In this document: piece by piece, positions 1-64,000 of the stretch
Layout: the number at the start of each line of letters is the position of its first letter
Position numbering within the stretch: position 1 is the first letter of the stretch
DNA from: an uncultured Chloroflexia bacterium
Lineage (GTDB): Bacteria; Chloroflexota; Limnocylindria; Limnocylindrales; CSP1-4
Reading direction: 5' to 3'
NCBI GenBank assembly: GCA_963755285.1
Contig: CAVWJB010000005.1
Coordinates: forward strand, 94,433-158,432
Length of the DNA: 64,000 bases
Notes under the pieces: generated by a model
The model's input: the letters and a program-made list of their open reading frames with translations, nothing else
Databases searched by the model: none
What the model was told of the DNA's origin: nothing
Program-made: the position numbers and the translations under genes

Positions 1-572
1 GGCGGGTCCGGCTGGGCCGGGCCACGGATGTCGAGCCGATGGAGGCGGAGTGGCGCGAGCTCCGGGTTCCCTCCCCCGGCCTCGGCCTGGAAGTGCTCCC
101 GGACGTAGATCCCGTAGATGACCAGCAGGATGGCGGCCACGACGAAGCGCGGCCAGGCAAGGTCCGCGGGCAGGAACGCGACCCCGATGGCGAGCGCGTA
201 GGCGATCGCGAAGAAGCGCATGTCGTGGACGAGCACGCCACCATTGACGTCGAGCGTCTCGCCGGTCGGCCGCCGGCGCCGGGTGATCAGGATCGCCACG
301 CCGGTCACGAACATCGCCAGGGTGGCCAGCATGAACGGTGCGCCGAGGATGGCGCCGATGCCGATCTCGTCGGCCGAGCCGCCGCCGAACAGGATCGCGA
401 TCAACGGGATCATCGTCTCGGGCAGGGCGGTCCCGACCGCGGCGAGGACCGAGCCGACGGCGCCCTCGGCCAGGCCGAGCTTGTGCCCGGTCCACTCGAT
501 CCCGTTCGTGAACAGCTCGGCCCCGAGGAGGATCACGAGCAGCGCGCCGAGGAGGATGACGATGTCGTTCAT
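1..572 (-). CDS. Na+/Ca2+ exchanger (CaCA/YrbG-like) membrane protein, N-terminal part (gene continues beyond the window start). Minus-strand translation from ATG at 572-570 gives MNDIVILLGALLVILLGAELFTNGIEWTGHKLGLAEGAVGSVLAAVGTALPETMIP...
   Basis: Own translation of the minus strand; conserved alpha-repeat style motif GxxxAxGTxxPE. The ORF is not in the six-frame track because it runs off the window. Confidence 0.55.
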   Translation of the reverse strand, partial: MNDIVILLGALLVILLGAELFTNGIEWTGHKLGLAEGAVGSVLAAVGTALPETMIPLIAILFGGGSADEIGIGAILGAPFMLATLAMFVTGVAILITRRRRPTGETLDVNGGVLVHDMRFFAIAYALAIGVAFLPADLAWPRFVVAAILLVIYGIYVREHFQAEAGGGNPELAPLRLHRLDIRGPAQPDP

Positions 573-929
573 CTAGCGCTCCGCGGCGACGCCCAGGACG
601 ACCCCGATCCCGATCACCACCAGGATCGCGACCGAGATCAGCGCCATCCGCCGCTCGCCGCCGGCGACGTAGCCGACCAGCGAGGCTGCCACCCGCGCGA
701 GCGGCGTCGCGATCGCGACCACCAGCCCGAGCCACAGGAAGCCGGCCGGCTCGAGCGAGGCGATGTCGGCCGGGATCCGGGCGAGGCTGAAGGGCGGGGC
801 CGTGTCGAGCGGGGAGATCCCGTCGACGGCCATCAGCACCACGCCCACGGCGAGCAGCCCGACGCTCAGGTAGGTCCCCACGACGAGCACCCGGGCGATC
901 GACCGGTCGAGGTCGCGGGCGATGCTCAT
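573..929 (-). CDS. DUF1634-family small membrane protein
   Basis: 118-aa ORF with two or three hydrophobic helices. Its stop overlaps the start of the upstream TauE/SafE gene, the usual TauE-DUF1634 pairing. Confidence 0.55.
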   Translation of the reverse strand: MSIARDLDRSIARVLVVGTYLSVGLLAVGVVLMAVDGISPLDTAPPFSLARIPADIASLEPAGFLWLGLVVAIATPLARVAASLVGYVAGGERRMALISVAILVVIGIGVVLGVAAER

Positions 930-1765
930 CGGAGCGCCCGGCCGGCCATCTGCCAGGCCGTCACGAGGAGGACCACGACGAACAGCATCCGGAGGACGCG
1001 CACGTCCACTCGATGGGCCGTGCGCGAGCCGAGCGACGCCCCGACGAACACGCCGACCGCGGTCGGCCCGGCGACGTACGGGTCGATCCCGCCGCGGAGC
1101 AGGTAGATGATCGCGCTGGCGGCGGCGGTGATCCCGATCATCAGGTTGCTGGTGGCCGTGGCCACCCGCAGCGGGACGCCCATCGCCACGTTCATCAGCG
1201 GCACCTTGATCAACCCGCCGCCGATGCCGAGCAGCGCCGAGACGACGCCTGCAAACAGGCTTCCGACGATGCCCCAGCCGAAGTTCCGGACGGCGTACGG
1301 CGGCGGTCGCTCGCCGGCCGGCGGCTCGCCGGGCGTCGGCTCGGCCGCGATCGGGACGGCTGCGGCCGGCTCGACGTCGCCCGCCGGAGCGGGGGCGTCC
1401 TGGCGGCGGGCCATCGTGAACGCGGTGTAGACCAGCAGGACGGTGAACAGCCCCGCCAGGACCTGCTCGGACAGGGCGAAGGCGACGAGACCGCCGACGA
1501 GCGCTCCGCTGGCGGTGAACAGCTCGAGGGTCATCCCGAGCCGCAGGTTGGCGACGTGCCGTTCGAGGTAGACACCGGCCGAGGCCGAGCTCGTCACGAT
1601 GACCGCGACGAGGCTGACCCCCACAGCCTCGCGCAGGGGCAGCCCGAACCCGAGGGTCAGCAGCGGCACGATCAGGACCCCACCGCCGAGACCGAGGAGC
1701 GATCCGAACAGGCCGGCCGCGAAGCCACCGGCGATCATCAGTGCCGCGATCCCCGCGTCAGGCAA
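926..1765 (-). CDS. TauE/SafE (DUF81) sulfite/anion exporter family membrane protein
   Basis: 279-aa ORF with two internally repeated 4-TM halves (GxxxGxGGG, LGIGGG motifs) separated by a P/A/E-rich loop. Confidence 0.7.
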   Translation of the reverse strand: MPDAGIAALMIAGGFAAGLFGSLLGLGGGVLIVPLLTLGFGLPLREAVGVSLVAVIVTSSASAGVYLERHVANLRLGMTLELFTASGALVGGLVAFALSEQVLAGLFTVLLVYTAFTMARRQDAPAPAGDVEPAAAVPIAAEPTPGEPPAGERPPPYAVRNFGWGIVGSLFAGVVSALLGIGGGLIKVPLMNVAMGVPLRVATATSNLMIGITAAASAIIYLLRGGIDPYVAGPTAVGVFVGASLGSRTAHRVDVRVLRMLFVVVLLVTAWQMAGRALR

Positions 1766-1795
1766 GCGCGTCGATCCGCAGGCCGATCGTGCGGC

Positions 1796-2065
1796 TCAGG
1801 GGCGCAGGTGCTGGGGTGCGTACGGGAGGAGCGCCACGTGGCGGGCCCGCTTCAGGGCAACCGCCAGCTCGCGCTGGTGACCGGCGCAGGTGCCGGTCTT
1901 GCGGCGCGGCTCGATCTTGGCCCGCTCCGACAGGTAGCGGCGGAGGCGGTTGACCTCCTTGTAGTCGATCTGGACCGTCTTGTCCGCGCAGAACGCGCAG
2001 ACCTTCCGGCGACGTCGATCGCGGTAGTAGTCGTCGCGCTTCTTGGATCGGGTAACGGGTGGCAT
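1796..2065 (-). CDS. rpsR: 30S ribosomal protein S18
   Basis: 89-aa ORF; [53 protein letters not shown] is canonical S18. Confidence 0.9.
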
Positions 2066-2110
2066 CTTCGTCGTGGACTCCGTGCTGGGTGGTCGGGTGG
2101 GTCGGTTCGA

Positions 2111-2584
2111 TCAGAAGGGCAGGTCGTCGAAGTTCCCGTCCTCGAACTTCTCGCCGCCGCCGCCGCCGCCGTCGCCGTCGCCGGCAGGGGCGGGAGCCGG
2201 ACGGCTCGGGCGGCCGGCGGGTGCCGCTGCGGCGCCCTCCTCCGAGTCGTCGCGGGTCCGTCGCTCGAGGTTCGTCACCTGGTTGGCGACGAGCTCGGTG
2301 GTGTACCGCTTCTGGCCGGTCTGGTCCTCCCATTGGCGGGTCTGGAGCCGGCCCTCGATGTACACCTTGTTGCCCTTGCGCAGGTACTCCGCGGCTCGCT
2401 CGGCCTGCTGGCCCCAGACGACCACGCGGAACCACTCGGTCTCTTCCTGCCACTCGCCGGTCTGGTTCTTGTAGTTCCGGTTCACGGCGACCGTGAACTG
2501 GGTCACCGCCTGACCGCTCGGGGTGTAGCGCATCTCGGGATCGCGGCCGAGATTGCCGATGATCATCGCCTTGTTGAGCGACAT
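2111..2584 (-). CDS. ssb: single-stranded DNA-binding protein
   Basis: OB-fold N-terminus MSLNKAMIIGNLGRDPEMRYTPSGQAVTQFTVAVNR..., Gly-rich tail ending in the acidic DDLPF. Start chosen at ATG 2584, preceded by GGAGG on the minus strand; the longer ORF to 2743 was rejected. Confidence 0.88.
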   Translation of the reverse strand: MSLNKAMIIGNLGRDPEMRYTPSGQAVTQFTVAVNRNYKNQTGEWQEETEWFRVVVWGQQAERAAEYLRKGNKVYIEGRLQTRQWEDQTGQKRYTTELVANQVTNLERRTRDDSEEGAAAAPAGRPSRPAPAPAGDGDGGGGGGEKFEDGNFDDLPF

Positions 2585-2615
2585 GGCCCTGCCTCCGGTG
2601 TGCTGGGGTGGGAGG

Positions 2616-3053
2616 TCAGTCGATGGCGGCCGGAGCGGCTTCGCTCTCGGACTCGTCGATCTGCTCGCCGGTCGGCTCCTCGTCCTCGTCCTCGACGGAC
2701 GGGAGCTCGTCGGCCTCGAGCTCGAGCTCGGTCTCGTCACCACCCTCGCGGCGGGTCGACCTCGTCGGACGCTCGACCCGGGTGACGAGGTGGCGCAGGA
2801 GCTCCTCGGTGATCAGCAGGCTGCGTTCCAGCTCGACGATCGACTCGGCCGGGGCCTCGAAGATCACGATGTGGTACGAGCCTTCGCGGTGCCGGTCGAT
2901 CGGGTAGGCCAGCCGGCGCCGGCCCCACGGGGCGACCTTGACGATCTGGCCGCCGCCGGCGGTGATCTGGCGAGTAGTCCGGTCGATGATCGCCTGGCTG
3001 CGGTCGTCGGCGATGTCCGGACGGAGAACGAGCATGAGTTCGTAGCGGCGCAT
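2616..3053 (-). CDS. rpsF: 30S ribosomal protein S6 (acidic C-terminal tail)
   Basis: MRRYELMLVLRPDI... is typical of S6; rpsF-ssb-rpsR order; AAGGAG upstream. Confidence 0.88.
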   Translation of the reverse strand: MRRYELMLVLRPDIADDRSQAIIDRTTRQITAGGGQIVKVAPWGRRRLAYPIDRHREGSYHIVIFEAPAESIVELERSLLITEELLRHLVTRVERPTRSTRREGGDETELELEADELPSVEDEDEEPTGEQIDESESEAAPAAID

Positions 3054-3296
3054 TTCCGCGCATCACTCCTTCCTGTGGGATCGCCCCGCGTGGCGGCCGG
3101 ACGTCGACGCCCAGGCGCCGGTCGGGTCCGCTGCGGAGCCGAAAGGAAACATGACGAGTCTAGCATGGGCCGGCGGCAGGCTCCCCACGACCGCTCGGTC
3201 CGCGGCGCGGATCGTCGAGCCCCGAGCCCGGTCCGGGGCCGGCTCGATGTATCCTGTTCGTCGGTTCCATCCGACCTCGCCGCCCCTGGAGATCAC
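3054..3296. promoter_or_regulatory. divergent intergenic region between rpsF (minus) and the REC-ParA gene (plus); presumed promoters for both
   Basis: 243-bp gap between divergent start codons. It is locally less GC-rich (aaaggaaacatgacgagtctagcatgg). Confidence 0.3.
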
Positions 3297-4520
3297 GTGC
3301 CCTCGAGCTCCATCCTCCTCCTCGAAACCGATGCCAAGGCCGGCCAGACGATCGGCGCAGTCCTGACCGGCGTCGGCTACGCCGTCGAGATCGTGAAGGA
3401 TCCCGCCGAGGCAATCCGGACCGCGGCCGACTACAGCCTGGTCGTCATCGACGTCATCGGTTCGGGCGCGACCCCGGCCGACGTCTGCCGGGAGATCCGG
3501 GCCACCCCGAGCCTGTCCGCGATCCCGGTCCTGTGCCTGACCCAGACCGACGACGTCGAGGACCGGATCCTGTTCCTCGAGTCCGGCGCCGACGACGTGA
3601 TCGCCAAGCCCTTCGACAGCCTCGAGCTCGAGGCGCGCGTCGAGGCGCTCCTCCTGCGCTTCCAGCGCTCGGCCGGGATGCCGACCTCGACGTCGGGCGT
3701 CGGCCTCATCGATCGGCCGCGCCGGATGGTCGCCGTGTACAGCCCGAAGGGCGGGGTCGGGACGACGACGATCGCGGTCAACATCGCGGTCGCCCACGCC
3801 CAGTCACGGCCGGGACGGGTGTTGATCATCGACCTCGACCTCCAGTTCGGGCAGGTTGCGACCCACCTCAACGTGACCCCGCGCCAGACGATCGCCGACC
3901 TCGTCCGCGACGAGCAGTCCCAGCGCGAGCCCGAGCTGTTCCGGACCTACGCCGCCCACCACAGCTCCGGTCTCGACCTCCTGGCGGCGCCCGGCTCGCC
4001 CGAGCTCGCCGAGGTCGTCACGCCGACCCACGTCGAGCGGATCCTCCAGACGGCCCTGCTCGCCTACGACGCGGTCGTCGTCGATGCCGGCTCGACGCTC
4101 GACGAGCGGTCGCTCGGCGCTCTCGAAGGGGCCGAGGTCGTGATCCTGCCGGTGTACGGCGAGATCTCGGCGCTCAAGGCCGTCCACGCGTTCGTCGACT
4201 ACGTCAACGAGGCGGGCTCGATCTCGACGAAGACGACCTTCGTGCTCAACACGATGTTCCCGAAGGAAGTCCTCAAGATGCGCGACGTCGAGGCGGGGCT
4301 CGGCGCCAAGGTGTCCCAGACCCTGCCCTACGATCCGTTCCTGTACCTCAAGGCCGTCAACGAGGGCAACCCGGTCGTCCTCGGCGCCGCCCGAACCCCG
4401 GTTTCGGCAGCCCTGACGAGCCTCGCAGCGCTGGCCTTCGGCGAAAAGGCGACAGCGGTCCACGCGACCAGCGACGAGCGCAAGTCGCGCGGGCTCGGCA
4501 GCCTCCTCAAGCGAACCTGA
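3297..4520 (+). CDS. response-regulator receiver domain fused to a MinD/ParA-family P-loop ATPase (CpaE/TadZ-like), orphan
   Basis: GTG start at 3297 with GGAG 8 nt upstream. N-terminus SSILLLETDAKAG...VIDVIGSG...DDVIAKPF is REC-like. The C-terminal half has the deviant Walker A MVAVYSPKGGVGTTTIAVNIA and a MinD/ParA fold. The 655-aa ORF 2553..4520 is truncated because its 5' part overlaps rpsF/ssb antisense. Confidence 0.72.
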   Translation: MPSSSILLLETDAKAGQTIGAVLTGVGYAVEIVKDPAEAIRTAADYSLVVIDVIGSGATPADVCREIRATPSLSAIPVLCLTQTDDVEDRILFLESGADDVIAKPFDSLELEARVEALLLRFQRSAGMPTSTSGVGLIDRPRRMVAVYSPKGGVGTTTIAVNIAVAHAQSRPGRVLIIDLDLQFGQVATHLNVTPRQTIADLVRDEQSQREPELFRTYAAHHSSGLDLLAAPGSPELAEVVTPTHVERILQTALLAYDAVVVDAGSTLDERSLGALEGAEVVILPVYGEISALKAVHAFVDYVNEAGSISTKTTFVLNTMFPKEVLKMRDVEAGLGAKVSQTLPYDPFLYLKAVNEGNPVVLGAARTPVSAALTSLAALAFGEKATAVHATSDERKSRGLGSLLKRT

Positions 4521-4544
4521 GACCGTCCGGCCCGCGTCGTCGGG

Positions 4545-5215
4545 TCAGGGCGATGGGCTCGAACCCGACGATCCGGGACCACTCGCGCTCGGCTCGGGCG
4601 GTTCGGTCGGTGTCGGCTCGGGCGGTGCCGTCGGCTGGCACAGCGGCCGCGCCTCCAGCGTCGGGTCGGCCGCGCAGGCGTCGCTGAGCTCGCGTCCCCA
4701 GTTCGGTGGCTCGAGGAAGACGGTCCGGTAGGCGGCGTCGATCTCGGCCTGGCTGCCGCAGACGCCGATCGCCTTCTCCGGATGGTCGATGACGTCGACG
4801 ACCGCCCGCTCGCAGGCCGACGTCGCCCGGGAGGCCGGGTCGTCGGCGGTCGGAACGCTCGGGCCTGGCTCGCCGAGCTGCGCGGCCGTCGAGAACGTGA
4901 GATAGCCGATGACCGTGCCGAGGACCACGAGGATCGTGACCCCGAGCGCCTGACCCGCCCGGTAGCGGGTGGAACGTTGGACCGGCTCGGGCGTCGGCTT
5001 GGCGGCGACGAGGGCGGACGGCGCGAGCGAGAGGCCGCGGGGTTTGGCCCGCGGCAGTGGGCGGGCGAGGATTGGGCCGTCGGCCGCAGTGGCACGACCG
5101 TCGAAGGCTCGACGGGGATCGCGTCCAGCGCCGTGAAGTCGAAGCCGCACGAGGGGCAGAACCGCGACGATTCGGGCCGGCCCGTGCCACACCTCGGGCA
5201 GAACGCAGCGTCCAG
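4545..5215 (-). pseudogene. double zinc-ribbon (CPRCG...CPSCG) membrane protein interrupted by a frameshift. The N-terminal zinc ribbon (about 5215-5100) is in one frame; the TM helix and ectodomain (about 5100-4545) are in another.
   Basis: Minus-strand translation from 5215 gives ILDAAFCPRCGTGRPESSRFCPSCGFDFTALDAIPVEPST with GAGGAGG 4-6 nt upstream but no ATG/GTG/TTG (only CTG/ATC). The 375-aa ORF frame carries RSTRYRAGQALGVTILVVLGTVIGYLTFS (TM) followed by a non-repetitive ectodomain. That long ORF as listed is impossible as one CDS because it runs through tRNA-Leu. Confidence 0.45.
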
Positions 5216-5236
5216 GATGCCTCCTCGTGTCCCGGC

Positions 5237-5323
5237 TGGTGCCGAAGGTGAGATTCGAACTCACACGCCCTTGCGGGCAGCGGAGTTTAAGTCCGCCGCG
5301 TCTGCCGGTTCCGCCACTTCGGC
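5237..5323 (-). tRNA. tRNA-Leu (anticodon TAA), type II, 87 nt, CCA encoded
   Basis: Revcomp: GCCGAAGTGGCGGAACCGGCAGACGCGGCGGACTTAAACTCCGCTGCCCGCAAGGGCGTGTGAGTTCGAATCTCACCTTCGGCACCA. Anticodon stem GCGGA/TCCGC, loop CTTAAAC, long variable arm, GTTCGAATC T-loop. Confidence 0.85.
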
Positions 5324-5721
5324 CCGCGCCAAGCGTAGCCCCAGGACGATACGGTGGGCTGCAACTCTTGGTCAGTGCGTCGACGACACCAGCTCGCCCA
5401 CGAGTCCCGGTCCCGGGCGGATGTCTGACCGGGGCTCTGCTGCTCGGAGGTGGACGCGTCCGCTTCCGACGGCTCGAGACGGCCGGCTGAGAGGCGAACG
5501 TTCGCAGCCTGAGGTACTGGAACCCGAGCGCCGCCATGACACGCCGCACTGCCCGGGGCAGGTGCTCGGCCTCGCTGGCCCGATCATCGTCGGCTCGTCG
5601 AGATCGTCGGAGACGCCAGGAAGAAGGTCTTCGCGGTCTGACTCGTAGATGGGAACCCGATACCGGTAGCATGAGTCGAGCGTGAGACCGCCCGATCGTA
5701 GCGGCATGAGAGGAGTGGTGG

Positions 5722-6390
5722 ATGGAGCGACCACAAGGATCGGCGCCACCGACAACGGCGGATGCGTCGGCTGGTGAGCGCTATCTCCTCCTCGCCGACA
5801 TCTCCGGCTACACGGGGTTCATGTCCGGCGTCGAGCAGGAGCACGGGTTCGATTTCAGCGCGGGCATTCCGGCCGCCTACGGTATCCTCGCTGACCTCCT
5901 GAACTCTGTCATCGAGGGCGTCGAGCCCGATTTCGCCCTGGTCAAGCTCGAAGGCGATGCGGTCTTCGCCGCCGCGCCGGCGGCGACGCTCGATGGCCAC
6001 GGTGAGCAGGTCCTCGAGAAGCTCGCGGCCATGTACGCGTCGTTCATCGCCAGCCGCACGCGCGCGATCCCCGCCCATGACCACGTCTGTGTGGCCTGCC
6101 CGGCGGTCGCACACCTGGATCTCAAGGCGGTGCTCCACCGGGGTCCGTCGGTGCGCCAGATGGTCGGATCCGGGAGCGACCTCCTCGGCCCGGCCGTCAC
6201 TGTGGCGCATCGACTCCTCAAGAACACCGTTCGCGAGCAGATCGGCGCGCGGGCCTACGTGCTGGTGACCGGTGCCGCGGCCGGGCCCCTCGGGCTCTCC
6301 GATGTCGGAGTGGCGCACCACGAGGCGTACGCCGACGTGGGCCGGATCGACGGGCGGATCGTCGAGCTGGGCGGCCCGCGGCCGTCATAG
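5722..6390 (+). CDS. DUF2652-like protein (nucleotide-cyclase-like fold); conserved hypothetical
   Basis: 222-aa ORF; the ATG is preceded by GAGAGGAG. N-terminus ERYLLLADISGYTGFM resembles the actinobacterial DUF2652 signature. Family name recalled from memory, not verified. Confidence 0.55.
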   Translation: MERPQGSAPPTTADASAGERYLLLADISGYTGFMSGVEQEHGFDFSAGIPAAYGILADLLNSVIEGVEPDFALVKLEGDAVFAAAPAATLDGHGEQVLEKLAAMYASFIASRTRAIPAHDHVCVACPAVAHLDLKAVLHRGPSVRQMVGSGSDLLGPAVTVAHRLLKNTVREQIGARAYVLVTGAAAGPLGLSDVGVAHHEAYADVGRIDGRIVELGGPRPS

Positions 6391-6644
6391 CGAGGGACCC
6401 GGGCATCGGCGACGACACGCGCCTTTCGTGATCGACGCATCAGGATGAGGCAGGTCCGCCGTTACCAGCCCGTCTTCGGGCTGAGTTGGATCGTGACCAT
6501 CTCGATCAATCTGCGCGACCAGTTCGGGCCGTAGCCGCGGGACGTTCCGGTGAGTCGGCTCTTGCGGCGATCGCGGAATACGGACTCGCCCCGCCTTAAG
6601 ATCGACGGCGGTCACGCGCTGAGTGAGCAAGAGCAAACTCCCGA

Positions 6645-6678
6645 CCAAACGAAGACCCACTGGTCACCCAGCGGGTCA
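6645..6678 (-). terminator. candidate intrinsic terminator downstream of tRNA-Cys (imperfect hairpin GACCCGCTGGG-TGACC-AGTGGGTC followed by TTCGTTTGG on the minus strand)
   Basis: Inverted repeat seen directly 3' of the tRNA cluster. The U-tract is weak, as is usual in high-GC genomes. Confidence 0.3.
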
Positions 6679-6693
6679 TTTGTGCTCAAAGTG

Positions 6694-6769
6694 TGGAGGC
6701 GACGAGCGGATTCGAACCGCTGAATAGAGGTTTTGCAGACCTCCCCCTTAACCACTTGGGTACGTCGCC
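6694..6769 (-). tRNA. tRNA-Cys (GCA), 76 nt, CCA encoded
   Basis: Revcomp: GGCGACGTACCCAAGTGGTTAAGGGGGAGGTCTGCAAAACCTCTATTCAGCGGTTCGAATCCGCTCGTCGCCTCCA; anticodon loop CTGCAAA. Confidence 0.85.
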
Positions 6770-6828
6770 CCGAGCGGCACCACCGGAAGGGGTCCGGCCG
6801 GTGCCACGATCGCCAGTCTACGAGGTCG

Positions 6829-6899
6829 TTGCCCCTCGAGGATTCGAACCTCGGTTAACGGATCCAAAGTCCGCTGTCCTACCACTGGACGAAGGGGCA
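6829..6899 (-). tRNA. tRNA-Gln (TTG) candidate, 71 nt, U1:A72 first pair, 3' CCA not encoded
   Basis: Revcomp: TGCCCCTTCGTCCAGTGGTAGGACAGCGGACTTTGGATCCGTTAACCGAGGTTCGAATCCTCGAGGGGCAA. Anticodon arm GCGGA-CTTTGGA-TCCGT (anticodon UUG) closely resembles the Bacillus tRNA-Gln arm. U1:A72 is a GlnRS identity feature. Confidence 0.6.
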
Positions 6900-6954
6900 C
6901 CGGGCGAGTCGCCGGCGGCAGCCGGCCGGCCCGACCGGGCGTCGGACGAGAAAA

Positions 6955-7030
6955 TGGAGCGGAAGACGGGACTCGAACCCGCGACCCTCACCTTGGCAAG
7001 GTGATGCTCTACCAACTGAGCCACTTCCGC
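6955..7030 (-). tRNA. tRNA-Gly (GCC), 76 nt, CCA encoded
   Basis: Revcomp: GCGGAAGTGGCTCAGTTGGTAGAGCATCACCTTGCCAAGGTGAGGGTCGCGGGTTCGAGTCCCGTCTTCCGCTCCA. Confidence 0.85.
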
Positions 7031-7052
7031 TCGAGAAACCGGACCACCGATG

Positions 7053-7129
7053 TGGTGCCGAGAGCCAGGATCGAACTGGCGACACCGCGATTTTCAGTCG
7101 CGTGCTCTACCAACTGAGCTATCTCGGCC
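7053..7129 (-). tRNA. tRNA-Phe (GAA), 77 nt, CCA encoded
   Basis: Revcomp: GGCCGAGATAGCTCAGTTGGTAGAGCACGCGACTGAAAATCGCGGTGTCGCCAGTTCGATCCTGGCTCTCGGCACCA. Confidence 0.85.
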
Positions 7130-7235
7130 CGATGGCCTGACCAGGCTGGCCGCCCGTCGGCGAGCCGGAGAATACCACGGGCCTCGAACGGCCTTCAACC
7201 GAGCCGACCCTGGCGACCGCGCCGGCGGGATTGGA

Positions 7236-8219
7236 TCAGCTCGTCGCGGTGAGCTCCTCGGCGGTCGACTGGACCGGGGCCAGGCCGCGCAGCTGGCGGA
7301 GCCGGTTGATCCGGGCGAGCAACGGCGGGTGGGTCGAGAACCACGCGCTCTGCTCTTCTTCGGCGGTCTCGCCGAGCTTCATGATCGGGTTCGTGAAGTA
7401 GAGGTGCTGGGTCGCCCGGTTGGCGACCTCGAGGACCTCGGTGTCGCCGGCCAGCGTGGCAAGCGCCCGCTCGATCCCGACCGGGTTCCGAGTCAGCTCG
7501 ACCGACGAGGCGTCGGCCAGGTACTCGCGCTGGCGGCTGACCGCGAGCTGGACGAGCCGGGCGGCGATCGGGGCCAGGATCGCCAGGACGAACGCGACCG
7601 CCAGGATGATGAGCTGGATCCCACCGCCCTTGCCTTCGCTGTCACTCGACCGTCCGCGTCCACCCCAGAACGTGAACCGCAGGAAGAAGTCGGCGAGGAG
7701 CGCGATGCTGCCGACCAGGACGCCCACCAGCAGCGCGAAGCGGATGTCGTAGTTCCGGACGTGCGACAGCTCGTGACCGATCACCCCCTGGACCTCCTCG
7801 CGGTCCATCCGGCTCAGGAGCCCCTTCGTGACGGCGATCGAGGCGTGCTGCGGATCGCGCCCGGTGGCGAACGCGTTCATCGACGTGTCGTCGATGACGT
7901 GGACCCGCGGCATCGGGATGTTCGCCGCGATCGTCAGCTCGCGAACCACGTTGAACAGCTGGGGGAGCTCCTGCTCGGTCACCTCGCGCGCCCCGGACGC
8001 GGCGAGGACGATCGAATCGCCCTGGTAGTAGGACACGAGCGACAGGAGGACGCCGAGGGTGATCGCGAACGTCAGGGCGATGACCCCACCGCTGACCGAC
8101 CCGGTCAGCCCATAGCCGATCGTCAGGCCGAGCGCGGCGAGCAGGAACGTCAGGATGAACGCGAGCAGGAACGAGTTGCGCTTGTTCGCGCCGATCTGGC
8201 TGTAGAACGTCGAGGCCAA
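7236..8219 (-). CDS. htpX: zinc metalloprotease HtpX (M48 family)
   Basis: 327 aa, N-terminal TM helices, HELSH zinc motif, ...EYLADASSVELT... Confidence 0.88.
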   Translation of the reverse strand: MASTFYSQIGANKRNSFLLAFILTFLLAALGLTIGYGLTGSVSGGVIALTFAITLGVLLSLVSYYQGDSIVLAASGAREVTEQELPQLFNVVRELTIAANIPMPRVHVIDDTSMNAFATGRDPQHASIAVTKGLLSRMDREEVQGVIGHELSHVRNYDIRFALLVGVLVGSIALLADFFLRFTFWGGRGRSSDSEGKGGGIQLIILAVAFVLAILAPIAARLVQLAVSRQREYLADASSVELTRNPVGIERALATLAGDTEVLEVANRATQHLYFTNPIMKLGETAEEEQSAWFSTHPPLLARINRLRQLRGLAPVQSTAEELTATS

Positions 8220-8252
8220 GGTTCCTCCGGTCGCTGACGACCGGTCAGGCGA

Positions 8253-8816
8253 CTAGCGCAGCTGGACGGCCGGGACCTGGTCGGCTTCCGGCTCGGCGTC
8301 GAAGAAGTCGCGCTTGGTGAAGCCGAGCATCCCCGCCACGAGCACGGCCGGGAACGTCTGGATCGCGGTGTTGTAGTCGAGCACGGTCGCGTTGTAGTGC
8401 TGACGTGAGAACCCGATCTGGTTCTCGGTTGTCGTCAGCTGCTCCTGGAGGGCGAGCACGTTCTCGTTCGCCTTCAGCTGCGGGTAGTTCTCGACGACGG
8501 CGAACAGCGAGCGAAGGGCGCCGGTCAGCATGTTCTCCGCCTGGGCCTGCTCGGCCGGACCTTTGGCCCCGGCGGCGACGGCGTTGGCGCGTGCCTCGGT
8601 GACCTTGGTCAGGACATCCTGCTCGAAGTCCATGTAGCCCTTGACCGCGTTCACGAGGTTCGGAATGAGGTCGTGGCGGCGCTTCAGCTGGACTTCGATC
8701 TGGGCGAACGCCTCGTCAACCCGGAGGCGCCGGCTGACCAACCCGTTGTAGAGGGCGATCACGAACACCACGAGCGCCACGATGACGATGACGAGGATGA
8801 TCAACGCTGGTGTCAT
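8253..8816 (-). CDS. lemA: LemA family protein
   Basis: 187 aa with one N-terminal TM, then the LemA-like LVSRRLRVDEAFAQIEVQLKRRHDLIPNLV... Sits immediately upstream of htpX, a common pairing. Confidence 0.8.
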   Translation of the reverse strand: MTPALIILVIVIVALVVFVIALYNGLVSRRLRVDEAFAQIEVQLKRRHDLIPNLVNAVKGYMDFEQDVLTKVTEARANAVAAGAKGPAEQAQAENMLTGALRSLFAVVENYPQLKANENVLALQEQLTTTENQIGFSRQHYNATVLDYNTAIQTFPAVLVAGMLGFTKRDFFDAEPEADQVPAVQLR

Positions 8817-8959
8817 GGTCCTCCTCCGGCGATCGGCCGATTGCGCGGCCAGGGCTCGCGCGACACGAGTCTAGCAGGGGCGCCGATCGGAGCGGTGCGG
8901 AGCGATGGCATCTGGTTCCTTCGGGGCCGGCGCGAGGCTGCGCCCCGACCGTCACCCGA

Positions 8960-10237
8960 TCAGATGCCCGGCCGAGCCTCGACCCGACCCGCGGCCACCG
9001 CTTCGGTCAGCGCCGCATGGTCGCGCTCGACCTGGTCGCCGTAGCGCGCGGCGAACTCGACGATCGCCCGGTCGAACGAGGCGCCCCGGCCCACATAGCC
9101 GGCGATCGCCAGCGGGTCGCCCGTCCGGGCATGGGCCCGGGCGAGCGCCCAGGCGCACAGCGAGCCCTGGTGGGCGAGGCTGGTCAGGGTCATCGCGGTC
9201 GGATCGCCCTTGCCCTTCATGTTCCACAGCTGGCGGAGGTAGTAGTGACGTCCTGACTCCGGGCCCTCCGACCAGCCGAGGAAGAGGTCGCTCGACGATT
9301 GCGTGCGACGCTGCCCGACCACGACCCGCTCGCCGTGGTTCGCCTGGACCGCAGCGCCCGCATACGGCTCGAGCACCGACGCGTTGGCTTCCTTGATCTG
9401 GAGGACGAGCGGGTCTCCGGCACCGTGGTCGCGGCCCTCGAACAGGGCCACCCAGCAGCGCGTCCCGACGCTGCCGACGCCGACGGTCTTGCGGGCGACG
9501 TCCATCAGCCGGAACCGACCGAGCAGCTCGCGTCGATCCTCGCCCAGCGAATCCAGGTAGCCGGCGAGCAGGCCGACCGCCTCGTGCGGCTCGTGCTCGG
9601 TGTTGGCGAGGCGGATCATGAGCGGCGGCTCCTCGACGAACTCGCGCCGGGTTCCCTTCAGCCGGGTCATCCGGGCGGCTGCCTCCACGTGGGTCCGCCG
9701 ACGGGCCTTCTCGGCGTTCCGACGGACGTCTCGCCGATAGCGCGCCGGGAAGTGGCTGAGGACATCGCCCATCTCGATCCGCGACGTCCAGAGATCGAGG
9801 ATCCGGAGCTGCCCGAACCGGCGCATCCGTTCGCGGTAGGTGCGGACGGCCGTCTCGACGATCCCGGCCCGGATCGATGGCGAGCTCGTCCGGAGGCGGA
9901 CCACCAGGTCGAGGCTGACCGCGAGCCGCTTGAGGTCCCACTCCCACGGAGCCGGCAGCGTCTCGTCGAAGTCGTTGACGTCGAAGACCAGGGTGCGCCC
10001 GGGTGTGGCGAACTCGCCGAAGTTGCTGACGTGCGCGTCCCCGCAGGCCTGGACCCGCAGCCCGCTGATCGGGGTCTCGGCCAGGTCCATCGCCATCAGG
10101 CCGGCCGAGCCGCGGAAGAAGGCAAACGGCGACGGGAGCATCCGTCCGTAGCGGATCGGGATGAGCTCGGGAAGCCGCGTGCATTCGAGGCGGCGATGAC
10201 GTCGATCGGATCGACCCGGTCGGATCGTGGCGCCCAC
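8960..10237 (-). CDS. DUF2252 domain-containing protein
   Basis: 425-aa ORF with the characteristic DUF2252 blocks (SPFAFFRGSA, ...WNMKGKGDP...). Start not verified. Confidence 0.7.
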   Translation of the reverse strand: MGATIRPGRSDRRHRRLECTRLPELIPIRYGRMLPSPFAFFRGSAGLMAMDLAETPISGLRVQACGDAHVSNFGEFATPGRTLVFDVNDFDETLPAPWEWDLKRLAVSLDLVVRLRTSSPSIRAGIVETAVRTYRERMRRFGQLRILDLWTSRIEMGDVLSHFPARYRRDVRRNAEKARRRTHVEAAARMTRLKGTRREFVEEPPLMIRLANTEHEPHEAVGLLAGYLDSLGEDRRELLGRFRLMDVARKTVGVGSVGTRCWVALFEGRDHGAGDPLVLQIKEANASVLEPYAGAAVQANHGERVVVGQRRTQSSSDLFLGWSEGPESGRHYYLRQLWNMKGKGDPTAMTLTSLAHQGSLCAWALARAHARTGDPLAIAGYVGRGASFDRAIVEFAARYGDQVERDHAALTEAVAAGRVEARPGI

Positions 10238-10371
10238 TCCGCATGCGATGAGCGCGGGGTGGCCTGCCGAAGCGCCCGGCCTTCCTCGTATCGATCGCGT
10301 CGGGTCGACTCCACGATGGGGCTCCGTGCTGTCGGGTCGTGGCGCTCGGACGACCAGGGCCGATGGTCGGC

Positions 10372-10448
10372 TGGTGGGCGGTGAGGGACTCGAACCCCCG
10401 ACATCCTCGGTGTAAGCGAGGCGCTCTGACCAGCTGAGCTAACCGCCC
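10372..10448 (-). tRNA. tRNA-Val (TAC), 77 nt, CCA encoded
   Basis: Revcomp: GGGCGGTTAGCTCAGCTGGTCAGAGCGCCTCGCTTACACCGAGGATGTCGGGGGTTCGAGTCCCTCACCGCCCACCA. Confidence 0.85.
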
Positions 10449-10529
10449 GGGCACCGGCAGGATAGCGGCTTCACGGATTGAATCGAAACGGCGGTCCGGG
10501 TCGGACCGCCGTCGGTGTCAGCGAGGGAG

Positions 10530-10614
10530 TGGTGCCCAGGCCGGGACTTGAACCCGGATGAGTTGCCTCATACGCCCCTCAAACGTACGCGTATACCAAT
10601 TCCGCCACCTGGGC
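10530..10614 (-). tRNA. tRNA-Leu (GAG), type II, 85 nt, CCA encoded
   Basis: Revcomp: GCCCAGGTGGCGGAATTGGTATACGCGTACGTTTGAGGGGCGTATGAGGCAACTCATCCGGGTTCAAGTCCCGGCCTGGGCACCA. Anticodon arm TACGT-TTGAGGG-GCGTA, G37. Confidence 0.8.
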
Positions 10615-10645
10615 ATCGAGCGCCATCGGGAGACTCGGTCGAGGG

Positions 10646-10732
10646 TGGTACCGAGGAAGGGATTTGAACCCATACGCCCTTGCGGACACTAGCTCCTGAA
10701 GCTAGCGCGTCTACCGATTCCGCCACCTCGGC
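10646..10732 (-). tRNA. tRNA-Leu (CAG), type II, 87 nt, CCA encoded
   Basis: Revcomp: GCCGAGGTGGCGGAATCGGTAGACGCGCTAGCTTCAGGAGCTAGTGTCCGCAAGGGCGTATGGGTTCAAATCCCTTCCTCGGTACCA. Confidence 0.85.
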
Positions 10733-10760
10733 GAGAGTCCCGGGCGACGGCCGAGCGTGC

Positions 10761-12650
10761 TCAGCCGCCGTCGGCGAGGCGCCATGTTAGCACATCCCAG
10801 TACCGATCACTGGGGTCCCCGAGCTCGCGGACGGCCGGTCCCTGGACCCGGCTGTCGAGCACGACGAGCTCGTTGCGGAAGACGATCGGCAGGAGGTAGT
10901 TCTTGTCGACGAGCCGGGCCTGGAGCTTCTTGAAGGCCGACCGGCGAGCCTCGAGGGTGCCCGGGGCGCGGGCCTTGATCAGGGCCCGGTCGAGCCCCAC
11001 GTCCTGGATCCCGCTGATGTTCGAGCCGCCCTTCGACACCTGGGTCGAGCCGAACAACGGATAGAGGTCCGGGTCGAGCCCGATGTTGACGTCGATCGCG
11101 GCCGTCTGGAAGACGCCCTTGCGCAGCCGGTCCTCGACGAACTCGGTCGGCGGCAGGCCGATCACGGTCGTCTGGAGCCCGAACCGGCGCCAGTTCTCGG
11201 CGACGGCCTCGGCGACTGCCATCGCCGTCGGATTGGTCTCGGCGTCGGGCGATATGAGCTCCATCACGTACGGCTTCTTCGTCCCGGGCGCCGCCCAGCC
11301 GCCGGCGAGCTTCCGCCAGCCGGCCGCCTTGAAGTCCTCGAAGGCGCGCTTGGGGTCGAACCGGATCTGGTGGCTCGCCGTCTTGTCGAATGCCCACGAC
11401 GATGGCGGGATCGGTGAGTCGGCGCGCGCGGCGGCACCTCCGAACACGTCCGTGATGAGCGAGGCCCGGTCGATCGCGGCGAGCAGGCCGTGGCGGACTC
11501 GCGGCATGCGCAGCTCGGTGTTGCCGGGCCGCAGGTTCAGGGCGATCGCGGTGAGGGTCGTCCGCGGATAGCTCAAGGTCCGGCTTCCCGGCTTCAGCGC
11601 CACCTGGGCGGCGAGGTCGGGCGGGAGGCCCGTCGCGACGTCGATCTCACCGGCCCGGTAGGCGGCCGCGAGCGCATCGGCGTCGGGATAGAAGGACAGC
11701 TCGATCCCCGGCAGCGCCGGCTCGGGTCGCGGGGTCGCCGCCGGGAACGCCGAGGCCGTCGGCCCGCCGACGCCCGGCGCGTCGGAGCCCGCCGGGGAGG
11801 GGCTCTCGGCAGCCGCCTGGCCGGTCGACGGCAGGGGCTCGCTCGATGCTTCGTCCGACGGCTCGGCGGGCGTGTCGCCGGACGGTCCGGGGGACGGCTC
11901 GACCGCCGGATCGAACGAGCTGCCCGGCTCGCCCGCCGGGATGTTCGCCGCGCTGGCCGGGACGAGCGTGGCCGAGTCGGCGTTCCACGAGGTCAGGACG
12001 AACGGTCCCGATCCGACGGGCTGGAGGCTGAACGGATCGTCGGCGAGGGTCTCGATCGGAGCCTCGTTCAGGAGATGAACCGGCAGCAGGCCGACGGTCG
12101 CGGCCTGGAGGAAGCCGCCGATCGGCGTGGCCAGGTCGAACTGGACGGTCCGCTCGTCGATCGCGGTCGCGTTGACGCCCCGCCACGAGGCGGCCAGCGG
12201 TCCGGTGTAGCCGGGGCTCTTCAGGATGTTGACGGTGAAGATGACGTCGTCCGACGTGACCGGGACGCCGTCCTGCCAGGTCGCATCGGGACGGAGCGTG
12301 AACGTCCAGGTGCTGCCGGTCGGGTCGACCGTCCAGCCCTCGGCGAGGTCGGGCCGGTAGGTGCCGTCGGGACCGAGCGCGACGAGCCCGCTGAACACGA
12401 GGGCCACCAGGTCGCGGTCCGCCTGCGTTCGGGCGGTCAGCGGGTTGATCGAGCTCGGGCGGCCGATCGTGCCCTCACGGTAGACGACGGTTTCGGGAGT
12501 GGCGCCGCTTGGCAGCGCACTGCCGGCGGGGAGTGATGCGCCGGGGACGACGCCGGTCTGCGGGCCGGACCCGCCGAGGGCGACGACGACCGACAGCCCG
12601 ACCAGCACGGCGACGAGGGCGGCGACGATCCCCCGATCGCGGTGAGTCAC
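10761..12650 (-). CDS. ABC transporter substrate-binding protein, family 5 (peptide/nickel, DppA/OppA-like) with an internal P/S/E/A-rich low-complexity insert
   Basis: 629 aa; N-terminal signal/anchor MTHRDRGIVAALVAVLVGLSVVVALGGSG; SBP_bac_5-like blocks before and after an about 90-aa PAGEPGSSFDPAVEPSPGPSG... insert. Confidence 0.78.
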   Translation of the reverse strand: MTHRDRGIVAALVAVLVGLSVVVALGGSGPQTGVVPGASLPAGSALPSGATPETVVYREGTIGRPSSINPLTARTQADRDLVALVFSGLVALGPDGTYRPDLAEGWTVDPTGSTWTFTLRPDATWQDGVPVTSDDVIFTVNILKSPGYTGPLAASWRGVNATAIDERTVQFDLATPIGGFLQAATVGLLPVHLLNEAPIETLADDPFSLQPVGSGPFVLTSWNADSATLVPASAANIPAGEPGSSFDPAVEPSPGPSGDTPAEPSDEASSEPLPSTGQAAAESPSPAGSDAPGVGGPTASAFPAATPRPEPALPGIELSFYPDADALAAAYRAGEIDVATGLPPDLAAQVALKPGSRTLSYPRTTLTAIALNLRPGNTELRMPRVRHGLLAAIDRASLITDVFGGAAARADSPIPPSSWAFDKTASHQIRFDPKRAFEDFKAAGWRKLAGGWAAPGTKKPYVMELISPDAETNPTAMAVAEAVAENWRRFGLQTTVIGLPPTEFVEDRLRKGVFQTAAIDVNIGLDPDLYPLFGSTQVSKGGSNISGIQDVGLDRALIKARAPGTLEARRSAFKKLQARLVDKNYLLPIVFRNELVVLDSRVQGPAVRELGDPSDRYWDVLTWRLADGG

Positions 12651-12716
12651 TCGATCTGCCTCCGGCAGGTGCCGCCCCGGCCCTGACGATTCGCCCGCGT
12701 CGGGGCGGTCATCGCG

Positions 12717-12953
12717 TCAGGTGGTGGTCGTCGGCGTGGCCAGCGTGTACGAGGCGAGCGAGAAGAGGACGAACAGGACGGTCAGGACGATCGTGAACTG
12801 CCACAGTCGTCGCTCGACGCCCCGTCGGCTCCGGTAGACCGCGCTGTCGCCGCCGAACGCCCCGGACAGGCCGGTTCCCCGGGCCTGGAGCAGGATCGAG
12901 ACCATCAGGGCGATGCCCACGATGATCTGGCCAATGGCGAACAGCGGGTTCAC
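12717..12953 (-). CDS. secG: preprotein translocase subunit SecG
   Basis: 78 aa from GTG 12953: VNPLFAIGQIIVGIALMVSILLQARGTGLSGAFGG..., two TM helices. The GTG overlaps the gpmI stop (GTGA). The listed 263-aa ORF is an antisense extension. Confidence 0.8.
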   Translation of the reverse strand: MNPLFAIGQIIVGIALMVSILLQARGTGLSGAFGGDSAVYRSRRGVERRLWQFTIVLTVLFVLFSLASYTLATPTTTT

Positions 12954-14599
12954 GGACGCTCGGACCTCGGGCTTGAAGGGCCGTCGGATGGTAGCACAGG
13001 CTCGAGCAGGGAGCGCCCGACCACGGCCGGCCAGGCCGGCAACCCGGCCAGCTCGAGGATCGTCGGGGTGACGTCGGCCAGGACCCCGTTCCGGAGCCGC
13101 CGGCCGACGACCGCCCGCCCGACCGCGACGACCGGAACCGGGTTGAGCGAGTGAGCCGTGACCGGCGCGCCGGACTCGTCGCGCAGCTCGTCGGCGTTGC
13201 CGTGATCGGCGGTGATGAGGAGGACCGCGCCGCTCGAGGCCGGATCGTCGCGATCGACGGCCTCCACGGCGGTCACGACCCTGGCCAGGCAGGCGTCGAT
13301 CGTGGCCAGTGCCTGGATCGTCGCGTCCCAGACACCGGTGTGGCCGACCATGTCCGAGTTGGCGAAGTTGGCGACGATGAAGTCGTACTCGCCGGCGGCG
13401 ATCGCCCGGACCAGCTCGTCGGTCACCCCGACCGCGCTCATCTCGGGACGGAGGTCGTAGGTGGCGACCTGTGGGCTCGGCACGAGCAAGCGGTCCTCGC
13501 CGGGCCACGGCGCCTCACGACCGCCGTTGAAGAAGTAGGTCACGTGGGCGTACTTCTCGGTCTCGGCCAGATGGAGCTGGCGCCAGCCGGCCCGCGACAC
13601 CGCCTCGGCCAGCGACGGCACCTCCTCGGGCGGGAAGGCGACGAGGACCGGGAGCCCGGCCTCGTACTCGGTCATCGTCACGACGAGCAGGTCGCGTGGC
13701 GGCGGCCGTCCGTCCGGCCCGGTCCGGTCGAAGCCGTCGAACGGATCGTCGACCAGGGCGTGGATGAGCTGACGAGCGCGATCCGCCCGGAAGTTGGCGT
13801 GGATGATCGGATCACCGTCGCGAACCCGGCCGTCGACCCCGTCGATGACCGTCGGCAGGATGAACTCGTCGTTCTCGCCGCGGGCGTAGCCGCTCGTCAC
13901 GGCCGCGAGCGGGCTCGGCGCGCGCTCCCCCGCCCCGTTGACGATCGCCTGGTAGCCGCGCGCGGTCCGCTCCCAGCGGTGGTCGCGATCCATCGCGTAG
14001 TAGCGGCCGCCGACGGTCGCGATCCGGGCGTCGGGGTGGGCCCGGGCGAGGCGCTCCTCGAGGTCGACGATGAAGCCATCGGCCGATCGCGGCGGCGTGT
14101 CCCGGCCGTCGAGCAGCGCGTGGACCCGGACCTCGGGCACGCCCTGCCTCGCGGCGAGCTCGGCGAGCCCGACCAGGTGCCGATCGTGGGCGTGGACGCC
14201 GCCGGGCCCGATCAGCCCGACGACATGGAGCCGGCCATCCGGTCGGGCCGCGCGGGCGCAGGCCGCGAGCAGCGCCGGGCGCTCGAAGAACGAGCCGTCG
14301 GCGAGCGCCGCGTCGATCCGGGGCAGGTCCTGGAGGACGGGCTGGCCCGTCCCAAGGTTGAGGTGGCCGACCTCGGAGTTGCCCATCTGGCCGGGCGGCA
14401 GGCCGACGTCGCCCTCCGACGCCCCGAGGATCGCGTGCGGCCAGCGCTCGAGCAGCCCGCGCCAGACGGGCATCGGCGCAGCCGCGATCGCATCCGCCGC
14501 CGGGTTGCGCCCGATCCCGAACCCGTCGAGGACGACGAGCACGATCGGGCGCGGCCGGCGATGGGACTCGGCGCCGTCCCCGGTCGGTCGGTCGGTCAT
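12950..14599 (-). CDS. gpmI: 2,3-bisphosphoglycerate-independent phosphoglycerate mutase
   Basis: 549 aa from ATG 14599 (MTDRPTGDG...). PIVLVVLDGFGIG, NSEVGHLNLGTG and ADHGN metal-binding motifs; the upstream 146 codons of the listed ORF are antisense junk. Confidence 0.85.
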   Translation of the reverse strand: MTDRPTGDGAESHRRPRPIVLVVLDGFGIGRNPAADAIAAAPMPVWRGLLERWPHAILGASEGDVGLPPGQMGNSEVGHLNLGTGQPVLQDLPRIDAALADGSFFERPALLAACARAARPDGRLHVVGLIGPGGVHAHDRHLVGLAELAARQGVPEVRVHALLDGRDTPPRSADGFIVDLEERLARAHPDARIATVGGRYYAMDRDHRWERTARGYQAIVNGAGERAPSPLAAVTSGYARGENDEFILPTVIDGVDGRVRDGDPIIHANFRADRARQLIHALVDDPFDGFDRTGPDGRPPPRDLLVVTMTEYEAGLPVLVAFPPEEVPSLAEAVSRAGWRQLHLAETEKYAHVTYFFNGGREAPWPGEDRLLVPSPQVATYDLRPEMSAVGVTDELVRAIAAGEYDFIVANFANSDMVGHTGVWDATIQALATIDACLARVVTAVEAVDRDDPASSGAVLLITADHGNADELRDESGAPVTAHSLNPVPVVAVGRAVVGRRLRNGVLADVTPTILELAGLPAWPAVVGRSLLEPVLPSDGPSSPRSERP

Positions 14600-15408
14600 C
14601 CGGGATCGCCTGCCCGCGCGACCGCGGTCAGGCCGGCCCGGGCGACGATCCCGGCCATCTCGTCGGGCTTGAGCGAGGCGCCGCCGACGAGGGCGCCGTC
14701 GATCCCGGGCTCGGCCAGGAACTCGCCGATCACCCCGGCCGTCACGCTCCCGCCGTAGAGGACCGGCACCTCGTGGCCGAGCTCGGTCAGGCCGGTCTCG
14801 TCGATTGCCGCCCGGATCGTGTCGGCCATCGAGGCGGCGTCGGCCCCGGTGGCGTTGCGGCCGGTGCCGATCGCCCAGACCGGCTCGTAGGCGATGACGA
14901 CACCGCCCGTGGTCAGGTCCGCGGCGGCATCGCCGATCGTCGCGTCGCCGAACGCCGTGAGGATGCCGTGGACCTGGGCCCGGACGACCGCGTCGGCCCG
15001 GCCCGCTTCGCGCTCGGCAAGCTGCTCGCCGACGCACACGATCGGCCGCAGCCCGGCCTCGATCGCCCGGCGCAGCTTGCGACCGATGAGCTCGTCCGTC
15101 TCGCCGGCGTCGCGCCGCCGCTCGGAGTGGCCGACGATGACCCAGGTCGCCAGCCCGTCGAGCATCGGCGCGCTGATCTCGCCCGTGAAGGCACCGGTCA
15201 GCTCGTGATGGACGTTCTGCGCGCCGACCGCGACGCCGCTCCCGGCGAGCGCGTCGCGAACCGCCGCGAGGCAGACGAACGGGGGGCAGATCACCCGCTC
15301 GACCGGACCCTCGACCACGGTCCGGGCGGCGATCGTCGCGGCCAGTGACCCGGCGTCGGCCGGTGTCGTGTGCATCTTCCAGTTGGCGGCGATGACGACG
15401 GGTCTCAC
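14596..15408 (-). CDS. tpiA: triose-phosphate isomerase
   Basis: GTG start 15408 (V/MRPVVIAANWKMHTT...). Motifs ANWKMH, VIVGHSERR, AYEPVWAIGTG. Sits directly downstream of whiA with no gap/pgk in between. Confidence 0.85.
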   Translation of the reverse strand: MRPVVIAANWKMHTTPADAGSLAATIAARTVVEGPVERVICPPFVCLAAVRDALAGSGVAVGAQNVHHELTGAFTGEISAPMLDGLATWVIVGHSERRRDAGETDELIGRKLRRAIEAGLRPIVCVGEQLAEREAGRADAVVRAQVHGILTAFGDATIGDAAADLTTGGVVIAYEPVWAIGTGRNATGADAASMADTIRAAIDETGLTELGHEVPVLYGGSVTAGVIGEFLAEPGIDGALVGGASLKPDEMAGIVARAGLTAVARAGDPG

Positions 15409-15415
15409 CCGGGAA

Positions 15416-16255
15416 TCATGCCAGAGCCGGGCCGTCGTCTTCGTGGGCGGCGAGCCGCTCGAGTCGCTCGAGCGCGCGCTGGACCGTCGAGCGGTGCAGC
15501 CCGAGCCGCTCGGCGAGCTCGCCGAAGGTCGCCTCGGGCGTCTCGCGCCGGGCCGCGGCGACGAGCCGGACCACCGGCGGCTGCTCGGCCAGCCGGCCAT
15601 CGGCCTCGAGCCGGTCGATCGCCCGGAGCTGGCGGGCGGCGGCCACGACCGCCCGCTGGAGGTTGGCCGACTCGGCGTTGATGACCCGGTTGATGTCGCC
15701 GCGCATCGCGCGGGCGACCTGGCGGCTCTCGAGCTCGAGGATCGCCGAGCTTGCGCCGACGCGCCGGAGGAACGTGCCGATCGTGTCGGCGTTCTTCCAG
15801 GTCACGACTCCCCGGCCGCGCCGGATCCGCCACGACGCGGGCATCCCGAGGCCCTCGAGGCGCGCCGCCAGGACCGGCGCTTCGGCCGGCGGCACGACGA
15901 ACTCGAGGTGCGCCCGGCCGGAGGCGAGGCTCAGCGAGCCGCGGGCGAGGAACCGGCCGCGGAGCCAGGCGATCCGGCAGTGATCGGCGGCCAGGTCCCA
16001 GTCGAATGGCTCGCCGCCGGCTTCGGGCTCGGTCACCCGGACGTGCTTCGTCCGGCGCCGTCCGCCGAGCAGCCGGCCGGCGTCGGTCGGCTCGCGCCCG
16101 AGGCGGACGGCGAGCCGGGCCACGGCGGCCTCGCGAGTGGCCAGGGCGGGTCCGAGCCCGGCCGACTCGGCGAGCCGATCGCACGCTCGCTGGGGGACGA
16201 TCGACGCGAGCTCCGTCCGGATCGCGCTGACCAGGTCCCGGTCGGCGTCGCTCAT
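15416..16255 (-). CDS. whiA: DNA-binding protein WhiA
   Basis: 279 aa from ATG 16255 (MSDADRDLVSAIRTELA...). LAGLIDADG-like repeats and a C-terminal HTH; follows rapZ-yvcK. Confidence 0.8.
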   Translation of the reverse strand: MSDADRDLVSAIRTELASIVPQRACDRLAESAGLGPALATREAAVARLAVRLGREPTDAGRLLGGRRRTKHVRVTEPEAGGEPFDWDLAADHCRIAWLRGRFLARGSLSLASGRAHLEFVVPPAEAPVLAARLEGLGMPASWRIRRGRGVVTWKNADTIGTFLRRVGASSAILELESRQVARAMRGDINRVINAESANLQRAVVAAARQLRAIDRLEADGRLAEQPPVVRLVAAARRETPEATFGELAERLGLHRSTVQRALERLERLAAHEDDGPALA

Positions 16256-16292
16256 CGCATCCGCCGGATGCCGGGCCCGGAGCGAGCGGCGA

Positions 16293-17657
16293 TCACGCGC
16301 TGCGGACGGCCGTGGCGCCCCGCCGTCGAGCGGAGCCGTCGCGCTCGGCGATCCGGATGATGGCCGCGGCGAGCTTGGCGGCGTCGTGATGATTCGGCTC
16401 GGCCGGGTCGGCGAGATCGTCGAGGACGAGCCGCGGCGGGTGCTCGACGTTCGGCGGCCAGCGCAGCCGGATCGCATCGCCGACCGGCGCGCTGCGCTCG
16501 GCTGCGTCGCCGCTCGTCGTCCGGTTGTTGGCCAGGACGATGTCGACGATCCCGCTCGCGGCGTGCCGCTCGAGGGCCTCGACGTGGTCGGCCAGGTCGA
16601 AGCCGGTCGTCTCGCCCGGCTGGGTGGCCACGTTGCAGACGTAGATCCGCGGCGCGTTCGAGGCGGCGACAGCCGCCCGGATCTCGGGCAGGAGGAGGCT
16701 CGGCAGGACGCTCGTGAACAGGCTGCCCGGGCCGATCACGAGCAGATCCGCCTCGGCGATCGCGGCCACCGCGTCCTCCGCCGCGTGGACCCCCTCCGGC
16801 GAGAGCCAGACTCGTTCGATCCCGCTCGTCGCCGCGATCCGGGACTGGCCGACGACCTCGGTTCCGTCGTGGAGCTCGGCATGCAGGACGAGCGGGGTCG
16901 CCGAGGCGGGCACGACCTGGCCGCGGACGGCCAGGACCCGGTTCATCTGCCGGACGCCCTCCTCGAAGTCGCCGCCCTCGACCGCGGTCATCGCCGCGAT
17001 CAGGAGGTTGCCGATCGCGTGACCACCGAGCCCCTCGGGCTCCTCCTCGCCCGGGAACCGGTACTGGAGCAGCTCGCCCATGAGTGGCTCGGCATCGGCG
17101 AGTGCGACGATGCAGTTCCGGATGTCGCCGACCGGCGGCAGCCCGAGCTGGGTCCGGAGCTTCCCGGACGAGCCGCCGTCGTCGGCCACGGTCACGACCG
17201 CGGTCAGGTTGCTCGTGTGCTCCTTGAGACCGCGCAGCAGGGTCGACAGCCCGGTCCCGCCGCCGAGCGCGACCACCTTCGGCCCGCGGGCGAGGAAGCG
17301 CTTCTGGTAGATGACCTCGACCAGCGGGCGATCCTCGTCGTCCGACCGGAACGGATCCATCAGGACCCGCATCACCTTCCACGAGGCGAAGGCGAAGACG
17401 GCCACGCCGGCCGAGGCCAGGATCAGCGCCCGGAGCCCGTACGGCAGCGACTGGAGGGTGACCGCGGAGACGATGGTCTGGATCGGCTCGCCGAGCTCGA
17501 CGTCGCGATAGACCTGGCGGAGGACGAAGGCGAGGCCGAAGGCGAGGCCGAGCTCGCCGAGGAAGACGACCACCAGCCAGCGCTTGACGCCGATCCCCGG
17601 GGTCAGCCAGCGCCGGATCTCGTGGGCCGTCGTGCGGCGGCGCGGTCGGTCGGCCAT
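16293..17657 (-). CDS. yvcK: gluconeogenesis factor YvcK / CofD-like (UPF0052) with an N-terminal membrane anchor
   Basis: 454 aa; KVVALGGGTGLSTLLRGLK..., VVTVADDGGSSG; about 100-aa N-terminal TM extension. Confidence 0.8.
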   Translation of the reverse strand: MADRPRRRTTAHEIRRWLTPGIGVKRWLVVVFLGELGLAFGLAFVLRQVYRDVELGEPIQTIVSAVTLQSLPYGLRALILASAGVAVFAFASWKVMRVLMDPFRSDDEDRPLVEVIYQKRFLARGPKVVALGGGTGLSTLLRGLKEHTSNLTAVVTVADDGGSSGKLRTQLGLPPVGDIRNCIVALADAEPLMGELLQYRFPGEEEPEGLGGHAIGNLLIAAMTAVEGGDFEEGVRQMNRVLAVRGQVVPASATPLVLHAELHDGTEVVGQSRIAATSGIERVWLSPEGVHAAEDAVAAIAEADLLVIGPGSLFTSVLPSLLLPEIRAAVAASNAPRIYVCNVATQPGETTGFDLADHVEALERHAASGIVDIVLANNRTTSGDAAERSAPVGDAIRLRWPPNVEHPPRLVLDDLADPAEPNHHDAAKLAAAIIRIAERDGSARRRGATAVRSA

Positions 17658-17660
17658 CGG

Positions 17661-18584
17661 TCAGCTCCGCTCGAGCTCGCGGTGGAAGACCGCGACGGTT
17701 CCGAAGTCCTGCTCGCGGAGCCAGGCCGCGAGCGCCTCGCCGATCGCGATCGAGCGGTGGTAGCCCCCGGTGCAGCCGATCCCGATCGTCAGCCGGGTCT
17801 TGCCCTCGCCGACGTAGGCCGGGACGACGAACGCCAGGAACTCGTGGAGGAAGGCGAGGAACGCCTCGGTGGTCGGCTGGCCGAGCACGAACTCGCGGAC
17901 CTCCTCGGTCAGGCCCGACAGCGCCCGCAGCTCGTCGACGTAGTACGGGTTCTGCATGAACCGGACGTCGAACACGAGATCGGCCTCGAGCGGCAGCCCG
18001 TACTTGAAGCCGAAGCTGATGATCTGGATCGCCAGCCGGTCCGGGTCGGGCGAGTCGGCCAGGTTGGCGAAGAGCTTCTCGCGCAGCTCGCGCAGCGGCA
18101 GGTCGCTCGTGTCGATGACGACGTCCGCGTCGTCGCGGATCGGCTCGAGCCGTCGCCGCTCCTCGGCGATCGAGCTGGCGATCCCGCGCTGATCGGCGAG
18201 CGGATGGCGGTGGCGCGTCTCCGAGAACCGCCGGATGAGGATCTCGTCGCGGGCCTCGAGGAAGAACACCTGGGGTCGGATCCCGCGGCCCTCGAGCGCG
18301 CCGCGCATCGCGGCGAGGGCGACGACGACGTCGCCGGCCCGGACGTCGAGCACGATCGCGGTCTTCTCGAACCGCTCGCGATCCTCCGACACGAGCTCGG
18401 CCAGCTCCGGCAGGAGCTCGCCCGGCAGGTTGTCGACGCAGATGTAGCCGAGGTCCTCGAACAGCTTCGTCGCAGCCGTCTTGCCGGCCCCCGACAGGCC
18501 GCTCAGGATCACGACGTGCTGGCTGGCGGGCGGGCCGGCGGCGGCGGCCGGGTCGGATGGATCGAGGGATCCGGGGCCACTCAT
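17661..18584 (-). CDS. rapZ: RNase adapter protein RapZ (YvcJ)
   Basis: 307 aa; Walker A VVILSGLSGAGKTAA..., C-terminal ...IGCTGGYHRS... Confidence 0.85.
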   Translation of the reverse strand: MSGPGSLDPSDPAAAAGPPASQHVVILSGLSGAGKTAATKLFEDLGYICVDNLPGELLPELAELVSEDRERFEKTAIVLDVRAGDVVVALAAMRGALEGRGIRPQVFFLEARDEILIRRFSETRHRHPLADQRGIASSIAEERRRLEPIRDDADVVIDTSDLPLRELREKLFANLADSPDPDRLAIQIISFGFKYGLPLEADLVFDVRFMQNPYYVDELRALSGLTEEVREFVLGQPTTEAFLAFLHEFLAFVVPAYVGEGKTRLTIGIGCTGGYHRSIAIGEALAAWLREQDFGTVAVFHRELERS

Positions 18585-18626
18585 CGTGGGCAGTCTACGC
18601 TGCCGCCGCGAGCGAACCGGGAAGCG

Positions 18627-19448
18627 TCACTTGCCGGTGCGAGCGATGAACCAGGTCGTCAGCTCGAACAGGATGTACATCGTGCCGCCGAGCACGAACG
18701 GGCTGACCAGGTCGCCGCCGGGCGTGGCGATGGCCGAGAAGATCGCGATCCCGAGGATCACGTAGCGGCGCGACGCGCGCAGGCGCTGCGAGGTCAGGAT
18801 GTTCACCCGCGACAGCGCGAACAGGATGATCGGGAACTCCATCGTGAGGCCGAAGGCCAGGAACAGGGTCGTGACGAAGTCGAAGTACGAGCCGGCCGTG
18901 ATGAGCGGCTGGAGGTCCGCCGTCTGGAAGCTCAGCAGGAATCCCGCGGCGTAGGGCAGGATCACGTAGGCGATGGCGCAGCCGAGCGCGAAGAAGAACA
19001 GCGCGAGCGGCACCCAGGGCCGGATCAGACGCCGCTCGTTCGAGGTGAGCCCGGGGGCGATGAACCGCCAGCCCTGGTAGAGGATGACCGGCATCGCCAG
19101 GATCACGCCGACGACGAGCGAGATCTTCATCCGGATGAAGAACGGGTCGCCGAGGCCGGTGAAGAACAGCGGCGAGCTGCTCGGGATCGGCGCCTTCAGG
19201 AAGGCGATGATCTGGTCGCCGGCGGCAAAGCCGACCGTCGACGCCACGGCGACCGCCAGGATGATCTTGAACAGCCGTGAGCGGAGCTCGCCGAGATGGT
19301 CGACGAGGCTCATCACCGCCTCGCCGTCGGCGGGCTCGGTCGGTGGCACGGTGGGCGTCGGGGGCGTGGCCGGGACGGTCGTCAGCGCCGAGCTGGCTCC
19401 CGTCCCCGGGTCCGGGGCAAGCGCGTCCGGCGTCGGTTCGTCGGCCAT
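18627..19448 (-). CDS. tatC: twin-arginine translocase subunit TatC
   Basis: 273 aa; six TM helices; LVDHLGELRSRLFK..., ...ATPGGDLVSPF... Confidence 0.85.
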   Translation of the reverse strand: MADEPTPDALAPDPGTGASSALTTVPATPPTPTVPPTEPADGEAVMSLVDHLGELRSRLFKIILAVAVASTVGFAAGDQIIAFLKAPIPSSSPLFFTGLGDPFFIRMKISLVVGVILAMPVILYQGWRFIAPGLTSNERRLIRPWVPLALFFFALGCAIAYVILPYAAGFLLSFQTADLQPLITAGSYFDFVTTLFLAFGLTMEFPIILFALSRVNILTSQRLRASRRYVILGIAIFSAIATPGGDLVSPFVLGGTMYILFELTTWFIARTGK

Positions 19449-19481
19449 GACGATCGTGCTCCGCGGGCCCGCTGAGGCGGG

Positions 19482-19922
19482 CTAGGAGACGTTCTCGGAG
19501 TCGGGCTGGTCGGCGGGCGACGCGGCGACCGGGGCGGCCGCATCCTCGACGGGCGGAGCGACCGGCGCCGACTCCACGACGGCCTGGGCCACGGGCGGCG
19601 GCGCCGCGACAGGAGCCGCGGGCGGCGCCGCGACCGGCGCATCGGCGGCCACTGGCGCCGGGGTGGCGGCAACCGCGGCGACGACCGGCGCCGCAGCGAC
19701 CGGGGCGGCGGGCGCGGCCGGTGGCTGGCTGGCGGCCGCCTCATCCGGCGGCAACGGCGAGGTGTCGACCTTGACCGCGTCCTGGATGTCCGACGATGCC
19801 TTGCGGAACTCGCGCAGGCTCTTGCCGAGGGCGGAGCCGACGTCGGGCAGCCGGCCCGGCCCCAGGATGAGCAGCGCGATCACGAGGATGATGACGAGTT
19901 CGAGCGGACCAGGGGTGGGCAT
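19482..19922 (-). CDS. tatA: Sec-independent translocase TatA/E-family protein with a long A/P/V-rich C-terminal tail
   Basis: 146 aa; N-terminal TM plus amphipathic helix LGPGRLPDVGSALGKSLREFRKA, then about 90 aa of low complexity. Confidence 0.75.
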   Translation of the reverse strand: MPTPGPLELVIILVIALLILGPGRLPDVGSALGKSLREFRKASSDIQDAVKVDTSPLPPDEAAASQPPAAPAAPVAAAPVVAAVAATPAPVAADAPVAAPPAAPVAAPPPVAQAVVESAPVAPPVEDAAAPVAASPADQPDSENVS

Positions 19923-19967
19923 CGGTAGGTGCTGCTCCTTACGTCCGAGACGCCCTGAATTGGGCGC

Positions 19968-20840
19968 CTACAGTAGCACAGGGAGGCGTTTGGCCCAGTC
20001 GCGGGCGGCCTCGGCGAGGGCCTCTCCGGGGTCGGCCGCGACGCCTCTGTCCGGGGTTCCCGCCGCGGCGCCGGAGATGCCGCGCGAGACGTTGACGACC
20101 AGTCCTCCAGCGGGCGATCGGCCTGCCGGCGGAGCGGTCGCCGGGCCGTCGCGGAGGACCGGCTCGACCTCGCCACCCTGGGCCCCGACCCCCGGCACCA
20201 GGAACGCCAGCCCGGGCGCCGTGGCCCGGATCCGGGCCATCTCCTCGGGGGCAGTGGCGCCCACCACGAGGCCGACCGTGCCGCCCGGACCCCAGTCTCC
20301 AGCGCGCCGAGCGACCCGCAGGTAGAGCGGCTCGGCCGGAGCGTCGTCCGCGCTCGATACGTGGACGTCCTGGAGCTCGCCGGCACCCGGGTTCGACGTC
20401 CGGCACAGGACGTAGGCGAACCGATCCGCTCGCTCGATGAGCGGCGCGATCGCCTCCGATCCGAGGTACGGGTTGACGGTGATCGCGTCGGCGCCGAGCC
20501 GGTCGAACAGGGCCACCGCCTGGCGCGCCGCGGTCGAGCCGATGTCGGCGCGCTTGGCGTCGGCGATGAACGGCACGTCGTCCGGGACCGAGCCGCGGAG
20601 ACGCTCGAGGGCCGCGATCCCGTCGGGGCCGAACGCCTCGAAGAAGGCCAGGTTCGCCTTGACGGCCGTCACCGATGACAGGGACGATTCGAGGATCAAC
20701 CGGCAGAACGCCTCGATCCCCTGAACGTCGGGCGCGAAGCCCGGCGGGAGACCGGCGGGATCCGGGTCGAGGCCGACGCACAGGACCGTCCCGGTCGCGG
20801 CAGTGCGGGCCGCCAGCCGTTCGAGGTAGCCGCCGATCAC
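19968..20840 (-). CDS. pyrF: orotidine-5'-phosphate decarboxylase (type 2)
   Basis: 290 aa from GTG 20840, which overlaps the stop of the upstream gene (GTGA). Motifs VLCVGLDPDP, KANLAFFEA, DAKRADIGSTA. The listed 414-aa ORF extends through antisense sequence. Confidence 0.8.
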   Translation of the reverse strand: MIGGYLERLAARTAATGTVLCVGLDPDPAGLPPGFAPDVQGIEAFCRLILESSLSSVTAVKANLAFFEAFGPDGIAALERLRGSVPDDVPFIADAKRADIGSTAARQAVALFDRLGADAITVNPYLGSEAIAPLIERADRFAYVLCRTSNPGAGELQDVHVSSADDAPAEPLYLRVARRAGDWGPGGTVGLVVGATAPEEMARIRATAPGLAFLVPGVGAQGGEVEPVLRDGPATAPPAGRSPAGGLVVNVSRGISGAAAGTPDRGVAADPGEALAEAARDWAKRLPVLL

Positions 20841-22090
20841 GGAGCCGACGAGCCGCTCGGGCTGGCCGCGGGTGCGGCGGTCGGCGGCGGCGCCGGGAGC
20901 TGGTCGGGCGGGATGAACCAGCTCGCGCCCGATCCGCCATCGAGCCCGCTGTACTGGGTGATGTCGGGCAGCTGCTCCGCCTTCCAGGTCGGTGCGTCGC
21001 CGCTCAGTCCGATCAGCTTCAGGTCGACGATCAGGCCCTCGATGTGCATGTAGGCGATCGTGTCGCCCTTCGGCGACCAGACCGGCGCCCACGATCGGCC
21101 GTCGTTCGTGAGGCGGAGGACCTCGCTGCCGTTGCGGGCGTCCAGGATCGCGACGTCGGTCCCGAGCGCGCTCGTCTTCGTCACGGCGATCCAGCGACCG
21201 TCCGGAGACCACGACGGCTGCATGTAGCCGGGTGCGCTGAGCACGACGTTCTTCTTCGTCGCCGGGTCGTAGCGGTAGATCGTCGGCGCGCCGCGCGTGC
21301 CGTCGCGTCCGTTCTTGACGTAGAGGAGCAGCTTGCCGTCGGGTCGCCAGGCCGGGTCCTGGTGCCCGAGCGGCGGGTTCTCCGGGAGGTTGAGCCGGCG
21401 CGTCTTGTCGGTCGCCGTGTCATACGTCTGCATGACCACGTCGCTCTTCGTCGGGTCCGGCCCGTCGGAGACGATGGCCACCGTGTGGCCGTCGGGTGAG
21501 ACCCGCGGCTGGCGGATCCAGAAGAACCAGGTGTAGGAGCCCTGCTTGTAGCGACCGCTGAGCAGCTTCTCCGCCCCGGTCCCATCGGGATGGACCCGGG
21601 TCAGGACCGGGTAGTCCATCGAATAGCGGTTCGGGCCTTCACCGCCACCCGGGAAGTAGCCCTGGTCGTGGACGCTCTCGATGTAGTAGATCCACTGGCC
21701 ATCGGGTGACCAGCTCGGCATCGAGCCCGTCCCGCTCGTCGTGATCTGGGTCGCCTTGTTGCCGGTCTGCGTCCAGAGGTTGCCCTGCTTGACGAACACG
21801 AGGGTGCCGGGGATGTTCGTGCGCGGGTCGACGATCACCACGTTCGACGGCGCCGGGGTCCGGATCGGCCCCACCGCCCCACCACCGTTGTTGCCTCCCC
21901 CGCCCCCGCCGCCACCGGACGGAACGGGGACGGATCCGGTGAGCAGGGCCAGGGTCACGAGGGCGATGACGACCAGGCCGACCGTCGCGAGGACCGGCGC
22001 CACGAGTGTCCGCGGCGCTCCGATCCCGTACGGATCCGGGGTGGTCCGCGTTCCGCGGATCGCTCCGAACCGACTCGCCCGGCGGGCCAT
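20837..22090 (-). CDS. TolB-like periplasmic PD40/WD40-like beta-propeller protein with an N-terminal membrane anchor and poly-Gly linker
   Basis: 417 aa from ATG 22090. TM ...LVAPVLATVGLVVIALVTLALL, G8-NN-G3 linker, repeated SWSPDG/SPDG blades. Start overlaps the recJ stop (TGATG); the stop is coupled to pyrF. Confidence 0.7.
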   Translation of the reverse strand: MARRASRFGAIRGTRTTPDPYGIGAPRTLVAPVLATVGLVVIALVTLALLTGSVPVPSGGGGGGGGNNGGGAVGPIRTPAPSNVVIVDPRTNIPGTLVFVKQGNLWTQTGNKATQITTSGTGSMPSWSPDGQWIYYIESVHDQGYFPGGGEGPNRYSMDYPVLTRVHPDGTGAEKLLSGRYKQGSYTWFFWIRQPRVSPDGHTVAIVSDGPDPTKSDVVMQTYDTATDKTRRLNLPENPPLGHQDPAWRPDGKLLLYVKNGRDGTRGAPTIYRYDPATKKNVVLSAPGYMQPSWSPDGRWIAVTKTSALGTDVAILDARNGSEVLRLTNDGRSWAPVWSPKGDTIAYMHIEGLIVDLKLIGLSGDAPTWKAEQLPDITQYSGLDGGSGASWFIPPDQLPAPPPTAAPAASPSGSSAP

Positions 22091-23853
22091 CAGCCGAGGC
22101 CCGCCGCGACCGGCGTCGGACGGGAGGCGGTCACGAGCGACGCCGCGTGGCCGGCGGGAGCCACGTCCCGGATCTCCAGCTGGATCGACTCGTACCCACC
22201 GAACCGGCGGGTCACGATCCGGGCCACGACGTCGAGCAGGTCGCCCTCGTGGATGGTCTCGGCGAGGTCCGACCGCCCGAACGCGATGCCGTCCACGACG
22301 TCGAGCCGCTTGCGCAACGTCAGCTGGGTATGGCCGCCGTTCGCGGCGCGGACACGGGTCACGGTGAGCCCCTCGACGGCAACGAGTGGATCCGGGTTCC
22401 CGGGACCGGTCGGATCGAGCCGATGGAGCTCGGCCAGGAACCCGTAGTCGACCTCGGGCGCCGGGACGACGAGGTCGATCCGGAGCTCGGGGCGTCCATC
22501 GGACGAGGCCGGGAGCGCATTCGTGACGAGCGCGAGGAACCTCTCGCGGAACGCATCCCAGCGGTCGGGGGTGAGCTCGAACCCGGCTGCGCCCGGATGG
22601 CCGCCATGCCGGACGAACAGGTCCGAGCAGTCGGCGAGGGCCGCTCCGAGGTCGAACCCGGCAGCGCTCCGGCACGACGCCCGGATGACCCCGTCCAGCT
22701 CGGTCGCGACGACCGCCGGGCGGCCGCGCTCCTCGGCCAGGCGGCCGGCGACGAGCCCGATGACGCCGACCGGCCAGTCGCCGCGCACGACGGTTGCCGC
22801 CGCATCGCCGGGCTCGGCCGCCAGGACCGCCTGCGCCTCGGCCATCGCGGTCCTGGTCAGGTCCCGCCGGACGAGGTTGGCGGCCTGGAGCGCTGCCGCC
22901 AGCTCGGCCGCCTCGAGCGGGTCGTCGGTGAGGAGCAGGCGGGCCGCCTCAAGCGCGTCGCCGACCCGGCCCGCGGCGTTGAGCCGCGGAGCGATGACGA
23001 AGGCGACCGTCTCGAGATCGACGCTCGCCGGAGCGGACCCGGCGAGCTCGAGCAGCGCCGCCAGACCGGGCAGTGGCGCGCTCCGCAGCCGGTCGAGCCC
23101 GAGCCGGGCGATCGCCCGGTTCTCGCCGATGATCGGGGCCACGTCGGCCACCGTGCCGATCGTCGCCAGCTCGGCCAGGGCGAGGGCATCCTCGGCCGCG
23201 CCCGGAACGCGGGCGAGGAGGAGCTGGGCGACCTTGAACGCCACGCCGCTCCCGGCCAGCCGGGGGTCGGGGTAGTTCGAGTCGTCACGGTGCGGGTTGA
23301 CCACCGCGACCGCGGGCGGAAGATCGGGTGGCAGCCGATGGTGGTCGGTGACGATGACGTCGATCCCCCGCCGGCCGGCCTCGGCGATCTCGGGGCCGCT
23401 GGTCGACCCGGTATCGACCGTCACGATCAGCGACCGACCGTCCCGCTCCGCGGCCTCGACCGCACGCAGGCTCAGGCCGTGCCCTTCCTCGAGACGGCTC
23501 GGGACATACGGTTCGGCGTCGATCCCGAACCGTCGGAGCGCCCGGACCATGATCGCCAGGCCGGTCAGCCCGTCGGCGTCGAAGTCGCCGAAGACGAGGA
23601 CGCGCTCGCCGGCCTCGCGGGCGCGTTCAATCCGGGCCACGAGGCTGGCGGCGTCGGGCAGCAAGGCGGGGTCGTGGAGACCCTCGCCGCTGGGCGCAAC
23701 GAACGCGGCCAGCGCGTCGACGTCGGCGACCCCACGCCCGACGAGGAGCGCGGCGATCCGTTCCGAGAAGCCTGCCGCGCTGGCCGCCGCGACGAAGTCC
23801 GGAGTCGGGTCGACGGGCTCGGGAAGATGCCAGCGGAAGCGCGGCTCGATCAC
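22090..23853 (-). CDS. recJ: single-stranded-DNA-specific exonuclease RecJ
   Basis: 587 aa; DHH motifs (VFGDFDADGLTG, IVTDHH), DHHA1 region GGHPGAAGF, C-terminal OB fold. Confidence 0.85.
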   Translation of the reverse strand: MIEPRFRWHLPEPVDPTPDFVAAASAAGFSERIAALLVGRGVADVDALAAFVAPSGEGLHDPALLPDAASLVARIERAREAGERVLVFGDFDADGLTGLAIMVRALRRFGIDAEPYVPSRLEEGHGLSLRAVEAAERDGRSLIVTVDTGSTSGPEIAEAGRRGIDVIVTDHHRLPPDLPPAVAVVNPHRDDSNYPDPRLAGSGVAFKVAQLLLARVPGAAEDALALAELATIGTVADVAPIIGENRAIARLGLDRLRSAPLPGLAALLELAGSAPASVDLETVAFVIAPRLNAAGRVGDALEAARLLLTDDPLEAAELAAALQAANLVRRDLTRTAMAEAQAVLAAEPGDAAATVVRGDWPVGVIGLVAGRLAEERGRPAVVATELDGVIRASCRSAAGFDLGAALADCSDLFVRHGGHPGAAGFELTPDRWDAFRERFLALVTNALPASSDGRPELRIDLVVPAPEVDYGFLAELHRLDPTGPGNPDPLVAVEGLTVTRVRAANGGHTQLTLRKRLDVVDGIAFGRSDLAETIHEGDLLDVVARIVTRRFGGYESIQLEIRDVAPAGHAASLVTASRPTPVAAGLG

Positions 23854-23904
23854 GCTGTCAGGATGCCACGACAGCCTGCACGCGGGCTTATCGCGGGGAT
23901 CCGA

Positions 23905-25113
23905 TCAGGAAGCCGAGCGGCGGGCCGGTCGGCCGGCCGCGGCGAGCTGGGCGCGCTTCCGATCGTCGCGGTTGTGCCAGACGACGAGGAGCGGTGCCGC
24001 GTTGAAGATCGAGGAGTACGTTCCCGAGACGATCCCGATGAGCAGGGCGAGCACGAAGTAATACGTCGCGGAGCCGCCGAACAGGAGCAGCGCCGTCAGC
24101 GTCAGGACGACGGTCAGGCTCGTGTTGATCGAGCGGGCGAAGGTCTGCAGGATCGAGTGGTTGACGATCCGGTCGAACGGCTCGCCGACATGCCGCGCCC
24201 GGTTCTCGCGGACCCGGTCGTAGACGACGATCGTGTCGTGGACGCTGAACCCGATGACGGTCAGCACGGCGGTCACGAACAGGGCGTCGATCTGGACGTG
24301 GAAGAACGTGCCGAGGATCGCAAACGTCCCGATCACGACGAGCACGTCGTGGACGAGCGCGACGAGGGCCGTCGCGCCGAACCGGAAGTCGTTGAAGCGG
24401 ATCGTCATCCAGATCAGGATCCCGATCGAGCCGAGCACCACCAGGAGGGCCGCCTGCTGGGTCAGCTCCTCGCTGATCACCGGTCCGACGGTCGACAGCG
24501 AACGCTGGGCGACGATCGGTCCGAGCTCGTCCTGGAGGCCGGCGGCCACCTCGCCGAACTTACCGGTCGTCGGCAGGTTGAGACCCCCGGTTCCAGGGCT
24601 GGCCGACGGACCCGGCGACGTACCCGGGCTGGCGACGGCCGACGCGCCCGGCGAGGCCGACGGGCCGGCCGAGGCCGATGCACTCGGGCTTGCGGCCGAC
24701 GACGCGCCCGGGCTGGCGGCGGCCGACGCTCCCGCCGAGGCCGAGGCGCCGGGAGCGGGGCTCGTGGACGCTCCGGCCGAGGGCGACGCGCCCGCCGACG
24801 GGCTCGGGCTGGGCGCCGCCGGAGGCGGCAGAGCGACCTGGCGTGACCGGATCTCGTAGAAGGCGTCGCTCGTGGCGATGACCGTCGCGTCGCTGATGCC
24901 CTGGCGCGCCAGGGCCGTCTTGATCTGGTCGGCGCCGACGTTCGGATCCTGGAACTTGATCTCCCACGAGGTTCCGCCCGTGTAGTCGATCGAGAACTGG
25001 AGCCCGACAGCACCATTCGTGATCGGCCCAAGGAGGATGAAGATCAGGCCGGGGATCGTCAGGAGCGCCGAGAACAGGAAGAACCAGCGGCGTTTGCCGA
25101 TGACGTCAAACAC
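23905..25113 (-). CDS. secF: protein translocase subunit SecF (with an about 80-aa S/A/P/G-rich insert in the periplasmic loop)
   Basis: 402 aa from GTG 25113 (V/MFDVIGKRRWFFLFSALL...), 8 nt downstream of the secD stop; six-TM SecF core ...FSVHDTIVVYDRVRENR... Confidence 0.85.
   Translation of the reverse strand: MFDVIGKRRWFFLFSALLTIPGLIFILLGPITNGAVGLQFSIDYTGGTSWEIKFQDPNVGADQIKTALARQGISDATVIATSDAFYEIRSRQVALPPPAAPSPSPSAGASPSAGASTSPAPGASASAGASAAASPGASSAASPSASASAGPSASPGASAVASPGTSPGPSASPGTGGLNLPTTGKFGEVAAGLQDELGPIVAQRSLSTVGPVISEELTQQAALLVVLGSIGILIWMTIRFNDFRFGATALVALVHDVLVVIGTFAILGTFFHVQIDALFVTAVLTVIGFSVHDTIVVYDRVRENRARHVGEPFDRIVNHSILQTFARSINTSLTVVLTLTALLLFGGSATYYFVLALLIGIVSGTYSSIFNAAPLLVVWHNRDDRKRAQLAAAGRPARRSAS
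24585..24835. repeat. coding low-complexity / short-period repeat (GAS-P-S-A units) inside secF
   Basis: Iterated ggcgacg/cccgggct/gccgag DNA units encoding (A/P)S(P)SAGAS...; not a CRISPR. Confidence 0.4.
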
Positions 25114-26499
25114 GGGCGCGGGCCTGGCGCGGTCCCCGTCCCGGTGTCCGGGCCAGGAACTCGTCCTCGCCGACGCCCCACAGGCTCGCCCGTCGCGCGA
25201 AGTTCTGCTGGACGACGACCCGCAGGAGCGTCCTGGAGACCGTCACCGCGGTGAACATCGACGTGAGCACGCCGATGATCAGGACGAGCGCGAAGCCCTT
25301 GATCGTCGGGCGAGCCGAACGCGTACAGGATGCCGGCGGTGATCAGGCTCGACACGTTCGAGTCGAGGATCGAGTTCCAGGCCCGGGCGAAGCCCGCTTC
25401 GACGGCGCTCGGCAGGGTCTTGCCGAGGCGAAGCTCCTCCTTGGTCCGCTCGAAGATCAGGATGTTCGCATCGACCGCCATGCCGACCGACAGGACGAAG
25501 CCGGCGATGCCGGCCAGGGTCAGCGTGACGGGGATCAGCCGGAAGACCGCCAGCACGACGATGGCGTAGTACAGGAGGGCGAAGTCGGCGACCAGCCCGG
25601 GCAGCCGATAGTAGATGAGCATGAAGCTGAACACGAGGCCGATCCCGATCACGGCCGCGATCAGGCTCGACTGGAGGAACTCCGCCCCGAGCGTGGCGCT
25701 GATCTGGGTGTCCTGGACCGCCTGGACCGGGAACGGCAGCGAGCCGTAGCGGAGGACGGTCACCAGCTCGTTCATCTGGGTCACCGCGTCCGGGCCCGAA
25801 CCCGTCGTGATGATCCCGGTCCCGCCGGTGATCGCCGAGTTGATGCTCGGGGCCGAGATGACCGTCCCGTCGAGCACGATCGCGAAGAAGTTCCCGACGT
25901 TGGCGCTCGTGTAGTCGGCGAACTTCTTGGCCGCGTCGCTCTTCAGGGCGAACGCGACGGCCGGCCGGCCGTTCTCGTCGGTCGACGGGTTGGCGCTCTC
26001 GAGCTGGTCGCCGGTGAACAGCGGGACGAGCGACTCATCCTTCGGGAGCGGCTGGCCGTCGATGATGCCGGTGGCGCTGCCGGTCGTCGACGCTGTTCCG
26101 TACTTGTCGGGTGGCAGCGGCACGAACGTCAGCTGACCGGTCGCGCCCGACGAGCCGTTCGATCTCCTCCCGGTCGGTCGCGCCGGGCAGCTCGACGACG
26201 ACCCGGTCGTTGCCGTGGACGACGACCACCGGCTCGGACACGCCGGTCGAGTTCACCCGTCGCTCGATGATGTCGCGGATGGTGGCCATCGCCGCCGCGT
26301 CGGGTGACTTGCCGTCGACCGGGATCGCCTGGTACTCGACCCGGAGGCCGCCCTGCAGGTCGAGCCCCAGCTTCGTCTCGAGGACCCGCGGGCCGGCCGC
26401 CGGGTCGCCGAAGGTGGGCAGCTTGAGACCCGGCCAGAAGTCGATCGCGAGCGCGAGCAGACCGATGACCACGATGAGGATGGGGACGAAGCGACGCAT
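25106..26499 (-). pseudogene. secD: protein translocase subunit SecD carrying two single-base frameshifts (near 26142 and at the GGG run 25308-25310). Most likely assembly indels in a functional gene.
   Basis: The N-terminal frame (26499...) ends ...EIERLVG| and the middle frame resumes |ATGQLTFVPLPPDKYGT...; the middle frame leaves SecD after ...ILYAFGS|. The +1 frame continues IKGFALVLIIGVLTSMFTAVTVSRTLL... to a TGA 4 nt after the secF GTG. Deleting one C from ccc restores GSPTIKGFA. Confidence 0.8.
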
Positions 26500-26545
26500 C
26501 GCGGCGGACTATACCAGCGTCCGGGCGGGCGGGCCGGAACGGGGT

Positions 26546-29266
26546 CTAGACGATCGGTTTGGCGGGCCGGAACCGTCCAAACAGGTAGGCGCTTCCGAGC
26601 AGGACGACTCCCAGCGCCACGAGCGACAGCACCCGGTAGGCGACGTCGAGCGCGGCCAGATCGACCAGGAACACCTTGATGGTCACGAGCCCGAGCAGGA
26701 GGAGCCCGGCCTGCCTCGCCGGTCTGATGTCGGCGACCAGGCCGACCGCAAACGCAGCCGCTCCGAGGACCGCCCAGAGAACGCTCAGGGCCACCTGCGC
26801 CTGCTTCGCCAGCTCCTCCTCGCCGACCGATCCACCAAGACGGGCCTGGAAGACATCGACCAGCCCGACGGACAGCAGGTAGACCAGCGCGATCGCGGCC
26901 ACGGCGACGCGGACCGGCTCCCAGCGGTTTCGAGGATGGAGCCGGGCACAGACGGCCAGCGCGGCGGCAACGGCGCTGAGCGCGGCGGTCGTCCCATTGA
27001 TGAACGGCAGCCCAACCGCTGATCGGTCGGCGTCGACCACGAGTCGGTCGGGCGGCGCGACGCTGATCAGGATCGTCGCGATCCCGAGCCCGACGAGCGT
27101 GTCCGCCGCCCCCAGCCACGCCGCCCGTTCCGATGCCGGTCGCACCGTCGCGAGCTCCGCGTAGAGCACCGCCAGGCCGGACCAGACGACGACGACCGCA
27201 TCGAGCGGCAGCTCGAAGGTGACTCCATAGGCGACGATCCCACCGGCCAGGAGACCGCCGCCCAAGCGCACCGCCGGCCGTCGATCGATCAATCCGATCG
27301 CCAGCGCCGCGACCGTGAGGATCACGATCGTGGCGCCGCCCGCATCGGCGAATGGGACGACCGGCGGTGCGACGCGGAACAGGTCGTCGAGCGGGAGCTG
27401 GACCCGGAGCGCGTACCAGAGCCCCGTCCCGAAGGCGACCGCGCCGGCGAACCAGACCGATCGCTCGAGCCGCGCGGCAATCCAGGCCGAATCCGGCGCG
27501 ACGTGAGCCGGCCAATCGTGGCGGGTCAGCACCTGCCGGTCGAGCCAGATCGCGCCGACGGCCAGGATCGACCAGCCGAGGAGCACCGGCGCGCCGTCGA
27601 GCTCGAATGGAAGGACGTAGACCGTCAGGAGGACCGCAACCGAGATGACGGTCGCCCGCTCCCAGGCAACTTGGAGGATCCAGGCCGCGAGGACGGTCGC
27701 CGCGATCACGAATGCCGCCGCGACGCCGGTCGTGTCGCCGAAGGGGACATCGGGACGGACGACGCTCGTCAGGTCGCGGAGCGGCAGCTGGACGAGGACG
27801 AGCTGGCCGATCGCGAGCGTGCCGAGCACGATCGCCGCCGCGCCGCTGTAGAGGTGGTCCCGTCGGACCCGGAGCCAGGTCAGGACGACCGCCTCGGCAG
27901 CCCACGCCACTGGGACCACGGAGCTGCCGAATTGGACGGGAACGGCGATCGTCAGGGCCGCCACGCCGGTTCCGGTCACGAGCAGGCCGAACAGGTGGCC
28001 GTCCCCTTCCGCCCTGAGGAACCAGCCGCCGAGGACGAAGTGGACGAGGGCGACGGCGGCCAGGAACGCCCCGCGGTCCGCGACGAGCGGCCCATCGAGC
28101 AGGGCGAACCCGGCTCCAACGAGGAACGCCGCGTTGGCGACGACGAGCAGTGCGGTGGCCGGCCGCAGGACGCGGCTGCGCCGCCGCATCTCCTCGCCGG
28201 CCGCCGCGATCGTGTTGATGAGCCAGAACAGCCCGAGGACGGTCAGCCCGATGGCGACGTCGACGTCCGGACCGCGGAGCCAGCTCGCCAGCTGAGGCGC
28301 GCTGAGGATGAACGCGATCCCGGGGAGTCGCGGCCACGACCTGAACAGCGAGATGATCGTCGTGCCGACCAGGGCGGTCCCGACGAACGCGACGGTGGCG
28401 AGGTCCGGCGACGCGCCCATCAGCGGCGGCGCCGCCAGGACTGCGAGCAAGCCAAATGCCGCGACGACCTGGGAGTTCGCCCGGATGGCGATCGCGGCCG
28501 CTGCGGCGGCGGCCAGAAGCGAGCCGGCCAGCCCGACCTCGACGGGGATCAGGCCGTAGAGCCGGGTCGCCGCGATCAGAGCGAGCGACACCGTGCCCAG
28601 CCCGACGGCGACAAGGACGTGGGCGACCTGCCGCTGACGAGCCTCCTCGAACAGCCAGGTGCCCAGCCCGAGTGCGAGCAGCCCACCGGCCAGGCCGAGG
28701 ATCACCCGGGCCTCGGGGCCGATCCAGCCGCGGCTGAAGGCGAGGCTCAGGAACAGGATCGCCCCGGCAATGAGAGCGATCCCGCCGACCCAGGCCAGGA
28801 TTCGTCCGGTCATCCGCTCCTCGAGGTCGGCCAGCGAGGCGCGACTGAACGGCGACAGTGGCTGCGATTCAGTGACCCAGGCGCTCTCGGTCGGCGCGAC
28901 TCCAGGCGCCACGCTCGATGGTTGACCCCAGCCCGCGATCGGTCCGGCCCGGGCAGCTGGAGCGGTCTTGGCCGAGGCAGGGGCCGGCGGCGACGGTCGT
29001 CCGGGGGTCACCCAGTGTGACGACGGACCTGGCTCTGGCGACGGCGCGACCGGGATGGTCGGCGTTGCCGCGGCAGCCGGCATTGACGCGGCTGTCGGCC
29101 TTGGCGGCACCGCTCGCGTTGCCTCGGCAGCGAGGTGCTCGTCGAACCGGCTCTGGAGCTGGTCGAGCTTGTGCTGGAGCTCCTCGATCCGATCCTCGAG
29201 CGGCCGATCCGACGACCGGTCGTCCGCCGACCGGTCGTCCGTCGGTCCCCCGTGCGGGTCAGTCAT
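26546..29266 (-). CDS. DUF2339 domain-containing large polytopic membrane protein (N-terminal coiled coil, then more than 25 TM segments)
   Basis: 907 aa from ATG 29266 (MTDPHGGPTDDRS...DRIEELQHKLDQLQSRFDEHL). The 242-codon upstream extension of the listed 1148-aa ORF is R/G/P-rich antisense-type junk. Confidence 0.68.
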   Translation of the reverse strand: MTDPHGGPTDDRSADDRSSDRPLEDRIEELQHKLDQLQSRFDEHLAAEATRAVPPRPTAASMPAAAATPTIPVAPSPEPGPSSHWVTPGRPSPPAPASAKTAPAARAGPIAGWGQPSSVAPGVAPTESAWVTESQPLSPFSRASLADLEERMTGRILAWVGGIALIAGAILFLSLAFSRGWIGPEARVILGLAGGLLALGLGTWLFEEARQRQVAHVLVAVGLGTVSLALIAATRLYGLIPVEVGLAGSLLAAAAAAAIAIRANSQVVAAFGLLAVLAAPPLMGASPDLATVAFVGTALVGTTIISLFRSWPRLPGIAFILSAPQLASWLRGPDVDVAIGLTVLGLFWLINTIAAAGEEMRRRSRVLRPATALLVVANAAFLVGAGFALLDGPLVADRGAFLAAVALVHFVLGGWFLRAEGDGHLFGLLVTGTGVAALTIAVPVQFGSSVVPVAWAAEAVVLTWLRVRRDHLYSGAAAIVLGTLAIGQLVLVQLPLRDLTSVVRPDVPFGDTTGVAAAFVIAATVLAAWILQVAWERATVISVAVLLTVYVLPFELDGAPVLLGWSILAVGAIWLDRQVLTRHDWPAHVAPDSAWIAARLERSVWFAGAVAFGTGLWYALRVQLPLDDLFRVAPPVVPFADAGGATIVILTVAALAIGLIDRRPAVRLGGGLLAGGIVAYGVTFELPLDAVVVVWSGLAVLYAELATVRPASERAAWLGAADTLVGLGIATILISVAPPDRLVVDADRSAVGLPFINGTTAALSAVAAALAVCARLHPRNRWEPVRVAVAAIALVYLLSVGLVDVFQARLGGSVGEEELAKQAQVALSVLWAVLGAAAFAVGLVADIRPARQAGLLLLGLVTIKVFLVDLAALDVAYRVLSLVALGVVLLGSAYLFGRFRPAKPIV

Positions 29267-29349
29267 CGTCGGTCGCTCATGGCTGGCGATCGTCGGCGAT
29301 CGGATCGTCGATCGCCATGACCCGATAGTCGCCGCGGCCGGACCCCCGC

Positions 29350-31206
29350 TCAGGCCTCGAGCGTGGCCTTGATCCGAGCGGCCAGGGCAGGTCCGATCCC
29401 GGGCACGGCGGCGATCTGCTCGACCGGGGCGTCGCGGACCCGCTTCGTCGACCCGAACACGCGCAGGAGCGCCCGTCGTCGCTTCGGCCCGACGCCCGGC
29501 AGGTCGTCGAAGGCCGACCGGACCGAGGCCTTGGCCCGCAGGTCGCGGTGGTAGGTGATCGCGAAGCGGTGAGCCTCGTCGCGCAGGCGCTGGACGAGGT
29601 AGAGGGCCTGCGAGGTGGGAGGCAGGAGGACCGGCTCGGATCGCCCGGGCAGGAACAGCTCCTCGCGTTCCTTGGCCAGACCGGCCAGCGGCAGGTCGCT
29701 CAACCCGAGCTCGTCGAGGACCTCGGCCGCGGCGCTCACCTGGCCCTTGCCACCGTCGACGATCACGAGGTCGGGCAGCCGCCAGCGGAGCTCCTCCTCG
29801 CTCCCCTCGTCGCCGGCCTTCGCCCGGCGGAACCGCCGGCGGAGCACTTCCTGGTGGCTGGCGAAGTCGTTCGGGCCCTCGACCCCCCTGATCCGGAAGC
29901 GCCGGTAGTCGCCGGTCCGGGGCTTCCCATCCTCGAACACGACCATGCTGGCGACCGACTGGTCGCCCTGGAAGTTGCTGATGTCGTAGCACTCGATCCG
30001 GAGCGGTGGGTCGGCCAGGCCCAGGGCATCGGCCAGCTCGCGCAACGCGCCGAGCGTCTTGCCCTGGTCGGCCAGCCAGCGCGCCTGCTCGCGGGCCAGC
30101 GTCTCGCCCGCGTTGCGCACGGCGAGGGCCATGAGCTCGCGCTTCTCGCCGCGCTGGGGAACCCGGAGGTGGACCGGACCGTTCCGTCGCTCGGCGAGGA
30201 ACGCCTCGACCGCCGCCCGCTCGTCGGGTCCGGGCAGGCTCGGCACGAGGACCTGGTTCGGGATCGACGTCGCTCGCGCGTAGTACTGCTCGAGGAAGCC
30301 AACCAGGACCTCGTCGTCGGGCGCCTCACGGACGGCGTCGAGCAGGAAGACGTCGCGCCCGACGAGCTTGCCGTCGCGGACGACGAACAGCTGGACCGCG
30401 GCCTGGTTGTCCTGCCGGGCGATCCCGACGAGATCGAGCTCGGTCCGGGCGAAGGCGGCCATCTTCTGGCTCTCCATCGTCCGCTCGATCGCCCGGATCT
30501 TGTCCCGGAGGACCGCCGCTCGCTCGTAGTCGGTCCGTTCGGCGGCCGCGCCCATGTCCCGCTCGAGCGCCTTGACGAGCGTCTCCTGGCGACCCTCGAG
30601 GAAGAGCTCGACCTGCTCGATGTCGGCCCGGTAGGCGTCCTTCGAGATCGCTTCGATGCACGGACCCTGGCAGCGCTTGATGTGGTACAGGAGGCACGGA
30701 CGCTGGAGCGCGCGCTTGCCGTCCTTGATGTCGATCGTGCAGGTCCGGAACGGGAACAGCCGGCGGATGAGGTTCATCGATTCGTCGACGCTGCTGGCCG
30801 ACGCGTACGGGCCGAAGTAGCGGCTGCCGTCGGCCGGCAGCTTGCGGGTGCGCTCGATCCGCGGGAAGTCGTCGGCCAGCGTGATCTTGATGTACGGGTA
30901 GCTCTTGTCGTCCTTCAGCCGGACGTTGAAGCGCGGGGCGTAGCGCTTGACCAGGTTCGCCTCGAGGAGGAGCGCTTCGGACACCGAATCGGTCAGCGTG
31001 TAGTCAACGTCGGCGACCCGGTCGATCACGCTCCGGATCCGATGGACCTCGACCCCGACCGCCTGCTTCTGCCAGTAGCTCCGGACGCGCGAGCGCAGGC
31101 TCTGGGCCTTGCCCACGTAGAGCACGACGCCCCGGGCATCCTTCATCAGGTAGACGCCGGGGCGATCGGGCAGCTTCTTGAGGGTGGCGGCGAGCTCGGG
31201 TGTCAC
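29350..31206 (-). CDS. uvrC: excinuclease ABC subunit C
   Basis: 618 aa; GIY-YIG N-terminus (PGVYLMKDARGVVLYVGKA), UvrBC domain, C-terminal HhH. Confidence 0.9.
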   Translation of the reverse strand: MTPELAATLKKLPDRPGVYLMKDARGVVLYVGKAQSLRSRVRSYWQKQAVGVEVHRIRSVIDRVADVDYTLTDSVSEALLLEANLVKRYAPRFNVRLKDDKSYPYIKITLADDFPRIERTRKLPADGSRYFGPYASASSVDESMNLIRRLFPFRTCTIDIKDGKRALQRPCLLYHIKRCQGPCIEAISKDAYRADIEQVELFLEGRQETLVKALERDMGAAAERTDYERAAVLRDKIRAIERTMESQKMAAFARTELDLVGIARQDNQAAVQLFVVRDGKLVGRDVFLLDAVREAPDDEVLVGFLEQYYARATSIPNQVLVPSLPGPDERAAVEAFLAERRNGPVHLRVPQRGEKRELMALAVRNAGETLAREQARWLADQGKTLGALRELADALGLADPPLRIECYDISNFQGDQSVASMVVFEDGKPRTGDYRRFRIRGVEGPNDFASHQEVLRRRFRRAKAGDEGSEEELRWRLPDLVIVDGGKGQVSAAAEVLDELGLSDLPLAGLAKEREELFLPGRSEPVLLPPTSQALYLVQRLRDEAHRFAITYHRDLRAKASVRSAFDDLPGVGPKRRRALLRVFGSTKRVRDAPVEQIAAVPGIGPALAARIKATLEA

Positions 31207-31231
31207 ACCTCGATGCTACCGCGGGCGTGGA

Positions 31232-32182
31232 TCAGGGCGACGCGACGACCGGCCGCAGCGGGAACGGCAACGGCCCCGAGCGAACCACGGCGACAAGATC
31301 GTTCCAGGCGACCTCTGCCCCGGCTTCGGTACCGATCGAGACCTGACCGACGCCATCGGTGATCGGCGAGTTGATGCTCGGTGCCGAGAGGACCGTCCCG
31401 TCCATCACGATCGCGAAGAAGTCGCCGATGTTCGCCATCGTGTAGTTGGCGAAGATCTGCCGCGCGTCCTGGTCCAGCGTGAACGACACTGCCGGGCTAC
31501 CGTTCTGATCCGTCACGCGATCGGCGCTGACGAGGTGGTCCCCGCTGAAGAGGGGCCGAAGCGACGAGTCTGCCGGCAGCGGCTGTCCATCGACGATGCC
31601 GGTTGGGCTCCCGGTCGTCGAGGCGGTCCCGTACGTTTCGGGGGGCAGGGGCACGAACGTCACCTGCCCGACCTCCGTGAGGAGTCGCTCGACAGCCGCC
31701 ACGTCGACTCCGACCGGCAGGTCGACGACGACCCGGTCCTGGGCATCGATGTCGACAACCGGCTGGGCGATCCCGGTCGCCCGGAGCCGCTGAGCAACGA
31801 TGTACCGGATCTCGTCCAGGGCCGCCGCGTCCGGCCCGTTGCCACTAACGGCTTCCGGCTCGAAGGTCAGCCGCTGCACGGACACCGTCGACGCCGATGG
31901 GGACACCGACGGGTTGGCACTGCTTCCGGCCTGGATCCCCCGCGAGGTCAGGCCATATCCGACGACTCCGATCGCGACGACAACGACCGCCAGCCCGATC
32001 GCCAGCGACAGCCGACGAGCGCCGCCCGCTGACACGGCGGTCCGAACGGACGGCCAGAAGCGTCGCTGGCTCGTCCGGCCAATCGTGGACCGGACGGTCT
32101 GCACGACCTGGTCCGACAGCTCGGTCGGACCCAGCTCCAGCCAGTCCTGGATGACGCGGTCGAAGTCGCGCTGGGTGCTCAT
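31232..32182 (-). CDS. anti-sigma factor (single TM) whose extracytoplasmic domain is a SecD P1 (base plus head) domain paralogue
   Basis: 316 aa from ATG 32182, which overlaps the ECF sigma stop (ATGA). Short cytoplasmic N-terminus, one TM helix (LSLAIGLAVVVVAIGVVGYGL), then about 60% identity to this window's SecD over about 200 aa (VTFVPLPPETYGTASTTGSPTGIVDGQPLP...FFAIVMDGTVLSAPSINSPITDG vs the SecD equivalents), also visible at DNA level. Confidence 0.6.
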   Translation of the reverse strand: MSTQRDFDRVIQDWLELGPTELSDQVVQTVRSTIGRTSQRRFWPSVRTAVSAGGARRLSLAIGLAVVVVAIGVVGYGLTSRGIQAGSSANPSVSPSASTVSVQRLTFEPEAVSGNGPDAAALDEIRYIVAQRLRATGIAQPVVDIDAQDRVVVDLPVGVDVAAVERLLTEVGQVTFVPLPPETYGTASTTGSPTGIVDGQPLPADSSLRPLFSGDHLVSADRVTDQNGSPAVSFTLDQDARQIFANYTMANIGDFFAIVMDGTVLSAPSINSPITDGVGQVSIGTEAGAEVAWNDLVAVVRSGPLPFPLRPVVASP

Positions 32183-32732
32183 GCGATCCGCTCCGTCTTG
32201 GTGATCGCCCGCTCGTCGGCCTCGAGGGCGGCGCGCAGCGTCTGGGTCGCGTAGTGAAGCCTCGACTTGACCGTCCCGATGGGGATCTCGAGGCTCCTGG
32301 CGATCTCGGCCTGCTCCCAGCCGAGGTAGTGGTGCAGGATGAAGATCGGCCCGATGATCCGGGCGGCAGCCGGCTGAATCCACGCTCGAGCTGATCGCGA
32401 TCGACGACGCTCAACGTCGAGTCCGGCTGGCCTGGTCCGTCGAGCGGCAGCTCCACGATCCGTGCTCTCCAGCGTCGCTGCTGCCTCGCGGCTCGATAGC
32501 AGGCCCGGACGAGGAGTCTCGTGATCCACGGCTCGAAGCGGTCGGGATCGCGCAGGCCTGGCAGGTCGCGCCAGCCATCGATGAGGGCGACCTGGACGGC
32601 GTCCTCGGCCAGGTGGACGTCGCGCAGGATCCGGTAGGCGATCGCCAGCATGCGATCGCCGGTCATCGTCATCAGGCCGGCGAACGCCTCTGCGTCACCC
32701 TTCATCGCTCGTTCCACCAGGTCCCGCTGCAC
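32179..32732 (-). pseudogene. ECF (group IV) sigma-70 factor, sigma2 and sigma4 domains split by a -1 frameshift at a CCC/GGG run (about 32362-32364)
   Basis: Region-2 frame gives ...RILRDVHLAEDAVQVALIDGWRDLPGLRDPDRFEPWITRLL...LERGFSRLPP|; the region-4 frame resumes |(A)RIIGPIFILHHYLGWEQAEIARSLEIPIGTVKSRLHYATQTLR... Confidence 0.7.
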
Positions 32733-32853
32733 CCAGCGCTCCCTTCAGGCGTCGTCGCTGGGACGCTACACCCTGGATGGGGCACGAACGGCCTCGCGAG
32801 TTCGATCCTGGTGGATCGACCGTCGGGTGAGCGCTCCCGTGCAGACTGCCGCG

Positions 32854-34563
32854 ATGAATCTCCAGCCCGATGTCCAGGCTCGGCTCGAGCGTCTGACGAC
32901 CGACCAGCGGGCGGCGGCGACCGCACCGCCGGGGCCGGTGCTCTGCCTCGCACCGGCCGGGAGCGGCAAGACGACGACGCTCGTCGCCCGGATCGCCTGG
33001 CTCGTGGCGACCGGGACGCCGGCCGCGGAGATCGCGGCGATCGCCTTCAACAAGCGCGCCGCGGATGAGCTCGTCGAGCGGATCGACGCCGCACTGGCGC
33101 CGCTCGAGGTTCCGGCGGGGACGGTCCGCGTTCGGACCTTCCACGCCTTCGGTCGCGAGATCCTGCTCGCCGCGGGGCGCTCCGTCGATCCGCTCCTGGA
33201 TCGGGACGCCGCTCATCCGTGCGGTCGCCTCATGGGCCGGTCCCGCCGAGCGACGCCAGCTCGACACGTTGTTCTCGGCGCTCAAGCTCGAGCACCGCGT
33301 GACGGCCGACGTGATCGCCGACGACCCGGCCGCGGGACCGCGCGCTCGGGCGTTCGTCGCCTACGAGCGGGCGCTGGCGGACGCGTGGCGGACTCGACTT
33401 CGACGACCTCGTCGCACGCCCGCTCGCCATGCTCGGTTCGGATCCGGTCCAGCTGGCCTGGTGGCGCTCGGCCTGTCGCGAGCTGCTCGTCGACGAGGTC
33501 CAGGACGTCGATCGGTCCCAGCTCGAGCTGGCACTCCTGATCGCGGCGCCTGCCAACCGGATCTTCCTCGTCGGCGACGACGACCAGTCGATCTATGGCT
33601 GGCGGCTGGCGGACGTCCGGCGAGTCCTGGCGATCGCCGAGCGGCTGCCGGGACTCCGGCGCCACGACCTGATCACGAACTTCCGCTGCCCGGCCCCGGT
33701 CGTCGAGCGGGCCGTGCGGCTCGTCGAGCACAACACCGAGCGGTTCGCCAAGCGGATCGTTGCGCGGCCCGCCGCCGTCGGGCGCATCGTCCTCGCGCCG
33801 GACCCGACCGACGACGACGAACGCGCCTTCCACGTCCTGGCCAGCTGGTCGAGCGTCGCCGGCGACCGACGGCCACGAGACCCAGGCGATCCTCGCCCGG
33901 ACGAATCGCGAGCTGCTGCCCGCCGCCGCCGTCGCGCTCGAGCTCGGGATCCCGTTCCGCGCCGAGCGCTTGAGCCTGCCGCTCGAGGATCCGAGGATCG
34001 ACGATCTGCTGGCCGCGGTCGAAGCCACCGACGACGCGCCGCTCCTCGTTCGGATCGCGAGGCTGCGGAAGGGTGAGCCCGAGGTCGATCCAGCGGATGA
34101 GTCGCCCGACGATGGCCTGTCCTGGGACGAGATCGTTGCCGCGACGCTGGCCTGGGCAGCGCCGTTCGCGGACGGCGGCGAGTTCTGCCGGGCAGTCCGC
34201 CGGCGACGCGAGGACCTTGCCCGACTGCGTCGCGACGATGCCCGGCTGACGCTCGCGACCGCCCATTCGACGAAGGGTCTCGAGTTCGATCACGTCGCCG
34301 TCGTCGACATGGACGCCGGGCGGTTCCCGAGCCAGCGTTCGCTCGACGACGCCGATGACCCGGTCCGTGCCCTCGAGGAGGAGCGCCGCCTGGCCTATGT
34401 GGCGTGGACCCGCGCTCGCCGCTCGCTGACCCTCGTGTACGACCCGGCCGCGCCGAGCCGCTTCCTGCTCGAGGCCTTCGATCCGGACGAAGATGACGGC
34501 CCCAGGCTGACGATCCGTAGCGTCCCGTCAGCCAGTCGCACACGGCTCACGAGATTCGAATGA
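32854..34563 (+). pseudogene. UvrD/Rep-family (superfamily 1) DNA helicase, short form, spread over four frames (three frameshifts near 33210, 33388 and 33850)
   Basis: Successive frames carry Walker A LCLAPAGSGKTTTLVARIAW; then ...GLDFDDLVARPLAMLGSDPVQLA..LLVDEVQDVD..VGDDDQSIYGWRLA; then ...TLATAHSTKGLEFDHVAVVDMD...RRLAYVAWTRARRSLTL. Confidence 0.62.
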
Positions 34564-34583
34564 CTTCGCCTACGCCGACAGCG

Positions 34584-35693
34584 TCAACGCGACGTTCGCA
34601 GAACGCCGAGTTCCCTCATCCGGGACTGCGCCGCCTCGAAGGTGTCGCTCAGGTCGGGCTGGTCCGAGGCCCAGCCGAGGTACTCGTCGACCATCGCTGT
34701 CTGATCGATGGCGGGCGCCCAGCCAAACGCCTTGAGCCGCGAGACATCGCTGAAGATGTGGCGCGTGTCGCCGACCCGGAAGACGCCGGGTATCTCCGGC
34801 CGCACAGAAGACCCGGCGCAGCGGACAACCAGCTCGGCCAACTCGCGAACGGACACCTTGCGATCGCCGCCCACGTTGAAGACGTGACCGACCGCACGCT
34901 CGTCTTCGAAAGCCAGCAGGTTCGCCCGGACAACGTCGTGAACCGAGACGTAGTCCCGGATCTGCTCGCCGTCCTCGAACAGGATTGGCGCACGCCCTGT
35001 AAGGACGCGAACCGCGAACGCCCGGAGCGCTCCCGAATAGGCATTTCGGAATGACTGTCGAGGTCCCTGAACGATCGAATAGCGCAGCGCGACGCTCGGG
35101 ATTGAATATCGCCGGCCCAGGAGCAGGGCGATGTCTTCCTGGTCGCGCTTGGACAGTCCATAGCTGTTGTGAGGATGGGGAACGGCTTCGCTTGTCCAGG
35201 TTGGCTGTGTGGGTCCTCCGCAGACCGGACAGTGGATCGCCCAGTCCTGTTGATCGAGCTGCGCAGGCAACCGTTGGTCCGGGTGCGTGAGGCCGTGGAT
35301 CGGGCAGAGATGGGCCCCCTCGCCGTAGACCGCCTGCGAGGACGCCACGACCACCTTCTGGATCGGCAACCGCTCGGTGACGATCAGCTCGTAAAGGAGG
35401 GCGGTGCCCACGCTGTTGGTGAGGAAGAACCTCGAGAAGTCGGTGAGATAGTCCTGGTACGCGGCGAAGTGAAAGACCGCTTCGACGCCCTGGAGCGCAC
35501 GGTGCAGGACCTCGCGATCGGTCACCCCGCCGTCGATGAACTCGACGTCCGACGGAACGTACTCAGGGCGGCGACCCGTGTGCACGGGCGGTTCGAGCGA
35601 GTCGAGGATGCGCACCTGATGGCCCTTCGCGAGCAGGGCGTCGACCGTGTGCGACCCGATGAATCCTGCCCCGCCCGTGACCAGCACCCTCAC
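34584..35693 (-). CDS. NAD-dependent sugar epimerase/dehydratase (SDR) with an inserted C4 zinc-ribbon (CPIHG...CPVCG)
   Basis: 369 aa from GTG 35693, which overlaps the upstream stop (GTGA). Motifs VLVTGGAGFIGSH, YGLSK catalytic Y-x3-K. Confidence 0.75.
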   Translation of the reverse strand: MRVLVTGGAGFIGSHTVDALLAKGHQVRILDSLEPPVHTGRRPEYVPSDVEFIDGGVTDREVLHRALQGVEAVFHFAAYQDYLTDFSRFFLTNSVGTALLYELIVTERLPIQKVVVASSQAVYGEGAHLCPIHGLTHPDQRLPAQLDQQDWAIHCPVCGGPTQPTWTSEAVPHPHNSYGLSKRDQEDIALLLGRRYSIPSVALRYSIVQGPRQSFRNAYSGALRAFAVRVLTGRAPILFEDGEQIRDYVSVHDVVRANLLAFEDERAVGHVFNVGGDRKVSVRELAELVVRCAGSSVRPEIPGVFRVGDTRHIFSDVSRLKAFGWAPAIDQTAMVDEYLGWASDQPDLSDTFEAAQSRMRELGVLRTSR

Positions 35694-37261
35694 GATGCGC
35701 CCCGCCCCGAAAGGACGGCGGGGACGGTCCGGACCAGAATCTGAAGATCGAGCCCCAAGGACCAGCGCTCGATGTACTCGAGATCGAGACGGAGCCAATC
35801 CTCGAAATCGGTGATCTGGTTTCGACCGGCGACTTGCCAAAGACAGGTGATCCCGGGCTTCACGGCAAGCTTGGCCCGCTGTCGCTCCGAGAATCGGGCG
35901 AATTCGCTCTGGAGCGGCGGACGCGGACCGACCAGGCTCATGTCGCCGACGAGCACGCTCCAGAGCTGGGGCAACTCATCGAGGCTGTAGCGTCGCAGGA
36001 TCCGTCCGACGCGCGTGATCCGAGGATCGCCGCGCATCTTGAAGACGGGGCCTGACATCTCGTTGGCCCCTTCGAGCGCCGCCTTGAGCTCATCGGCATT
36101 GGTCACCATGCTCCGGAACTTGAAGCCGGTGAACGGCCGCCCAGCGCGTCCCACGACACGCCACCGGTAGAGCACCGGTCCCCCGTCACCAAGCTTGATG
36201 GCCAGTGCGATCGCTGCGAGCAACGGGCTCAGGACCACGAGCAGGGTCGCGGAGACGACGACATCGAGGATGCGCTTGGCGGCTCGTTCGGCCGGCGAAC
36301 GGCGAGATCGTGACGATACCGTCTCGCGGGGCGGGTACGGGTCCGCCGTCGTCATCTCCTTCGACTCGAGGCGCTTCGACCGGCCCGCGCTGGTCGCGCT
36401 GGTCGCGAGGACCCGGACGATCCCGGCCGCCAATCCCGCTGCGATGCCCGCATACACAGCGGCATTCACCAGCATCGGATAGCGCGGCGCGATGTTCTTC
36501 CGGTGGTAGAGCACGAGCGAGCGATGGAACTGCCAGACGGTCCGGAGCGGCCGCTGCCCGGTGCTGGTCCCCTTGTGATGCTCGACGACGACGCCAGGGT
36601 GATAGACCACTCGCCAATCCGCCTGCCGAGCGCGCCAGCAGAGATCCTCGTCCTCGCAGTACAGGAAGAACCGCTCGTCAAACCCTCCGATCTGCTCGAT
36701 CACGCGGTGCGGCATCAGCATGAACGCGCCGACCACCGAATCGACGTCTGCCAACTCGTGCTCGTCGAGGTAGGACAGGTAATAGCGGCCAAAGCGCCGG
36801 TGGCGCGGAAACGCCCGGCTGAGCCCCACGGACTTGTAGAAGTACGTCGCGGGGGTCTTGAACGAGCGTCGAGCGGGCGGATCCAGCCGTCCGTCGGGAA
36901 GCAGGATCCGGGCGCCAAGGATGCCCACGTCGGGGTTCGCTCGAAGGTGGGCCAGACCGGTCGAGATGGCGTCCGGGGCGACCAGAGCATCGGGGTTCAG
37001 GAAGAGGATGAACTGACCCCGAGCGACCCGGAGCGCCTGGTTGTTTGCCGCCCCGTAGCCGACGTTGCGAACGTTGCTGATCAGCCGGGTTCCCGGGAAG
37101 ACCTCCGTCGCGGTCGCGCTGCCGTCCTTCGATGCGTTGTCGACGACGAAGACCTCCGTGTCGGGCGGCACGGCCGCGACCAACCGCGAGAGGCACTCGC
37201 GCAGCAGCGGACCACCGTTGTAGTTGACGATGACGACCGAGAGCGACGGTCGGGCGGTCAT
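35690..37261 (-). CDS. bifunctional protein: N-terminal GT2 glycosyltransferase fused to a C-terminal PglC/WecA-type small phosphoglycosyl transferase (Bac_transf domain)
   Basis: 523 aa. Residues 1-about 290: SVVIVNYNGG...VDNASKDGS...DEDLCWR (GT-A). Residues about 330-523: ILDVVVSATLLVVLSPLLAAIALAIKL...FKFRSM...DPRITRVGRILRRYSLDELPQLWSVLVGDMSLVGPRP...PGITCLWQVAGR. Start overlaps the upstream stop (ATGA). Confidence 0.75.
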   Translation of the reverse strand: MTARPSLSVVIVNYNGGPLLRECLSRLVAAVPPDTEVFVVDNASKDGSATATEVFPGTRLISNVRNVGYGAANNQALRVARGQFILFLNPDALVAPDAISTGLAHLRANPDVGILGARILLPDGRLDPPARRSFKTPATYFYKSVGLSRAFPRHRRFGRYYLSYLDEHELADVDSVVGAFMLMPHRVIEQIGGFDERFFLYCEDEDLCWRARQADWRVVYHPGVVVEHHKGTSTGQRPLRTVWQFHRSLVLYHRKNIAPRYPMLVNAAVYAGIAAGLAAGIVRVLATSATSAGRSKRLESKEMTTADPYPPRETVSSRSRRSPAERAAKRILDVVVSATLLVVLSPLLAAIALAIKLGDGGPVLYRWRVVGRAGRPFTGFKFRSMVTNADELKAALEGANEMSGPVFKMRGDPRITRVGRILRRYSLDELPQLWSVLVGDMSLVGPRPPLQSEFARFSERQRAKLAVKPGITCLWQVAGRNQITDFEDWLRLDLEYIERWSLGLDLQILVRTVPAVLSGRGAS

Positions 37262-38472
37262 GCGGCCCGCTCCGCAAGGACCGAGTCGTACAAGGCCTCG
37301 ATCCGGAGGGCATACGCCCCAACCTCGAAGTCCTCGATCGCGCGGATCCGACCCGCGGCTCCCATGCTCCTTGCGCGCGAAGGATCGGCCAGGATCCGCA
37401 GCACGGCGGCCGCCGCCGCCTTCCAGTCGCCGGGCGGGACCAGCTCGCCGGTGAGCCCGTCAACCACGACCTCGCTGATCCCGCCGATGCGAGACGCCAC
37501 GACCGGACGGGCCGTGGCCATCGCCTCGACGAGTACGAGCCCGAACGGTTCGGGACCGGTCGGTGGATGCAGGAGGACATCGATGGCCGCCATGACTTCG
37601 GCGATTTCACCCAAGGTGTATCGCCAGCCGGTGAACAGGATCCGCCCGTCGAGTCCGACATTCGAGGCAAGGTCGCGGACGCCCTGAGCGTAATCCTCGT
37701 ATCCGTGCAGCTCCCCGCCGCAAACGATGAACCGGACATCCGGCCGCTCCAGTGCGATCTCGGCCGCCGCCCGAACGAAGACGTCGGCACCCTTCCACGG
37801 ATCAAGTCGGGCGACGAAGCCCACGACTGGAGTCTCGGGGTCGATCCCCAGCTCGGTCCGGATCCTCGCCCCACTGATCGATGGATGAAACTCTTCCACA
37901 TCGATTCCGTCCGGAATTGGCACGATCGAGGGGCCCAGCCGGTCCCTCGGCCCGAACAGCTCGGCGACCGCGAACGTCATCGGCACCACGCGGCGCGCGC
38001 TAAGGCGCACGACGGATGCCAGAGCGCGGCGCATTGGCTTTGGACCGCTCGGGATCTCCCGGATGTGCCAGACATGAGGGCGCCCGACGAGCAACGACGC
38101 CCACATCCCGTAGAGGGAGTAGAGCGAGTTGGAATGGACCAGTTGGGCACGCTCCCGGCGGATCAACCGAGCGAGCCGAATCACTGCGGGCCAGAATGCC
38201 AGGCAGAAGCGCAACTGGTAGGCCGGGTCCCTGATCGGCCTCAGCTGCAGCATCGGCACGAACCGGACCGGGATCTTGGCGGCTCGAAGGCTGGCCACGA
38301 GTGGGCCGTCTCCCGGGAGGACGACGACGGGCCGGTAGCGTGTGCGGTCGAGGGCTGCCACCAGCCGAAAGAGGGCGATGTCCGAGCCGCCGACCTCCGA
38401 GCTCGGCTGGACATAGACAACCGTAGCCGGGGCACCAGCACGTACCGGATCAGCCGAAGCGGCGACCGTCAC
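37258..38472 (-). CDS. GT4-family glycosyltransferase
   Basis: 404 aa from GTG 38472, which overlaps the acetyltransferase stop (GTGA). C-terminal EPFGLVLVEAMATARPVVASRIGGISEVV motif. Confidence 0.75.
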   Translation of the reverse strand: MTVAASADPVRAGAPATVVYVQPSSEVGGSDIALFRLVAALDRTRYRPVVVLPGDGPLVASLRAAKIPVRFVPMLQLRPIRDPAYQLRFCLAFWPAVIRLARLIRRERAQLVHSNSLYSLYGMWASLLVGRPHVWHIREIPSGPKPMRRALASVVRLSARRVVPMTFAVAELFGPRDRLGPSIVPIPDGIDVEEFHPSISGARIRTELGIDPETPVVGFVARLDPWKGADVFVRAAAEIALERPDVRFIVCGGELHGYEDYAQGVRDLASNVGLDGRILFTGWRYTLGEIAEVMAAIDVLLHPPTGPEPFGLVLVEAMATARPVVASRIGGISEVVVDGLTGELVPPGDWKAAAAAVLRILADPSRARSMGAAGRIRAIEDFEVGAYALRIEALYDSVLAERAA

Positions 38473-39209
38473 GAGGCCGACCGTGCGCGGATGAACCGGG
38501 CAGGATTCCCGGCCACGACGGTCCCCGGGGCCACGTCGTGAGTGACCACGGAGCCCGCGCCGACGACGGATCCCGCGCCGATCTGGATCCCGTCGAGCAC
38601 GATCACCGAGTTGCCGAGCCAGCAATCGTCCTCGACTCGGATCCCGCGCCGGCTGACGCCCTGTTCGTTGATCGGACGGGCGGCATCCGCGAACGCATGG
38701 TCCTCTGCCAGGAGCTGAACGAACGCGCCCATCGTCACGTTCCGGCCGACGTCGATCCCACCCCCGGCGCCGAGGATCGCGTGCGGGCCGATGTACGTGT
38801 CATTCCCCACGCTGAGGCCGACACCAGGATCGGTCAGCTGGCTCGTCACCTGGATCCAGGCGAACTCGCGCACTCGCACGTTGTCGCCAAGGACGACGCC
38901 CCGCTGCCCGTAGCAGTTCATGAAGACGTAGTCACCGATGGCGACGTTCCGGCCAACCCGAAGCCGGTCCGGAAAGAGGATGTTGGTCTGGCGACCGACG
39001 AACAACCGGCCGGTGCATTGACCCAGGCGCGGCCGAAGAAGCAACCCTCGGAGGTACGGCCAGAAGCCCTTCCGATAGCCGTAGTAGACGACGTCGCCGA
39101 GACCCGGACGACCACCCTCAGCCGAGATGGAGGCAACGCGCCGTGGGTCGATCCCCAGCAGCCGAACGTAGAGCCTCGTGGCGAGCGACGGACGAGCCCC
39201 GCCGGCCAT
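38469..39209 (-). CDS. hexapeptide-repeat (left-handed beta-helix) sugar O-acetyltransferase
   Basis: 246 aa; repeated [LIV]G-x-x-x-x-I hexapeptides (VGRNVAIGDYVFM, IGPHAILGAGGGIDVGRNVTMGA, IGAGSVVGAGSVV). Confidence 0.75.
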   Translation of the reverse strand: MAGGARPSLATRLYVRLLGIDPRRVASISAEGGRPGLGDVVYYGYRKGFWPYLRGLLLRPRLGQCTGRLFVGRQTNILFPDRLRVGRNVAIGDYVFMNCYGQRGVVLGDNVRVREFAWIQVTSQLTDPGVGLSVGNDTYIGPHAILGAGGGIDVGRNVTMGAFVQLLAEDHAFADAARPINEQGVSRRGIRVEDDCWLGNSVIVLDGIQIGAGSVVGAGSVVTHDVAPGTVVAGNPARFIRARSAS

Positions 39210-39211
39210 GA

Positions 39212-40342
39212 TCAGTGGGTCTCCTCGTACACGTCGCGGTAGACCGCGAGGGTTTCGCGCGCGGTCCTCTCCCAGCTGAATGTCGCGGCGCGAGCCAGCC
39301 CGCGAGCCCGAAGATCGTCCCGAAGTCCCTGGTCCTCGATGGCTCGGACAATCGCTGCCGCGAGCACCGACGCGTTCGTTGGATCGTCGACGATGATGCC
39401 TGCGTCACCCACGACCTCGGGGAGGGAGCCACGGTTCGAGGCGACGACCGGTGTGCCGCAGGCCATCGCCTCGAGCACGGGCAGGCCAAAGCCCTCATGG
39501 AGGGACGGCATGACGACGAGGTCGGCCTCGCGATAGATGCCAGGCAATGTGGCGTCTGAAACGTGCCCGAGGTGTCGAACGTGGTCCTCGAGCCGGAGCG
39601 TGCTGATCAGCGCCAGCTGCCCGGGAGTGAATGGACTACCTACCTTGATGAGCTCGACCCGTTCCCCGGCCTCGCGGATCACAAGCGGCAGAGCTCGAAG
39701 GAGCCCTTCGACGTTCTTGTACGGCCCGCAATGACCGACATGGAGGATCCTCACGGTCGGTTTCCGATCGCTCCATTCAGCTCGTTCCTCGCCACTGTCT
39801 TCGCTGGGCGCGAAGCGAGGCGAGACGCCCAGCAGAGTGACCCGAACCCGCTGAGGGTCGATCCCGGTGAACCGGAGCAGGTCCTCGCGCGAACGCTCCG
39901 AGTTGGTCAGGATCCGGGCACACTTCGTGAGCGCTACGAGGTCGATTCGGTGGGCAAGGATCGACATGTGCGGATAGGGTTCGACCGGTAGCTCCCGTGC
40001 CCGAAACTTGAGCAGCATCGCGTCATGGAAGGTAGCGACCGTCCGGTGACGATCGAGGCTGAAGCCCAGATGGCCATAGCCATGATCGACGAGGTGATAG
40101 ACGTCGGCGAGGCGAGAACGAGCCTGCCACTGGTACACGAGGTATCGGTCGAGATAGCCGCCAACTTTCGCCGCAGGCGCAACGACGCCGAGTCGGCGGC
40201 GGAGGCGACCCTTGGGCCGGAAGTGGCGGAGCTCGAGGTCGGCTGGCGCGAGCGCCGACAGCGCCGCAGCCAGCTCGCGGGCGTAGACCTCGGAGCTCGT
40301 GCGACCCTCCTCAGGGATCGTGTGGAACAGGCCGACCCTCAT
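39212..40342 (-). CDS. GT4-family glycosyltransferase
   Basis: 376 aa; ...EGFGLPVLEAMACGTPVVASNRGSLPEVVGDAG... Confidence 0.75.
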   Translation of the reverse strand: MRVGLFHTIPEEGRTSSEVYARELAAALSALAPADLELRHFRPKGRLRRRLGVVAPAAKVGGYLDRYLVYQWQARSRLADVYHLVDHGYGHLGFSLDRHRTVATFHDAMLLKFRARELPVEPYPHMSILAHRIDLVALTKCARILTNSERSREDLLRFTGIDPQRVRVTLLGVSPRFAPSEDSGEERAEWSDRKPTVRILHVGHCGPYKNVEGLLRALPLVIREAGERVELIKVGSPFTPGQLALISTLRLEDHVRHLGHVSDATLPGIYREADLVVMPSLHEGFGLPVLEAMACGTPVVASNRGSLPEVVGDAGIIVDDPTNASVLAAAIVRAIEDQGLRDDLRARGLARAATFSWERTARETLAVYRDVYEETH

Positions 40343-40361
40343 GGCTCGACCGGGATCGCGC

Positions 40362-41574
40362 TCAGCTCGGTGAAGGAGCCCTCTGGGTCAATCGACCGCA
40401 GGATTCCCTCCACGACGCGCTCTCGGGTGAACCAAGGGATGAGCGCCTCGCACCTTCGGACAGATGCCAGCGCAGGTCCGGTTCGTCCACGAGAGTCTGG
40501 ACCCGCGCGGCGATGCTTGAAGCTGTCGGCTCGACAAAGAATCCGTTCTCGCCATCGACGACGAGCTCGTCCGTCCCGTTGATCCTGGTGACGATCAAGG
40601 GCAGCCCCGCACCCGCGGCCTCGAGGCTCACCAGCGAGAAGGCTTCGTAGGCCGAGGGGTAGACGAAGCAGTCGGCCGCCGCGTAGTAGCCCTCGATGTC
40701 GCGACGATAGCCCGCGAAGACGACGCGATCGCCGATGCCGAGTGCGCGCGATCGCTCGAGGTAGTAGTCGATGTCTTCCTGGCCAACGACGAGGAGCCTG
40801 ACCATGGGGTTCGGCACGAGGGCCAGGGCATCCAGCACGACCTGCAGGCCCTTGCGCTTGAAGTCACCAGCCGCTACGAAGAGGAGGACCAGCGCATCCT
40901 CCGGAATTCCGTGCCGAGTCCGGATTTCACGGCCTCGACGAGCACGCTCGGACGGCGATAGCCGGACACGCTCATCGACCATGTTCGGGACGACATCGAT
41001 CCGATCCTCGCGGACGCCGTAGTAGCGGACCAGCTCACGCTTGGTTCCCGTCGACACCGCAACGACCCGCCGTAGCCCACGCCGTCGATACATTCCGCGC
41101 TCGACCCGGCTGGCGAGTCCAAGGAAGAGCCGGTAGTGCGCATTGCGCAAGCGCTGGCGGACGCTGGTCGAGGGGAGGACGACGCCGCCCTGGCGCAAGC
41201 CGATCCGACCAGGCGGCCGCACAGAAATGGGCGTTCACGACATCCGCGAACAGACAGTCACCGCCGGTCGCCAGGATCACGTCGTACGGGCGGCGACCGG
41301 CGAGCCGATCCACCCAGAACAGGACCGTGTTGGCCAGCAGAAAGCTCACGTAGCGCGCCAGCCTGGGTCGCATGATCATCGGGACACGGCGTCTCACGAG
41401 CGGCGCATCGTCGATGTCCGCGATTTCCCCGGCGATGACCGTCACGTCCACGTGAGCTGCAAGGCCCTCCGCGAGCCAGGAGAGGCACTTCTCGGTGCCG
41501 CCACGCCGACTGAGGGACGGCGTCACGATCGCCACCTTGGGGCGACCCCCGGTTGCTGCACGCGGCGGAGCCAT
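40362..41574 (-). pseudogene. GT4-family glycosyltransferase with a +1 frameshift near 41190-41225
   Basis: N-terminal frame (41574-): Glyco_trans_4-like ...ILATGGDCLFADVVNAHFCAAAW|. C-terminal frame: |...VLPSTSVRQRLRNAHYRLFLGL...EAFSLVSLEAAGAGLPLIVTRINGTDELVVDG... Confidence 0.7.
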
Positions 41575-42742
41575 CTACGAAGGTCTCGCGACGAGCTGCC
41601 GGTAGAGGTTCAGATACGCCGCTCCCATGACATCGAGTGAGAACGTCGAGTCGAAGCTGCGGCGACCACCTGCTGACAGCTCCCGCCTCAGCTCAGGGCG
41701 TCGGACCATCTCGGTCATAAGGGCCGTGAGCTCCGAGCACGTTCCCGCGCTCGAAGACCAACCCGCCCGTCCGCGTCACCTCACCGAGGCCGCCGGCATC
41801 CGCGGCGATAACAGGCGTCCCCACCGAGAACGCCTCGGGGACGACGATCGGGCCTGTCTCATCCGAGAGCGAGGGCACCACGAGGGCCAGCGCGCCGGAC
41901 ATGAGCCTCCGGACCTCGGCCGGCGACCGGGTCCCGATGAACGAGACGCGATCGACGAGATCGAGCTCGGCAACCAGCGCTCTCAGGTCCCGTTCTTCCG
42001 GTCCCGAGCCGCAGATGACCAAGAGCTGATCCTTATCCTCCACAGCCAGGCGACGAAACGCCCGGAGCAAGACGTCGATGCCCTTGCCAGGGACGAGGCG
42101 GCCCACGAACAGGAAGTCCCGCGGGTCTTGGTGTTCGGTCAGGTCCTCGTCCGAGCGATCCGTCGGCTCGATGCCGTTCGGGATCCGGAGGACCCGCTGC
42201 ACCCTGAGGCGTCGGATCGCAAAGTCGCTCATCACGACGTTCGCGTCCGCCTGCCGAGTCGCGAGCCGGCGAGCCAGGAAGGCGACGATCGGTCGCATCA
42301 CCCCACGGAGGCCTCGTTCCTCCGTCAGGTGACGTCCGCAGAGCTCTGGATCGAAGGCACATGCTCGCCCTCGCCACCACGCGGTCCCGATCGGGCAGAT
42401 CGCGTGGAAATCATGATGGACGTCGATCGTTGGCTTGCCGAGCGCTCGGGCGAGGGTGAACAGAAACGGGTTGAGCGAGTTGAACTGGATCACGTCAGAT
42501 CCTCGGAAGATTCGAAGCAGCTCCAAGGGTGTCGGGCGACGGTGGATCTCGTAGGCACCGTCCCCGAGGTTGCCGGGCGTCGCCGTGACCACGCGAACCC
42601 GATGACCGCGCACCGCGAGATAGCGCGCGAGCCCGTCGGTGTATGTCTCGACGCCACCCGTACTAGGGCGGGCAAAGTGCGATACGAGGCAGATCCTCAA
42701 CGGTCCAGCCGCCCGCTCGACTGGGGCCCCGACAGGCGTCAT
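41575..42742 (-). pseudogene. GT4-family glycosyltransferase with a frameshift near 41745
   Basis: Main frame from ATG 42742 (MTPVGAPVERAAGPLRICLVSHF...) ends GLVFERGNV|LGAHGPYDRDGPTP*. The +1 frame continues |(S)ELTALMTEMVRRPELRRELSAGGRRSFDSTFSLDVMGAAYLNLYRQLVARPS* to TAG 41577-41575. Confidence 0.7.
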
Positions 42743-44132
42743 CTCGGATCCTCGGCCGTTTGCTGGATCGCAGCGCCCTGGTCGGCAGCCTCTCCGGCAC
42801 CGGCTCCCACCCCTTGTCCCGCGAGCATGCCTGCGAGGACCCAGAACAGGATGTTCGTCGGCGGATAGTTGATGGGCGTGAAGATCACGGCCTCGACGAG
42901 GAGATAGGCGAACAGGCCGGACGCGATCCATCGACGCTGGTCGGGAGCGATCGCACTCCGCCCCAGGCAGCTCGAAATACCGCTGCGTAGAGCCACACGT
43001 AGACGAGCAGGCCCCAGATCCCGAACATGTAGTAGGGCGAGTACCAGGCGCTCTCGAAGGCGTTGGGCACCTCGCCGGTGACGTAGCGTGCGGCCCCGAG
43101 CGCCGTACCCGTGCCGTGGCCGATGAGGATGTCGCCGATCGACGTATTCGCGGCGAAGCCCGCGAGGACCGGACCAAGTCGGTTGGCAAACGGGTCAACG
43201 CCACTCGTCAGGCCAGGCAGCCGGTTTTCGAGGACCGGGGCCCCGACGGTTGCCACGAGCGCGATCGCGATCAGGACGACCGGCGCCGCGCGGCCGGCTC
43301 CCCGAAGCTGTCGATTGAGCAGATAGATCAGGACGATCGCAACCGGCATCAGGACCCAGGTCGTCCGTTGCGCCTGGAGGACGATCGCGATCCCCGCGAG
43401 CGCGAAGGCGACGGTCAGAGCAACACGTCCGGGAATGGTCGACGGCGCATGGAGGGCCGCGAAGCCGACGACTCCGAGGAACAGCAGGTATGAGCCGAAG
43501 TGCCCGACGAACGCGAATGTTGACGCCGGCCGGAAGATCACGTCCGACGTCGCTTCGGGGCCCACGATCCAGATCGATCGCGCAAAGCCGGGACCCAGCG
43601 CTGCGACGGCATCGGGTCCGGCGAGGTATTCCGCGATCCCGAAGACGGTGATTGGGATCGAGGCGAGGATGAGGAAGACCGCCAGCCGATCCGTCTCCAG
43701 GCCGGACCTGACGAGGTGGAAGCCCAGGACGAAGAGCGGGATGTAGAACACGAGGACCCGGAAGCCGACCAGGGCGACCAGTGGGTCGTAGCCCCGCGGA
43801 TTGAACGCCTCGACGACGCACAGGGCCACCAGGGCGACATACGGATACGCCACCCACTTGGGAACCATCCATCGCTCCTGCCGGACGAGAAGCGATGTCC
43901 CGAACCCCACGTAGGCGCCGGCGATCAGGCCGTCCTTGAGCAGGACGGGGTACGTCTCCGGGTAGAGCAGGTTGCCGACCAGCCCCTCGACGGTCACGTA
44001 GACGAGCACGGCGAGGATCCCCCACCGCCAGCGCAGCGTCACGGCGAACGCGATCCCCGCACCGATCAGCACGGTCGCCCGCGCGAAGTCCCACCCGAGC
44101 GAGGCCGTGGCGGCGAAGAACCCGCCGAGCAC
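42739..44132 (-). pseudogene. O-antigen ligase / Wzy-type polymerase family membrane protein with a frameshift at the CCCC (minus GGGG) run 42961-42964
   Basis: Twelve-TM Wzy_C-like protein. The frame leaves after ...WLYAAVFRAAWG and the real C-terminus ...RSAIAPDQRRWIASGLFAYLLVEAVIFTPINYPP... is in the next frame. Adding one G to the run joins them exactly (AAWGRSAIAPDQRRW). Confidence 0.6.
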
Positions 44133-44213
44133 GACGACGACGGCCAGGAGCGCCAGCGACCTGGGTCCGAAGGTCGAGGTTCGCCAATCGTGTCGTCGAG
44201 GTCGCCTGCATGG

Positions 44214-45179
44214 TCATGCCTCGACGCGCACCGAGGCATCGCGCGGCGAGCCCAGGTACGCGCGCAGTCCGGCGATCTTGCCCGAGAAGTGGACGCCGAC
44301 CGACGCCCAGGACCAACCGTCTCTGAGGATCAGGAGCGGCACGCGTGCCACCCCAACGGAGTTCCGGTCGCCGATCAGGGTCGTGTACAGGACGAAGGCG
44401 ATCTTGCGGGTCAGGGACAGCCGCTTCAGCAGCACGTAGGTCTGGTTCCGATTGACCGTCCAGGCGATCGGCGATGAGGCGCTGTAGTCGGTCGTTGGGT
44501 AGTGGTCCACCACAATCGCCGGGTCGAAGATCACCCGCTGGCCGAGTCCACGAATGTGGAGCCCCAGATCGATCTCAAAGCCGTAGGGAACGGGCCCAGC
44601 CAGGCGATCATCGATCTTCGGGAGCAACGAGCGGCGGAAGCTCATGTTGACGCCCTTCAGGAAGTCGACGTCACGCGCTCCGACCGCCGGGCGGTGATGG
44701 TTGCCGACCAGCCTTCCCCACCATCGGACACGACCGACGTCCCGGACCGTGTGCTCGGGTACGGGGTCGCCCCTCCGGATCACGTCGCGTCCGCCAACGG
44801 CGCCGACGGACGGATCGACGTACCAGTGGGCGATGCGCTCGAGCCAGTCCGGTCTGGCTACCGCGTCGTCGTCCATGAATCCGACGATGCCGGCGCTGGC
44901 GACCGCCAGCCCAGCATTCTCCTTGGCCACGACCGTGTTGTCGGCGGTGACGACCAATCGCAGGCCGGTCTGGCTCGCCGCCCAGGTCGACCCGAGCTGG
45001 AGCCGGCGGACGGTCTCGAGCGTCGGCCCGTCCTCGGCCCACGCGGCCACGATCAACTCGGCGGGCGGTTGCGTCTGCTGGCCCAGGGATTCGATGGCGC
45101 GGGCGAGCGCCTCGGGTCGGGCGTAGGTTGCCACGATGATCGAAATGGTCGAATCCATGGGCGGTCCGGAGACGCTCAT
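44214..45179 (-). CDS. GT2-family glycosyltransferase
   Basis: 321 aa; ISIIVATYARPEALARAIESL...MDDDAV... (GT-A, DxD). Confidence 0.75.
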   Translation of the reverse strand: MSVSGPPMDSTISIIVATYARPEALARAIESLGQQTQPPAELIVAAWAEDGPTLETVRRLQLGSTWAASQTGLRLVVTADNTVVAKENAGLAVASAGIVGFMDDDAVARPDWLERIAHWYVDPSVGAVGGRDVIRRGDPVPEHTVRDVGRVRWWGRLVGNHHRPAVGARDVDFLKGVNMSFRRSLLPKIDDRLAGPVPYGFEIDLGLHIRGLGQRVIFDPAIVVDHYPTTDYSASSPIAWTVNRNQTYVLLKRLSLTRKIAFVLYTTLIGDRNSVGVARVPLLILRDGWSWASVGVHFSGKIAGLRAYLGSPRDASVRVEA

Positions 45180-46429
45180 CGAGCCACGGCTTTCGGGACG
45201 GCACTCAGTCCGCGCCGGTCGATCGCCTGATGAAAGACGTCGACCAGCGCGTCGGCGTGAACCTGGACCGTGAAGCGGGCCTGCGCGGCCGCCCGGCCGG
45301 CTGATCCGAAACGACGGACCAGCTCAGGATCGCCAACAAGCTGGTCGATCCGGGAAGCCAGCCCGCCGACGTCGCGCGGTTCGACCAGGAACCCGGTGAC
45401 GCCGTCAACGAGCCACTCGGGGATTCCGCCGGATCGGAACGCGACGACCGGAAGCCCGCTGGCCATCGACTCCGGTCCGATCAGTCCCCATGGTTCGGGC
45501 CAGACCGAGGGGACCACCAGGACACTCGCCCGCCGATACAGGGCGTCGACCTCCGCCCGGCCGATGACCCCCACGTACTCCGTCCGGTCGGCGATACCGA
45601 GGGCCGCGGTTAGCCGGCGCATGTTGGCCATGTCGTAGCCGTCACCGGCGACGATCAACCGGGCCGGCTGGCCCACGATCGCCATCGCGCGAAGCAGGTA
45701 CTTCAGACCCTTGTGCGGGGTGATCCGTCCGACGAAGAGCACGATCGGCTCACGCGGCGAGACCTCGTCCTGGAACGTGTCGCGAGGTGCCGGCGATGGC
45801 AGGATCGAGACCGCCTCCTGCGCGACCCCGTTCTCCATCAGGCGCCGCCTGACGTAGTCCGAGTGAACCACGATTCCGTCGACCCGCGCGAGGAGATGCT
45901 TCTGGCTGCGCGCTCGCTGGAACGAGGCGAGGAGCGGACCGGGCCGACGGGTGTTGCACTGCTCCAGATAGGCGTTGGCGAGGCAACGCCAGTTCGGTAC
46001 GCCTTTCAGCTGACAGACGGTGTCGGTCCGCTGGTACAGGAGCGACCCGCTCGGACAGAAGACACCGTAGTTGTGGACGAGGAACACGGAGGGCAGCGTT
46101 CGGACGACGTATGACGCGAGGCCCGGGTTCATCCAGCCATGCAGGAATGCCACGTCGGAAGGACTGGAGGCGATCGCGGCTCGTGCCGCGCCGATCAACG
46201 AACGGCCATGCGCGGCCCCCGTCCGCTCGAGACCGGCAAGCCGGTGCACGACGGTTCCATCGGGCATGGAAGCCGGGAGCCCCGGGCCATCGGCCAGCAC
46301 CACGTTCCGGTGACCACGACGGGCGAGCTCTGCCAACATGCCCGCGAGATACGTCTCCACGCCGCCCACGCTCGTGAGACTCACGACGTGCAGGATGCGC
46401 AACCCGGACTCGATCCCGGTTGACGTCAT
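45176..46429 (-). CDS. GT4-family glycosyltransferase
   Basis: 417 aa; ...EPWGLIGPESMASGLPVVAFRSGGIPEWLVDGVTG...; start overlaps the upstream stop. Confidence 0.75.
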   Translation of the reverse strand: MTSTGIESGLRILHVVSLTSVGGVETYLAGMLAELARRGHRNVVLADGPGLPASMPDGTVVHRLAGLERTGAAHGRSLIGAARAAIASSPSDVAFLHGWMNPGLASYVVRTLPSVFLVHNYGVFCPSGSLLYQRTDTVCQLKGVPNWRCLANAYLEQCNTRRPGPLLASFQRARSQKHLLARVDGIVVHSDYVRRRLMENGVAQEAVSILPSPAPRDTFQDEVSPREPIVLFVGRITPHKGLKYLLRAMAIVGQPARLIVAGDGYDMANMRRLTAALGIADRTEYVGVIGRAEVDALYRRASVLVVPSVWPEPWGLIGPESMASGLPVVAFRSGGIPEWLVDGVTGFLVEPRDVGGLASRIDQLVGDPELVRRFGSAGRAAAQARFTVQVHADALVDVFHQAIDRRGLSAVPKAVAR

Positions 46430-47634
46430 TGGACGAGCCTTCGCAACGATCGATCGAACTGGCGCGCGAGGTCGACCGCCTGACCCAGCCAGCTGAGCTC
46501 GGAGATCGCTTCGCGCGCCCGGGTTCGAATGGACAGGAGGTCGTCATCGGAGAGGTTGAGCAGCCACCGCGACGCGCGGGCGAATGCCTCGGAATCCAAG
46601 GTGTCGACCAGGACCCCGGTGTCAGCCGACCGAACATACTGCGGCCATCCGCCGGCCCGTGAGGCGACCACCGGCAGGCCAGCCGCCATCGCCTCGGCGA
46701 CGATCGCTCCGAACCCCTCGTAGACCGATGTGGCCAGCAACAGCGAGTGCGTCCTGAACAGCTCGGGCATCCGGTCGTGTGGTACGTCGGCCATGACGTC
46801 GACACGCCCTCGCACATCGGGCGGGAATGCGGCCAGGACGACGTCTCGCTCAGCCACGGTCCCGACGACGGTAAGGCGCACGTCGCTGCCTTCTGCCAGG
46901 GCCGAGAACGCGTCGACCAGCAGACGCTTGCCCTTGGGCCACTGCCAGGAGCCGGACCACAGGATCCGGTTTCTCGGGAGCGGATCGAGGGCCAGGTCCA
47001 TCCAATCCGGTGGCACGCCCGACGGTGTCACGCCGATCTGGGACCTCGACTTCCACCCATGCCGCGTGACGAACTCCATCTCGGGGTACGTGTGGCAGAT
47101 GAAGAGGTCCGCGGCGCGGATCGCCCTCTCGACCTCCCACAGGCGCAGGCCGCCGAAGTACAGGCGGTGGGCGATCGAACAGCGCTCGTAGCCGTCCGAA
47201 ACCTCCTGCTGAAAGGCCCGCCAGTAGAGGTGCTCGAGACCATGGCTGCGGGCGACCATGAGCCGGCGGCGACCGAGGCGATCACGTCGGACGAGTGGGG
47301 CGATGAAGCCATCGCCGCCGCTGAACTGAATCACGTCGAACGGGGCGCTGCGCTGCTCGATCTGCCGGATCTGTCGGGCGATCAGCGGCGCGAAGAGCGT
47401 GTAGTTGAAGCCCTTGCGAGCGACCCAGGGTGGAACGTCGTCGAGGAAGAGATTGTCCACATGATGGCCCAGGCGACGGAGCTCCCGGGTCAGCATCGCG
47501 CTGTGGACCGGCATCCCGCCCGCGATGCCTCGATTGCAGTTCATCACGGTCAGGATCCGGAGCGTCCGCGTCCTTGCCTCGGCGTGGTCCCTCCCAGCCG
47601 CAGCGCCCGGATGAGGCAGAACGGCGCTAACCAT
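46426..47634 (-). CDS. GT4-family glycosyltransferase
   Basis: 402 aa; ...EGFGAIVAEAMAAGLPVVASRAGG... Confidence 0.72.
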   Translation of the reverse strand: MVSAVLPHPGAAAGRDHAEARTRTLRILTVMNCNRGIAGGMPVHSAMLTRELRRLGHHVDNLFLDDVPPWVARKGFNYTLFAPLIARQIRQIEQRSAPFDVIQFSGGDGFIAPLVRRDRLGRRRLMVARSHGLEHLYWRAFQQEVSDGYERCSIAHRLYFGGLRLWEVERAIRAADLFICHTYPEMEFVTRHGWKSRSQIGVTPSGVPPDWMDLALDPLPRNRILWSGSWQWPKGKRLLVDAFSALAEGSDVRLTVVGTVAERDVVLAAFPPDVRGRVDVMADVPHDRMPELFRTHSLLLATSVYEGFGAIVAEAMAAGLPVVASRAGGWPQYVRSADTGVLVDTLDSEAFARASRWLLNLSDDDLLSIRTRAREAISELSWLGQAVDLARQFDRSLRRLVQ

Positions 47635-48664
47635 ATGCGGCCAGACAGCGCTCGGCCGTTGCCTGCCAGGTGAACCGTCCGGTCACCTGCGAGCGGGCCG
47701 ATCTCCCAAGGCGATCTGACAGCTCCGGATCGGCGAGGAATTTCGCGATGGTCGCGCGCAGCGCGTCGGGGTCGGTGGCCGGGACAACGAATCCCGTGGT
47801 GCCGTCCTCGACGACCTCGGACTCCGGTCCGGGCTCCATGCAGATCACGGGCGTGGCACAGGCCATCGATTCCAGCAGCACCAGGCCGAGAAGCTCGGCC
47901 TGTCGCCACGACGGTAGAACGGTCACCAGGCTCGTCCGATAGGCCATCACGACGTCGCGATCCGATGCGTCCGTGACGAACTCGACGGAGCGCCCGGCTG
48001 CGCGGCGCTTGAGGGCGTCGAAGTACTCCGAGTCGTATGGCCGGCCAATGACGAGCAGCGGAACGTCGGGATCGACCGCGTCGATCAGCTGTTCGATGCC
48101 CTTGCTCGGGATCAGCCGTCCGACGAACAGGATCTGTCGCTTCCTCGCCACGTTGGCTGGCGAGAACTGTTCGACGTCTGCGCCGCCGTAGATGACCCCC
48201 GCGCGGCGACCGAACTCCGGGTAGCGCGACGCCGCGTAGCGGGACACGAACAGGAAGCGATCGACCAACCGTCCCATCGGCAGGATGCGCGCCAGGCTCA
48301 CGTCCGCCCCCCCACCCTGGTCGGTGACGAACACGTGCTTGCCGCTGAGCTTGCCGTAGAGCACCGCGAGGTCGGTTGGCAGGACGTGCCAGGCAAGGCA
48401 GTGGATGACATCGACATCGCGAAGCGCATTCAGGAACCGCGGGTTGAACGGGTTGTTCAGCCGTCCGCGCACCAGCCACCTTCGCGGATAGACCTCGATT
48501 CGCAGGCGTCCTTCCTGACGACGCTCCCGATGGCGGCCGAACGTCACGAGCCGGGTATCCACCTCCTCGGCGAGGGCATGGGCGAGCTCCTGCGCATAGC
48601 GCTCACCACCGCCGACATGACCCTCGTCACCGAACTCGATTGGGTAGACGATCGCGACCTTCAT
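47627..48664 (-). CDS. GT4-family glycosyltransferase
   Basis: 345 aa; ...FVGRLIPSKGIEQLIDA...ELLGLVLLESMACATPVICMEPGPESEVVEDGTTG... Confidence 0.72.
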   Translation of the reverse strand: MKVAIVYPIEFGDEGHVGGGERYAQELAHALAEEVDTRLVTFGRHRERRQEGRLRIEVYPRRWLVRGRLNNPFNPRFLNALRDVDVIHCLAWHVLPTDLAVLYGKLSGKHVFVTDQGGGADVSLARILPMGRLVDRFLFVSRYAASRYPEFGRRAGVIYGGADVEQFSPANVARKRQILFVGRLIPSKGIEQLIDAVDPDVPLLVIGRPYDSEYFDALKRRAAGRSVEFVTDASDRDVVMAYRTSLVTVLPSWRQAELLGLVLLESMACATPVICMEPGPESEVVEDGTTGFVVPATDPDALRATIAKFLADPELSDRLGRSARSQVTGRFTWQATAERCLAAYG

Positions 48665-50142
48665 CGATCCGAACCCTGGGCGGCCGGCCGGCGGAGTCGG
48701 CCAGCTCGACCGAGGTAGCTGCGCAGGCTGCCGATGAGCCCGGGCGTTGTCCCGAGCAGGACCAGGGCGGCGACGATCGATCCGCAGACCGTGGCGATCG
48801 GGGCTCCGACCGGGGTGAGGAGGACGACCGCCGCGCCGCCCGCACCAATAGCCGCGAGGCCGTGCACCAGGGGGCGCAGCGGCAGGTCCCGGCCGATCCG
48901 CCGCCTGCCCAGCCCGACTGTCAGACCCAGGATCAGGGCATTCGTCGCGAGAACCGCGAGGGCCGCACCCGTCGCTCCCGCGGCCGGGACGAGCAGCACC
49001 AGGAGGATGACGACACTCGGGAGCGCCGCGAACAGGACCATCAGGTTGATCCGCTGGAACCCGGCGGCCGTGAGCGATTCAGCTACGAGGATCGACGGGA
49101 ACAGCAGGCCCACGGCGGCCAGGAGGAGCATGAAGGGCACGACCGAGGCCACGAATCCGGGGCCGAACAGGACGCGGACGAGCAGCGGTCCAAAGCCAAT
49201 CCCAAGGATCACAACCGGGACAGCCGCCAGGAGGGCCACCGAGACGAGACGGTCGAGGATCCTCCTGAACTCGAGTCGGTTTCCGACCCAGCTCCGTGCC
49301 AGCAAGGGGAATGTCGTCGTCCGGAGGATCAGCGGGATCAAGGCCAGCTGGACGGGAACGCGACTGGCCGCGTGAAAGAGGCCGACGGCGGCAAGGTTGG
49401 TCGAGGACAGCAACAGCACCGGGGCTTGCTGGATCGCGGTTCCCAACACGGTGCCCAGGCCGAGGGGCCACGACTCACCGACGAAGTAACGCCAATGCAC
49501 GACCGAGGGCCGGGTCAGGGCCACCAGACCGAGGCTCAGACGGAGGGTCCAGCCATCGGAGATCAATCGCGCTGCCAGGGCCGCCCCGGCGAGGGCAACG
49601 ATCGAACCGCCGGCGAGGAGCACGCCCAGGGTGAGGACGAAATGGAGCCCGACGCCCGTGAGCGCCGGTCCAAGGAGCCGAGTGAGCCGCAGCTCGGCCT
49701 GGAACGGGAGGGCCAGCAGCGCGGCGGGCTCCAGGAACACGATGAGTCCGTAGAGCGCGATAGCCTGCTGCACGGCGACCGGGAACCCGACGAAGACGAG
49801 CCCGGCCAGCATCAGGAGGTAGGCGGTCGAGGACGCAATCAGTTGCAGCGCGGCTCCGCTGGCCAGGAGACCGGCGCGCTCGTCGGGGCGCCGCGAGATC
49901 TCCCGAAGGAGTACCGTCCCGAGGCCCCACTCCGCGAAGACGCCATCGAAGGTGGCGACGTAGGCGAAGACCAGGGCGTAGGCACCAAAGCCGGCAACAC
50001 CGAGATAGCGGGCCAGGGCTGCGACCAGGATCAGCCCGGTGGCGATCCGCAGTCCGGGACTGATCAGCTGGACGAGCGTGTTGCTGACGACTCGTTGGTT
50101 CAACGAAGCCGTGACGAGGTCCTCGTCGGCGTCCACCGCCAT
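48661..50142 (-). CDS. wzx: oligosaccharide/polysaccharide flippase (Wzx, MOP superfamily)
   Basis: 493 aa, about 12-14 TM segments, N-terminus NTLVQLISPGLRIATGLILVAALARYLGVAGFGAYAL typical of Polysacc_synt flippases. Confidence 0.72.
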   Translation of the reverse strand: MAVDADEDLVTASLNQRVVSNTLVQLISPGLRIATGLILVAALARYLGVAGFGAYALVFAYVATFDGVFAEWGLGTVLLREISRRPDERAGLLASGAALQLIASSTAYLLMLAGLVFVGFPVAVQQAIALYGLIVFLEPAALLALPFQAELRLTRLLGPALTGVGLHFVLTLGVLLAGGSIVALAGAALAARLISDGWTLRLSLGLVALTRPSVVHWRYFVGESWPLGLGTVLGTAIQQAPVLLLSSTNLAAVGLFHAASRVPVQLALIPLILRTTTFPLLARSWVGNRLEFRRILDRLVSVALLAAVPVVILGIGFGPLLVRVLFGPGFVASVVPFMLLLAAVGLLFPSILVAESLTAAGFQRINLMVLFAALPSVVILLVLLVPAAGATGAALAVLATNALILGLTVGLGRRRIGRDLPLRPLVHGLAAIGAGGAAVVLLTPVGAPIATVCGSIVAALVLLGTTPGLIGSLRSYLGRAGRLRRPAAQGSDR

Positions 50143-50195
50143 CGCGGTGTCCGCTTCGCTCGGCCCGGTCCAGGTTCAGGCTGGTGCTCATCTGG

Positions 50196-50753
50196 TCACT
50201 TGCGGACGGCGAGCTCGATGCTCATGAAGAACGCGGGTTGGATCCAGCACAGGTGGCGTTCATAGAAAGCCGGCCACCGATTGGCCAGGCGGCGCATCAG
50301 GGCGTTCATGCGGGACGGGTGGAAGACGAGGAGCCGCCGGACATAGGCGAACCTCTTGTCCGTGTAATACGGATGAGCGGACGATCCGGTGAAGAAGTCG
50401 AAGCTGAACATCCCGAATTGATGGCAGTGGGTCGGATCGGTGAAGGCGTTGGCGCAGCTGAAGTGCGGCGTGGTGACGAAGACCCGTGCGCCCGGCCTGG
50501 ATACCCGATGGATCTCGTCCATCGTCGCGACGGTGTCCGGCAGGTGCTCGAGGATGTCGTGGCACCAGACCTCACGGAAGGCCTCGCTGGGAAAGGGCCA
50601 GGGAAACACGCGGAGGTCATGAACCACGTCCGGCCGACAGCTGGCATTCAGGTCGACGTTGAGCGCGCCGATCCTCGGGCTGAGTCCGCTACCGAGAACC
50701 AGGACGTCCGCAACAGACGCCGGCGTCCTGACGGGAAGCGTGAGCGTCGTCAC
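50196..50753 (-). CDS. class I SAM-dependent methyltransferase (Methyltransf_11/23-like)
   Basis: 185 aa from GTG 50753, which overlaps the dehydratase stop (GTGA). Motif I VLVLGSG; ...HDILEHLPD... Confidence 0.62.
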   Translation of the reverse strand: MTTLTLPVRTPASVADVLVLGSGLSPRIGALNVDLNASCRPDVVHDLRVFPWPFPSEAFREVWCHDILEHLPDTVATMDEIHRVSRPGARVFVTTPHFSCANAFTDPTHCHQFGMFSFDFFTGSSAHPYYTDKRFAYVRRLLVFHPSRMNALMRRLANRWPAFYERHLCWIQPAFFMSIELAVRK

Positions 50754-51784
50754 GGCATACCGGCAGGCGCCAGAGCGTCCTTGATGGCCGGAGTTGGCGA
50801 GGACAGGAACTGCCGGTACCACCTCACGGTGCGATCGAGTCCGTCCTCGAGACCCACGTCCGGCTGCCAGCCTAGGGTCAGCCTGGCCAGGGTGCTGTCG
50901 AGGAACTGGCGGTCGATTTCCGCCGGGGGCACTCCCCCGCCCCGAATGTCAAGAGCGATGTCCTCGGACTTGCATGCCTCGAGAACACGGCGGAGCATGT
51001 CGAGGACCGAGATCGGTTGACCGCCTCCGAAGTTGAACGCGTAGTCGCCCGTGTCGACCTGCGCGAACCGTTCCCCGAGCGTCAGGTACGCCGCAACGGC
51101 GTCGTCCACATGGAGGTAGTCCCGAACCGGGGATCCGTCGCTGCGCAGGACCGGACGCTCGCCCGTCAGAACCGAGCGGATCGTTCCGGGGATCAGACGG
51201 CTGAAGTTCAGGTCCCCGCCGCCATAGATGTTGGCGCATCGGGCGACGGCAACGTCGAGCCCGAAGGTCGCTCGATACGAGCGCACGAGCAGCTCGGCAC
51301 AGGCCTTCGAGGCATCGTACGGATTGACCCCAAGGAGGGCCATCTCTTCGGTGTAGGGCAGCGTGGGCTGGGAGCCATAGGCCTTGTCGCTCGAGGCGAC
51401 GATCAACCGCTCCACGAGCGGTGCGGTGCGGCACGCCTCGAGGATGATCCACGTCCCCCGCACGTTGGATTCGAACGTCGACACGGGCGACCGATTGGCC
51501 GCGCCGACAATTGCCTGGGCGGCGAGGTGGTAGACCGTGTCCACCTCGTATTCGTTCAGCGCGCGTTCGACGGTGGCGGCATCGACGATCGATCCGCGTA
51601 CGACGTTCACCCGATCGGCCAGGCCCAGCAGGTCGAAGTTGGTGAGCCGCGGCTCGTCTCGAAGGATCGCCGTGACGAGCGCGCCACGATCGACCAGGGC
51701 ACTCGCCAGCCAGGAGCCCACAAAGCCCCCGGCCCCGGTGACCAGGACGTTCCTGTCCCGCCAGAACGTCGACGTCACCGTCAT
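50750..51784 (-). CDS. CDP-glucose 4,6-dehydratase (RfbG/DdhB-like SDR)
   Basis: 344 aa from ATG 51784 (MTVTSTFWRDRNVLVTGAGGFVGSWL...), with the HLAAQ..., SSDKAYG, YDASKACAEL pattern of CDP-glucose 4,6-dehydratases. Overlaps the upstream stop (ATGA). Confidence 0.72.
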   Translation of the reverse strand: MTVTSTFWRDRNVLVTGAGGFVGSWLASALVDRGALVTAILRDEPRLTNFDLLGLADRVNVVRGSIVDAATVERALNEYEVDTVYHLAAQAIVGAANRSPVSTFESNVRGTWIILEACRTAPLVERLIVASSDKAYGSQPTLPYTEEMALLGVNPYDASKACAELLVRSYRATFGLDVAVARCANIYGGGDLNFSRLIPGTIRSVLTGERPVLRSDGSPVRDYLHVDDAVAAYLTLGERFAQVDTGDYAFNFGGGQPISVLDMLRRVLEACKSEDIALDIRGGGVPPAEIDRQFLDSTLARLTLGWQPDVGLEDGLDRTVRWYRQFLSSPTPAIKDALAPAGMP

Positions 51785-52810
51785 CGGCGCACCGCGATCA
51801 CGTCCGCGATGTTGCCGAGGCCCACCTGCGCCTCGGCCCGGGCCAGGAGTCGGGCCAGCGTCGACAGGCCCGGCATTTGGCGGGGTCGACCTGACGCGAC
51901 GCCCACAGGCGACACGTCCGCGGTCGCGGCTGCGCCCCGGCGGGAGATCGAGCCGAATGTCTGGCGATACGCGCGTCTCGCCATTGCGCGCATGGTCAGC
52001 TCCATCGTTCCGGGGCTGTGCCACGGGTCGTAGGTTTCGATTGAGAGCACTCGGAACCCCTCTTCGGTTAGGAGTTGACGGAGGTGTCGTGGCTCATAGA
52101 AGGTCACGTGTTGCGGGCAGCGAAGGCCCCACCAGGATTGACGTCCGAGCCGCCCGTCGAGCGAGCCGATGTTCGGCATCTGGAGGTGGAGGACGCCTCC
52201 TCGGGTTGAGTGCGTCGCGGATCCCCTGCAGCACCGCGCGCGGGTCGTAGAGGTGCTCCAGCACGTGGTAGGCGCCGACCGCATCGTGGCTGCCGCCCGG
52301 GATCTTGAAGTCGTCGAACCCGATGACGTGAAGGTCGAGACCGTGGCGATCGCGTGCCACTCGAACGGCCGAGCCATGGACCTCACTGCCCGCGACGTCC
52401 CATCCTCGAGCCTGCATTACGGCGAGGAAGTTGCCATCGCCGCAGCCAATCTCGAACAGTCGGTGGCCCGGAGCGACCGCGGTCAATCGGGCGGCCCGAT
52501 AGGCGAAGGTCGGGTTGGCCAGCTGCTGCGGCAGTGCCTCCTGGGCGTGTTCATACGGCTCGCGGTAGAGGGCGTCATAGAACGAGGCGAGATCCCGCGC
52601 GGCGACGCGAGGCGACAATCGGACGAGCCCGCATTCTCGGCAGGCCACATAGCCATACGGCGGCTGCCGGAACAGCCGTCTGGAGCGTGCAGACCCGCAG
52701 AGCACGCACGTCGGGACGGGCTCCGTCTCGCTGGTTCGGGGCGGATCCTCGACTTGATCCACGGGCTCGATCGCGCTGATCGGCACGCCCGCTTGCGGAG
52801 CGAGGGTCAT
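51781..52810 (-). pseudogene. zinc-ribbon SAM-dependent sugar C-methyltransferase-like enzyme (TylC3 / Methyltransf_13-type), frameshifted near 52185-52200
   Basis: N-terminal frame: CVLCGSARSRRLFRQPPYGYVACRECGLVRL (C-x2-C...C-x2-C), motif I LFEIGCGDGNF, ...AYHVLEHLYDPRAVLQGIRDALNPR|. C-terminal frame: |GGVLHLQMPNIGSLDGRLGRQSWWG..HVTFYEPRHLRQLLTEEGFRVL... Start ATG 52810 overlaps the rfbF stop (ATGA). Confidence 0.55.
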
Positions 52811-53604
52811 GGCGCGCCCCAGGTCCGCCACGGAGCCTTGCCGGAGGACCATGTCGCATTGAGATCGGCCTGATCCTTGTACGTATCCATGCAGGCCCAG
52901 AAGCCTTCGTGTCGGAACGCCACCAGCTGGCCGTCCGCGGCCAATTGCTCCATGGGTTCCCGTTCGAGGATGCTGTCGTCCTCCAGGTAGTCGAAGATCC
53001 GCCGGTCGAACACGAAGAAGCCCCCGTTGATCCAGCCATCGAGCCGTGGTTTCTCCTCGAAGCGAGTCACCAGGTTGTCGTCGCGGACGTCGAGCAACCC
53101 GAAGGTGAGGCGCGGTCGGACGACCGTGACGGTCGCCACCTTGCCGTGCGATCGGTGGAACTCGAGCAGCCTGGACAGGTCGACATCCGACACGCCGTCG
53201 CCATAGGTGGTGAAGAAGATGTCACCCTCGATGTGACCGCTCAGCCGCTTGATCCGCCCGCCGGAGTTCGTCTCGGCCCCGGTGTCGACACACGAGATCG
53301 ACCAGCCATCGTCGCTGCTCGGCAGGAGCTGCGGAGGGCTGCCGGACCCAAGCCGGAGGCGGATGTCGCGCCCGCGCCAGCCGTCCTGGTCGATGAAGTA
53401 CTCGGTGATCCGATCACCCAGGTGGCCCAGGGCCAGGATGAAGTCGGAGAAGCCGTAGTGGGCGTAGCCCTTCATGATGTGCCACAGGATCGGCCGCGAA
53501 CCCACTTCGACGAGGACCTTCGGCAGGCTCTCGGTGCGCTCTCGCAGACGGGTGCCCTTGCCACCACACAGGACGACGGTCTGGATGCCGTTCGAGGCGG
53601 TCAT
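52807..53604 (-). CDS. rfbF: glucose-1-phosphate cytidylyltransferase
   Basis: 265 aa from ATG 53604: MTASNGIQTVVLCGGKGTRLRERTESLPKVLVEVGSRPILWHIMKGYAHYGFSDFILALGH... closely follows the RfbF/DdhA pattern. Confidence 0.8.
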   Translation of the reverse strand: MTASNGIQTVVLCGGKGTRLRERTESLPKVLVEVGSRPILWHIMKGYAHYGFSDFILALGHLGDRITEYFIDQDGWRGRDIRLRLGSGSPPQLLPSSDDGWSISCVDTGAETNSGGRIKRLSGHIEGDIFFTTYGDGVSDVDLSRLLEFHRSHGKVATVTVVRPRLTFGLLDVRDDNLVTRFEEKPRLDGWINGGFFVFDRRIFDYLEDDSILEREPMEQLAADGQLVAFRHEGFWACMDTYKDQADLNATWSSGKAPWRTWGAP

Positions 53605-55010
53605 ACGCGGGCTCGCTCGATCAGTCGGGTCTCGCTGCCGTCCGACGGCTCCCAGCGCCCCAGGACCGCATGCGACTGGCTGCTTCGCCGACCCGCCCAC
53701 AGCAGCCGATAGGTCTGGATCATGATCCGGACGTCCTCCCAGATCGTGTAGTTGCGCACATAGGCGAGATCCTGGGTCGCCTGCTGCTCGATCGTGGCGT
53801 CGCCGATCAGTCGCCACGGACCGGTCAGGCCGGGTCGCATGCTCGTCAAGGCCGAGGCGGATGCCGACGGCGCACCGCGACCGATGGCCACCGGGCGGGG
53901 CCCGACCAGGCTCATGTCTCCCACGAGCACGGCCACCAACGCCGGCATGCCACGGACCGGCAGTTGCGGGCTCGACTTCCGAGACAGCAACCACAGCGTG
54001 AGGTGGCGTCCATCTGGGCCATACACGGTCCGCTTTCCCCACAGCGGCCGGATGCCAGCCAGGCGTGCTCTCACGAGATCGATCGCGGCGATCGGGGCGA
54101 CGAGGATCAAGAGCAGCGTCGCACCAACGACGTCGAATGCACGCTTGAGGACCGCTTCGAGTCCCGTGATCCGTGCTCGCCGCAGGGTCACCATCGGGAT
54201 GAGGCTGCGCTCGGCGATCAGAACGCCGTTCGTCAACAGCGACGAAGGGGTGACCGCCATTCGAAGGACCGGTTGATCGCGCGCGACCATGATCGCCGTG
54301 ATCTCCTCGAGCCGTTCATGCGGCAACGCCTGCGGGACGAGGACGTACTCGTCGATGTCCTCGTGCGCATCGCTCCGAACCACGTCATCCGGACGGCCGA
54401 TGACGGAGATCCCATCGATGACCGGCCAGCCGATCGGGAGATACTCGTCGAGGAAGCCTCGGACGATGAGCCCCTCGTTCCTGGCACCGCGGAGCTGCTC
54501 AGCGATTGCGACCGCATCGGCCGACGCCCCGACGATCGCGATGCGCGTCTGGAGGAAGCCACGCCGGCGGTAGGCCCGGACAATCCTTCGAGCAACGAAC
54601 CGCTCGAGCACGAGCAGCCCTGGGACCACCAGGACGACGAGCACGAGCCACGACCGCGAAACAAGCGGGCGATCCCCGGCGAAGTAGCTGGCGGCCATGA
54701 CCATCGCCGTGGCAATCGTCACCGCACGAAAGACACGTGCGTATTCGTGCGAGCCCGCCAGGATCCGATCGGTGTCGTACAGACCATCGAGCCGGAACCA
54801 GATCAGGACGAATCCGGCCATCAGCGCCGACGCCAGGACATGCCGATCGAAGTCGTATGGCACGGCGATCGAGGCGTTGTCCAGGGCCAGCCGCAACGCG
54901 TTGACCGCGACCACAGCGAACGCCAGCGTTATCGCGTCGGCGACCAGCAGGCCGCGCAACAGCGTCGATCGCTCGCGCTGGGTGTCCTGAGGGGTGTGAG
55001 CTGCGTTCAC
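53601..55010 (-). CDS. WbaP-like polyprenyl-phosphate hexose-1-phosphate transferase (large PGT: N-terminal TM bundle plus C-terminal Bac_transf domain) with an atypical, shortened catalytic-loop region
   Basis: 469 aa from GTG 55010, which overlaps the hddA stop (GTGA). C-terminal domain has [23 protein letters not shown]... and ...[10 protein letters not shown]...[11 protein letters not shown]...[16 protein letters not shown]. The segment between, [30 protein letters not shown], lacks the usual ~25 aa ending in SLDELPQL. Other reading frames there were checked and do not contain it. Confidence 0.62.
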   Translation of the reverse strand: [469 protein letters not shown]

Positions 55011-56071
55011 GCCACCGGCCTCTCGACGCCTGCCAGGTCCGGGTGGCCGAACGATCGCGTATGCGGCATCGCATCCATGAGGAGCATGGCGCCGCCCTGC
55101 TCGAAGCCGAAGTCCATCCGGACCAGACCACGTGCCTCGAGGGCTGCCGTGACCGCCGGCTGGAACTCCTCCCTGCTGTAGAGCAACAGGAAGCCGCCGC
55201 CGCCGGCGCCGGTGATCTTGCCGCCCGTCGCGCCATTCAGCCGAGCCACGGCGTACCACTCGTCGATCTGGGCCGTCGACACCCCGCGGGCGAGGCGCTT
55301 CTTCGCCGTCCATGACGCGTCCAGCAGGTCGCCATACGCGTCGAGGTCACCGGACCTCAGCACCTTGAGCGTCTCGTGAGCGAGCTCCAGGATTCGATCG
55401 AGCGAGGCGATCACGTCGTGATCCCCACGCTCACTCGACGTTCGCTGTTCGCGCAGGATCGCCGGCGAGTCATGGGACAACCCCGTGAAGAAGAGCATCA
55501 GACGCCGCTCCAGGGCGGTCTCCACCTCTGGGGGAAGGCCGACCGGGCTGACCTCGGTCCCATCGCGCCCGAAGGAGATCGCGTTCAGACCGCCGAACGC
55601 TGATGCGTACTGGTCCTGATGGCCGATCGGGAAGTGGAGCTTCTCGGTCTCCACGTGGATCGCCAGCTCCGCCAGCTGCGCTCGCGTCTGGCTCAGTCCC
55701 ACCAACCGACCCAAGGCCCTGGCGAGGGCCACCGAGGCGGCGCTCGACGAGCCCAAGCCGGTCCCAGGCGGGACTTCGGACGCAAGGAAGATCGACAGCC
55801 CGCGATCGAGTCCGAAGTGGTGGAGAAAGGCCCGAGGCAGCGCGAGATCACCGTCCCATGCCAGGGGCGCGTCCTGCGGCTGGCGAAACATCGTCTGGTA
55901 GTCCGATGAGGTGATCTGGACCGAATCGCCGGAGCTCAATCGCACGAACGCATAGATGTAGCGATCGATCGAGGTCGAGATCACGAGGCCGCCGCGCTGC
56001 CGGAAGTACGCGGGCAGGTCTGTGCCGCCGCCGGCGAGGCTCAGCCGAACCGGAGCGCGAGCGATGAGCAT
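55007..56071 (-). CDS. hddA: GHMP-family sugar kinase, D-glycero-alpha-D-manno-heptose 7-phosphate kinase (HddA-like)
   Basis: 354 aa; RAPVRLSLAGGGTDLPAY..., PPGTGLGSSSAASVALARAL. Context gmhA-gmhB-hddC-hddA. Confidence 0.68.
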   Translation of the reverse strand: MLIARAPVRLSLAGGGTDLPAYFRQRGGLVISTSIDRYIYAFVRLSSGDSVQITSSDYQTMFRQPQDAPLAWDGDLALPRAFLHHFGLDRGLSIFLASEVPPGTGLGSSSAASVALARALGRLVGLSQTRAQLAELAIHVETEKLHFPIGHQDQYASAFGGLNAISFGRDGTEVSPVGLPPEVETALERRLMLFFTGLSHDSPAILREQRTSSERGDHDVIASLDRILELAHETLKVLRSGDLDAYGDLLDASWTAKKRLARGVSTAQIDEWYAVARLNGATGGKITGAGGGGFLLLYSREEFQPAVTAALEARGLVRMDFGFEQGGAMLLMDAMPHTRSFGHPDLAGVERPVA

Positions 56072-56820
56072 CAGGCCACTCCAACCGGCTGCTGCAGGTC
56101 GGCGACATGCGATCGGACGGTCCCGGCCTGAAGGTCCCTCTCGGCCTGGCGATATCGGTCGAGCGATCCAATGTCCAGGACGTAGTCCGGCGAGGCGAGG
56201 CCGTACAGGGGGAGACCGGCCTGAAGGAGCGCCGGAAAGAGGTCCGATCCGAAATCGAATGGCGTCGCCGGCGGCACGAGGTCGAGCACTCGGCGATGCA
56301 GGACGTAGATCCCGCTGTTGGCCAGGCGACCGAACTCGTCCGTCGCCGGCTTCTCGATGAACCGAATGACCCGACCAGCCGCGTCGAGCTGGACGATGCC
56401 GCTCCGGGTCGGGTCTTCGTTCTCGGCCAGGACGAGCGTTCCGACCCCACCGAACCCTCGATCGGCGCTCTCGAGCCGGGACAAGTCGACATCGGTGAGC
56501 ACATCGCCGTAGACCACCACGAACCGCTCGCCGAGGTACCAGTCCAGCTGTCGGGCGGCGCCGGCCGAACCCAGGAGCTCGCGCTCCGGCGAGTAGGTGA
56601 TCCGAACGCCGAAGCGCGAACCATCACCAAAGTGGTCGACGATCGCCTCAGGGCGATAGTGCAGATTGATCGCGATGTCGCGGATCCCGTGGTGCGCCAA
56701 CAGAGCGACGAGGTGCTCGAGAAGGGGCCGACCGGCCAGGGAAAGCATCGGCTTCGGCCGATCCAGGGTCAGAGGACGCAACCGGATGCCTTCGCCGGCC
56801 GCCAGGACGAGCGCTTTCAT
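56071..56820 (-). CDS. hddC: sugar-1-phosphate nucleotidyltransferase, D-glycero-alpha-D-manno-heptose-1-phosphate guanylyltransferase (HddC-like)
   Basis: 249 aa; MKALVLAAGEGIRLRPLTLDRPKPML...; context. Confidence 0.68.
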   Translation of the reverse strand: MKALVLAAGEGIRLRPLTLDRPKPMLSLAGRPLLEHLVALLAHHGIRDIAINLHYRPEAIVDHFGDGSRFGVRITYSPERELLGSAGAARQLDWYLGERFVVVYGDVLTDVDLSRLESADRGFGGVGTLVLAENEDPTRSGIVQLDAAGRVIRFIEKPATDEFGRLANSGIYVLHRRVLDLVPPATPFDFGSDLFPALLQAGLPLYGLASPDYVLDIGSLDRYRQAERDLQAGTVRSHVADLQQPVGVA

Positions 56821-57413
56821 CTCGCACCGACGAGAATCCGCTGCGATCCACTCACGCCGACGGAACCAGTGACGAACCGGGCGGCCTGGAGCAAGCCCGG
56901 CAGGACGGCGAGACAGCCGGTCGGAAGCTCGTCCTCGGGAGGCTGTTCACGAGTCCGTCCGCTCAGCAGCAGGATCGAGGAGCAGCCCGCACGTCGGGCC
57001 GCCTCCAGGTCGTGCGGATGGTCGCCGATCATCAGGGCGTCGGACGGCTCGATCCCCAGTCGGGCAGCTGCTTCGACGAGGAGCCCCGGCTCCGGCTTCC
57101 GGCAGGCGCAGCCTTCGTCTGGACGATGAGGACAGAGCAGAACCGCCCGAATTGCCCCGCCCCGCCGTGCGATCTCCGCGACCATCCTCTCGTGGATGCG
57201 GTCCACGACGTCCCGGGCGACGATCCCTCGATTCACGATCGACTGGTTGGTGACGACAACCACCTGGAAGCCGGATCGGGTGAGCAGGGCGAGACCATCC
57301 AGCACGCCAGGCAAGAACTCGAGGTCTGACCAGGTGCGGACGTGTTCGGCCCGGTTGACGTTGATCACGCCGTCCCGGTCGACGAAGACGGCGGGTGCCC
57401 CGTGCCCCTTCAT
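56817..57413 (-). CDS. gmhB: D-glycero-D-manno-heptose 1,7-bisphosphate phosphatase (HAD-IIIA, GmhB)
   Basis: 198 aa; VFVDRDGVIN, VVVVTNQS, C-x-H-x6-C-x-C zinc motif (CPHRPDEGCACRKP), MIGDHPHDLEAA. Confidence 0.75.
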   Translation of the reverse strand: MKGHGAPAVFVDRDGVINVNRAEHVRTWSDLEFLPGVLDGLALLTRSGFQVVVVTNQSIVNRGIVARDVVDRIHERMVAEIARRGGAIRAVLLCPHRPDEGCACRKPEPGLLVEAAARLGIEPSDALMIGDHPHDLEAARRAGCSSILLLSGRTREQPPEDELPTGCLAVLPGLLQAARFVTGSVGVSGSQRILVGAR

Positions 57414-57964
57414 CGCTCGATGGGCACCTCCGTGGGTACGGAGCGGAGGGCTGCGGCGAGCGCGTGGCCCACGGCCGCGTGGACGTCCTCGACGACGCCG
57501 TAATCGTTCGCCGGGACATGGATCGCGACGTCGGCGAGGTCGCGGGTGTCGCCACCCTGGAATCCGATCAGCCCGATGACCTGTGCGCCACAGGCCTGCG
57601 CGGAGCGAACCGCAGCCACGATGTTCGGGGACTTCCCGCTCGAGCTGATCGCGATCACCACGTCGTCCGGATCGACGAGGGCTTCGATCTGGGCTGCGAA
57701 GACGCGTTCGTACGAGGTGTCATTTGCCCAGGCCGACAGAAGCGGAACGCTGTCGGTCAGGGCGAACGAGCGGAGCGGGCGCCCACCGTCCTGGGCCGCA
57801 GTCTTGGTCAGGTCGCAGACGAGATGGCTGGCGAGGGCGGCGCTGCCGCCGTTGCCGATAACCCACACCCGGCGACCCGTCGAGCGGGCGGCCAGCAACA
57901 GGTCGATCGCCCGGTTCAGCGGTTCGGCTGGCACTCGTTGCAGCGTCTCCGCGACCCGCGTCAT
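57410..57964 (-). CDS. gmhA: phosphoheptose isomerase (SIS domain, GmhA)
   Basis: Conserved core starts at MTRVAETLQRV...VWVIGNGGSAALASHLVCDL...ISSSGKSPNIV. An in-frame GTG at 58066 overlapping the Wzc stop (GTGA) would add 34 low-complexity residues, so the true start is 57964 or 58066. Confidence 0.7.
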   Translation of the reverse strand: MTRVAETLQRVPAEPLNRAIDLLLAARSTGRRVWVIGNGGSAALASHLVCDLTKTAAQDGGRPLRSFALTDSVPLLSAWANDTSYERVFAAQIEALVDPDDVVIAISSSGKSPNIVAAVRSAQACGAQVIGLIGFQGGDTRDLADVAIHVPANDYGVVEDVHAAVGHALAAALRSVPTEVPIER

Positions 57965-58062
57965 GTGCCGCTGAGCGACAGTGTGAGCCGGTGGCCTGGA
58001 CACGGGAACCGGCGCGCGGGTCGTCGGCGCGATCGCCACCGTGACGGACGCTCGGCGGCTGG

Positions 58063-59645
58063 TCACTGGACGCCGCGGTGCTGGGCCGGGGGTTGCGGCA
58101 TGGCGACCATGTCCTTATCGCCGTAGCCGCCGTAGTAGTAGTTCAGGTTCTCCACCGATCGTTTCGGGACCTGATTGATGACGGATCCCAGAACTCGTGC
58201 TCCGGCCTTGGTGAGCGCCTCCCGCGCGTGACCTGCCTGGCCGCCCTTGGTGCGGCCGGCCTGGACGACGACGATGGTCACGTCGGCGATCGAGGCCAGG
58301 ATCGCTCCGTCGGCGACGCCCGAGACGGGCGGGCTATCGAGCACGATCACGTCGAACTCGTCGCCGAGCTGCTTGAGGATCTCGCGGAAACGATCGGAGC
58401 CCAGGAGCTCTGCCGGGTTCGGCGGCAACGGACCGCTGGTGATGATCTGCAGCCCCTCCTGGTCGGTTTCCTGGCCGACCGATCCCGGGCTGACGTCCGG
58501 GTCCAGCAGGAGTGACGTGAGCCCACGCCTGTTCGTAAGGTTGAAGATGCGATGGGCGCCCGGCTTTCGGAGGTCCGCGTCCACCAGGACCGTACGCTTG
58601 CCGGCCTGGGCGAATGCAACCGCGAGGTTGGCGGCGGTGGTTGTCTTGCCCTCGCCCTGCGAAGGGCTCGTGACGAGCACCGTCTTCATCTCAGCGTCGA
58701 CGCTGGCGAAGGCGATGTTCGCTCGGAGCGTGCGGTATGACTCGGCCGCCGAGGAGCGCGGGTAGACCAACGTGACAAGGCGGTAGATCTCGCTCCTGGC
58801 GCGATTGCCCGGCAGCTTCGCGATGAGACCAAGAGTCGAAGCCCCGACAATCGCATCGACGTCGGATGCCGTCTTCAGCGTGTCATCGAGGTGCTCCACG
58901 ACGAACGCGATGGCGGCGGCGACCAGCAGACCGATCAGGCCGGCCAGGGCGGTATTCAAGAGGATGCGCGGTGAGGAAGGCGCCGATGGAGGCAGTGCCT
59001 GTTGGTCGAATGCCACCGAGTTGGTCGGGGGCTTTGACGACAGCAGGAGCGTCGCCAGGGTTGCTCGGAGGGCGCCCAGCTGCTGGGTAACGGTCTCGAG
59101 CCGGGCTCGCTGAAGGGCTTCGGCGAGGACAGTGCCTCGAGCGTCTGCTGCTCGCTCTCAGCCTTGCCGATCTGACCGGTGATCGCGGCAATCTGATCGT
59201 CGATGATCTTGTCGTAGGCGGTCTTGCTGCCCACCGGGGGCGCCACTGCGATGAGCGCGTCGCCCACCGCGTTGGCGATGACCGCCGCCCTGGTCGGGTC
59301 CCCATCCTGGGCGCTGATCAGGATCTGCGCGCTGTCGGTTGAAGCAGCGACCTGAACCCGGGCTTGGAGCTCAGCCGGGTCGGAGCCGGGGAGCTTCTCG
59401 GCAACGGCCTGGAACAGCGATCGATCCGCCTTGTCGACATAGAACCGGACGAGCTGCTGGGCGATCGTGATCTGGTTCGGGTCCGGGTTCTGCAGGATCA
59501 GGAACTGGCCCACCCCCAGCTTGGCCTGAGCCTCGTACGTCGGCGGAATCGTCCGGCTGACCATGAAGGCGGCCCCGCCGGCGAGCGCGACGCTCGCCAC
59601 CAGCAGCCACGCCCAGCGCCGCAGGACGCTCAGCTGCCTGTTCAC
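58063..59645 (-). pseudogene. wzc: Wzc-type polysaccharide co-polymerase (Wzz domain) fused to a BY-kinase (CpsD/CapB tyrosine kinase) domain, frameshifted near 59140-59160
   Basis: N-terminal frame: MNRQLSVLRRWAWLLVASVALAGGAAFMVS...ITGQIGKAESEQQ|. Downstream frame: |...TVLAEALQRARLETVTQQLGALRATLATLLLSSKPPTNSVAFDQQ...second TM...VTSPSQGEGKTTTAANLAVAFAQAGKRTVLVDADLRKP (Walker A)...VLDSPPV...YYYGGYG. Confidence 0.7.
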
Positions 59646-59939
59646 ACGATCCCCTGCAGCGTACCGACCGGCCGCGGCCCCATTCCACTGCTCCAGGTGC
59701 GGCGGTGAGGGGACGCGTCAGGCGGCGGCGAGGTGCCAGAACGGGTCGCGGATCCGGCCGCCAGGTCGGTCGCACCGAGTCCGACACCCAGGTTCCTGGA
59801 TCGCCGAGGGCCTTCCGCGCCGAGGTCTTCGGCGGGTCGGCGGCGAGCCGAAACCGCAACGTTGGCGGCTTTCAATGGAGATCCCCCTCCGAAGTCCCGG
59901 TGCGCCGCCGAACTCCATCGCCGACCACGGTCGGTGTCC

Positions 59940-60040
59940 GGCCACGCCTTCTTCGTAGAGGGTAAGCATAGGCAACGAGTAAATAGGTAGGCTGGGCTAC
60001 GGTGTTAAGAAATGGCTAGTACTTTACGCTCAATCGGAGG
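59940..60040. promoter_or_regulatory. AT-rich island (taagcataggcaacgagtaaataggtaggctgggctacggtgttaagaaatggctagtactttacgct) at the 3' end of the DUF4012 gene and 370 bp upstream of wzc. Candidate promoter or regulatory region for the glycan operon.
   Basis: Stands out sharply against the surrounding 70%+ GC. The 59646-60015 intergenic stretch has no credible ORF. Confidence 0.3.
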
Positions 60041-62012
60041 TCGGTCTGGAACGTCGTGACCAGCGTTGCCGTGTCGCCCGAAACCGTAAGACCGTCCGTT
60101 GTGGACTTGATCCGGGAGCCGGACGGGGCGTGGATCGTCAGGCTCAGCGGCCCGGGCAAGAGCCCCGGCTGTTTCTGAATCAGCAGGCGATACAGGCGGT
60201 CCCCTTGGTCGGCGACGGCGGCCCCTGAGGTCGTCCAAACGTAGCGCAGGCTCGTCTGGCCAGGAGGCGCCAGGAGGTAGGTTCCGACGACGACGCGACC
60301 GGCCTCGTTGGCAACAACGGCGGGCGCCGTGACCTCCGCGGACTGCCCGCCTGAGACAGCGTCGATCGAGCTTCCTTCGGGCGCCAGGAGCCGGAAGTAG
60401 ATCCCGAGATTACGCAGGTGCTTGTTTCCTGGAAGCTCACGATAGGGTGTGCCGGCCGGGGTCATGATTCCGTTGTCCCACGTGATGTCCAAGGTGTGAA
60501 CCGCGTTGCCCGCGGCGTCGAGCGCGACGTCGAGTACCAGGCTCCGGGTGGTGACTGCGTTCAGCTTCGAGGACGGTAAGACGTTCGAGTCGACGGCATA
60601 GACATAGTCGCCGGGCTCGTCTATCACCCCTCCTGCGAAGCCGCTCGTGACGGCAAGCGCCTGGTCGTCCGGGTTCTTGAACCACGCGAGCAACAGGTGC
60701 TGGCGCTGGAGCGTGTCCGCCGCGCTGGCCAGCCCCGTCCACTGCTTCGACGGGAGGGCGAGCAATCGATCGAATATCTGGTCGGCGAACGCCGACAGAA
60801 ACGCCTTGCGGGTCGCTCCGGGCTTGGCCACACGGGTCAGCTGGAGCGTCTTGAGCGTGGTCTCCCCCGTTGCGATCGTGGCCTGGTACGCGGGCACGTC
60901 GATCGGTCCGGTGATCTTCAGCAGCTCGTCGATCGTGTAGGTCGTGATCCCGAGGACGCCGTCGATCTGCTTGTCGCCTGATTCGTTGGTGTACAGCCGA
61001 AGAGCATCCTGCGCGCTCGTGGGAAAGTCGGGTGACCAATTGGCGGCGATCAGCTGCCATGGCTGCTTCGTCGAACCGAGCAGGTAGGTCGACAGGTCGG
61101 CCGGCGGTTTGATGAAGGGGTAGTCCGGCGGCAGGTCGAGGTCGAAGACGTCGTGAAAGCTCCGATCGGTGACCCGGCCGCGGTCAAACGTGACGACGCC
61201 ATAGCTACCGAGGAAGCCGCCGGTCGGACGAAGCTCCGCTGGGTCCTGGGTCAGGACGAGGTAGCGCCGAGGACCGTCCCATCCGAGCATCGCCGGAAGT
61301 CGTCCGCTGAGTTCCACGTACGAGTCGAGCAGGGGGCCATACCGGGCCACGCGTTCGATGATCGCATCGCGTGCGCCGTCGACCGGCCCGGCCAGTCCGT
61401 CCGGTACGGTCGCCAGCTTCGCCTGGGCGCGAGCAAGCGCGGCCTGGGCGGCAAGGGCTCGTGTCACGCGATGTGACCATCAACTCGACCAACTGAGCCA
61501 TCGCCGAGCCACTCGCCGGGGTCCGTCGCCCGGGCCTCCTTGATCTCCACGTATCGGACCCCCATCGCGAGACCGTCGTCAGCAGCATCAAGCAGATCGC
61601 GGGAGGCCGCGACGACCGCTTCTGCACCCGTGACCTGGTCCGCGGTCGGGGGCAGCACCCGAGCCAGCCCGAGCAGCGGGTCAGTGGAGAGGAGATCCGA
61701 GACGTGATCCAGCCGGGCACGGGCGGCCCGCAGGTCCCGATCGAGACTTCCGATCATCGGCCGATCGATGCCCAGACCGGCGGTCTGAACACGCGAAGCC
61801 ATCGTTTCCAGGTCCGTTCGAAGGCTCCGAGCCTCGTCGAGCGCTGGCAGATACCGGACGACGGCGAGTGCGGCGCTTGCCGTGGCCAGGACGAGCAGGA
61901 TCACACCGGCTCCGAGCACGACGTATCGGCGGCGCCTCGGGCTCCTGCGCCGACGCTGCCGGCCGATGGGTTTGGCGAACAGCCGCGCCAGTCTCGGTTC
62001 CGGATCGGTCAT
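60016..62012 (-). pseudogene. DUF4012 domain-containing protein (N-terminal TM anchor), split by a one-base frame change at 61464-61470
   Basis: N-terminal ORF (182 aa) has a TM (YVVLGAGVILLVLATASAALAVV) and ends ...GSVGRVDGHIA*. The 483-aa ORF starts 3 nt away in another frame (V/MTRALAAQAALARAQAKLATVPDG...). Both halves match the about 600-aa DUF4012 architecture; family assignment from memory. Confidence 0.58.
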
Positions 62013-62174
62013 CTCATTCGGCCTCTGTCGATTGGCAGCGGCGAGAATTTTCCAAACGTGCGAATGCCATGGATGTCGATGGCGGCTCCCCCGTTGGAGC
62101 CCGATGCGAGCCCCGGATCATGCACCGAGTCGGCGAATGGCGCAGGAAAGCCGTCACCGGCTAGGGCCGATCCG

Positions 62175-62858
62175 TCAGCGGGGCTCTGGGATAACCAGCC
62201 TCTGGCCGACGTGGAGAATCGAGTTCTTGAGCTTGTTCGCGTTCTTGATGGCCTGAACCGTGACCCCGTACTTGACCGCGATCGACCCGAGGGTGTCGCC
62301 CTTCTTGACGCGATAGACGACGGGAGCCGGCGTAGGGCTCGCGGTCGGGCTCGCCGTGGGGTTCGCTGTGGGAGTTGGGCCGGGGCTGAGGGTGGGTCCC
62401 GGGCTCAGTGCCAGGGCCGATGCGCGAAGTGGTAGCGGCGAGGGCGACCCAATCGCCTCACCGGGCATCACGAGCGCCGCGATCCGAGGACCGCCCAGTC
62501 CGACGGCCATCAGCACCCCGACGATCAGCAGGACGGCGATCAGACGCCGAGCGATCTCGCCCGCCTGGGGGGCGCGATCGGGCTGTCGGTCCGGAGGCCG
62601 TGCGGATTCACGCCTGCGTGGCACCGGGATCAGGAAGCCGGAACCAGCCGCGCGGACCGGACGATAGCGATTGCACGAGGGATACGCGCTCGACAGGCAG
62701 AACGCCGCCTGATGGGCGGGCTCGATCGATCTCGTCATCCGTCCGGCCCGACAGCGATGGGCGGCCGACGCAAACGTGAGACGAGTGTCGGGGTCCTCGG
62801 CCAACCCAAGGTAGGGGCAGGCCTCCAACGCGACGCTCGGATCGGATGAGCTCGTCAT
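62175..62858 (-). CDS. LysM peptidoglycan-binding domain protein: cytoplasmic Cys-rich N-terminus (CPYLG...HRC...C), one TM, PT-rich linker, C-terminal LysM
   Basis: 227 aa from ATG 62858; Lys[44 protein letters not shown]; [18 protein letters not shown]. Confidence 0.6.
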
Positions 62859-63066
62859 GGGAGGCGCGGCCCGAAGGCCAGTGTCGGCCGAGTCCAGCGG
62901 CCTACCTCGAGCATCGCCCCATACTACGCGGTCACCGGCCGGCCGGCGATCGAGCCACCGTCGGGGCCCGGCGCGCCCCGCGTAGCTGGCGGTGGCGATG
63001 ACCACGGTTGCCGTGCGAACTTCCTGTTCGAGTCGTCGCAGCCGTTGGCGACCGACCCGGCGTCGG

Positions 63067-63954
63067 TTACTGCGGAGCCGGGATCACGAGCCGCTGCCCG
63101 ACGTGAATGAGGTTCGGATCCTTGATGTGATTCAGGCGTCTGATCGACTGGGGCGTTACCCCGAAGCGCGCCGCAATCGAGACCAGAGTCTCTCCCGAGT
63201 GCACCACGTGCGTCCTTCGGGGCGTTGCGACAGGCGGTGCCGGGGTCGGGATGGACGTCGGGGGCGCCGGCCGGGCGGGCGACGGAGCGGCGATCGCGAC
63301 CGCGCCGGCATCCCGGGCTGCGCCGGGTGACGTCGGGGGCGGAGCGACCGGTTGGGTCACCCCTGGCGTCGCGACCAGGGCGGCAGCGTTGCCCAGGAAG
63401 TCGCCGTCCGGGAGCCAGCCGAACAGCGAGCTCGACGCCGCCGCACGAAACAAGGCGGCGATCGCGAGCGCCAGCAGGAGCGCAAGGATCAAGACCCGCC
63501 GTCGAACGCTGGACCTTCGGGCAGATGGCTGCTGGGCGCTGCCGAGCTGCGCAGGTGATGCCGCTGCGCTTGGTCGAGGGCGAGCAGCCGAGGTCGCACT
63601 GGCCGATTCGACTGCAGGCCGTGAACCTGGAAGCCGAGCGCGGGTATCTGCAACCGGGGTGGAGACTGGGAATGCCCAAGCTCGCGGAGCTCCCACCCCT
63701 GGTTCCGCCTCCACGAGAGGCTGAGCCTTCGCGTTCTCGGCTGCTTCCGGGCGGGTTACGAGGGCTCCGGCCGCCACAGTGACGGCACTCGCGGGCTCGG
63801 CGCTTACCGCACTGGTGGCTGCGATCGCCGCCGCCGCCGACATGGCTGGGAGCGGCGGGGTCGACAGTTGTGTCGCGATCGTGTCGGAGCTCGGCACCCT
63901 GGTCGGGGCCGTGGCGAGTTCCACATCGATGGGAGGGAGGACCGACCGAAGCAC
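63067..63954 (-). CDS. LysM peptidoglycan-binding domain protein (paralogue of 62175..62858); the N-terminus may extend past the listed start
   Basis: C-terminal Lys[47 protein letters not shown]; [18 protein letters not shown]; long A/P/S-rich N-terminal region. Confidence 0.55.
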
Positions 63955-64000
63955 GGAAGAAACGGTCGCCGACTTCCAGGCGGTCGGTGGTTGAGTCGTC

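Follow-up and report, generated by a model that had tools for sequence, protein, structure and literature searches.

Mycobacterium leprae and Leifsonia xyli subsp. xyli are pseudogene-rich bacteria, host-restricted or recently specialised, in which many conserved genes are frameshifted, some of them multiply. The same appearance is presented by the window analysed here, a stretch of 64,000 nt from a metagenome-assembled soil Chloroflexota ('Ca. Limnocylindrales') genome of 68–70% GC. Unlike in those two organisms, no lesion in the window is shared by descent with close relatives, the broken genes lack nonsense codons, no large deletion or inserted element was seen within them, selection is not relaxed, and the breaks follow sequencing technology.

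The window has more in common with the Microflora Danica (MFD) long-read catalogue of metagenome-assembled genomes (MAGs), which was made with Nanopore R10.4.1 reads, metaFlye and one round of Medaka and whose authors concede residual Nanopore errors in lower-coverage MAGs (PMC12313526). In both, single-base indels split ORFs, are private to each assembly and are absent from short-read-style assemblies of the clade; they are unevenly distributed, at densities that vary widely from contig to contig, and siblings from that project show the same defect. The window departs from the catalogue in lacking an association of errors with long homopolymers or low GC, the correlates that its authors discuss (PMC12313526): its DNA is 68–70% GC, the affected runs do not exceed 3 nt and insertions outnumber deletions. 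Judging from its siblings, the window contig is very probably itself a Nanopore-only MFD-type assembly. From comparisons of sequence, we propose, with a probability of roughly 0.9, that the frame breaks stem from consensus errors left over in long-read metagenome assembly and do not reflect biology.

Materials and methods

Comparators were Chloroflexota ("Ca. Limnocylindrales") MAGs, mostly Nanopore-only MFD assemblies; where a comparator MAG is called short-read, the label comes from contig naming only. The sister contig (ERZ25039457 contig_76416 = MFD00031.bin.2.172; 416,491 bp) is 94.5–96.5% identical to the window. Its synteny with the window is absent below 6.6 kb, and L020 and L021 are overlapping entries of it. 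The JGI contigs L026 and L027, whose synteny is too diverged, were left out of the zinc-ribbon comparison. Window proteins are on the NCBI/ENA record, from a contig of 419,550 bp.

Coding frames were taken from per-ORF GC3 segments; fixed-window GC1/GC2/GC3 calls of strand and frame were too noisy and were dropped. References for tblastn were filtered by GC3, the unfiltered set being dominated by off-frame ORFs of GC-rich DNA. Assignment of indels by GC3 phase performed well at isolated sites, was ambiguous near gene boundaries and at closely spaced indels, and was therefore replaced; indels were assigned to individual genomes by multi-genome voting over alignments.

Results

Nineteen lesions in 12 genes

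Twelve window genes are affected, by 19 lesions in all. Fourteen of these insert a single base, four remove one, and the last is a shortfall of 13 nt in the zinc-ribbon gene.

5055–5065, minus strand: zinc-ribbon/TM protein gene (about 5215 to 4548); 13 nt missing in a P/A-rich repetitive linker, frame shifted
10180–10182, minus strand: DUF2252 gene; 1-nt deletion, GG to G; extra G in L025 and L028
25308–25310, minus strand: secD; 1-nt insertion, GG to GGG on the plus strand; extra base relative to L005
26144–26146, minus strand: secD; 1-nt insertion at site 26146, CC to CCC; intact junction backed by 10 genomes
32346, minus strand: ECF sigma factor; 1-nt insertion (T); not present in L005, L001 or L018
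32360, minus strand: ECF sigma factor; another 1-nt insertion (C), 14 nt away from that at 32346
33210, plus strand: UvrD-type helicase; 1-nt insertion; junction 33204–33212 backed by 10 genomes including short-read MAGs
33383, plus strand: UvrD-type helicase; 1-nt insertion; junction 33376–33387 backed by 10 genomes
33852, plus strand: UvrD-type helicase; 1-nt insertion; junction 33835–33872 backed by 7 genomes
40434, minus strand: GT4 glycosyltransferase (411 aa); 1-nt deletion close to the C-terminal end; extra G in 4/4 siblings
41198, minus strand: GT4 glycosyltransferase (411 aa); 1-nt insertion, A to AA; neither the sister nor L023 has it
41735, minus strand: GT4 glycosyltransferase (388 aa); 1-nt insertion between GAGCTC and GAG; L022, L023 and L024 have an intact 388-aa gene without the base
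42941, minus strand: Wzy-like polymerase; 1-nt deletion, TT to T; extra T in L020, L023 and L024
44158, minus strand: Wzy-like polymerase; 1-nt insertion near the N-terminus; lacking in 4/4 siblings
50157, minus strand: polysaccharide flippase (Polysacc_synt); 1-nt insertion; the sister contig, L022 and L023 lack it
52201–52202, minus strand: methyltransferase; 1-nt insertion at site 52201; lacking in 3/3 siblings
59111, minus strand: Wzc-like chain-length regulator/tyrosine kinase; 1-nt deletion, TT to T; extra T in 3/3 siblings
61462, minus strand: DUF4012 protein; 1-nt insertion; absent from the sister, the sole comparator, which has an intact 664-aa gene
61516, minus strand: DUF4012 protein; another 1-nt insertion, lying 54 nt upstream; the sister is the sole comparator

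A preliminary description of this DNA had named genes as frame-broken, and all of them (11/11) were confirmed. Three independent kinds of evidence show the breaks to be real in the sequence: the GC3 frame plot, the continuity of Pfam coordinates across frames and the proteins of relatives. The GC3 plot switches frame on the same strand in secD, the sigma factor, the helicase, both GT4 genes, Wzy, the methyltransferase, wzc and DUF4012, and intact proteins of relatives map to successive window frames. The claim that the breaks are single-base holds for 18 of the 19 lesions, each +1 or -1 nt, and fails for the zinc-ribbon gene with its 13-nt deficit. Positions had been given mostly to within 0–10 nt; those for Wzy, wzc, sigma and the zinc ribbon were 20–80 nt off. 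The lesions at 10180, 40434, 44158 and 50157 and the second sites in sigma and DUF4012 were absent from that earlier list.

There is ~1 lesion for every 2.7 kb of sequence that could be compared, with a patchy spread along the contig: 1 in 7.2–25 kb versus 17 in 25–62 kb (chi-square p = 0.003). Three fall in the helicase and two each in secD, sigma, Wzy, GT4-411 and DUF4012. Multiply hit genes and an uneven spread are a pattern also expected of old pseudogenes. Within the EPS cluster (35.2–56.4 kb), which is 96.5% identical to the sister, 17 of 18 indel events are 1 nt long and one is 6 nt. Gene callers split or truncate ~12 of the roughly 55–60 window genes; about one window gene in five is wrongly called as split, truncated or a pseudogene.

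Breaks in secD, the sigma factor and the helicase

The two lesions predicted in secD were both recovered, one exactly at the GGG run 25308–25310 and the other at 26146, close to the expected ~26142. The 25308 junction is backed by 17–18 genomes, and its repair yields FGSPTIKGFA, the motif that had been anticipated. Pfam domains follow one another across the frames of the unrepaired gene (SecD_1st, then P1_head and SecD_SecF_C 14–141, then the tail); removal of both bases gives 466/466 aa at 99.1% identity to the sister.

Sigma70_r2 and Sigma70_r4 lie in separate frames of the sigma factor gene. It is frame-broken, as had been described, by two insertions (32346 and 32360), not by a single one in the ccc run 32362–32364. 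With both removed, the 187-aa product aligns end to end, gap-free to L005 and L018 and with a single gap to L001.

Three breaks had been placed in the helicase at about 33210, 33388 and 33850; we find them at 33210, 33383 and 33852, all +1. UvrD-helicase Pfam positions 1–98 and, after a gap, 182–268 are followed by UvrD_C across the frames; once repaired, the ORF can be aligned with L009, L001 and L003 from end to end. The gene is unbroken in all short-read MAGs (a label taken from contig names) and broken at differing sites in five MFD MAGs.

Breaks in the EPS cluster and neighbouring genes

The GT4 breaks at 41198 and 41735 match the two located earlier at about 41200 and about 41745. Glyco_transf_4 Pfam positions 2–79 and 114–168 follow each other across frames in GT4-411, and the repaired protein matches L023 over 411/411 aa (96.8% identity). 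Repair of GT4-388 against L023 gives 97.9% identity end to end and bears out the prediction that its C-terminus, ELTALMTEMVRRPELRRELSAGG, is encoded in the shifted frame. At 41735 the sister assembly carries +2 at the same spot as the +1 of the window.

Wzy is broken, as had been proposed; the site is 42941, not the CCCC run 42961–64, and joining AAWG to RSAIAPDQRRW mis-assigns ~7 residues, since the intact junction reads AAWGGVRSLP(N/A)QRRW. After two repairs, 490/490 aa align at 98.8% identity to L023. The Wzy gene of L022 has an additional insertion of its own.

The flippase insertion severs the first 16 codons (493 aa versus 509), and the repaired protein aligns over 509/509 aa. For the C-methyltransferase, the break expected at about 52190 was found at 52201; Methyltransf_23 Pfam positions 21–111 and 106–163 are distributed across frames, and repair gives 356/356 aa against the sister. 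Wzc is also broken, though at 59111 and not near 59150, with Wzz in a frame other than that of GNVR and the ATPase. Repair gives an ORF of 551 aa, and the gene is broken at differing positions in all four assemblies. The DUF4012 gene had been credited with one break at about 61467. It has that one, at 61462, and a second at 61516; removal of both insertions yields 664/664 aa at 92.3% identity to the sister.

The zinc-ribbon and DUF2252 genes

Zn_Ribbon_1 lies in frame 1 of the zinc-ribbon gene and the TM/ectodomain in frame 2, so that the gene is frame-broken as claimed. Alignment to L028, a sibling with one continuous ORF that is the sole comparator and is itself error-laden, places a 13-nt gap at ~5059, not a single-base change at 5100–5140. 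This 13-nt lesion could be a genuine difference. In the DUF2252 gene, the deletion throws the first 45 codons out of frame: residues 1–45 of the 451-aa L025 and L028 proteins map to frame -2 and residues 46–451 to frame -1.

Most lesions are private to the assembly

For 17 of the 19 lesions, between 2 and 18 other genomes contradict the window; the DUF4012 pair and the zinc-ribbon deficit have one comparator each. No lesion is common to the window and the sister or other siblings, except for position 41735, where the inserted length differs. The sister has ~12 private lesions of its own, at sites other than the window's and including its EPS cluster and helicase, and in the sister, L022, L023, L024 and L028 other genes or other sites are broken. 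In ~20 kb, L023 has 56 and L028 has 100 private 1-nt indels, with rapZ, cofD, whiA and tpiA among the affected genes; indel density in these two varies >20-fold along the contig.

Within the same 20-kb neighbourhood, we counted 28 supported breaks in 231 kb of long-read MFD MAGs versus 0 in 110 kb of short-read-style MAGs (labelled by contig names); the window has 6 in 21 kb. At the long-read rate ~13 breaks would be expected in the short-read-style loci (Poisson P ~2e-6).

Selection and sequence context

The corrected genes are under normal purifying selection. Their ~4,000 codons contain 0 in-frame stops, and pN/pS is 0.04–0.41 in broken genes versus 0.03–0.51 in intact ones, with secD at 0.04. 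No large deletions or inserted elements were seen within broken genes in the window–sister comparison. Repair guided by the relatives restored full length in secD, sigma, the helicase, Wzy, both GT4 genes, the methyltransferase, the flippase, Wzc and DUF4012.

Several breaks had been assigned to short G/C homopolymers. This is true of some sites, with runs of ≤3 nt, at a frequency no higher than chance: of the 14 insertions, 7 lengthen a run, where the expected proportion is 0.50, so that breaks do not coincide with homopolymer-length ambiguity beyond chance. All affected runs are ≤3 nt, and the five longest runs (6–7 nt) are free of errors. In three sets of private lesions (56, 100 and 30), no 4-mer, GATC included, was over-represented at a distance of up to 6 nt (correction for 136 tests), nor did the idea of methylation motifs (GATC, CTCGAG) find any enrichment. 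The classical Nanopore signatures, long homopolymers or an enriched 4-mer such as GATC, are absent near the lesions. With 14 insertions to 4 deletions, the balance also differs from the bias usual for Nanopore reads; both observations count against Nanopore error.

Discussion

Privacy of the lesions, their dependence on technology, the lack of nonsense codons, normal pN/pS and restoring repairs all argue, as the preliminary description had argued for secD, for sequencing or assembly error over gene decay. Nanopore-only reads would leave residual 1-nt consensus errors that split ORFs while the genes remain intact; the patchiness may come from coverage that was low or uneven, or from the mixing of strains. 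Real mutations, by decay or relaxed selection in a lineage that is perhaps host-restricted or losing its EPS cluster, would instead make these true pseudogenes, a reading that we regard as very unlikely. It could draw on the several lesions per gene (three in the helicase, two in each of five genes), on their clustering in 25–62 kb, on the typically variable nature of an EPS cluster and on the damage to EPS cluster and helicase in the sister as well. Yet a sister 94.5–96.5% identical has no inherited lesion in common with the window, bar the 41735 position with its differing length; the broken genes lack nonsense codons and, in the window–sister comparison, large deletions or inserted elements; their pN/pS is as low as that of intact genes (0.04 for secD); and MAGs of the same clade that are short-read by their contig names have no breaks. 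Moreover, the indel loads of sibling contigs are incompatible with life. A slim chance exists that a minority of the lesions are real, the best candidate being 41735 (GAGCTCGAG; window +1, sister +2) and the other the 13 nt of the zinc-ribbon linker. If so, 41735 could be a hypermutable or heavily modified site, perhaps a phase switch of the surface-polysaccharide locus or a methylated restriction-modification target that defeats the basecaller.

That palindromic site, where two independent assemblies have insertions of different length, together with the altered short runs at 25308 (GG to GGG), 26146 (CC to CCC), 42941 and 59111 (both TT to T), might also point to systematic, context-specific basecalling errors, at homopolymers or methylated motifs, in place of stochastic errors from low coverage or strain mixture. 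We consider this unlikely: run extension is at the chance level (7/14 versus 0.50), the runs are ≤3 nt while those of 6–7 nt are error-free, the 56, 100 and 30 lesions show no 4-mer or GATC enrichment within 6 nt, and error sites other than 41735 differ between assemblies. Failure of the homopolymer and motif tests argues against that mode of error, not against artefact in general. Functional frameshifts, whether programmed ribosomal frameshifting, transcriptional slippage or phase-variable surface-polysaccharide loci, we reject as barely credible, because no repeat tract or slippery heptamer was seen at the lesion sites (runs ≤3 nt) and the shifts are conserved in no orthologue, orthologues being in one frame. 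Several lesions do fall in EPS, Wzy, Wzc and GT genes, a class that is phase-variable in some bacteria, and the length at 41735 varies between assemblies; however, housekeeping genes (secD, sigma, helicase) are equally affected, and shifts of +1 and -1 are both present, in arbitrary contexts.

As probable consensus errors, the breaks carry little biological weight, because the genes are, on the evidence of alignment to relatives, almost certainly intact in the organism. The gene calls of the window need correction, and without frameshift-aware annotation or polishing, any metabolism or 'genome decay' deduced from such Nanopore-only MAGs would be wrong. The residual errors of this GC-rich genome differ from the classical kind found in long homopolymers, and they are spread very patchily over the contigs. 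Fragments and fusions have already entered public protein collections, among them an 880-aa fusion and two pieces, 189 aa and 238 aa long, of a 321-aa GT2.

Many conserved genes of the window are frame-broken

The minus strand carries nearly all genes of the window, whose GC content is 67-74%. In a GC3 frame analysis, the reading frame switches within the same strand in secD (three frames), the ECF sigma factor gene, the helicase gene (four segments), two GT4 glycosyltransferase genes (GT4-411 and GT4-388, named by length in amino acids), the Wzy, methyltransferase (MT) and DUF4012 genes, and wzc. Pfam profile coordinates continue from one frame to the next in the broken genes, and intact proteins of relatives fall on consecutive window frames. 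The junctions recur across many independent genomes, short-read MAGs among them: 17-18 genomes support the junction at 25.30 kb, 10 that at 26.14 kb, three that at 32.35 kb, 8-10 each those at 33.21 and 33.38 kb, and seven that at 33.85 kb. Three independent lines of evidence thus bear out the preliminary description, in which many conserved genes were said to be frame-broken.

Indels were assigned by majority vote among regions of the closest relative's contig, the sister (L020, L021, L025), and three to four further siblings (L022, L023, L024, L028). Comparator-guided removal or addition of single bases gave full-length proteins.

Frame-breaking indels private to the window (position, change in nt) and products after repair
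Zinc-ribbon gene: ~5059, -13
DUF2252 gene: 10180, -1
secD: 25308, +1; 26146, +1; repaired 466/466 aa, 99.1% identical to the sister and 78% to the short-read MAG L009
Sigma factor gene: 32346, +1; 32360, +1; repaired, end-to-end alignment
Helicase gene: 33210, +1; 33383, +1; 33852, +1; repaired, end-to-end alignment
GT4-411: 40434, -1; 41198, +1; repaired 411/411 aa
GT4-388: 41735, +1 (sister, +2 at the same spot); repaired 388/388 aa
Wzy gene: 42941, -1; 44158, +1; repaired 490/490 aa
Flippase gene: 50157, +1; repaired 509/509 aa
MT gene: 52201, +1; repaired 356/356 aa
wzc: 59111, -1; repaired to a single 551-aa ORF, intact in none of the siblings
DUF4012 gene: 61462, +1; 61516, +1; repaired 664/664 aa

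At least two other genomes contradict 17 of the 19 lesions; both DUF4012 sites (the sister) and the zinc-ribbon deficit (L028) have one comparator each. The latter lies in a repetitive P/A-rich linker, its sole comparator is itself error-laden, and the 13-nt difference may be a genuine polymorphism. Two LysM-domain protein genes in tandem (62178-63083 and 63070-63999) contain 1-nt differences from the sister, at 62979 and 63875, that may belong to either of the two assemblies compared.

The preliminary description had located the breaks in secD, the helicase, both GT4 genes, MT and DUF4012 to within a few bases. Its breaks in Wzy, wzc and sigma are real but lie 20-40 nt from where it placed them; the zinc-ribbon break, seen against L028 only, is ~50-80 nt away and is not a single-base event. 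The proposed secD repair (FGSPTIKGFA) and GT4 C-terminus are exactly those of the repaired proteins. Joining AAWG to RSAIAPDQRRW restores the Wzy frame but mis-assigns ~7 residues, as intact siblings read AAWGGVRSLP(N/A)QRRW. The list was incomplete: of the 19 lesions, eight were missing from it, among them the second ones in sigma, Wzy, GT4-411 and DUF4012.

Lesions are private and track assembly type

A SecF scan of species-representative genomes matched only Chloroflexota MAGs ("Ca. Limnocylindrales" or "uncultured Chloroflexia"). The closest relative is the 416,491-bp sister contig (ERZ25039457 contig_76416 = CAVOVX010000008.1, MFD00031.bin.2.172), with DNA identities of 95.0% over 7.2-18.2 kb, 94.5% over 13.9-26.5 kb and 96.5% in the EPS cluster (35.2-56.4 kb). 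Window and sister have no lesion in common except for the coincident position 41735. About a dozen lesions are private to the sister (34991, 35264, 37179, 39772, 39804, 40048, 40463, 40552, 41569, 43601, 47771 and 58390, among others); they split one GT4 gene in three and disrupt Wzy and wzc as well. Wzc is broken at four different positions in four assemblies; for each of the remaining broken genes, one or more relatives have an intact copy.

L023 (ERZ25039478 contig_30208) has 56 private 1-nt indels in 22.6 kb and L028 (ERZ25039520 contig_65745) has 100 in 18.6 kb, the latter shredding tatC, rapZ, cofD, tpiA, lemA and an M48 peptidase gene. Such loads are implausible as real mutations. Lesion density varies more than 20-fold along a contig in these siblings; L023 has one lesion in 37.5-45 kb versus 47 in 50-60 kb.

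Of the 19 loci from these Chloroflexota MAGs, eleven belong to the "MFD..." (Microflora Danica) series, whose contigs carry names of the form contig_N and reach 1.4 Mb; eight, from other assemblies, were classed as short-read-style from contig names only (k141_, k127_, NODE_, contig-100_, c_0000...). The MFD long-read catalogue was built from Nanopore (R10.4.1) reads alone, and its authors describe lower-coverage MAGs with Nanopore-associated errors (PMC12313526). We infer the window's own sequencing technology from these siblings. Within the same syntenic 20-kb neighbourhood, counting breaks supported by at least three other genomes, we found 28 breaks in 231 kb of MFD loci (8/11 loci affected), six in 21 kb of the window and none in 110 kb of short-read-style loci, where ~13 would be expected at the long-read rate (Poisson P ~2e-6, our own calculation). 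The helicase occupies one frame in every short-read MAG, whereas the window and five MFD MAGs have it broken, each set of breaks lying elsewhere.

Indel spectrum and selection

Between window and sister, 17 of 18 indel events in the EPS cluster (96.5% identical) are 1 nt long and one is 6 nt. After frame correction, no stop codon interrupts the ~4,000 codons of the nine multi-segment genes. Broken genes, with pN/pS of 0.04-0.41 (median ~0.20) against the sister, are indistinguishable from intact genes (0.03-0.51); in secD (pN/pS 0.04) codon position 3 takes 37 of the 41 differences.

The preliminary description had also linked the breaks to homopolymers, which the counts do not bear out. Insertions extend an identical-base run in 7/14 cases, the 50% expected for random insertion in this sequence; all runs at lesions are at most 3 nt, and the window's five longest runs (6-7 nt) are untouched. 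Around private lesions (sets of 56, 100 and 30), correction for 136 tests left no 4-mer enriched, including GATC, which had appeared frequent by eye. Because neither run length nor 4-mers show an excess, the lesions look like stochastic consensus errors, perhaps from low or uneven coverage or strain mixture, and not like context-specific basecalling failures. An exception is 41735, where three genomes with an intact 388-aa GT4 gene read GAGCTC--GAGCAC or a divergent equivalent; the window (+1) and the sister (L020, +2), two independent assemblies, have insertions of unequal length at the same palindromic GAGCTCGAG spot, which may be modified or prone to systematic error.

Assembly error versus biological frameshifting

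Residual indels in Nanopore-only metagenome assemblies are a well-known problem. The window departs from the textbook pattern, with lesions free of homopolymer bias in a genome of high GC. Some features speak against the artefact reading. Insertions exceed deletions in all four of the assemblies concerned (window, sister, L023 and L028), unlike the usual Nanopore bias. Lesions are unevenly spread, with 17 between 25 and 62 kb but one in 7.2-25 kb (chi-square p = 0.003), and several genes bear two or three. Manifestly erroneous siblings are patchy in the same way, and ~0.33 lesions/kb predicts ~5 genes with at least two hits (rough Poisson) versus six observed. True genome decay is very unlikely, given the lack of shared lesions, nonsense mutations and relaxed selection. 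Programmed or phase-variable frameshifting was rejected: no slippery or repeat context was seen around the lesions, nor are the shifts conserved.

Because all tests possible without reads point to error, we consider it highly probable (about 0.9) that the frame breaks are residual errors of assembly and not a biological feature. Privacy, sibling loads, technology dependence, spectrum, selection and repair all support this reading, which the preliminary description had favored over decay. It was also correct that pseudogene calls are provisional and that automatic annotation under-calls proteins: public protein clusters contain fragments and fusions from L023 and L028, such as 189- and 238-aa fragments of one 321-aa GT2 and an 880-aa fusion.

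Other features of the window

Directly downstream of the ECF sigma gene, 31235-32203 (-) encodes a single-pass membrane protein in anti-sigma position, with a SecD P1 domain as its ectodomain (Pfam SecD_1st and SecDF_P1_head). Its motif GQVTFVPLPPETYGTASTTGSPTGIVDGQPLP is very similar to GQLTFVPLPPDKYGTASTTGSATGIIDGQPLP of SecD itself, so the gene looks like a partial secD duplication recruited beside a sigma factor. The product is matched at 45-51% identity by the SecD proteins of L001, L018 and L019, and L001 and L018 have ORFs that map here as well as to the P1 part of secD.

Between uvrC and secD, a 2.8-kb segment (26552-29340) encoding a full-length DUF2339 membrane protein is missing in nearly all relatives and common only to L010, up to 28848. 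Identity to the sister is higher in the EPS cluster (35180-56432; 96.5%) than in flanking housekeeping genes (13909-26552; 94.5%), and synteny with the sister stops below ~6.6 kb, where L028 retains it; these lineages may have recombined or exchanged DNA.

The zinc-ribbon gene start (5190-5323) directly follows tRNA-Leu(taa) and a GAGGAGG ribosome-binding site, with no ATG, GTG or TTG at the expected distance; ATC or CTG are conserved start candidates, and L028 has the same arrangement. An ARAGORN tRNA-SeC call at 23185-23267 (-) lies within the recJ coding sequence (DHH, DHHA1 and RecJ_OB domains) and is probably a false positive. The tRNA clusters at 6694-7128 (-; Cys-Gln-Gly-Phe) and 10372-10732 (-; Val-Leu-Leu) are kept in the sister, with small spacer indels.

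Follow-up and report, generated by a model that had tools for sequence, protein, structure and literature searches.

A putative ECF anti-sigma factor with a SecD-type P1 domain as its extracytoplasmic part in an uncultured Chloroflexia bacterium

In the RseA/sigmaE, RsiW/sigmaW and RsiV/sigmaV systems, the gene for the anti-sigma factor follows directly 3' of the ECF sigma gene, and the translation of the two is coupled (reviewed in PMC8999054 and PMC7826278), as is the case for the locus described here. These anti-sigma factors have a short N-terminus in the cytoplasm, span the membrane once and carry their sensor outside it; the protein studied here is built alike, and within its family the sensors are swapped freely. 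In anti-sigma factors of class II (CnrY type), a very short cytoplasmic part of two helices binds the sigma factor by contacting both sigma-2 and sigma-4, and is followed by a TM helix. CnrY itself is small and has hardly any outside domain, sensing being left to a separate protein, CnrX. The role of the SecD P1 head in substrate capture rests on few structures and in vitro assays.

We analysed a window of 64,000 nt from an uncultured Chloroflexia bacterium (CSP1-4; assembly GCA_963755285.1, contig CAVWJB010000005.1, positions 94,433-158,432), in which an ECF sigma gene is followed by the gene for a single-pass membrane protein, here called the partner, with a whole SecD P1 domain. Literature searches on SecD-type anti-sigma factors, the Pfam names, ECF classification and Limnocylindria sigma factors returned no description of a SecD P1 sensor, in agreement with the original prediction, whose author knew of none. 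Our main reading, to which we assign a probability of about 0.72, is that: the two genes encode a working pair of ECF sigma factor and membrane anti-sigma factor; in this branch, the place of the usual outside sensor has been taken by a whole SecD P1 domain that goes back to an old partial duplication; and the frameshifts in the assembled locus are likely assembly errors.

The locus and its interrupted sigma gene

The features of the locus are given in Table 1. The pair had been placed next to uvrC and 5 kb from secDF, and it does lie there, on the same strand as these genes. The ATG of the partner gene (32182-32180) overlaps the TGA of the sigma frame (32181-32179) as ATGA (junction GCATGAGC), so that the coupling overlap proposed earlier is borne out by the ORF coordinates. 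Among the genomes compared, this is the only one with a DUF2339 gene between uvrC and secD: nothing in the relatives L001, L002 and L004 corresponds to window segment 29340-26552, and the interval from the uvrC start to the secD start in L006, L008, L009 and L011 is approximately 1.9 kb, leaving no room for such a gene. A terminator scan from the sigma gene to secF gave a single predicted site, at chance level.

Table 1. Coordinates of the genes, protein segments and upstream motif of the locus (positions within the window)
Feature	Position	Strand	Remarks
Three-block motif ATCGAAC-N17-CCCCAT-N4-GGTGTAGCGTC	32762..32806	(-)	30 nt before the sigma GTG start
ECF sigma gene	32179..32732	(-)	554 nt as assembled; 552 nt (183 codons + stop) without the extra bases 32360 and 32346
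Putative anti-sigma factor (partner) gene	31232..32182	(-)	316 aa + stop
N-terminal cytoplasmic module, residues 1-47	32042..32182	(-)	two predicted helices; proposed sigma-binding part
TM helix, residues 56-79	31946..32017	(-)	AlphaFold2 helix, low-confidence flanks
Ser/Pro-rich linker, residues 80-100	31883-31945	(-)	directly after the TM helix
Complete SecD-type P1 domain (base + head), residues 101-312	31247..31882	(-)	Pfam, BLASTP, Foldseek, pLDDT >90
uvrC	29350..31206	(-)	25 nt 3' of the anti-sigma gene, same strand
DUF2339 membrane-protein gene	26546..29266	(-)	Pfam DUF2339, E 5.8e-57
secD	25106..26499	(-)	housekeeping paralogue, putative P1 donor; split by 1-nt insertions at 26146 and 25308
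secF	23905..25113	(-)	402 aa; Pfam SecD_SecF_C, E 4.7e-53; 8-nt overlap with the secD end

As assembled, the conserved regions of the sigma factor are split over two frames, region 2 (Sigma70_r2) in 31845-32732 and region 4 (Sigma70_r4_2) in 32179-32529. The split is caused by two extra bases, 32360 and 32346, both absent from the close relative L004; frameshifts were counted by listing indels against L004, as a GC frame plot was too noisy. The repaired 183-aa protein matches Sigma70_r2 (3.6e-12), Sigma70_r4_2 (9e-14) and Sigma70_ECF, and it has the size and domains of an ECF (group 4) sigma factor, whereas the window holds no uninterrupted frame for it. The best NCBIfam match of a sigma orthologue, TIGR02983 (SigE family), scored below its cut-off. 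The claim of an ECF sigma gene upstream of the partner therefore stands as far as the ECF domains are concerned, but the gene is broken here by two 1-nt insertions.

An uninterrupted sigma gene is found in L001, L002 and L004 and also in a Logan short-read contig, in which a 183-aa sigma factor (552 nt) is accompanied by a partner identical at 315 of 316 residues (99.7%); the frameshift in the window is thus a probable assembly error. When bases 26146 and 25308 (indels against L004) were removed from secD, it encoded a protein of 463 aa nearly identical to P0005. The related MAGs stem from the Microflora Danica Nanopore project (PMC12313526), to which the window presumably belongs as well. Most likely, the frameshifts in both the sigma gene and secD are long-read (Nanopore) assembly errors.

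The partner protein, its P1 domain and its N-terminal module

Pfam recognised SecD_1st at residues 125-177 of the partner (E 1.7e-6, 27.8 bits) and SecDF_P1_head at residues 209-306 (E 1.5e-20, 73.6 bits), both scores exceeding the curated cut-offs (27 bits). In the AlphaFold2 model, helices at residues 4-17 and 23-34 are followed by the TM helix and by the P1 domain, the latter at pLDDT >90. The best PDB match found with Foldseek, at E 4e-17 and a target TM-score of 0.73, was 3aqo (isolated Thermus SecDF P1), with which the partner shares 28% identity. The model agrees with the earlier claim of a short cytoplasmic segment and a single TM helix, and the assignment of the outside region to the base and head of SecD P1 holds for both Pfam domains, the model, the 3aqo match and BLASTP against the window's own SecD (121 of 228 residues identical, 53%; E 6e-72), in which the alignment begins at residue 88. 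Residues 1-55 contain seven Arg/Lys, including RTSQRR and R47/R56-57 just N-terminal to the TM helix; these positive charges, together with the P1 homology, predict an N-in topology. The generic layout of membrane anti-sigma factors is therefore present, with an adjacent and co-oriented sigma gene, a predicted single-pass N-in topology and an outside domain. The partner is not a SecD, since it has no Pfam match to SecD_SecF_C (the six-TM membrane domain), its TIGR01129 score of 95.8 bits is under the cut-off of 244.4, and its C-terminus falls at the point where SecD TM2 would start, a P1 boundary that is the same in all orthologues.

At the DNA level, the partner gene and secD are 72% identical over 596 nt (31834-31247 versus 26304-25716), with 17 nt as the longest exact run. 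The near-identical stretch reported earlier is real (31446-31357 versus 25915-25826; 88% over 90 nt and 92% over 60 nt) and encodes FFAIV.DGTV.SAPSI, the most conserved part of P1. In a weakly supported neighbour-joining tree (bootstraps 60 and 74/99, with 60% for the monophyly of the anti-sigma P1 clade), the P1 domains of the anti-sigma type group apart from those of SecD. A recent intragenomic duplication, as originally proposed, is not supported, with 72% identity in DNA and 53-56% in protein, separate branching in the P1 tree at its weak bootstraps, and a top stretch that is also the most conserved motif. The copy appears instead to have arisen long ago, by duplication of part of the adjacent secD. 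Residues invariant in SecD are found in the partner at 23 of 31 positions of the head and 13 of 36 positions in the N-terminal part of the base, and the retention of SecD-invariant positions was 0.93 in the P1 head versus 0.45 in the base.

The order sigma, P1 protein, uvrC, secD, with the 4-nt overlap, was found in L001, L002 and L004 and in seven GTDB species-representative MAGs, and this synteny is common to at least eight genomes. The pair also occurs on the short-read metagenome contigs L019, L022 and L023, with uvrC next to it in L022. This search for related loci, made with a five-sequence profile, covers the P1-type subfamily only, and exact look-up of the window partner and P0001 in the contig index gave no match. 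The partner ORF is intact in seven of eight genomes, being broken in L006. Values of dN/dS were 0.33-0.59 for the whole partner and, in the closer pairs, lowest for its N-terminal module (0.14-0.22). The partner P1 gave 0.38-0.59 versus 0.05 for SecD P1 in the closest pair, so that the copied domain is under relaxed constraint. A search for the same fusion in related genomes had been suggested as a check, and its outcome, at least eight genomes with a conserved architecture, supports the view that an ECF sigma factor coupled to a single-pass protein with a whole outside P1 is a conserved arrangement rather than debris.

A HMMER profile of the module (E <= 1e-3) retrieved 1507 protein clusters (50% identity), almost all of them matching at residues 1-47; this number comes from the exhaustive HMMER search, a word-index search with the N-terminal alignment having given only five short fragments. 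Neither Pfam nor NCBIfam matched the module even at E <= 10, and a PDB sequence search with its profile gave chance matches only. It differs from class I anti-sigma domains (including ZAS and the zf-HC2/RskA type), with no profile match and only two helices predicted before the TM helix where class I has four in a domain of about 80-90 residues, and the zinc motif H-x3-C-x2-C is absent from the partner, residues 1-55 being without Cys or His. The C-terminal domains found behind the module include PD40, Kelch, NHL, cupredoxin and PsbP-like domains; among the 113 members sampled, just 2 carry P1. In every context checked, module proteins lay directly behind a sigma gene of one subfamily; examples are P0102, P0093 (whose locus contains a second such pair), P0112 and an NHL-type protein in L021. 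The two genes overlapped by 4 nt in all cases that had gene calls, and P0152 and P0228 are read-through fusions in which the C-terminus of the sigma factor is joined to the module. This strict gene pairing points to the module as the putative sigma-binding part of an anti-sigma factor. A second P1 protein with another N-terminus, P0074, is likewise overlapped by an ECF sigma gene. When the sigma-4/module fusion P0228 was modelled with AlphaFold2, sigma-4 reached pLDDT 87-92 and the module 50-72 with no confident docking, in a model made from an unpaired alignment, lacking sigma-2 and giving no inter-domain error map. A likeness between motifs of the sigma factor and the module in MAFFT alignments (DPDRFEPWL versus DFDRIxxAWL; ATxxLRAALEADAR versus DRVLDAALDEV) was taken as chance. 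Named relatives of the module/sigma family are few and belong to Candidatus Limnocylindrales, and the family is large in uncultured soil Chloroflexota; the module, for which Pfam and NCBIfam have no model, is probably the main ECF anti-sigma family of this abundant soil lineage.

Upstream of the sigma gene, the three-block motif has a fixed spacing in eight of eight orthologous loci and also occurs 5' of paralogous sigma genes with non-P1 partners. No fetched locus has more than one copy of the block GTGTAGCGTC, which in each case precedes a sigma start by 30-50 nt; the window has one exact copy. We infer that this motif is a promoter. In none of the loci is uvrC or secD preceded by a copy of the motif, and a regulon search over the window and approximately 190 kb of related loci gave no member beyond the sigma factor's own upstream motif. 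Other matches in the window (35974-35994, 46453 and 61330) were at chance level or within coding sequence and were discarded, and a promoter scan was uninformative.

Alternative explanations and a proposed mechanism

Several other explanations of the partner gene and its state should be considered. Because it encodes no more than the first third of a SecD-like product and lies 5 kb from secDF, it might be taken for a truncated pseudogene left over from a second copy of secD. However, its N-terminus and TM helix are not SecD-like (hence a BLASTP alignment that starts at residue 88) but come from another large family (1507 clusters), every orthologue stops precisely where P1 ends, the reading frame has been conserved (dN/dS below 1), and no relative checked has a second secDF at this position. 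This explanation, which the original prediction had raised against itself, is rejected with hardly any probability left to it, given an ORF intact in seven of eight genomes at dN/dS 0.33-0.59 with its head residues kept. A different objection is that the system might be dead in this strain, the insertions in the sigma gene and secD being real and the locus decaying. The frameshifts are indeed present in the assembled sequence of both genes, and the A at 32346 does not extend a homopolymer. Yet the neighbouring helicase gene has about six further isolated 1-nt indels against L004, split genes are also seen in further assemblies from the same project (uvrC and uvrD in L002, the partner gene in L006), a sigma gene of exactly the window length minus 2 accompanies the 99.7%-identical partner on the Logan contig, and secD, an essential-like gene, is intact in a 95%-identical relative, so that decay seems very improbable. 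Recent duplication of secD within this genome, or ongoing gene conversion from it, would explain why the window partner is 56% identical over the P1 region to its own SecD versus 42-54% to orthologous partners, and why the 90-nt core is 85-88% identical to secD genes of its own clade versus 77-79% to other partner genes; moreover, the sigma/partner cassette has a history different from that of its flanks. Against this stand the overall DNA identity of only 72% with no exact run beyond 17 nt, the clustering of partner P1 domains away from SecD, the sharing of the architecture by at least eight genomes with a divergence of about 20% among their SecD proteins, and the fact that the stretch of highest similarity codes for the most conserved P1 motif. 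We consider such recent exchange improbable.

It might also be that the partner is not an anti-sigma factor at all, but a free-standing P1 holdase or chaperone that is co-expressed with the ECF sigma factor or is its target, with the N-terminus serving in membrane targeting or in some other cytoplasmic contact. This would be consistent with a module that has no homology to known anti-sigma domains, with the undocked module in the AlphaFold2 fusion model (which had no sigma-2 and used an unpaired alignment), and with the existence of P1-only proteins that have no sigma factor, such as P0077 beside its maturase and the DsbA-like fusion P0084. But the module is the most constrained part of the partner in closer pairs, it is common to proteins with unrelated outside domains, and it always lies directly after a sigma factor of one subfamily in the contexts checked, which is the classic signature of an anti-sigma factor; a plain signal anchor would also have no need for a conserved cytoplasmic motif of 47 residues. 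Thus, the holdase explanation is unlikely, and we retain the sigma/anti-sigma pair as our working model.

If the two proteins form such a pair, the following steps may be envisaged: the 183-aa sigma factor and the 316-aa partner would be produced together through the ATGA translational coupling visible in the sequence; the partner is predicted to be inserted with its N-terminus inside and P1 outside; its 47-residue two-helix module would tether the sigma factor to the membrane, as the strict gene pairing suggests; the P1 head would bind the ligands of the SecD head, i.e., unfolded or emerging exported polypeptides; the ligand or a movement of the head might free the sigma factor, one speculative route being cleavage in the Ser/Pro linker followed by intramembrane proteolysis; and the sigma factor might then drive its own conserved promoter, with read-through into uvrC and secDF on the same strand as a further speculation. 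The binding step is proposed because the P1 head keeps nearly all of the residues invariant in SecD. The base has lost residues kept in SecD, probably because in the partner it has neither SecF nor the membrane domain to pack against. Two other P1 proteins, P0084, in which P1 is fused to a DsbA-like thioredoxin domain, and P0077, encoded behind a radical-SAM/SPASM maturase and beside a sulfatase, suggest by their contexts that P1 is a module handling exported proteins.

A bolder scenario, which we put forward only tentatively, is that Limnocylindria-type Chloroflexota monitor export through an anti-sigma factor whose P1 head captures unfolded or stalled polypeptides or reports the state of SecDF/SecYEG, that its own operon and the downstream secDF are expressed more strongly once the sigma factor is freed, and that the N-terminus represents a new minimal class of anti-sigma domain in well over 1000 sensors of this uncultured lineage. 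Judged from the sequences, the design with a SecD P1 sensor may let a soil Chloroflexota cell monitor its protein export. If so, the state of protein export would join the known inputs of ECF signalling, and a free P1 coupled to a transcriptional read-out would be a direct genetic reporter of P1 ligands. The locus would also be an example of domain shuffling, in which a sensor was seemingly built from a partial copy of an adjoining housekeeping gene.

Comparison with known systems

The partner differs from anti-sigma factors of the RseA, RsiW and RsiV type in its N-terminus of approximately 45 residues and two helices, which has no anti-sigma match in Pfam, NCBIfam or the PDB and no zinc motif, and in having a SecD P1 domain as its putative sensor. 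The likeness to CnrY lies in size and helix count alone. When compared to SecD and SecDF P1 structures (PDB 3aqo, 3aqp, 5xap and 5yhf), the partner has the whole base-plus-head fold and keeps the head invariants, but it is without the membrane domain and TM helices 2-6, has lost base residues conserved in SecD, and carries another N-terminus and TM helix. The logic proposed here, an unfolded exported protein outside leading to a transcriptional response, would be the same, as a functional analogy, as in the envelope- or secretion-stress sensors DegS-RseA-sigmaE and CssRS. However, while these systems detect their signal by means of PDZ-protease or histidine-kinase sensors, the detector proposed for the Chloroflexia locus would have been borrowed from the export machine itself.

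The partner protein and its reading frames

In the window, whose G+C content is about 70%, the genes of interest run on the minus strand, and the ATG of the putative anti-sigma factor gene overlaps the stop codon TGA of the frame upstream (junction GCATGAGC). The encoded partner protein matched SecD_1st (residues 125-177) and SecDF_P1_head (209-306) in Pfam, each above cut-off, and no SecD or SecF membrane domain was found in it by Pfam. In its AlphaFold2 model (25-sequence alignment, mean pLDDT 83.6), two short N-terminal helices (4-17 and 23-34) and a disordered stretch are followed by a TM helix (56-79), a Ser/Pro-rich linker at low confidence, and a P1 domain (101-312) with pLDDT >90. All of its best PDB matches were SecDF structures, the top one being the isolated P1 domain of Thermus SecDF (3aqo; E 4e-17, TM-score 0.73 on the target). 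It shares 53% identity over 228 residues with the SecD of the window (E 6e-72), in an alignment that begins past the TM helix and stops where the second TM helix of SecD would start. These results bear out the original prediction of a single-TM protein that overlaps the stop of an ECF sigma gene and whose outside part is a SecD P1 domain. The protein is not a SecD, as it has no membrane domain and scores under the family cut-off; nor does it belong to the class I/ZAS anti-sigma domain family, as it matches no profile of that family, lacks the zinc motif and has just two helices.

Regions 2 and 4 of the sigma factor lie in different frames in the window assembly. Measured against a close relative (L004), the sigma gene is two bases too long, with one surplus base each at 32360 and 32346; their removal yields a 552-nt gene for a complete 183-aa ECF sigma factor (region 2, region 4_2 and Sigma70_ECF matches). 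In secD, single bases are inserted at 26146 and 25308, each lengthening a short G or C run; without both bases, it encodes 463 aa, near-identical to P0005 from a relative. We read these frameshifts as long-read assembly errors, because the uvrD-like helicase gene next to the sigma gene carries about six more isolated 1-nt indels relative to L004; uvrC, uvrD and one partner gene are split in sister assemblies; the related genomes are all Microflora Danica MAGs, a product of Nanopore sequencing (PMC12313526); and a 1782-nt short-read Logan contig, in which the partner is identical at 315 of 316 residues, has an intact 183-aa sigma gene (exactly 552 nt) preceding the partner gene with the 4-nt overlap seen in the window. 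We infer that the window DNA came from the Microflora Danica project too. The reading frames of gene calls in the window are unreliable. Its isolated 1-nt indels relative to L004, several of them beside GATC or CG-rich contexts, split the helicase gene (at 33210-33852), the sigma gene and secD, as long-read assembly errors typically do.

Features of the sigma/partner locus and of related loci
Feature	Position	Strand	Remark
Three-block motif, window	32762-32806		ATCGAAC-N17-CCCCAT-N4-GGTGTAGCGTC
Three-block motif, other loci	L012 2243-2252; L021 2162-2171; L024 378-387		
Partner ORF	31232-32182	-	316 aa
uvrD-like helicase	32650-34563	+	split by 1-nt indels
DUF2339 polytopic membrane-protein gene	26546-29266	-	906 aa; between uvrC and secD
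secF low-complexity insert	~24500-24800, in secF 23905-25113	-	Ala/Ser/Pro-rich, ~80 residues
PD40-type module protein P0102			directly behind ECF sigma gene
Module protein P0093			behind ECF sigma gene; second pair on other strand, same locus
Module protein P0112			directly behind ECF sigma gene
NHL-type module protein of L021			directly behind ECF sigma gene
Radical-SAM/SPASM maturase / P1 region	L017/L018 2640-4813		

Conservation and origin of the P1 copy

Full-length partner homologues (P0002, P0003, P0004, P0017 and P0024) are 39-48% identical to the window protein. Three related loci (L001, L002 and L004) share the order uvrD-like helicase, ECF sigma, P1 protein (4-nt overlap), uvrC, secD, secF and recJ. 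When one genome per GTDB species was scanned, the partner N-terminus was found in seven species, all with the order sigma, P1 protein, uvrC and secD. JGI short-read metagenomes provided six further loci with a sigma gene directly upstream in each; three of them reach the P1 part, one of these running on into uvrC. The DUF2339 gene is missing from its position in 7/7 related genomes, where secD directly follows uvrC.

The original prediction had named a secD remnant, a pseudogene, as the alternative that would undo it. This is rejected: the ORF is intact in 7/8 genomes, dN/dS between pairs is 0.33-0.59 over the full protein and 0.14-0.22 for its N-terminal 47 residues (closer pairs), synteny is conserved, and no relative has a second secDF at the sigma/partner position. 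The arrangement is a conserved architecture, not debris.

The proposal of a recent intragenomic duplication was not supported. The partner gene and secD are 72% identical over 596 nt with a longest exact run of 17 nt, and the 90-nt stretch at 88% identity codes for FFAIV.DGTV.SAPSI, a motif more conserved than any other in P1. Neighbour-joining placed the partner P1 domains in one group (bootstrap 60), apart from those of SecD, which also grouped together (wider SecD clade 74, the four syntenic genomes 99). The duplication of the secD P1 domain is thus probably old. Over P1, the window copy shares slightly more residues with SecD (56%) than with its orthologues (42-54%), and in the 90-nt core stretch it resembles the secD genes of its clade more than it does the other partner genes; in its lineage, part of it may have undergone gene conversion from secD. 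Identity to L004 falls to 65-81% in the sigma/partner cassette (~32850-31050), against mostly 93-99% in its flanks. The edges of this divergent island, which includes the first ~150 nt of uvrC, are sharp, suggesting that recombination replaced the whole cassette with another allele.

In SecDF, the P1 base packs against the P4 domain of SecF and the membrane domain, and the head is reported to contact substrate. In a comparison of 12 partners with 58 SecD proteins from their lineage, positions conserved in ≥ 90% of SecD counted as invariant. The partner head region (181-306) kept 23/31 of these positions (mean retention 0.93), versus 13/36 (0.45) for the N-terminal part of the base (98-180), where the LGLDLxGG motif after TM1 is among the losses. 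This asymmetry fits a head whose function was kept and a base that lost its contacts within the SecDF complex. The low-complexity insert of SecF sits in its periplasmic part, with an 18-nt in-frame indel relative to L004 at 24778.

Free-standing P1 modules were found in further settings involving exported proteins. P0084, a 549-aa non-SecD protein of the same lineage, combines TM, P1 and a DsbA-like thioredoxin domain; P0077 (270 aa, TM plus P1) lies behind a radical-SAM/SPASM (SEC-C motif) maturase gene that overlaps it and has a sulfatase as its neighbour; and P0074 joins a different but similar-looking N-terminus to P1 and is also overlapped by an ECF sigma gene.

The N-terminal module and its sigma subfamily

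Residues 1-98 of the partner had no match in Pfam, NCBIfam or the PDB. We built a profile from residues 1-47 of six homologues, and an exhaustive search with it of 1.84 billion representatives gave 1507 clusters at E <= 1e-3, of which 93 reached E <= 1e-10. In almost every one of the 150 top-ranked proteins the match lies at residues 1-47, and those that are full-length mostly measure 200-570 aa; the consensus reads M-S/T-T-x-R-D-F-D-R-I-A-x-A-W-L-A-D-G-P-x-E-L-x-D-R-V-L-D-A-x-x-x-E-V-H-x-T-x-Q-R-R. Most of the 113 members scanned have no C-terminal Pfam domain; the domains found include PD40, Kelch, NHL, cupredoxin, PsbP-like and SnoaL-like, and P1 in 2/113 only.

An ECF sigma gene directly precedes the module protein in every context inspected, overlapping it by 4 nt wherever gene calls existed. 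These sigma factors form one subfamily (54-64% identity) with the common tail ...GTVKSRLxYATxxLRAALxADAR; it is very abundant in metagenomes, the only attached organism names being Candidatus Limnocylindrales. Two sigma/partner pairs lie back to back in one locus (L013, 1-1204(-) and 1953-3310(+)), and the family is therefore multi-copy within a genome. A conserved cytoplasmic module with a TM helix, exchangeable outside domains and strict coupling to a cognate sigma is the combination that typically marks an anti-sigma family, and the module presumably binds sigma. P0152 and P0228 are read-through artefacts joining the sigma C-terminus to the module; in an AlphaFold2 model of P0228, a natural sigma-4/module fusion, sigma-4 folded well and the module was placed without confidence. 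MAFFT repeatedly aligned sigma DPDRFEPWL with module DFDRIxxAWL (alignments A10 and A11), and also the sigma tail ATxxLRAALEADAR with module DRVLDAALDEV, which recurs across the family; this pairing is probably due to chance.

Upstream motif, possible output and comparison with known systems

A three-block motif, (A/T)TCGAAC-N17-CCCCAT-N4-GGTGTAGCGTC, lies 30-50 nt before the sigma start in all orthologues, and a near-identical one precedes most paralogous sigma genes checked, whichever sensor domain the partner has. No fetched locus has more than one copy of the 10-mer GTGTAGCGTC, which is found at the motif position only; a second copy was not found in the window. The GAAC block resembles an ECF -35 element, but its distance of 34 nt to CGTC is too long for one ECF promoter. 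One locus, L016, shows by contrast the canonical TTGAAC-N17-CGTC arrangement. From the sigma gene through the partner gene, uvrC, DUF2339 (window genome only) and secD to secF, all genes point the same way with short gaps between them, and terminator prediction gave nothing convincing among them, so that transcription might read through into secDF.

Neither a SecD-P1 sensor on an anti-sigma factor nor the N-terminal module was described in the literature searched, which covered sources other than the ECF classification supplements. The sigma/P1-partner architecture is firmly supported, and the hypothesis it suggests is clear and testable, with a presumed signal and presumed sigma binding in an uncultured organism. 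In its way of working, the partner would match the classical single-pass anti-sigma systems, its novel parts being the SecD-P1 sensor domain and, possibly, the sigma-binding module.

What the first reader, a model, noticed from the sequence alone, without database searches (positions are those of the whole stretch)
34584..62012. About 28-kb single-strand glycan locus combining a GDP-heptose pathway, a CDP-deoxyhexose/C-methylation pathway, two initiating phosphoglycosyl transferases and a Wzx/Wzy/Wzc export set
About 25 consecutive minus-strand genes, mostly with overlapping stop/start codons (ATGA/GTGA), encode: gmhA-gmhB-hddC-hddA (GDP-D-glycero-alpha-D-manno-heptose); rfbF plus CDP-glucose 4,6-dehydratase plus a zinc-ribbon C-methyltransferase-like enzyme plus a small SAM methyltransferase (a methylated CDP-6-deoxyhexose); a zinc-ribbon SDR epimerase/dehydratase; two PGTs; eight GT4/GT2 transferases; an acetyltransferase; Wzx; a Wzy/ligase-like protein; Wzc (Wzz plus BY-kinase); a DUF4012 protein. 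In a Gram-positive/actinobacterial-type genome (whiA, rapZ, DUF4012, no LPS genes) activated heptose is unusual outside S-layer glycans, capsules and natural products. The combination with a C-methylated CDP-sugar suggests an undescribed heptose-containing envelope heteropolysaccharide or protein glycan. Having two initiating enzymes suggests either two repeat-unit chemistries or one inactive paralogue.
Basis: partly seen in the sequence, partly recalled or inferred. Interest (0 to 1): 0.8.

Follow-up and report, generated by a model that had tools for sequence, protein, structure and literature searches.

The report
Chloroflexota heptose polysaccharide locus, dead initiator
This is a real but fairly ordinary 28-kb surface-polysaccharide gene cluster from an uncultured soil Chloroflexota bacterium (not an actinobacterium), and its one unusual part is a widely conserved initiating-enzyme look-alike that lacks its catalytic residues and always sits directly after the heptose kinase gene.

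Summary
Window 34584-62012 carries 24 co-directional minus-strand genes, most joined by ATGA/GTGA overlaps. They encode a GmhA-GmhB-nucleotidyltransferase-HddA heptose module, RfbF with a CDP-glucose-4,6-dehydratase-like enzyme, two methyltransferases, an SDR with a Cys-rich insertion, 7 GT4 and 1 GT2 transferases, an acetyltransferase, Wzx, a Wzy-like protein, Wzc and DUF4012.

Corrections:
- The genome is Chloroflexota. The nearest public DNA is a 'Chloroflexia' Nanopore MAG at 93.6% identity.
- Four genes are split by 1-bp indels that are intact in relatives, so these are probably assembly errors.
- The 'C-methyltransferase' call is only weakly supported.
- All sugar-pathway enzymes score below the curated equivalog cut-offs, and GDP as the heptose nucleotide is inferred.
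- HddA-type heptose genes are common in Chloroflexota metagenomes.

New point: the second 'PGT' has WbaP-type architecture but a ~35-residue deletion, with Arg-Gly replacing the Asp-Glu catalytic dyad. About 105 homologues share this, down to ~41% identity, and looser variants occur down to ~30%. In all 9 independent loci inspected the gene directly follows hddA. The fused GT2-PGT is the canonical initiator.

Verdict: a standard Wzx/Wzy-type heteropolysaccharide locus of a known kind, with an undescribed dyad-less PGT paralogue. Interest is moderate.

The parts
60016..62012 (-). DUF4012 membrane protein with one N-terminal hydrophobic segment. In the window it is split into ORFs 61464-62012 and 60016-61467.
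   Evidence: PF13196 E=3e-30. It is an intact 664-aa ORF in L001 and L003. The window has two 1-bp insertions relative to L003 at about 61517 and 61462. Hydrophobic segment.
58063..59645 (-). Wzc-type co-polymerase fused to a BY-kinase (Wzz-like N-terminus plus P-loop kinase with a C-terminal YYYGGY cluster). Split in the window.
   Evidence: Wzz, AAA_31, CbiA and ParA hits. The intact 527-aa orthologue in L001 hits TIGR01007 at 199 bits against a cut-off of 108. The window lacks 1 bp at about 59115 relative to L003. Walker A (GEGKT) and the Tyr cluster were read from the translation.
57410..58066 (-). GmhA-like sedoheptulose-7-phosphate isomerase (SIS domain).
   Evidence: SIS_2 E=4e-20. The best NCBIfam matches are phosphoheptose isomerases: NF010546 at 108 bits (cut-off 276) and TIGR00441 at 103 bits (cut-off 209).
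56817..57413 (-). GmhB-like heptose-1,7-bisphosphate 7-phosphatase (HAD-IIIA).
   Evidence: NF006506 at 166 bits against a cut-off of 178; TIGR01662 HAD-IIIA at 100 bits against a cut-off of 44.6.
56071..56820 (-). Sugar-1-phosphate nucleotidyltransferase in the HddC position. Its heptose-1-phosphate guanylyltransferase role is inferred.
   Evidence: NTP_transferase E=1e-41. NCBIfam best hit is the Rv-type mannose-1-P guanylyltransferase at 174 bits; the HddC model scores 92 bits against a cut-off of 300. PDB: UGPase 4e-47, mannose-1-P guanylyltransferases 4e-33, Yersinia HddC 5e-20.
55007..56071 (-). HddA-type GHMP kinase (D-glycero-D-manno-heptose-7-phosphate kinase).
   Evidence: GHMP_kinases_N and _C hits. 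Best NCBIfam hit is HddA NF049969 at 156 bits against a cut-off of 600. Best PDB hits are heptose kinases: WcbL 4usm/4usk at 5e-48, 3k85 and 4n3o. The next family, fucokinase, scores 5e-16.
53601..55010 (-). PGT*: a large (WbaP-type) phosphoglycosyl-transferase-like protein that lacks the Asp-Glu catalytic dyad. Its start overlaps the hddA stop by 4 bp.
   Evidence: CoA_binding_3 hit, plus Bac_transf matching only profile positions 91-175. In the alignment to WbaP, 'DELPQL' aligns with 'RGMPAL', and about 38 residues are missing upstream. The same is seen against the window's own PGT1 and in about 105 homologues. AF2 pLDDT 86; Foldseek finds WbaP at E=3e-14 and PglC at TMt 0.66.
52807..53604 (-). 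RfbF/DdhA-like glucose-1-phosphate cytidylyltransferase.
   Evidence: TIGR02623 at 266 bits (cut-off 300), matched over the whole 255-position profile.
51781..52810 (-). Zn-ribbon class I SAM methyltransferase (356 aa when intact), frameshifted in the window.
50750..51784 (-). CDP-glucose 4,6-dehydratase-like SDR.
   Evidence: TIGR02622 at 219 bits (cut-off 278) is the best of 24 NCBIfam hits. The GDP-mannose dehydratase model scores only 57 bits.
50196..50753 (-). Small SAM methyltransferase, an accessory gene.
   Evidence: Partial Methyltransf_11 hit, E=6e-6. This 530-bp segment is present in L003 but absent from L001, L002 and L004.
48661..50142 (-). Wzx-type flippase (multi-pass membrane protein).
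   Evidence: No Pfam hit for the window copy. Positional orthologues hit Polysacc_synt PF01943. About 12-13 hydrophobic segments. A 1-bp indel at 50158 affects the N-terminus.
45176..48664 (-). Three GT4 glycosyltransferases (47627-48664, 46426-47634, 45176-46429).
   Evidence: Glycos_transf_1 and Glyco_transf_4 hits, E from 1e-24 to 1e-38.
44214..45179 (-). GT2 glycosyltransferase.
   Evidence: Glycos_transf_2 E=1e-14.
42885..44132 (-). Wzy-like polymerase or ligase candidate (multi-pass membrane protein).
   Evidence: Wzy_C E=1.4e-3, at 18.8 bits against a cut-off of 31.7. HpsL E=9e-7. At least 8 hydrophobic segments.
39212..42742 (-). Three GT4 glycosyltransferases (41693-42742; 40362-41574, split by a frameshift; 39212-40342).
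   Evidence: Glycos_transf_1 and Glyco_transf_4 hits. ORFs 41035-41574 and 40362-41222 overlap and together make one GT4 of about 404 aa.
38469..39209 (-). Hexapeptide-repeat O-acetyltransferase (WcaF-like).
   Evidence: Hexapep E=5e-14. WcaF-family NF007797 E=3e-22, below its cut-off.
37258..38472 (-). GT4 glycosyltransferase.
   Evidence: Glycos_transf_1 E=6e-36.
35690..37261 (-). PGT1: a GT2 domain fused N-terminally to a complete monotopic PGT core (a Bi-PGT). It is the probable initiating enzyme.
   Evidence: Bac_transf matched over profile positions 1-178 of 179, E=6e-65, plus Glycos_transf_2. KFRSM, DPRITRVGR, DELPQL and VGPRP motifs are all present. TIGR03025 at 286 bits against a cut-off of 296.
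34584..35693 (-). GalE-like extended SDR (epimerase or 4-ketoreductase) with an insertion of about 37 residues carrying C-x4-H ... C-x2-C.
   Evidence: The Epimerase hit is in two stretches. The alignment to Thermotoga GalE 4zrm breaks between query residues 140 and 178. YxxxK was read from the translation.
62175..63954 (-). They are conserved neighbours of DUF4012 in relatives.
   Evidence: LysM E=1e-17 and 1e-15. The LysM-DUF4012-Wzc order recurs in L001, L002 and L006.

Best explanation
The locus is a Wzx/Wzy-type assembly line for a cell-surface heteropolysaccharide (capsule or EPS-like) in a soil Chloroflexota bacterium.

Precursor supply:
[quoted passage not shown] The enzymes are shown by homology. 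GDP as the nucleotide is inferred.
- RfbF and the 4,6-dehydratase make CDP-4-keto-6-deoxy-glucose. This is probably reduced or epimerised by the insertion-bearing SDR to a CDP-6-deoxyhexose. No 3-deoxygenation genes are present.
- One or two SAM methyltransferases and a hexapeptide acetyltransferase decorate the sugars or the repeat unit. The position and the type (O or C) of methylation are unknown.

Assembly:
- The GT2-PGT fusion, which keeps all catalytic motifs, starts the unit on undecaprenyl phosphate and adds the second sugar.
- Seven GT4 and one GT2 extend it.
- Wzx flips it, the Wzy-like protein polymerises it, and Wzc (PCP plus BY-kinase) controls polymerisation.
- DUF4012 and the LysM proteins are conserved wall-side accessories of unknown role.

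The second PGT (PGT*) is a conserved WbaP-like paralogue with Arg-Gly in place of the Asp-Glu dyad. It cannot use the canonical covalent phosphosugar mechanism. Its gene overlaps hddA, so the two are probably translationally coupled. It most likely acts non-catalytically, as a membrane scaffold or a nucleotide/lipid-binding regulator that ties heptose supply to assembly. This last step is inference.

The frameshifts are most probably long-read assembly errors.
For: - Gene content and families.
- Operon-like packing: fourteen 4-bp overlaps.
- HddA is closest to solved heptose kinases.
- RfbF and the dehydratase have the CDP-specific models as best hits.
- PGT1 has a full Bac_transf match and all motifs.
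- PGT* lacks the dyad in three independent alignments (Pfam partial match; phmmer to WbaP; MAFFT).
- In 106 family sequences the replacing Arg-Gly is 99% conserved, and many residues in the PF13727 domain are invariant.
- The fold is retained.
- hddA immediately precedes PGT* in the window and in L001, L002/L004, L003, L006, L007, L008 and three JGI contigs, 9 independent loci in all. This holds whichever of the two proteins was used to find the locus.
- The Asp-Glu dyad is the conserved catalytic element of monoPGTs, and the PF13727 domain mediates dimerisation and nucleotide sensing in WbaP (PMC10942596).
- DUF4012 and the methyltransferase are intact in the 93.6%-identical relative L003, and L003 has its own independent frameshift in Wzc. 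The relatives are Nanopore MAGs.
Against: - Every sugar-nucleotide enzyme scores below its NCBIfam equivalog cut-off, so substrate assignments are at family level only.
- The HddC-position enzyme resembles UGPase and mannose-1-P guanylyltransferases more than characterised HddC.
- Wzx and Wzy are weakly supported by HMMs.
- No LCP ligase, phosphatase or export component was found, so the fate of the polymer is unknown.
- In L007, L008 and two JGI contigs, no canonical PGT lies within the stretch inspected around PGT* (up to 10 kb on each side). This leaves open that PGT* is itself functional in initiation.
- The frameshifts could be real pseudogenisation.
- No expression or chemical data exist.
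Confidence: 0.62

Rival explanations
1. The locus glycosylates a protein (an S-layer or other surface protein) rather than making a free or wall-linked polysaccharide. In this reading the Wzy_C-like membrane protein acts as an O-oligosaccharyltransferase or ligase instead of a polymerase.
For: - The only Wzy_C-related protein is a weak match, and Wzy_C domains also occur in O-OTases and ligases (established knowledge).
- The classic monoderm precedent for the HddA-type heptose route is an S-layer glycan (Aneurinibacillus; own knowledge).
- The relative L006 carries a sortase and a Big_1 surface protein between LysM and DUF4012.
Against: - A Wzc co-polymerase/BY-kinase is present. It is typical of Wzy-dependent capsule and EPS systems.
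- No S-layer (SLH) gene or obvious acceptor protein lies in the locus.
- The nine GT domains fit a large repeat unit.
Confidence: 0.13
2. PGT* is a working enzyme with a non-canonical active site. For example, it could be a heptose-dedicated initiating transferase using a nucleotide-heptose. The locus then has two initiators, and therefore two glycans or two alternative first sugars.
For: - Its conservation is very strong. Several residues in the former catalytic domain are conserved in this family but differ from PGT1 at the aligned position: R353, R400, R419, W424, E425 and R428. R452 and W453 lie beyond the aligned end of PGT1.
- hddA is the immediately preceding gene in all 9 independent loci, with a 1-4 bp overlap in the seven DNA-held loci and a 29-62 bp gap in two JGI contigs.
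- Several divergent loci show no other PGT in the stretch inspected around PGT*, up to 10 kb on each side.
- Pseudoenzymes sometimes have relocated catalytic residues (PMC10211241 abstract).
Against: - The nucleophile-bearing Asp-Glu dyad and the roughly 35-residue segment carrying the KFRxM and DPR motifs are deleted.
- No acidic replacement is conserved at that site; it is Arg-Gly.
- To my knowledge no monoPGT is known to use a GDP-sugar.
- The window itself has a complete canonical PGT.
Confidence: 0.13
3. The window's copy of the locus is decaying. The frameshifts in DUF4012, Wzc, the methyltransferase and a GT4 (plus single-base indels at the Wzx N-terminus and a GT4 3' end) are real, so this strain no longer makes the glycan.
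For: - There are six 1-bp indels relative to L003 inside or at the ends of coding regions across 19 kb, and one more split GT4.
- The relative L001 has lost everything downstream of the dehydratase, so loss does occur in this clade.
Against: - Apart from the indels, the ORFs keep high GC3, and the split halves show full-length similarity to intact orthologues.
- L003 and L002 carry their own, different frameshifts in Wzc, as expected from random long-read errors.
- The closest relatives are Nanopore-only MAGs.
Confidence: 0.1
4. The gmh/hdd genes belong to a heptose-containing natural-product pathway (septacidin, hygromycin or aminoglycoside-like).
For: Heptose natural-product pathways exist (PMC9978623, listed). 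One distant locus (L008) has an NRPS fragment about 6 kb away.
Against: - There are no PKS, NRPS, aminotransferase, nucleoside or resistance genes in the window.
- The heptose genes sit between Wzc and a PGT-like gene, inside a Wzx / Wzy-like / GT cluster.
Confidence: 0.02

Closest known systems
[quoted passage not shown]
   Same: The same four enzyme types are present, including a GHMP-family heptose-7-P kinase rather than the ribokinase-type HldE. HddA is closest to WcbL among solved structures, at 5e-48. As in Aneurinibacillus, the setting is a locus without LPS genes.
   Different: - All four proteins score below the NCBIfam equivalog cut-offs.
- The nucleotidyltransferase is closer to mannose-1-P guanylyltransferases and UGPase than to characterised HddC.
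- The pathway is embedded in a Wzx/Wzy/Wzc locus, not an ABC-transporter locus.
- It is coupled to a dyad-less PGT paralogue, which none of these systems is known to have.
Yersinia pseudotuberculosis O-antigen gene clusters (PMC5399914)
   Same: These are Wzx/Wzy-dependent loci that combine a CDP-hexose module (ddhA = rfbF, ddhB = CDP-glucose 4,6-dehydratase) with other sugar modules. The 6-deoxy-L-altrose route uses ddhA and ddhB without 3-deoxygenation. Serotype O:2a additionally contains 6-deoxy-D-manno-heptose, which is derived from GDP-heptose (titles cited, plus own knowledge). The heptose plus CDP-6-deoxyhexose combination therefore has a precedent.
   Different: - Yersinia is a diderm and ligates the polymer to lipid A-core.
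- Initiation there is by WecA, not by a GT2-PGT fusion.
- There is no BY-kinase Wzc, DUF4012 or LysM gene, and no methyltransferase between ddhA and ddhB.
- There is no dead PGT.
Large monotopic phosphoglycosyl transferases (Lg-PGT; WbaP, CpsE, WcaJ) and bifunctional Bi-PGTs (PMC10942596)
   Same: PGT* has the Lg-PGT architecture: a 4-helix N-terminal bundle, the PF13727 domain and a C-terminal Bac_transf core with the re-entrant helix Pro and the PRP motif. PGT1 is a Bi-PGT, with a GT2 domain fused to the catalytic core.
   Different: - In PGT* the Asp-Glu catalytic dyad is replaced by Arg-Gly.
- About 35 residues are deleted, including the KFRxM and DPR motifs.
- It scores below the TIGR03025, TIGR03022 and TIGR03023 cut-offs.
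- It is genetically tied to hddA.
TcaB9 / TylC3-type NDP-sugar 3-C-methyltransferases
   Different: - There is no PF08421 or PF08484 match, and the C-terminal sugar-binding domain is absent.
- The protein is 356 aa against 416.
- Homologues often lie away from sugar-nucleotide genes.
- A true TylC3-like gene exists separately in the relative L006.

Membership tests
Wzx/Wzy-dependent polysaccharide assembly locus | An initiating polyprenyl-phosphate phosphoglycosyl transferase with intact catalytic motifs | tested here: met
   PGT1 (35690-37261) matches Bac_transf over profile positions 1-178 of 179, E=6e-65. KFRSM, DPR, DELPQL and PRP are all present.
Wzx/Wzy-dependent polysaccharide assembly locus | A Wzx flippase (MOP superfamily, Polysacc_synt) | tested here: inconclusive
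   The window copy gives no Pfam or NCBIfam hit. Positional orthologues at about 89% DNA identity hit PF01943. There are about 12-13 hydrophobic segments.
Wzx/Wzy-dependent polysaccharide assembly locus | A Wzy polymerase | tested here: inconclusive
   Wzy_C scores 18.8 bits against a cut-off of 31.7. HpsL E=9e-7. At least 8 hydrophobic segments. A polymerase cannot be told from a ligase or O-OTase.
Wzx/Wzy-dependent polysaccharide assembly locus | A polysaccharide co-polymerase with BY-kinase (Walker A/A'/B and a C-terminal Tyr cluster) | tested here: met
   TIGR01007 scores 199 bits against a cut-off of 108 on the intact orthologue. GEGKT and the YYYGGY tail are in the window translation. 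The window copy is split by a 1-bp deletion.
[quoted passage not shown] | A GHMP-type heptose-7-phosphate kinase (HddA) | tested here: met
   The best PDB matches are heptose kinases, from 5e-48 to 2e-36. The next family scores 5e-16. The best NCBIfam model is HddA, but at 156 bits it is far below the narrow cut-off of 600.
[quoted passage not shown] | GmhA isomerase and GmhB 7-phosphatase | tested here: inconclusive
   The best NCBIfam hits are the right families, but all are below their cut-offs: GmhA at 108 against 276, GmhB at 166 against 178.
[quoted passage not shown] | A heptose-1-phosphate guanylyltransferase (HddC), meaning GDP as the nucleotide | tested here: inconclusive
   The HddC model scores 92 bits against a cut-off of 300. 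Better hits are the mannose-1-P guanylyltransferase and UGPase. Nucleotide specificity cannot be tested by sequence.
CDP-3,6-dideoxyhexose pathway (DdhA-D) | DdhC (E1) and DdhD (E3), the 3-deoxygenation enzymes | tested here: not met
   Only RfbF/DdhA-like (266 bits against 300) and DdhB-like (219 against 278) genes are present. No PLP/PMP-dependent or iron-sulfur reductase gene lies in 34584-62012. The product is therefore at most a CDP-6-deoxyhexose.
TylC3/TcaB9 NDP-sugar C-methyltransferases | The Pfam Methyltransf_13 (PF08421) zinc domain and the Methyltransf_14 (PF08484) C-terminal domain | tested here: not met
Monotopic phosphoglycosyl transferases (Lg-PGT), for PGT* | Architecture: an N-terminal helical bundle, the PF13727 domain and a Bac_transf core with re-entrant helix and PRP | tested here: met
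Monotopic phosphoglycosyl transferases (Lg-PGT), for PGT* | [quoted passage not shown] | tested here: not met
   Arg353-Gly354 aligns with Asp-Glu of WbaP and of PGT1. It is 99% conserved across 106 family sequences. The segment carrying KFRxM and DPR is deleted.
   The closest genomes are 'uncultured Chloroflexia bacterium' MAGs, at 93.6% and 88-89% DNA identity. Named homologues are Chloroflexota.

The most novel reading that the evidence does not exclude
PGT* and its relatives form an undescribed functional class derived from large phosphoglycosyl transferases. They are retained for a heptose-specific role. One possibility is initiation from a nucleotide-heptose by a mechanism that does not use the Asp-Glu dyad. 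Another is a membrane sensor or scaffold that gates glycan assembly on heptose supply. The clade belongs to a much larger radiation of dyad-less Lg-PGT-like proteins: only 3 of the 150 nearest 50%-identity cluster representatives keep DELPQ.
Probability: 0.2. Interest if true: 0.75.

Novelty: new variant of a known kind. Interest (0 to 1): 0.42.

Why it matters
As a polysaccharide locus it adds one more uncharacterised cluster from an uncultured phylum. Its main value there is to show that the HddA-type heptose route is a common envelope-glycan trait of Chloroflexota, not a rarity.

The more useful lead is the dyad-less WbaP-like protein. It is strongly conserved, always paired with the heptose kinase gene, and part of a large unstudied radiation. 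If it is a regulator or scaffold, it would be the first pseudoenzyme described in the PGT superfamily. If it is active, it would show a second catalytic solution for glycan initiation. Both options can be tested directly with existing PGT assays.

Tried and rejected
- An exact-protein lookup of the window's HddA found nothing. The window itself is not in the gene index.
- Promoter and terminator consensus scans across the locus were at or below shuffle expectation, so they say nothing about transcription units.
- Rfam and ARAGORN found no RNA element in the locus.
- NCBIfam gave no model for DUF4012, Wzx or the small methyltransferase.
- Literature searches for heptose glycans in Chloroflexi, for Chloroflexota EPS clusters and for inactive or pseudo-PGTs returned nothing relevant.
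- The afdb50 fold library was unavailable, so I could not look for PGT* in cultured organisms.
- A secondary-metabolite origin was rejected for lack of any such genes.
- An actinobacterial origin was rejected.
- A 3,6-dideoxyhexose product was rejected because ddhC and ddhD are absent.
- The Vicinamibacterales locus L005 (41% HddA identity) was listed but not analysed further.

Full report
**1. Observation**

The window is high-GC, so I called genes by third-position GC and then by domain scans. Between 34584 and 62012 every supported gene is on the minus strand. After merging four ORF pairs that are split by frameshifts there are 24 genes.

In order of transcription they are:
- DUF4012
- Wzc (co-polymerase plus BY-kinase)
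- GmhA
- GmhB
- a sugar-1-P nucleotidyltransferase
- HddA
- a WbaP-like protein (PGT*)
- RfbF
- a zinc-ribbon SAM methyltransferase
- a CDP-glucose-4,6-dehydratase-like SDR
- a small methyltransferase
- Wzx
- three GT4
- one GT2
- a Wzy-like membrane protein
- three GT4
- a hexapeptide acetyltransferase
- one GT4
- a GT2-PGT fusion (PGT1)
- a GalE-like SDR with a Cys/His-rich insertion of about 37 residues

Fourteen junctions are 4-bp ATGA/GTGA overlaps, and two more overlap by 1 and 8 bp.

The locus is compositionally distinct from the housekeeping genes upstream, which include rapZ, a CofD/YvcK-family gene, tatC, recJ, secF and uvrC. GC is 67.1% against 71.2%, and mean GC3 is 0.825 against 0.922.

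**2. Source and sequence quality**

A scan of species-representative genomes with HddA returned three loci. Two are MAGs labelled 'uncultured Chloroflexia bacterium', with 99% and 95% protein identity. At DNA level the window is 93.6% identical to one of them over 19 kb and 88-89% identical to the other. Homologues that carry an organism name are Chloroflexota. The 'actinobacterial-type genome' premise is wrong.

These relatives come from the Microflora Danica Nanopore metagenomes.

Aligning the window with the 93.6% relative shows single-base indels at these positions:
- 61517 and 61462, in DUF4012
- 59115, in Wzc
- 52202, in the methyltransferase
- 50158, at the Wzx N-terminus
- 47771, at the end of a GT4

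DUF4012 and the methyltransferase are intact in the relatives. The relatives carry their own, different Wzc frameshifts. A seventh GT4 (40362-41574) is also split. Random long-read indel errors explain this pattern best. Real pseudogenisation cannot be excluded.

**3. Sugar-nucleotide modules**

HddA is the best-supported assignment. Its closest solved structures are the heptose kinases WcbL, 3k85 and 4n3o (5e-48 to 2e-36), while the next GHMP family scores 5e-16. GmhA and GmhB have the correct families as their best NCBIfam hits but fall below the cut-offs.

The nucleotidyltransferase in the HddC position resembles mannose-1-P guanylyltransferases and a UGPase more than the characterised Yersinia HddC. 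The alpha-anomer route follows from the kinase type, but GDP as the nucleotide is inference.

RfbF (266 bits against a cut-off of 300) and the dehydratase (219 against 278) have the CDP-specific models as their top hits. The GDP-mannose dehydratase model scores only 57 bits. No ddhC or ddhD equivalents exist in the locus, so the product is at most a CDP-6-deoxyhexose. This parallels the ddhA/ddhB-only route to 6-deoxy-altrose in Yersinia pseudotuberculosis (PMC5399914).

The only remaining SDR is the GalE-like enzyme at the distal end. It is the natural candidate for the 4-ketoreductase or epimerase. A Dehalococcoidia locus places an SDR with a similarly split Epimerase hit directly before an rfbF-like gene and a dehydratase, which is a hint in the same direction.

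**4. The 'C-methyltransferase'**

The intact 356-aa orthologue hits only generic class I methyltransferase families. It hits neither of the two Pfam families that mark TylC3/TcaB9 enzymes, even at E<=0.1. The same is true of 120 homologues.

Homologues lie next to rfbF and dehydratase genes in one Dehalococcoidia locus, but not in a cyanobacterial locus or in a further metagenome locus. A methylated sugar is likely. C-methylation is unproven.

**5. The two PGTs**

PGT1 is a bifunctional enzyme. It has an N-terminal GT2 domain, and a complete monotopic PGT core with KFRSM, DPRITRVGR, DELPQL and VGPRP. This is the 'Bi-PGT' class of PMC10942596.

PGT* has the full large-PGT architecture: four N-terminal helices, the PF13727 domain and a Bac_transf core. 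However, the Pfam model matches only positions 91-175. In alignments to WbaP structures and to PGT1, about 35 residues are missing, and the catalytic Asp-Glu is replaced by Arg-Gly.

This is not decay:
- About 105 homologues, down to about 41% identity, show the same deletion and an 'RG.PAL' motif. Looser variants continue to about 30% identity.
- Arg-Gly is 99% conserved.
- Dozens of positions are more than 90% conserved, especially in the PF13727 Rossmann-like domain, for example G161, S163, D188 and E221.
- The model is confident, and its nearest structures are WbaP and PglC.

A filter-free search of 1.8 billion cluster representatives gave 130 clusters at E<=1e-30. Among the best 150, only three keep DELPQ and KFRxM. 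The others carry RG.PAL, [AR]KLPGL, DKLPQL or [SA]RLPSL variants. I found no paper describing such proteins.

**6. Linkage to heptose**

In every locus I could inspect, hddA immediately precedes PGT*. The two overlap by 1-4 bp in the seven loci for which DNA was held (the window, L001, L002/L004, L003, L006, L007 and L008), and in one of the three JGI contigs (7 bp by the gene table). In the other two JGI contigs they are 29-62 bp apart. That makes 9 independent loci, with PGT* identity running from 46% to 96%.

The adjacency appears whether the locus was retrieved through HddA or through PGT*. About 26 further contigs carry homologues of both proteins, judged by matching contig lengths.

The gmhA-nucleotidyltransferase-hddA-PGT* block is the conserved core. 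The CDP module is shared only by the closer relatives. The Wzx/GT region varies: L001 is truncated after the dehydratase, and L006 has different GTs plus a true TylC3-like gene, a ketoisomerase-like gene and a formyltransferase. A constant core with a variable region is typical of capsule and O-antigen loci.

**7. Mechanism**

The best-supported reading is a Wzx/Wzy-type heteropolysaccharide pathway:
- It is initiated by PGT1 and extended by eight further GTs.
- The unit is acetylated and methylated.
- It is flipped by Wzx, polymerised by the Wzy-like protein and controlled by Wzc.
- A nucleotide-heptose and a CDP-6-deoxyhexose are the distinctive precursors.

PGT* cannot carry out the covalent Asp-phosphosugar chemistry of monoPGTs. 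In WbaP the PF13727 domain mediates dimerisation and senses nucleotides (PMC10942596). On that basis I infer that PGT* is a non-catalytic, membrane-anchored nucleotide- or lipid-binding partner that couples heptose supply to assembly.

The main caveat is that several distant loci show no canonical PGT in the stretch inspected around PGT*, up to 10 kb on each side. An unorthodox catalytic role therefore remains possible.

**8. Comparison with known systems, and novelty**

The heptose route matches the Aneurinibacillus, Burkholderia and Campylobacter GDP-heptose pathways in enzyme types. The combination of a CDP-6-deoxyhexose module with heptose in a Wzx/Wzy locus has a precedent in Yersinia pseudotuberculosis O antigens. 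HddA homologues are abundant in Chloroflexota metagenomes.

The locus is therefore a new member of a familiar kind of system. What pushes it to 'new variant' is the conserved, hddA-coupled, dyad-less Lg-PGT, which appears to be undescribed. Interest is moderate overall, and higher for PGT specialists.

Noticed in passing
window 61517, 61462, 59115, 52202, 50158, 47771; 41035-41222: Single-base indels relative to the 93.6%-identical MAG split DUF4012, Wzc, the methyltransferase and a GT4, and also fall at the Wzx N-terminus and a GT4 3' end. The relatives have their own, different frameshifts in Wzc. This is most likely long-read assembly error.
   Followed up: yes
window 32650-33540 and 33673-34563 (+); L003 1318-1670; L001 2691-2891: A UvrD-like helicase is present as separate N- and C-terminal ORFs abutting the distal end of the locus. 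A 350-bp UvrD_C remnant, 90% identical, lies on the opposite (LysM) side of the locus in relatives. This suggests a rearrangement, or flanking repeats at the locus boundary. The window ends before this could be checked.
   Followed up: partly
proteins P0371-P0517: Of the 150 nearest 50%-identity cluster representatives of PGT*, only 3 keep the canonical DELPQ and KFRxM motifs. The rest form several dyad-less clades with motifs RG.PAL, [AR]KLPGL, DKLPQL and [SA]RLPSL. This is a large unstudied radiation of PGT-like proteins.
   Followed up: partly
window 50224-50754: The small methyltransferase gene is a 530-bp segment present in the window and in L003, but precisely absent from L001, L002 and L004. 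It is a presence/absence accessory gene inside the otherwise collinear core.
   Followed up: partly
L001 15356-16162: In one relative the locus stops after the dehydratase. A Wzx remnant is fused to a flavin-reductase-like ORF and unrelated genes follow, so the GT and Wzx part has been lost or moved.
   Followed up: no
L006 3001-4313 and 17595-21089: A relative with 80% HddA identity has a Big_1 surface protein and a sortase between LysM and DUF4012. Its variable region contains a true TylC3-like C-methyltransferase (PF08421 plus PF08484), a dTDP-sugar isomerase-like gene and a formyltransferase.
   Followed up: no
JGI 3300047160 contig, locus coordinates 11413-11892: A NusG paralogue lies immediately after PGT*, and a second Lg-PGT gene lies 6 kb downstream. 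The NusG paralogue may be a dedicated antiterminator for the glycan operon.
   Followed up: no
window 2529-4520 (+): An ORF combines a response-regulator receiver domain with a ParA/MinD-like P-loop ATPase (CpaE/TadZ-like architecture).
   Followed up: no
window 31232-32383 (-) and 23905-26252 (-): A stand-alone ORF with SecD P1-head domains lies next to uvrC, several kb away from the secF/secD genes. It is either a duplicated or fragmented SecD, or another assembly artefact.
   Followed up: no
window 5237-7128 and 10372-10732 (-); 23185-23267: There are two tRNA clusters (Leu, Cys, Gln, Gly, Phe; and Val, Leu, Leu). ARAGORN also calls a tRNA-SeC inside the RecJ ORF that Rfam does not support, so it is probably a false positive.
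   Followed up: partly
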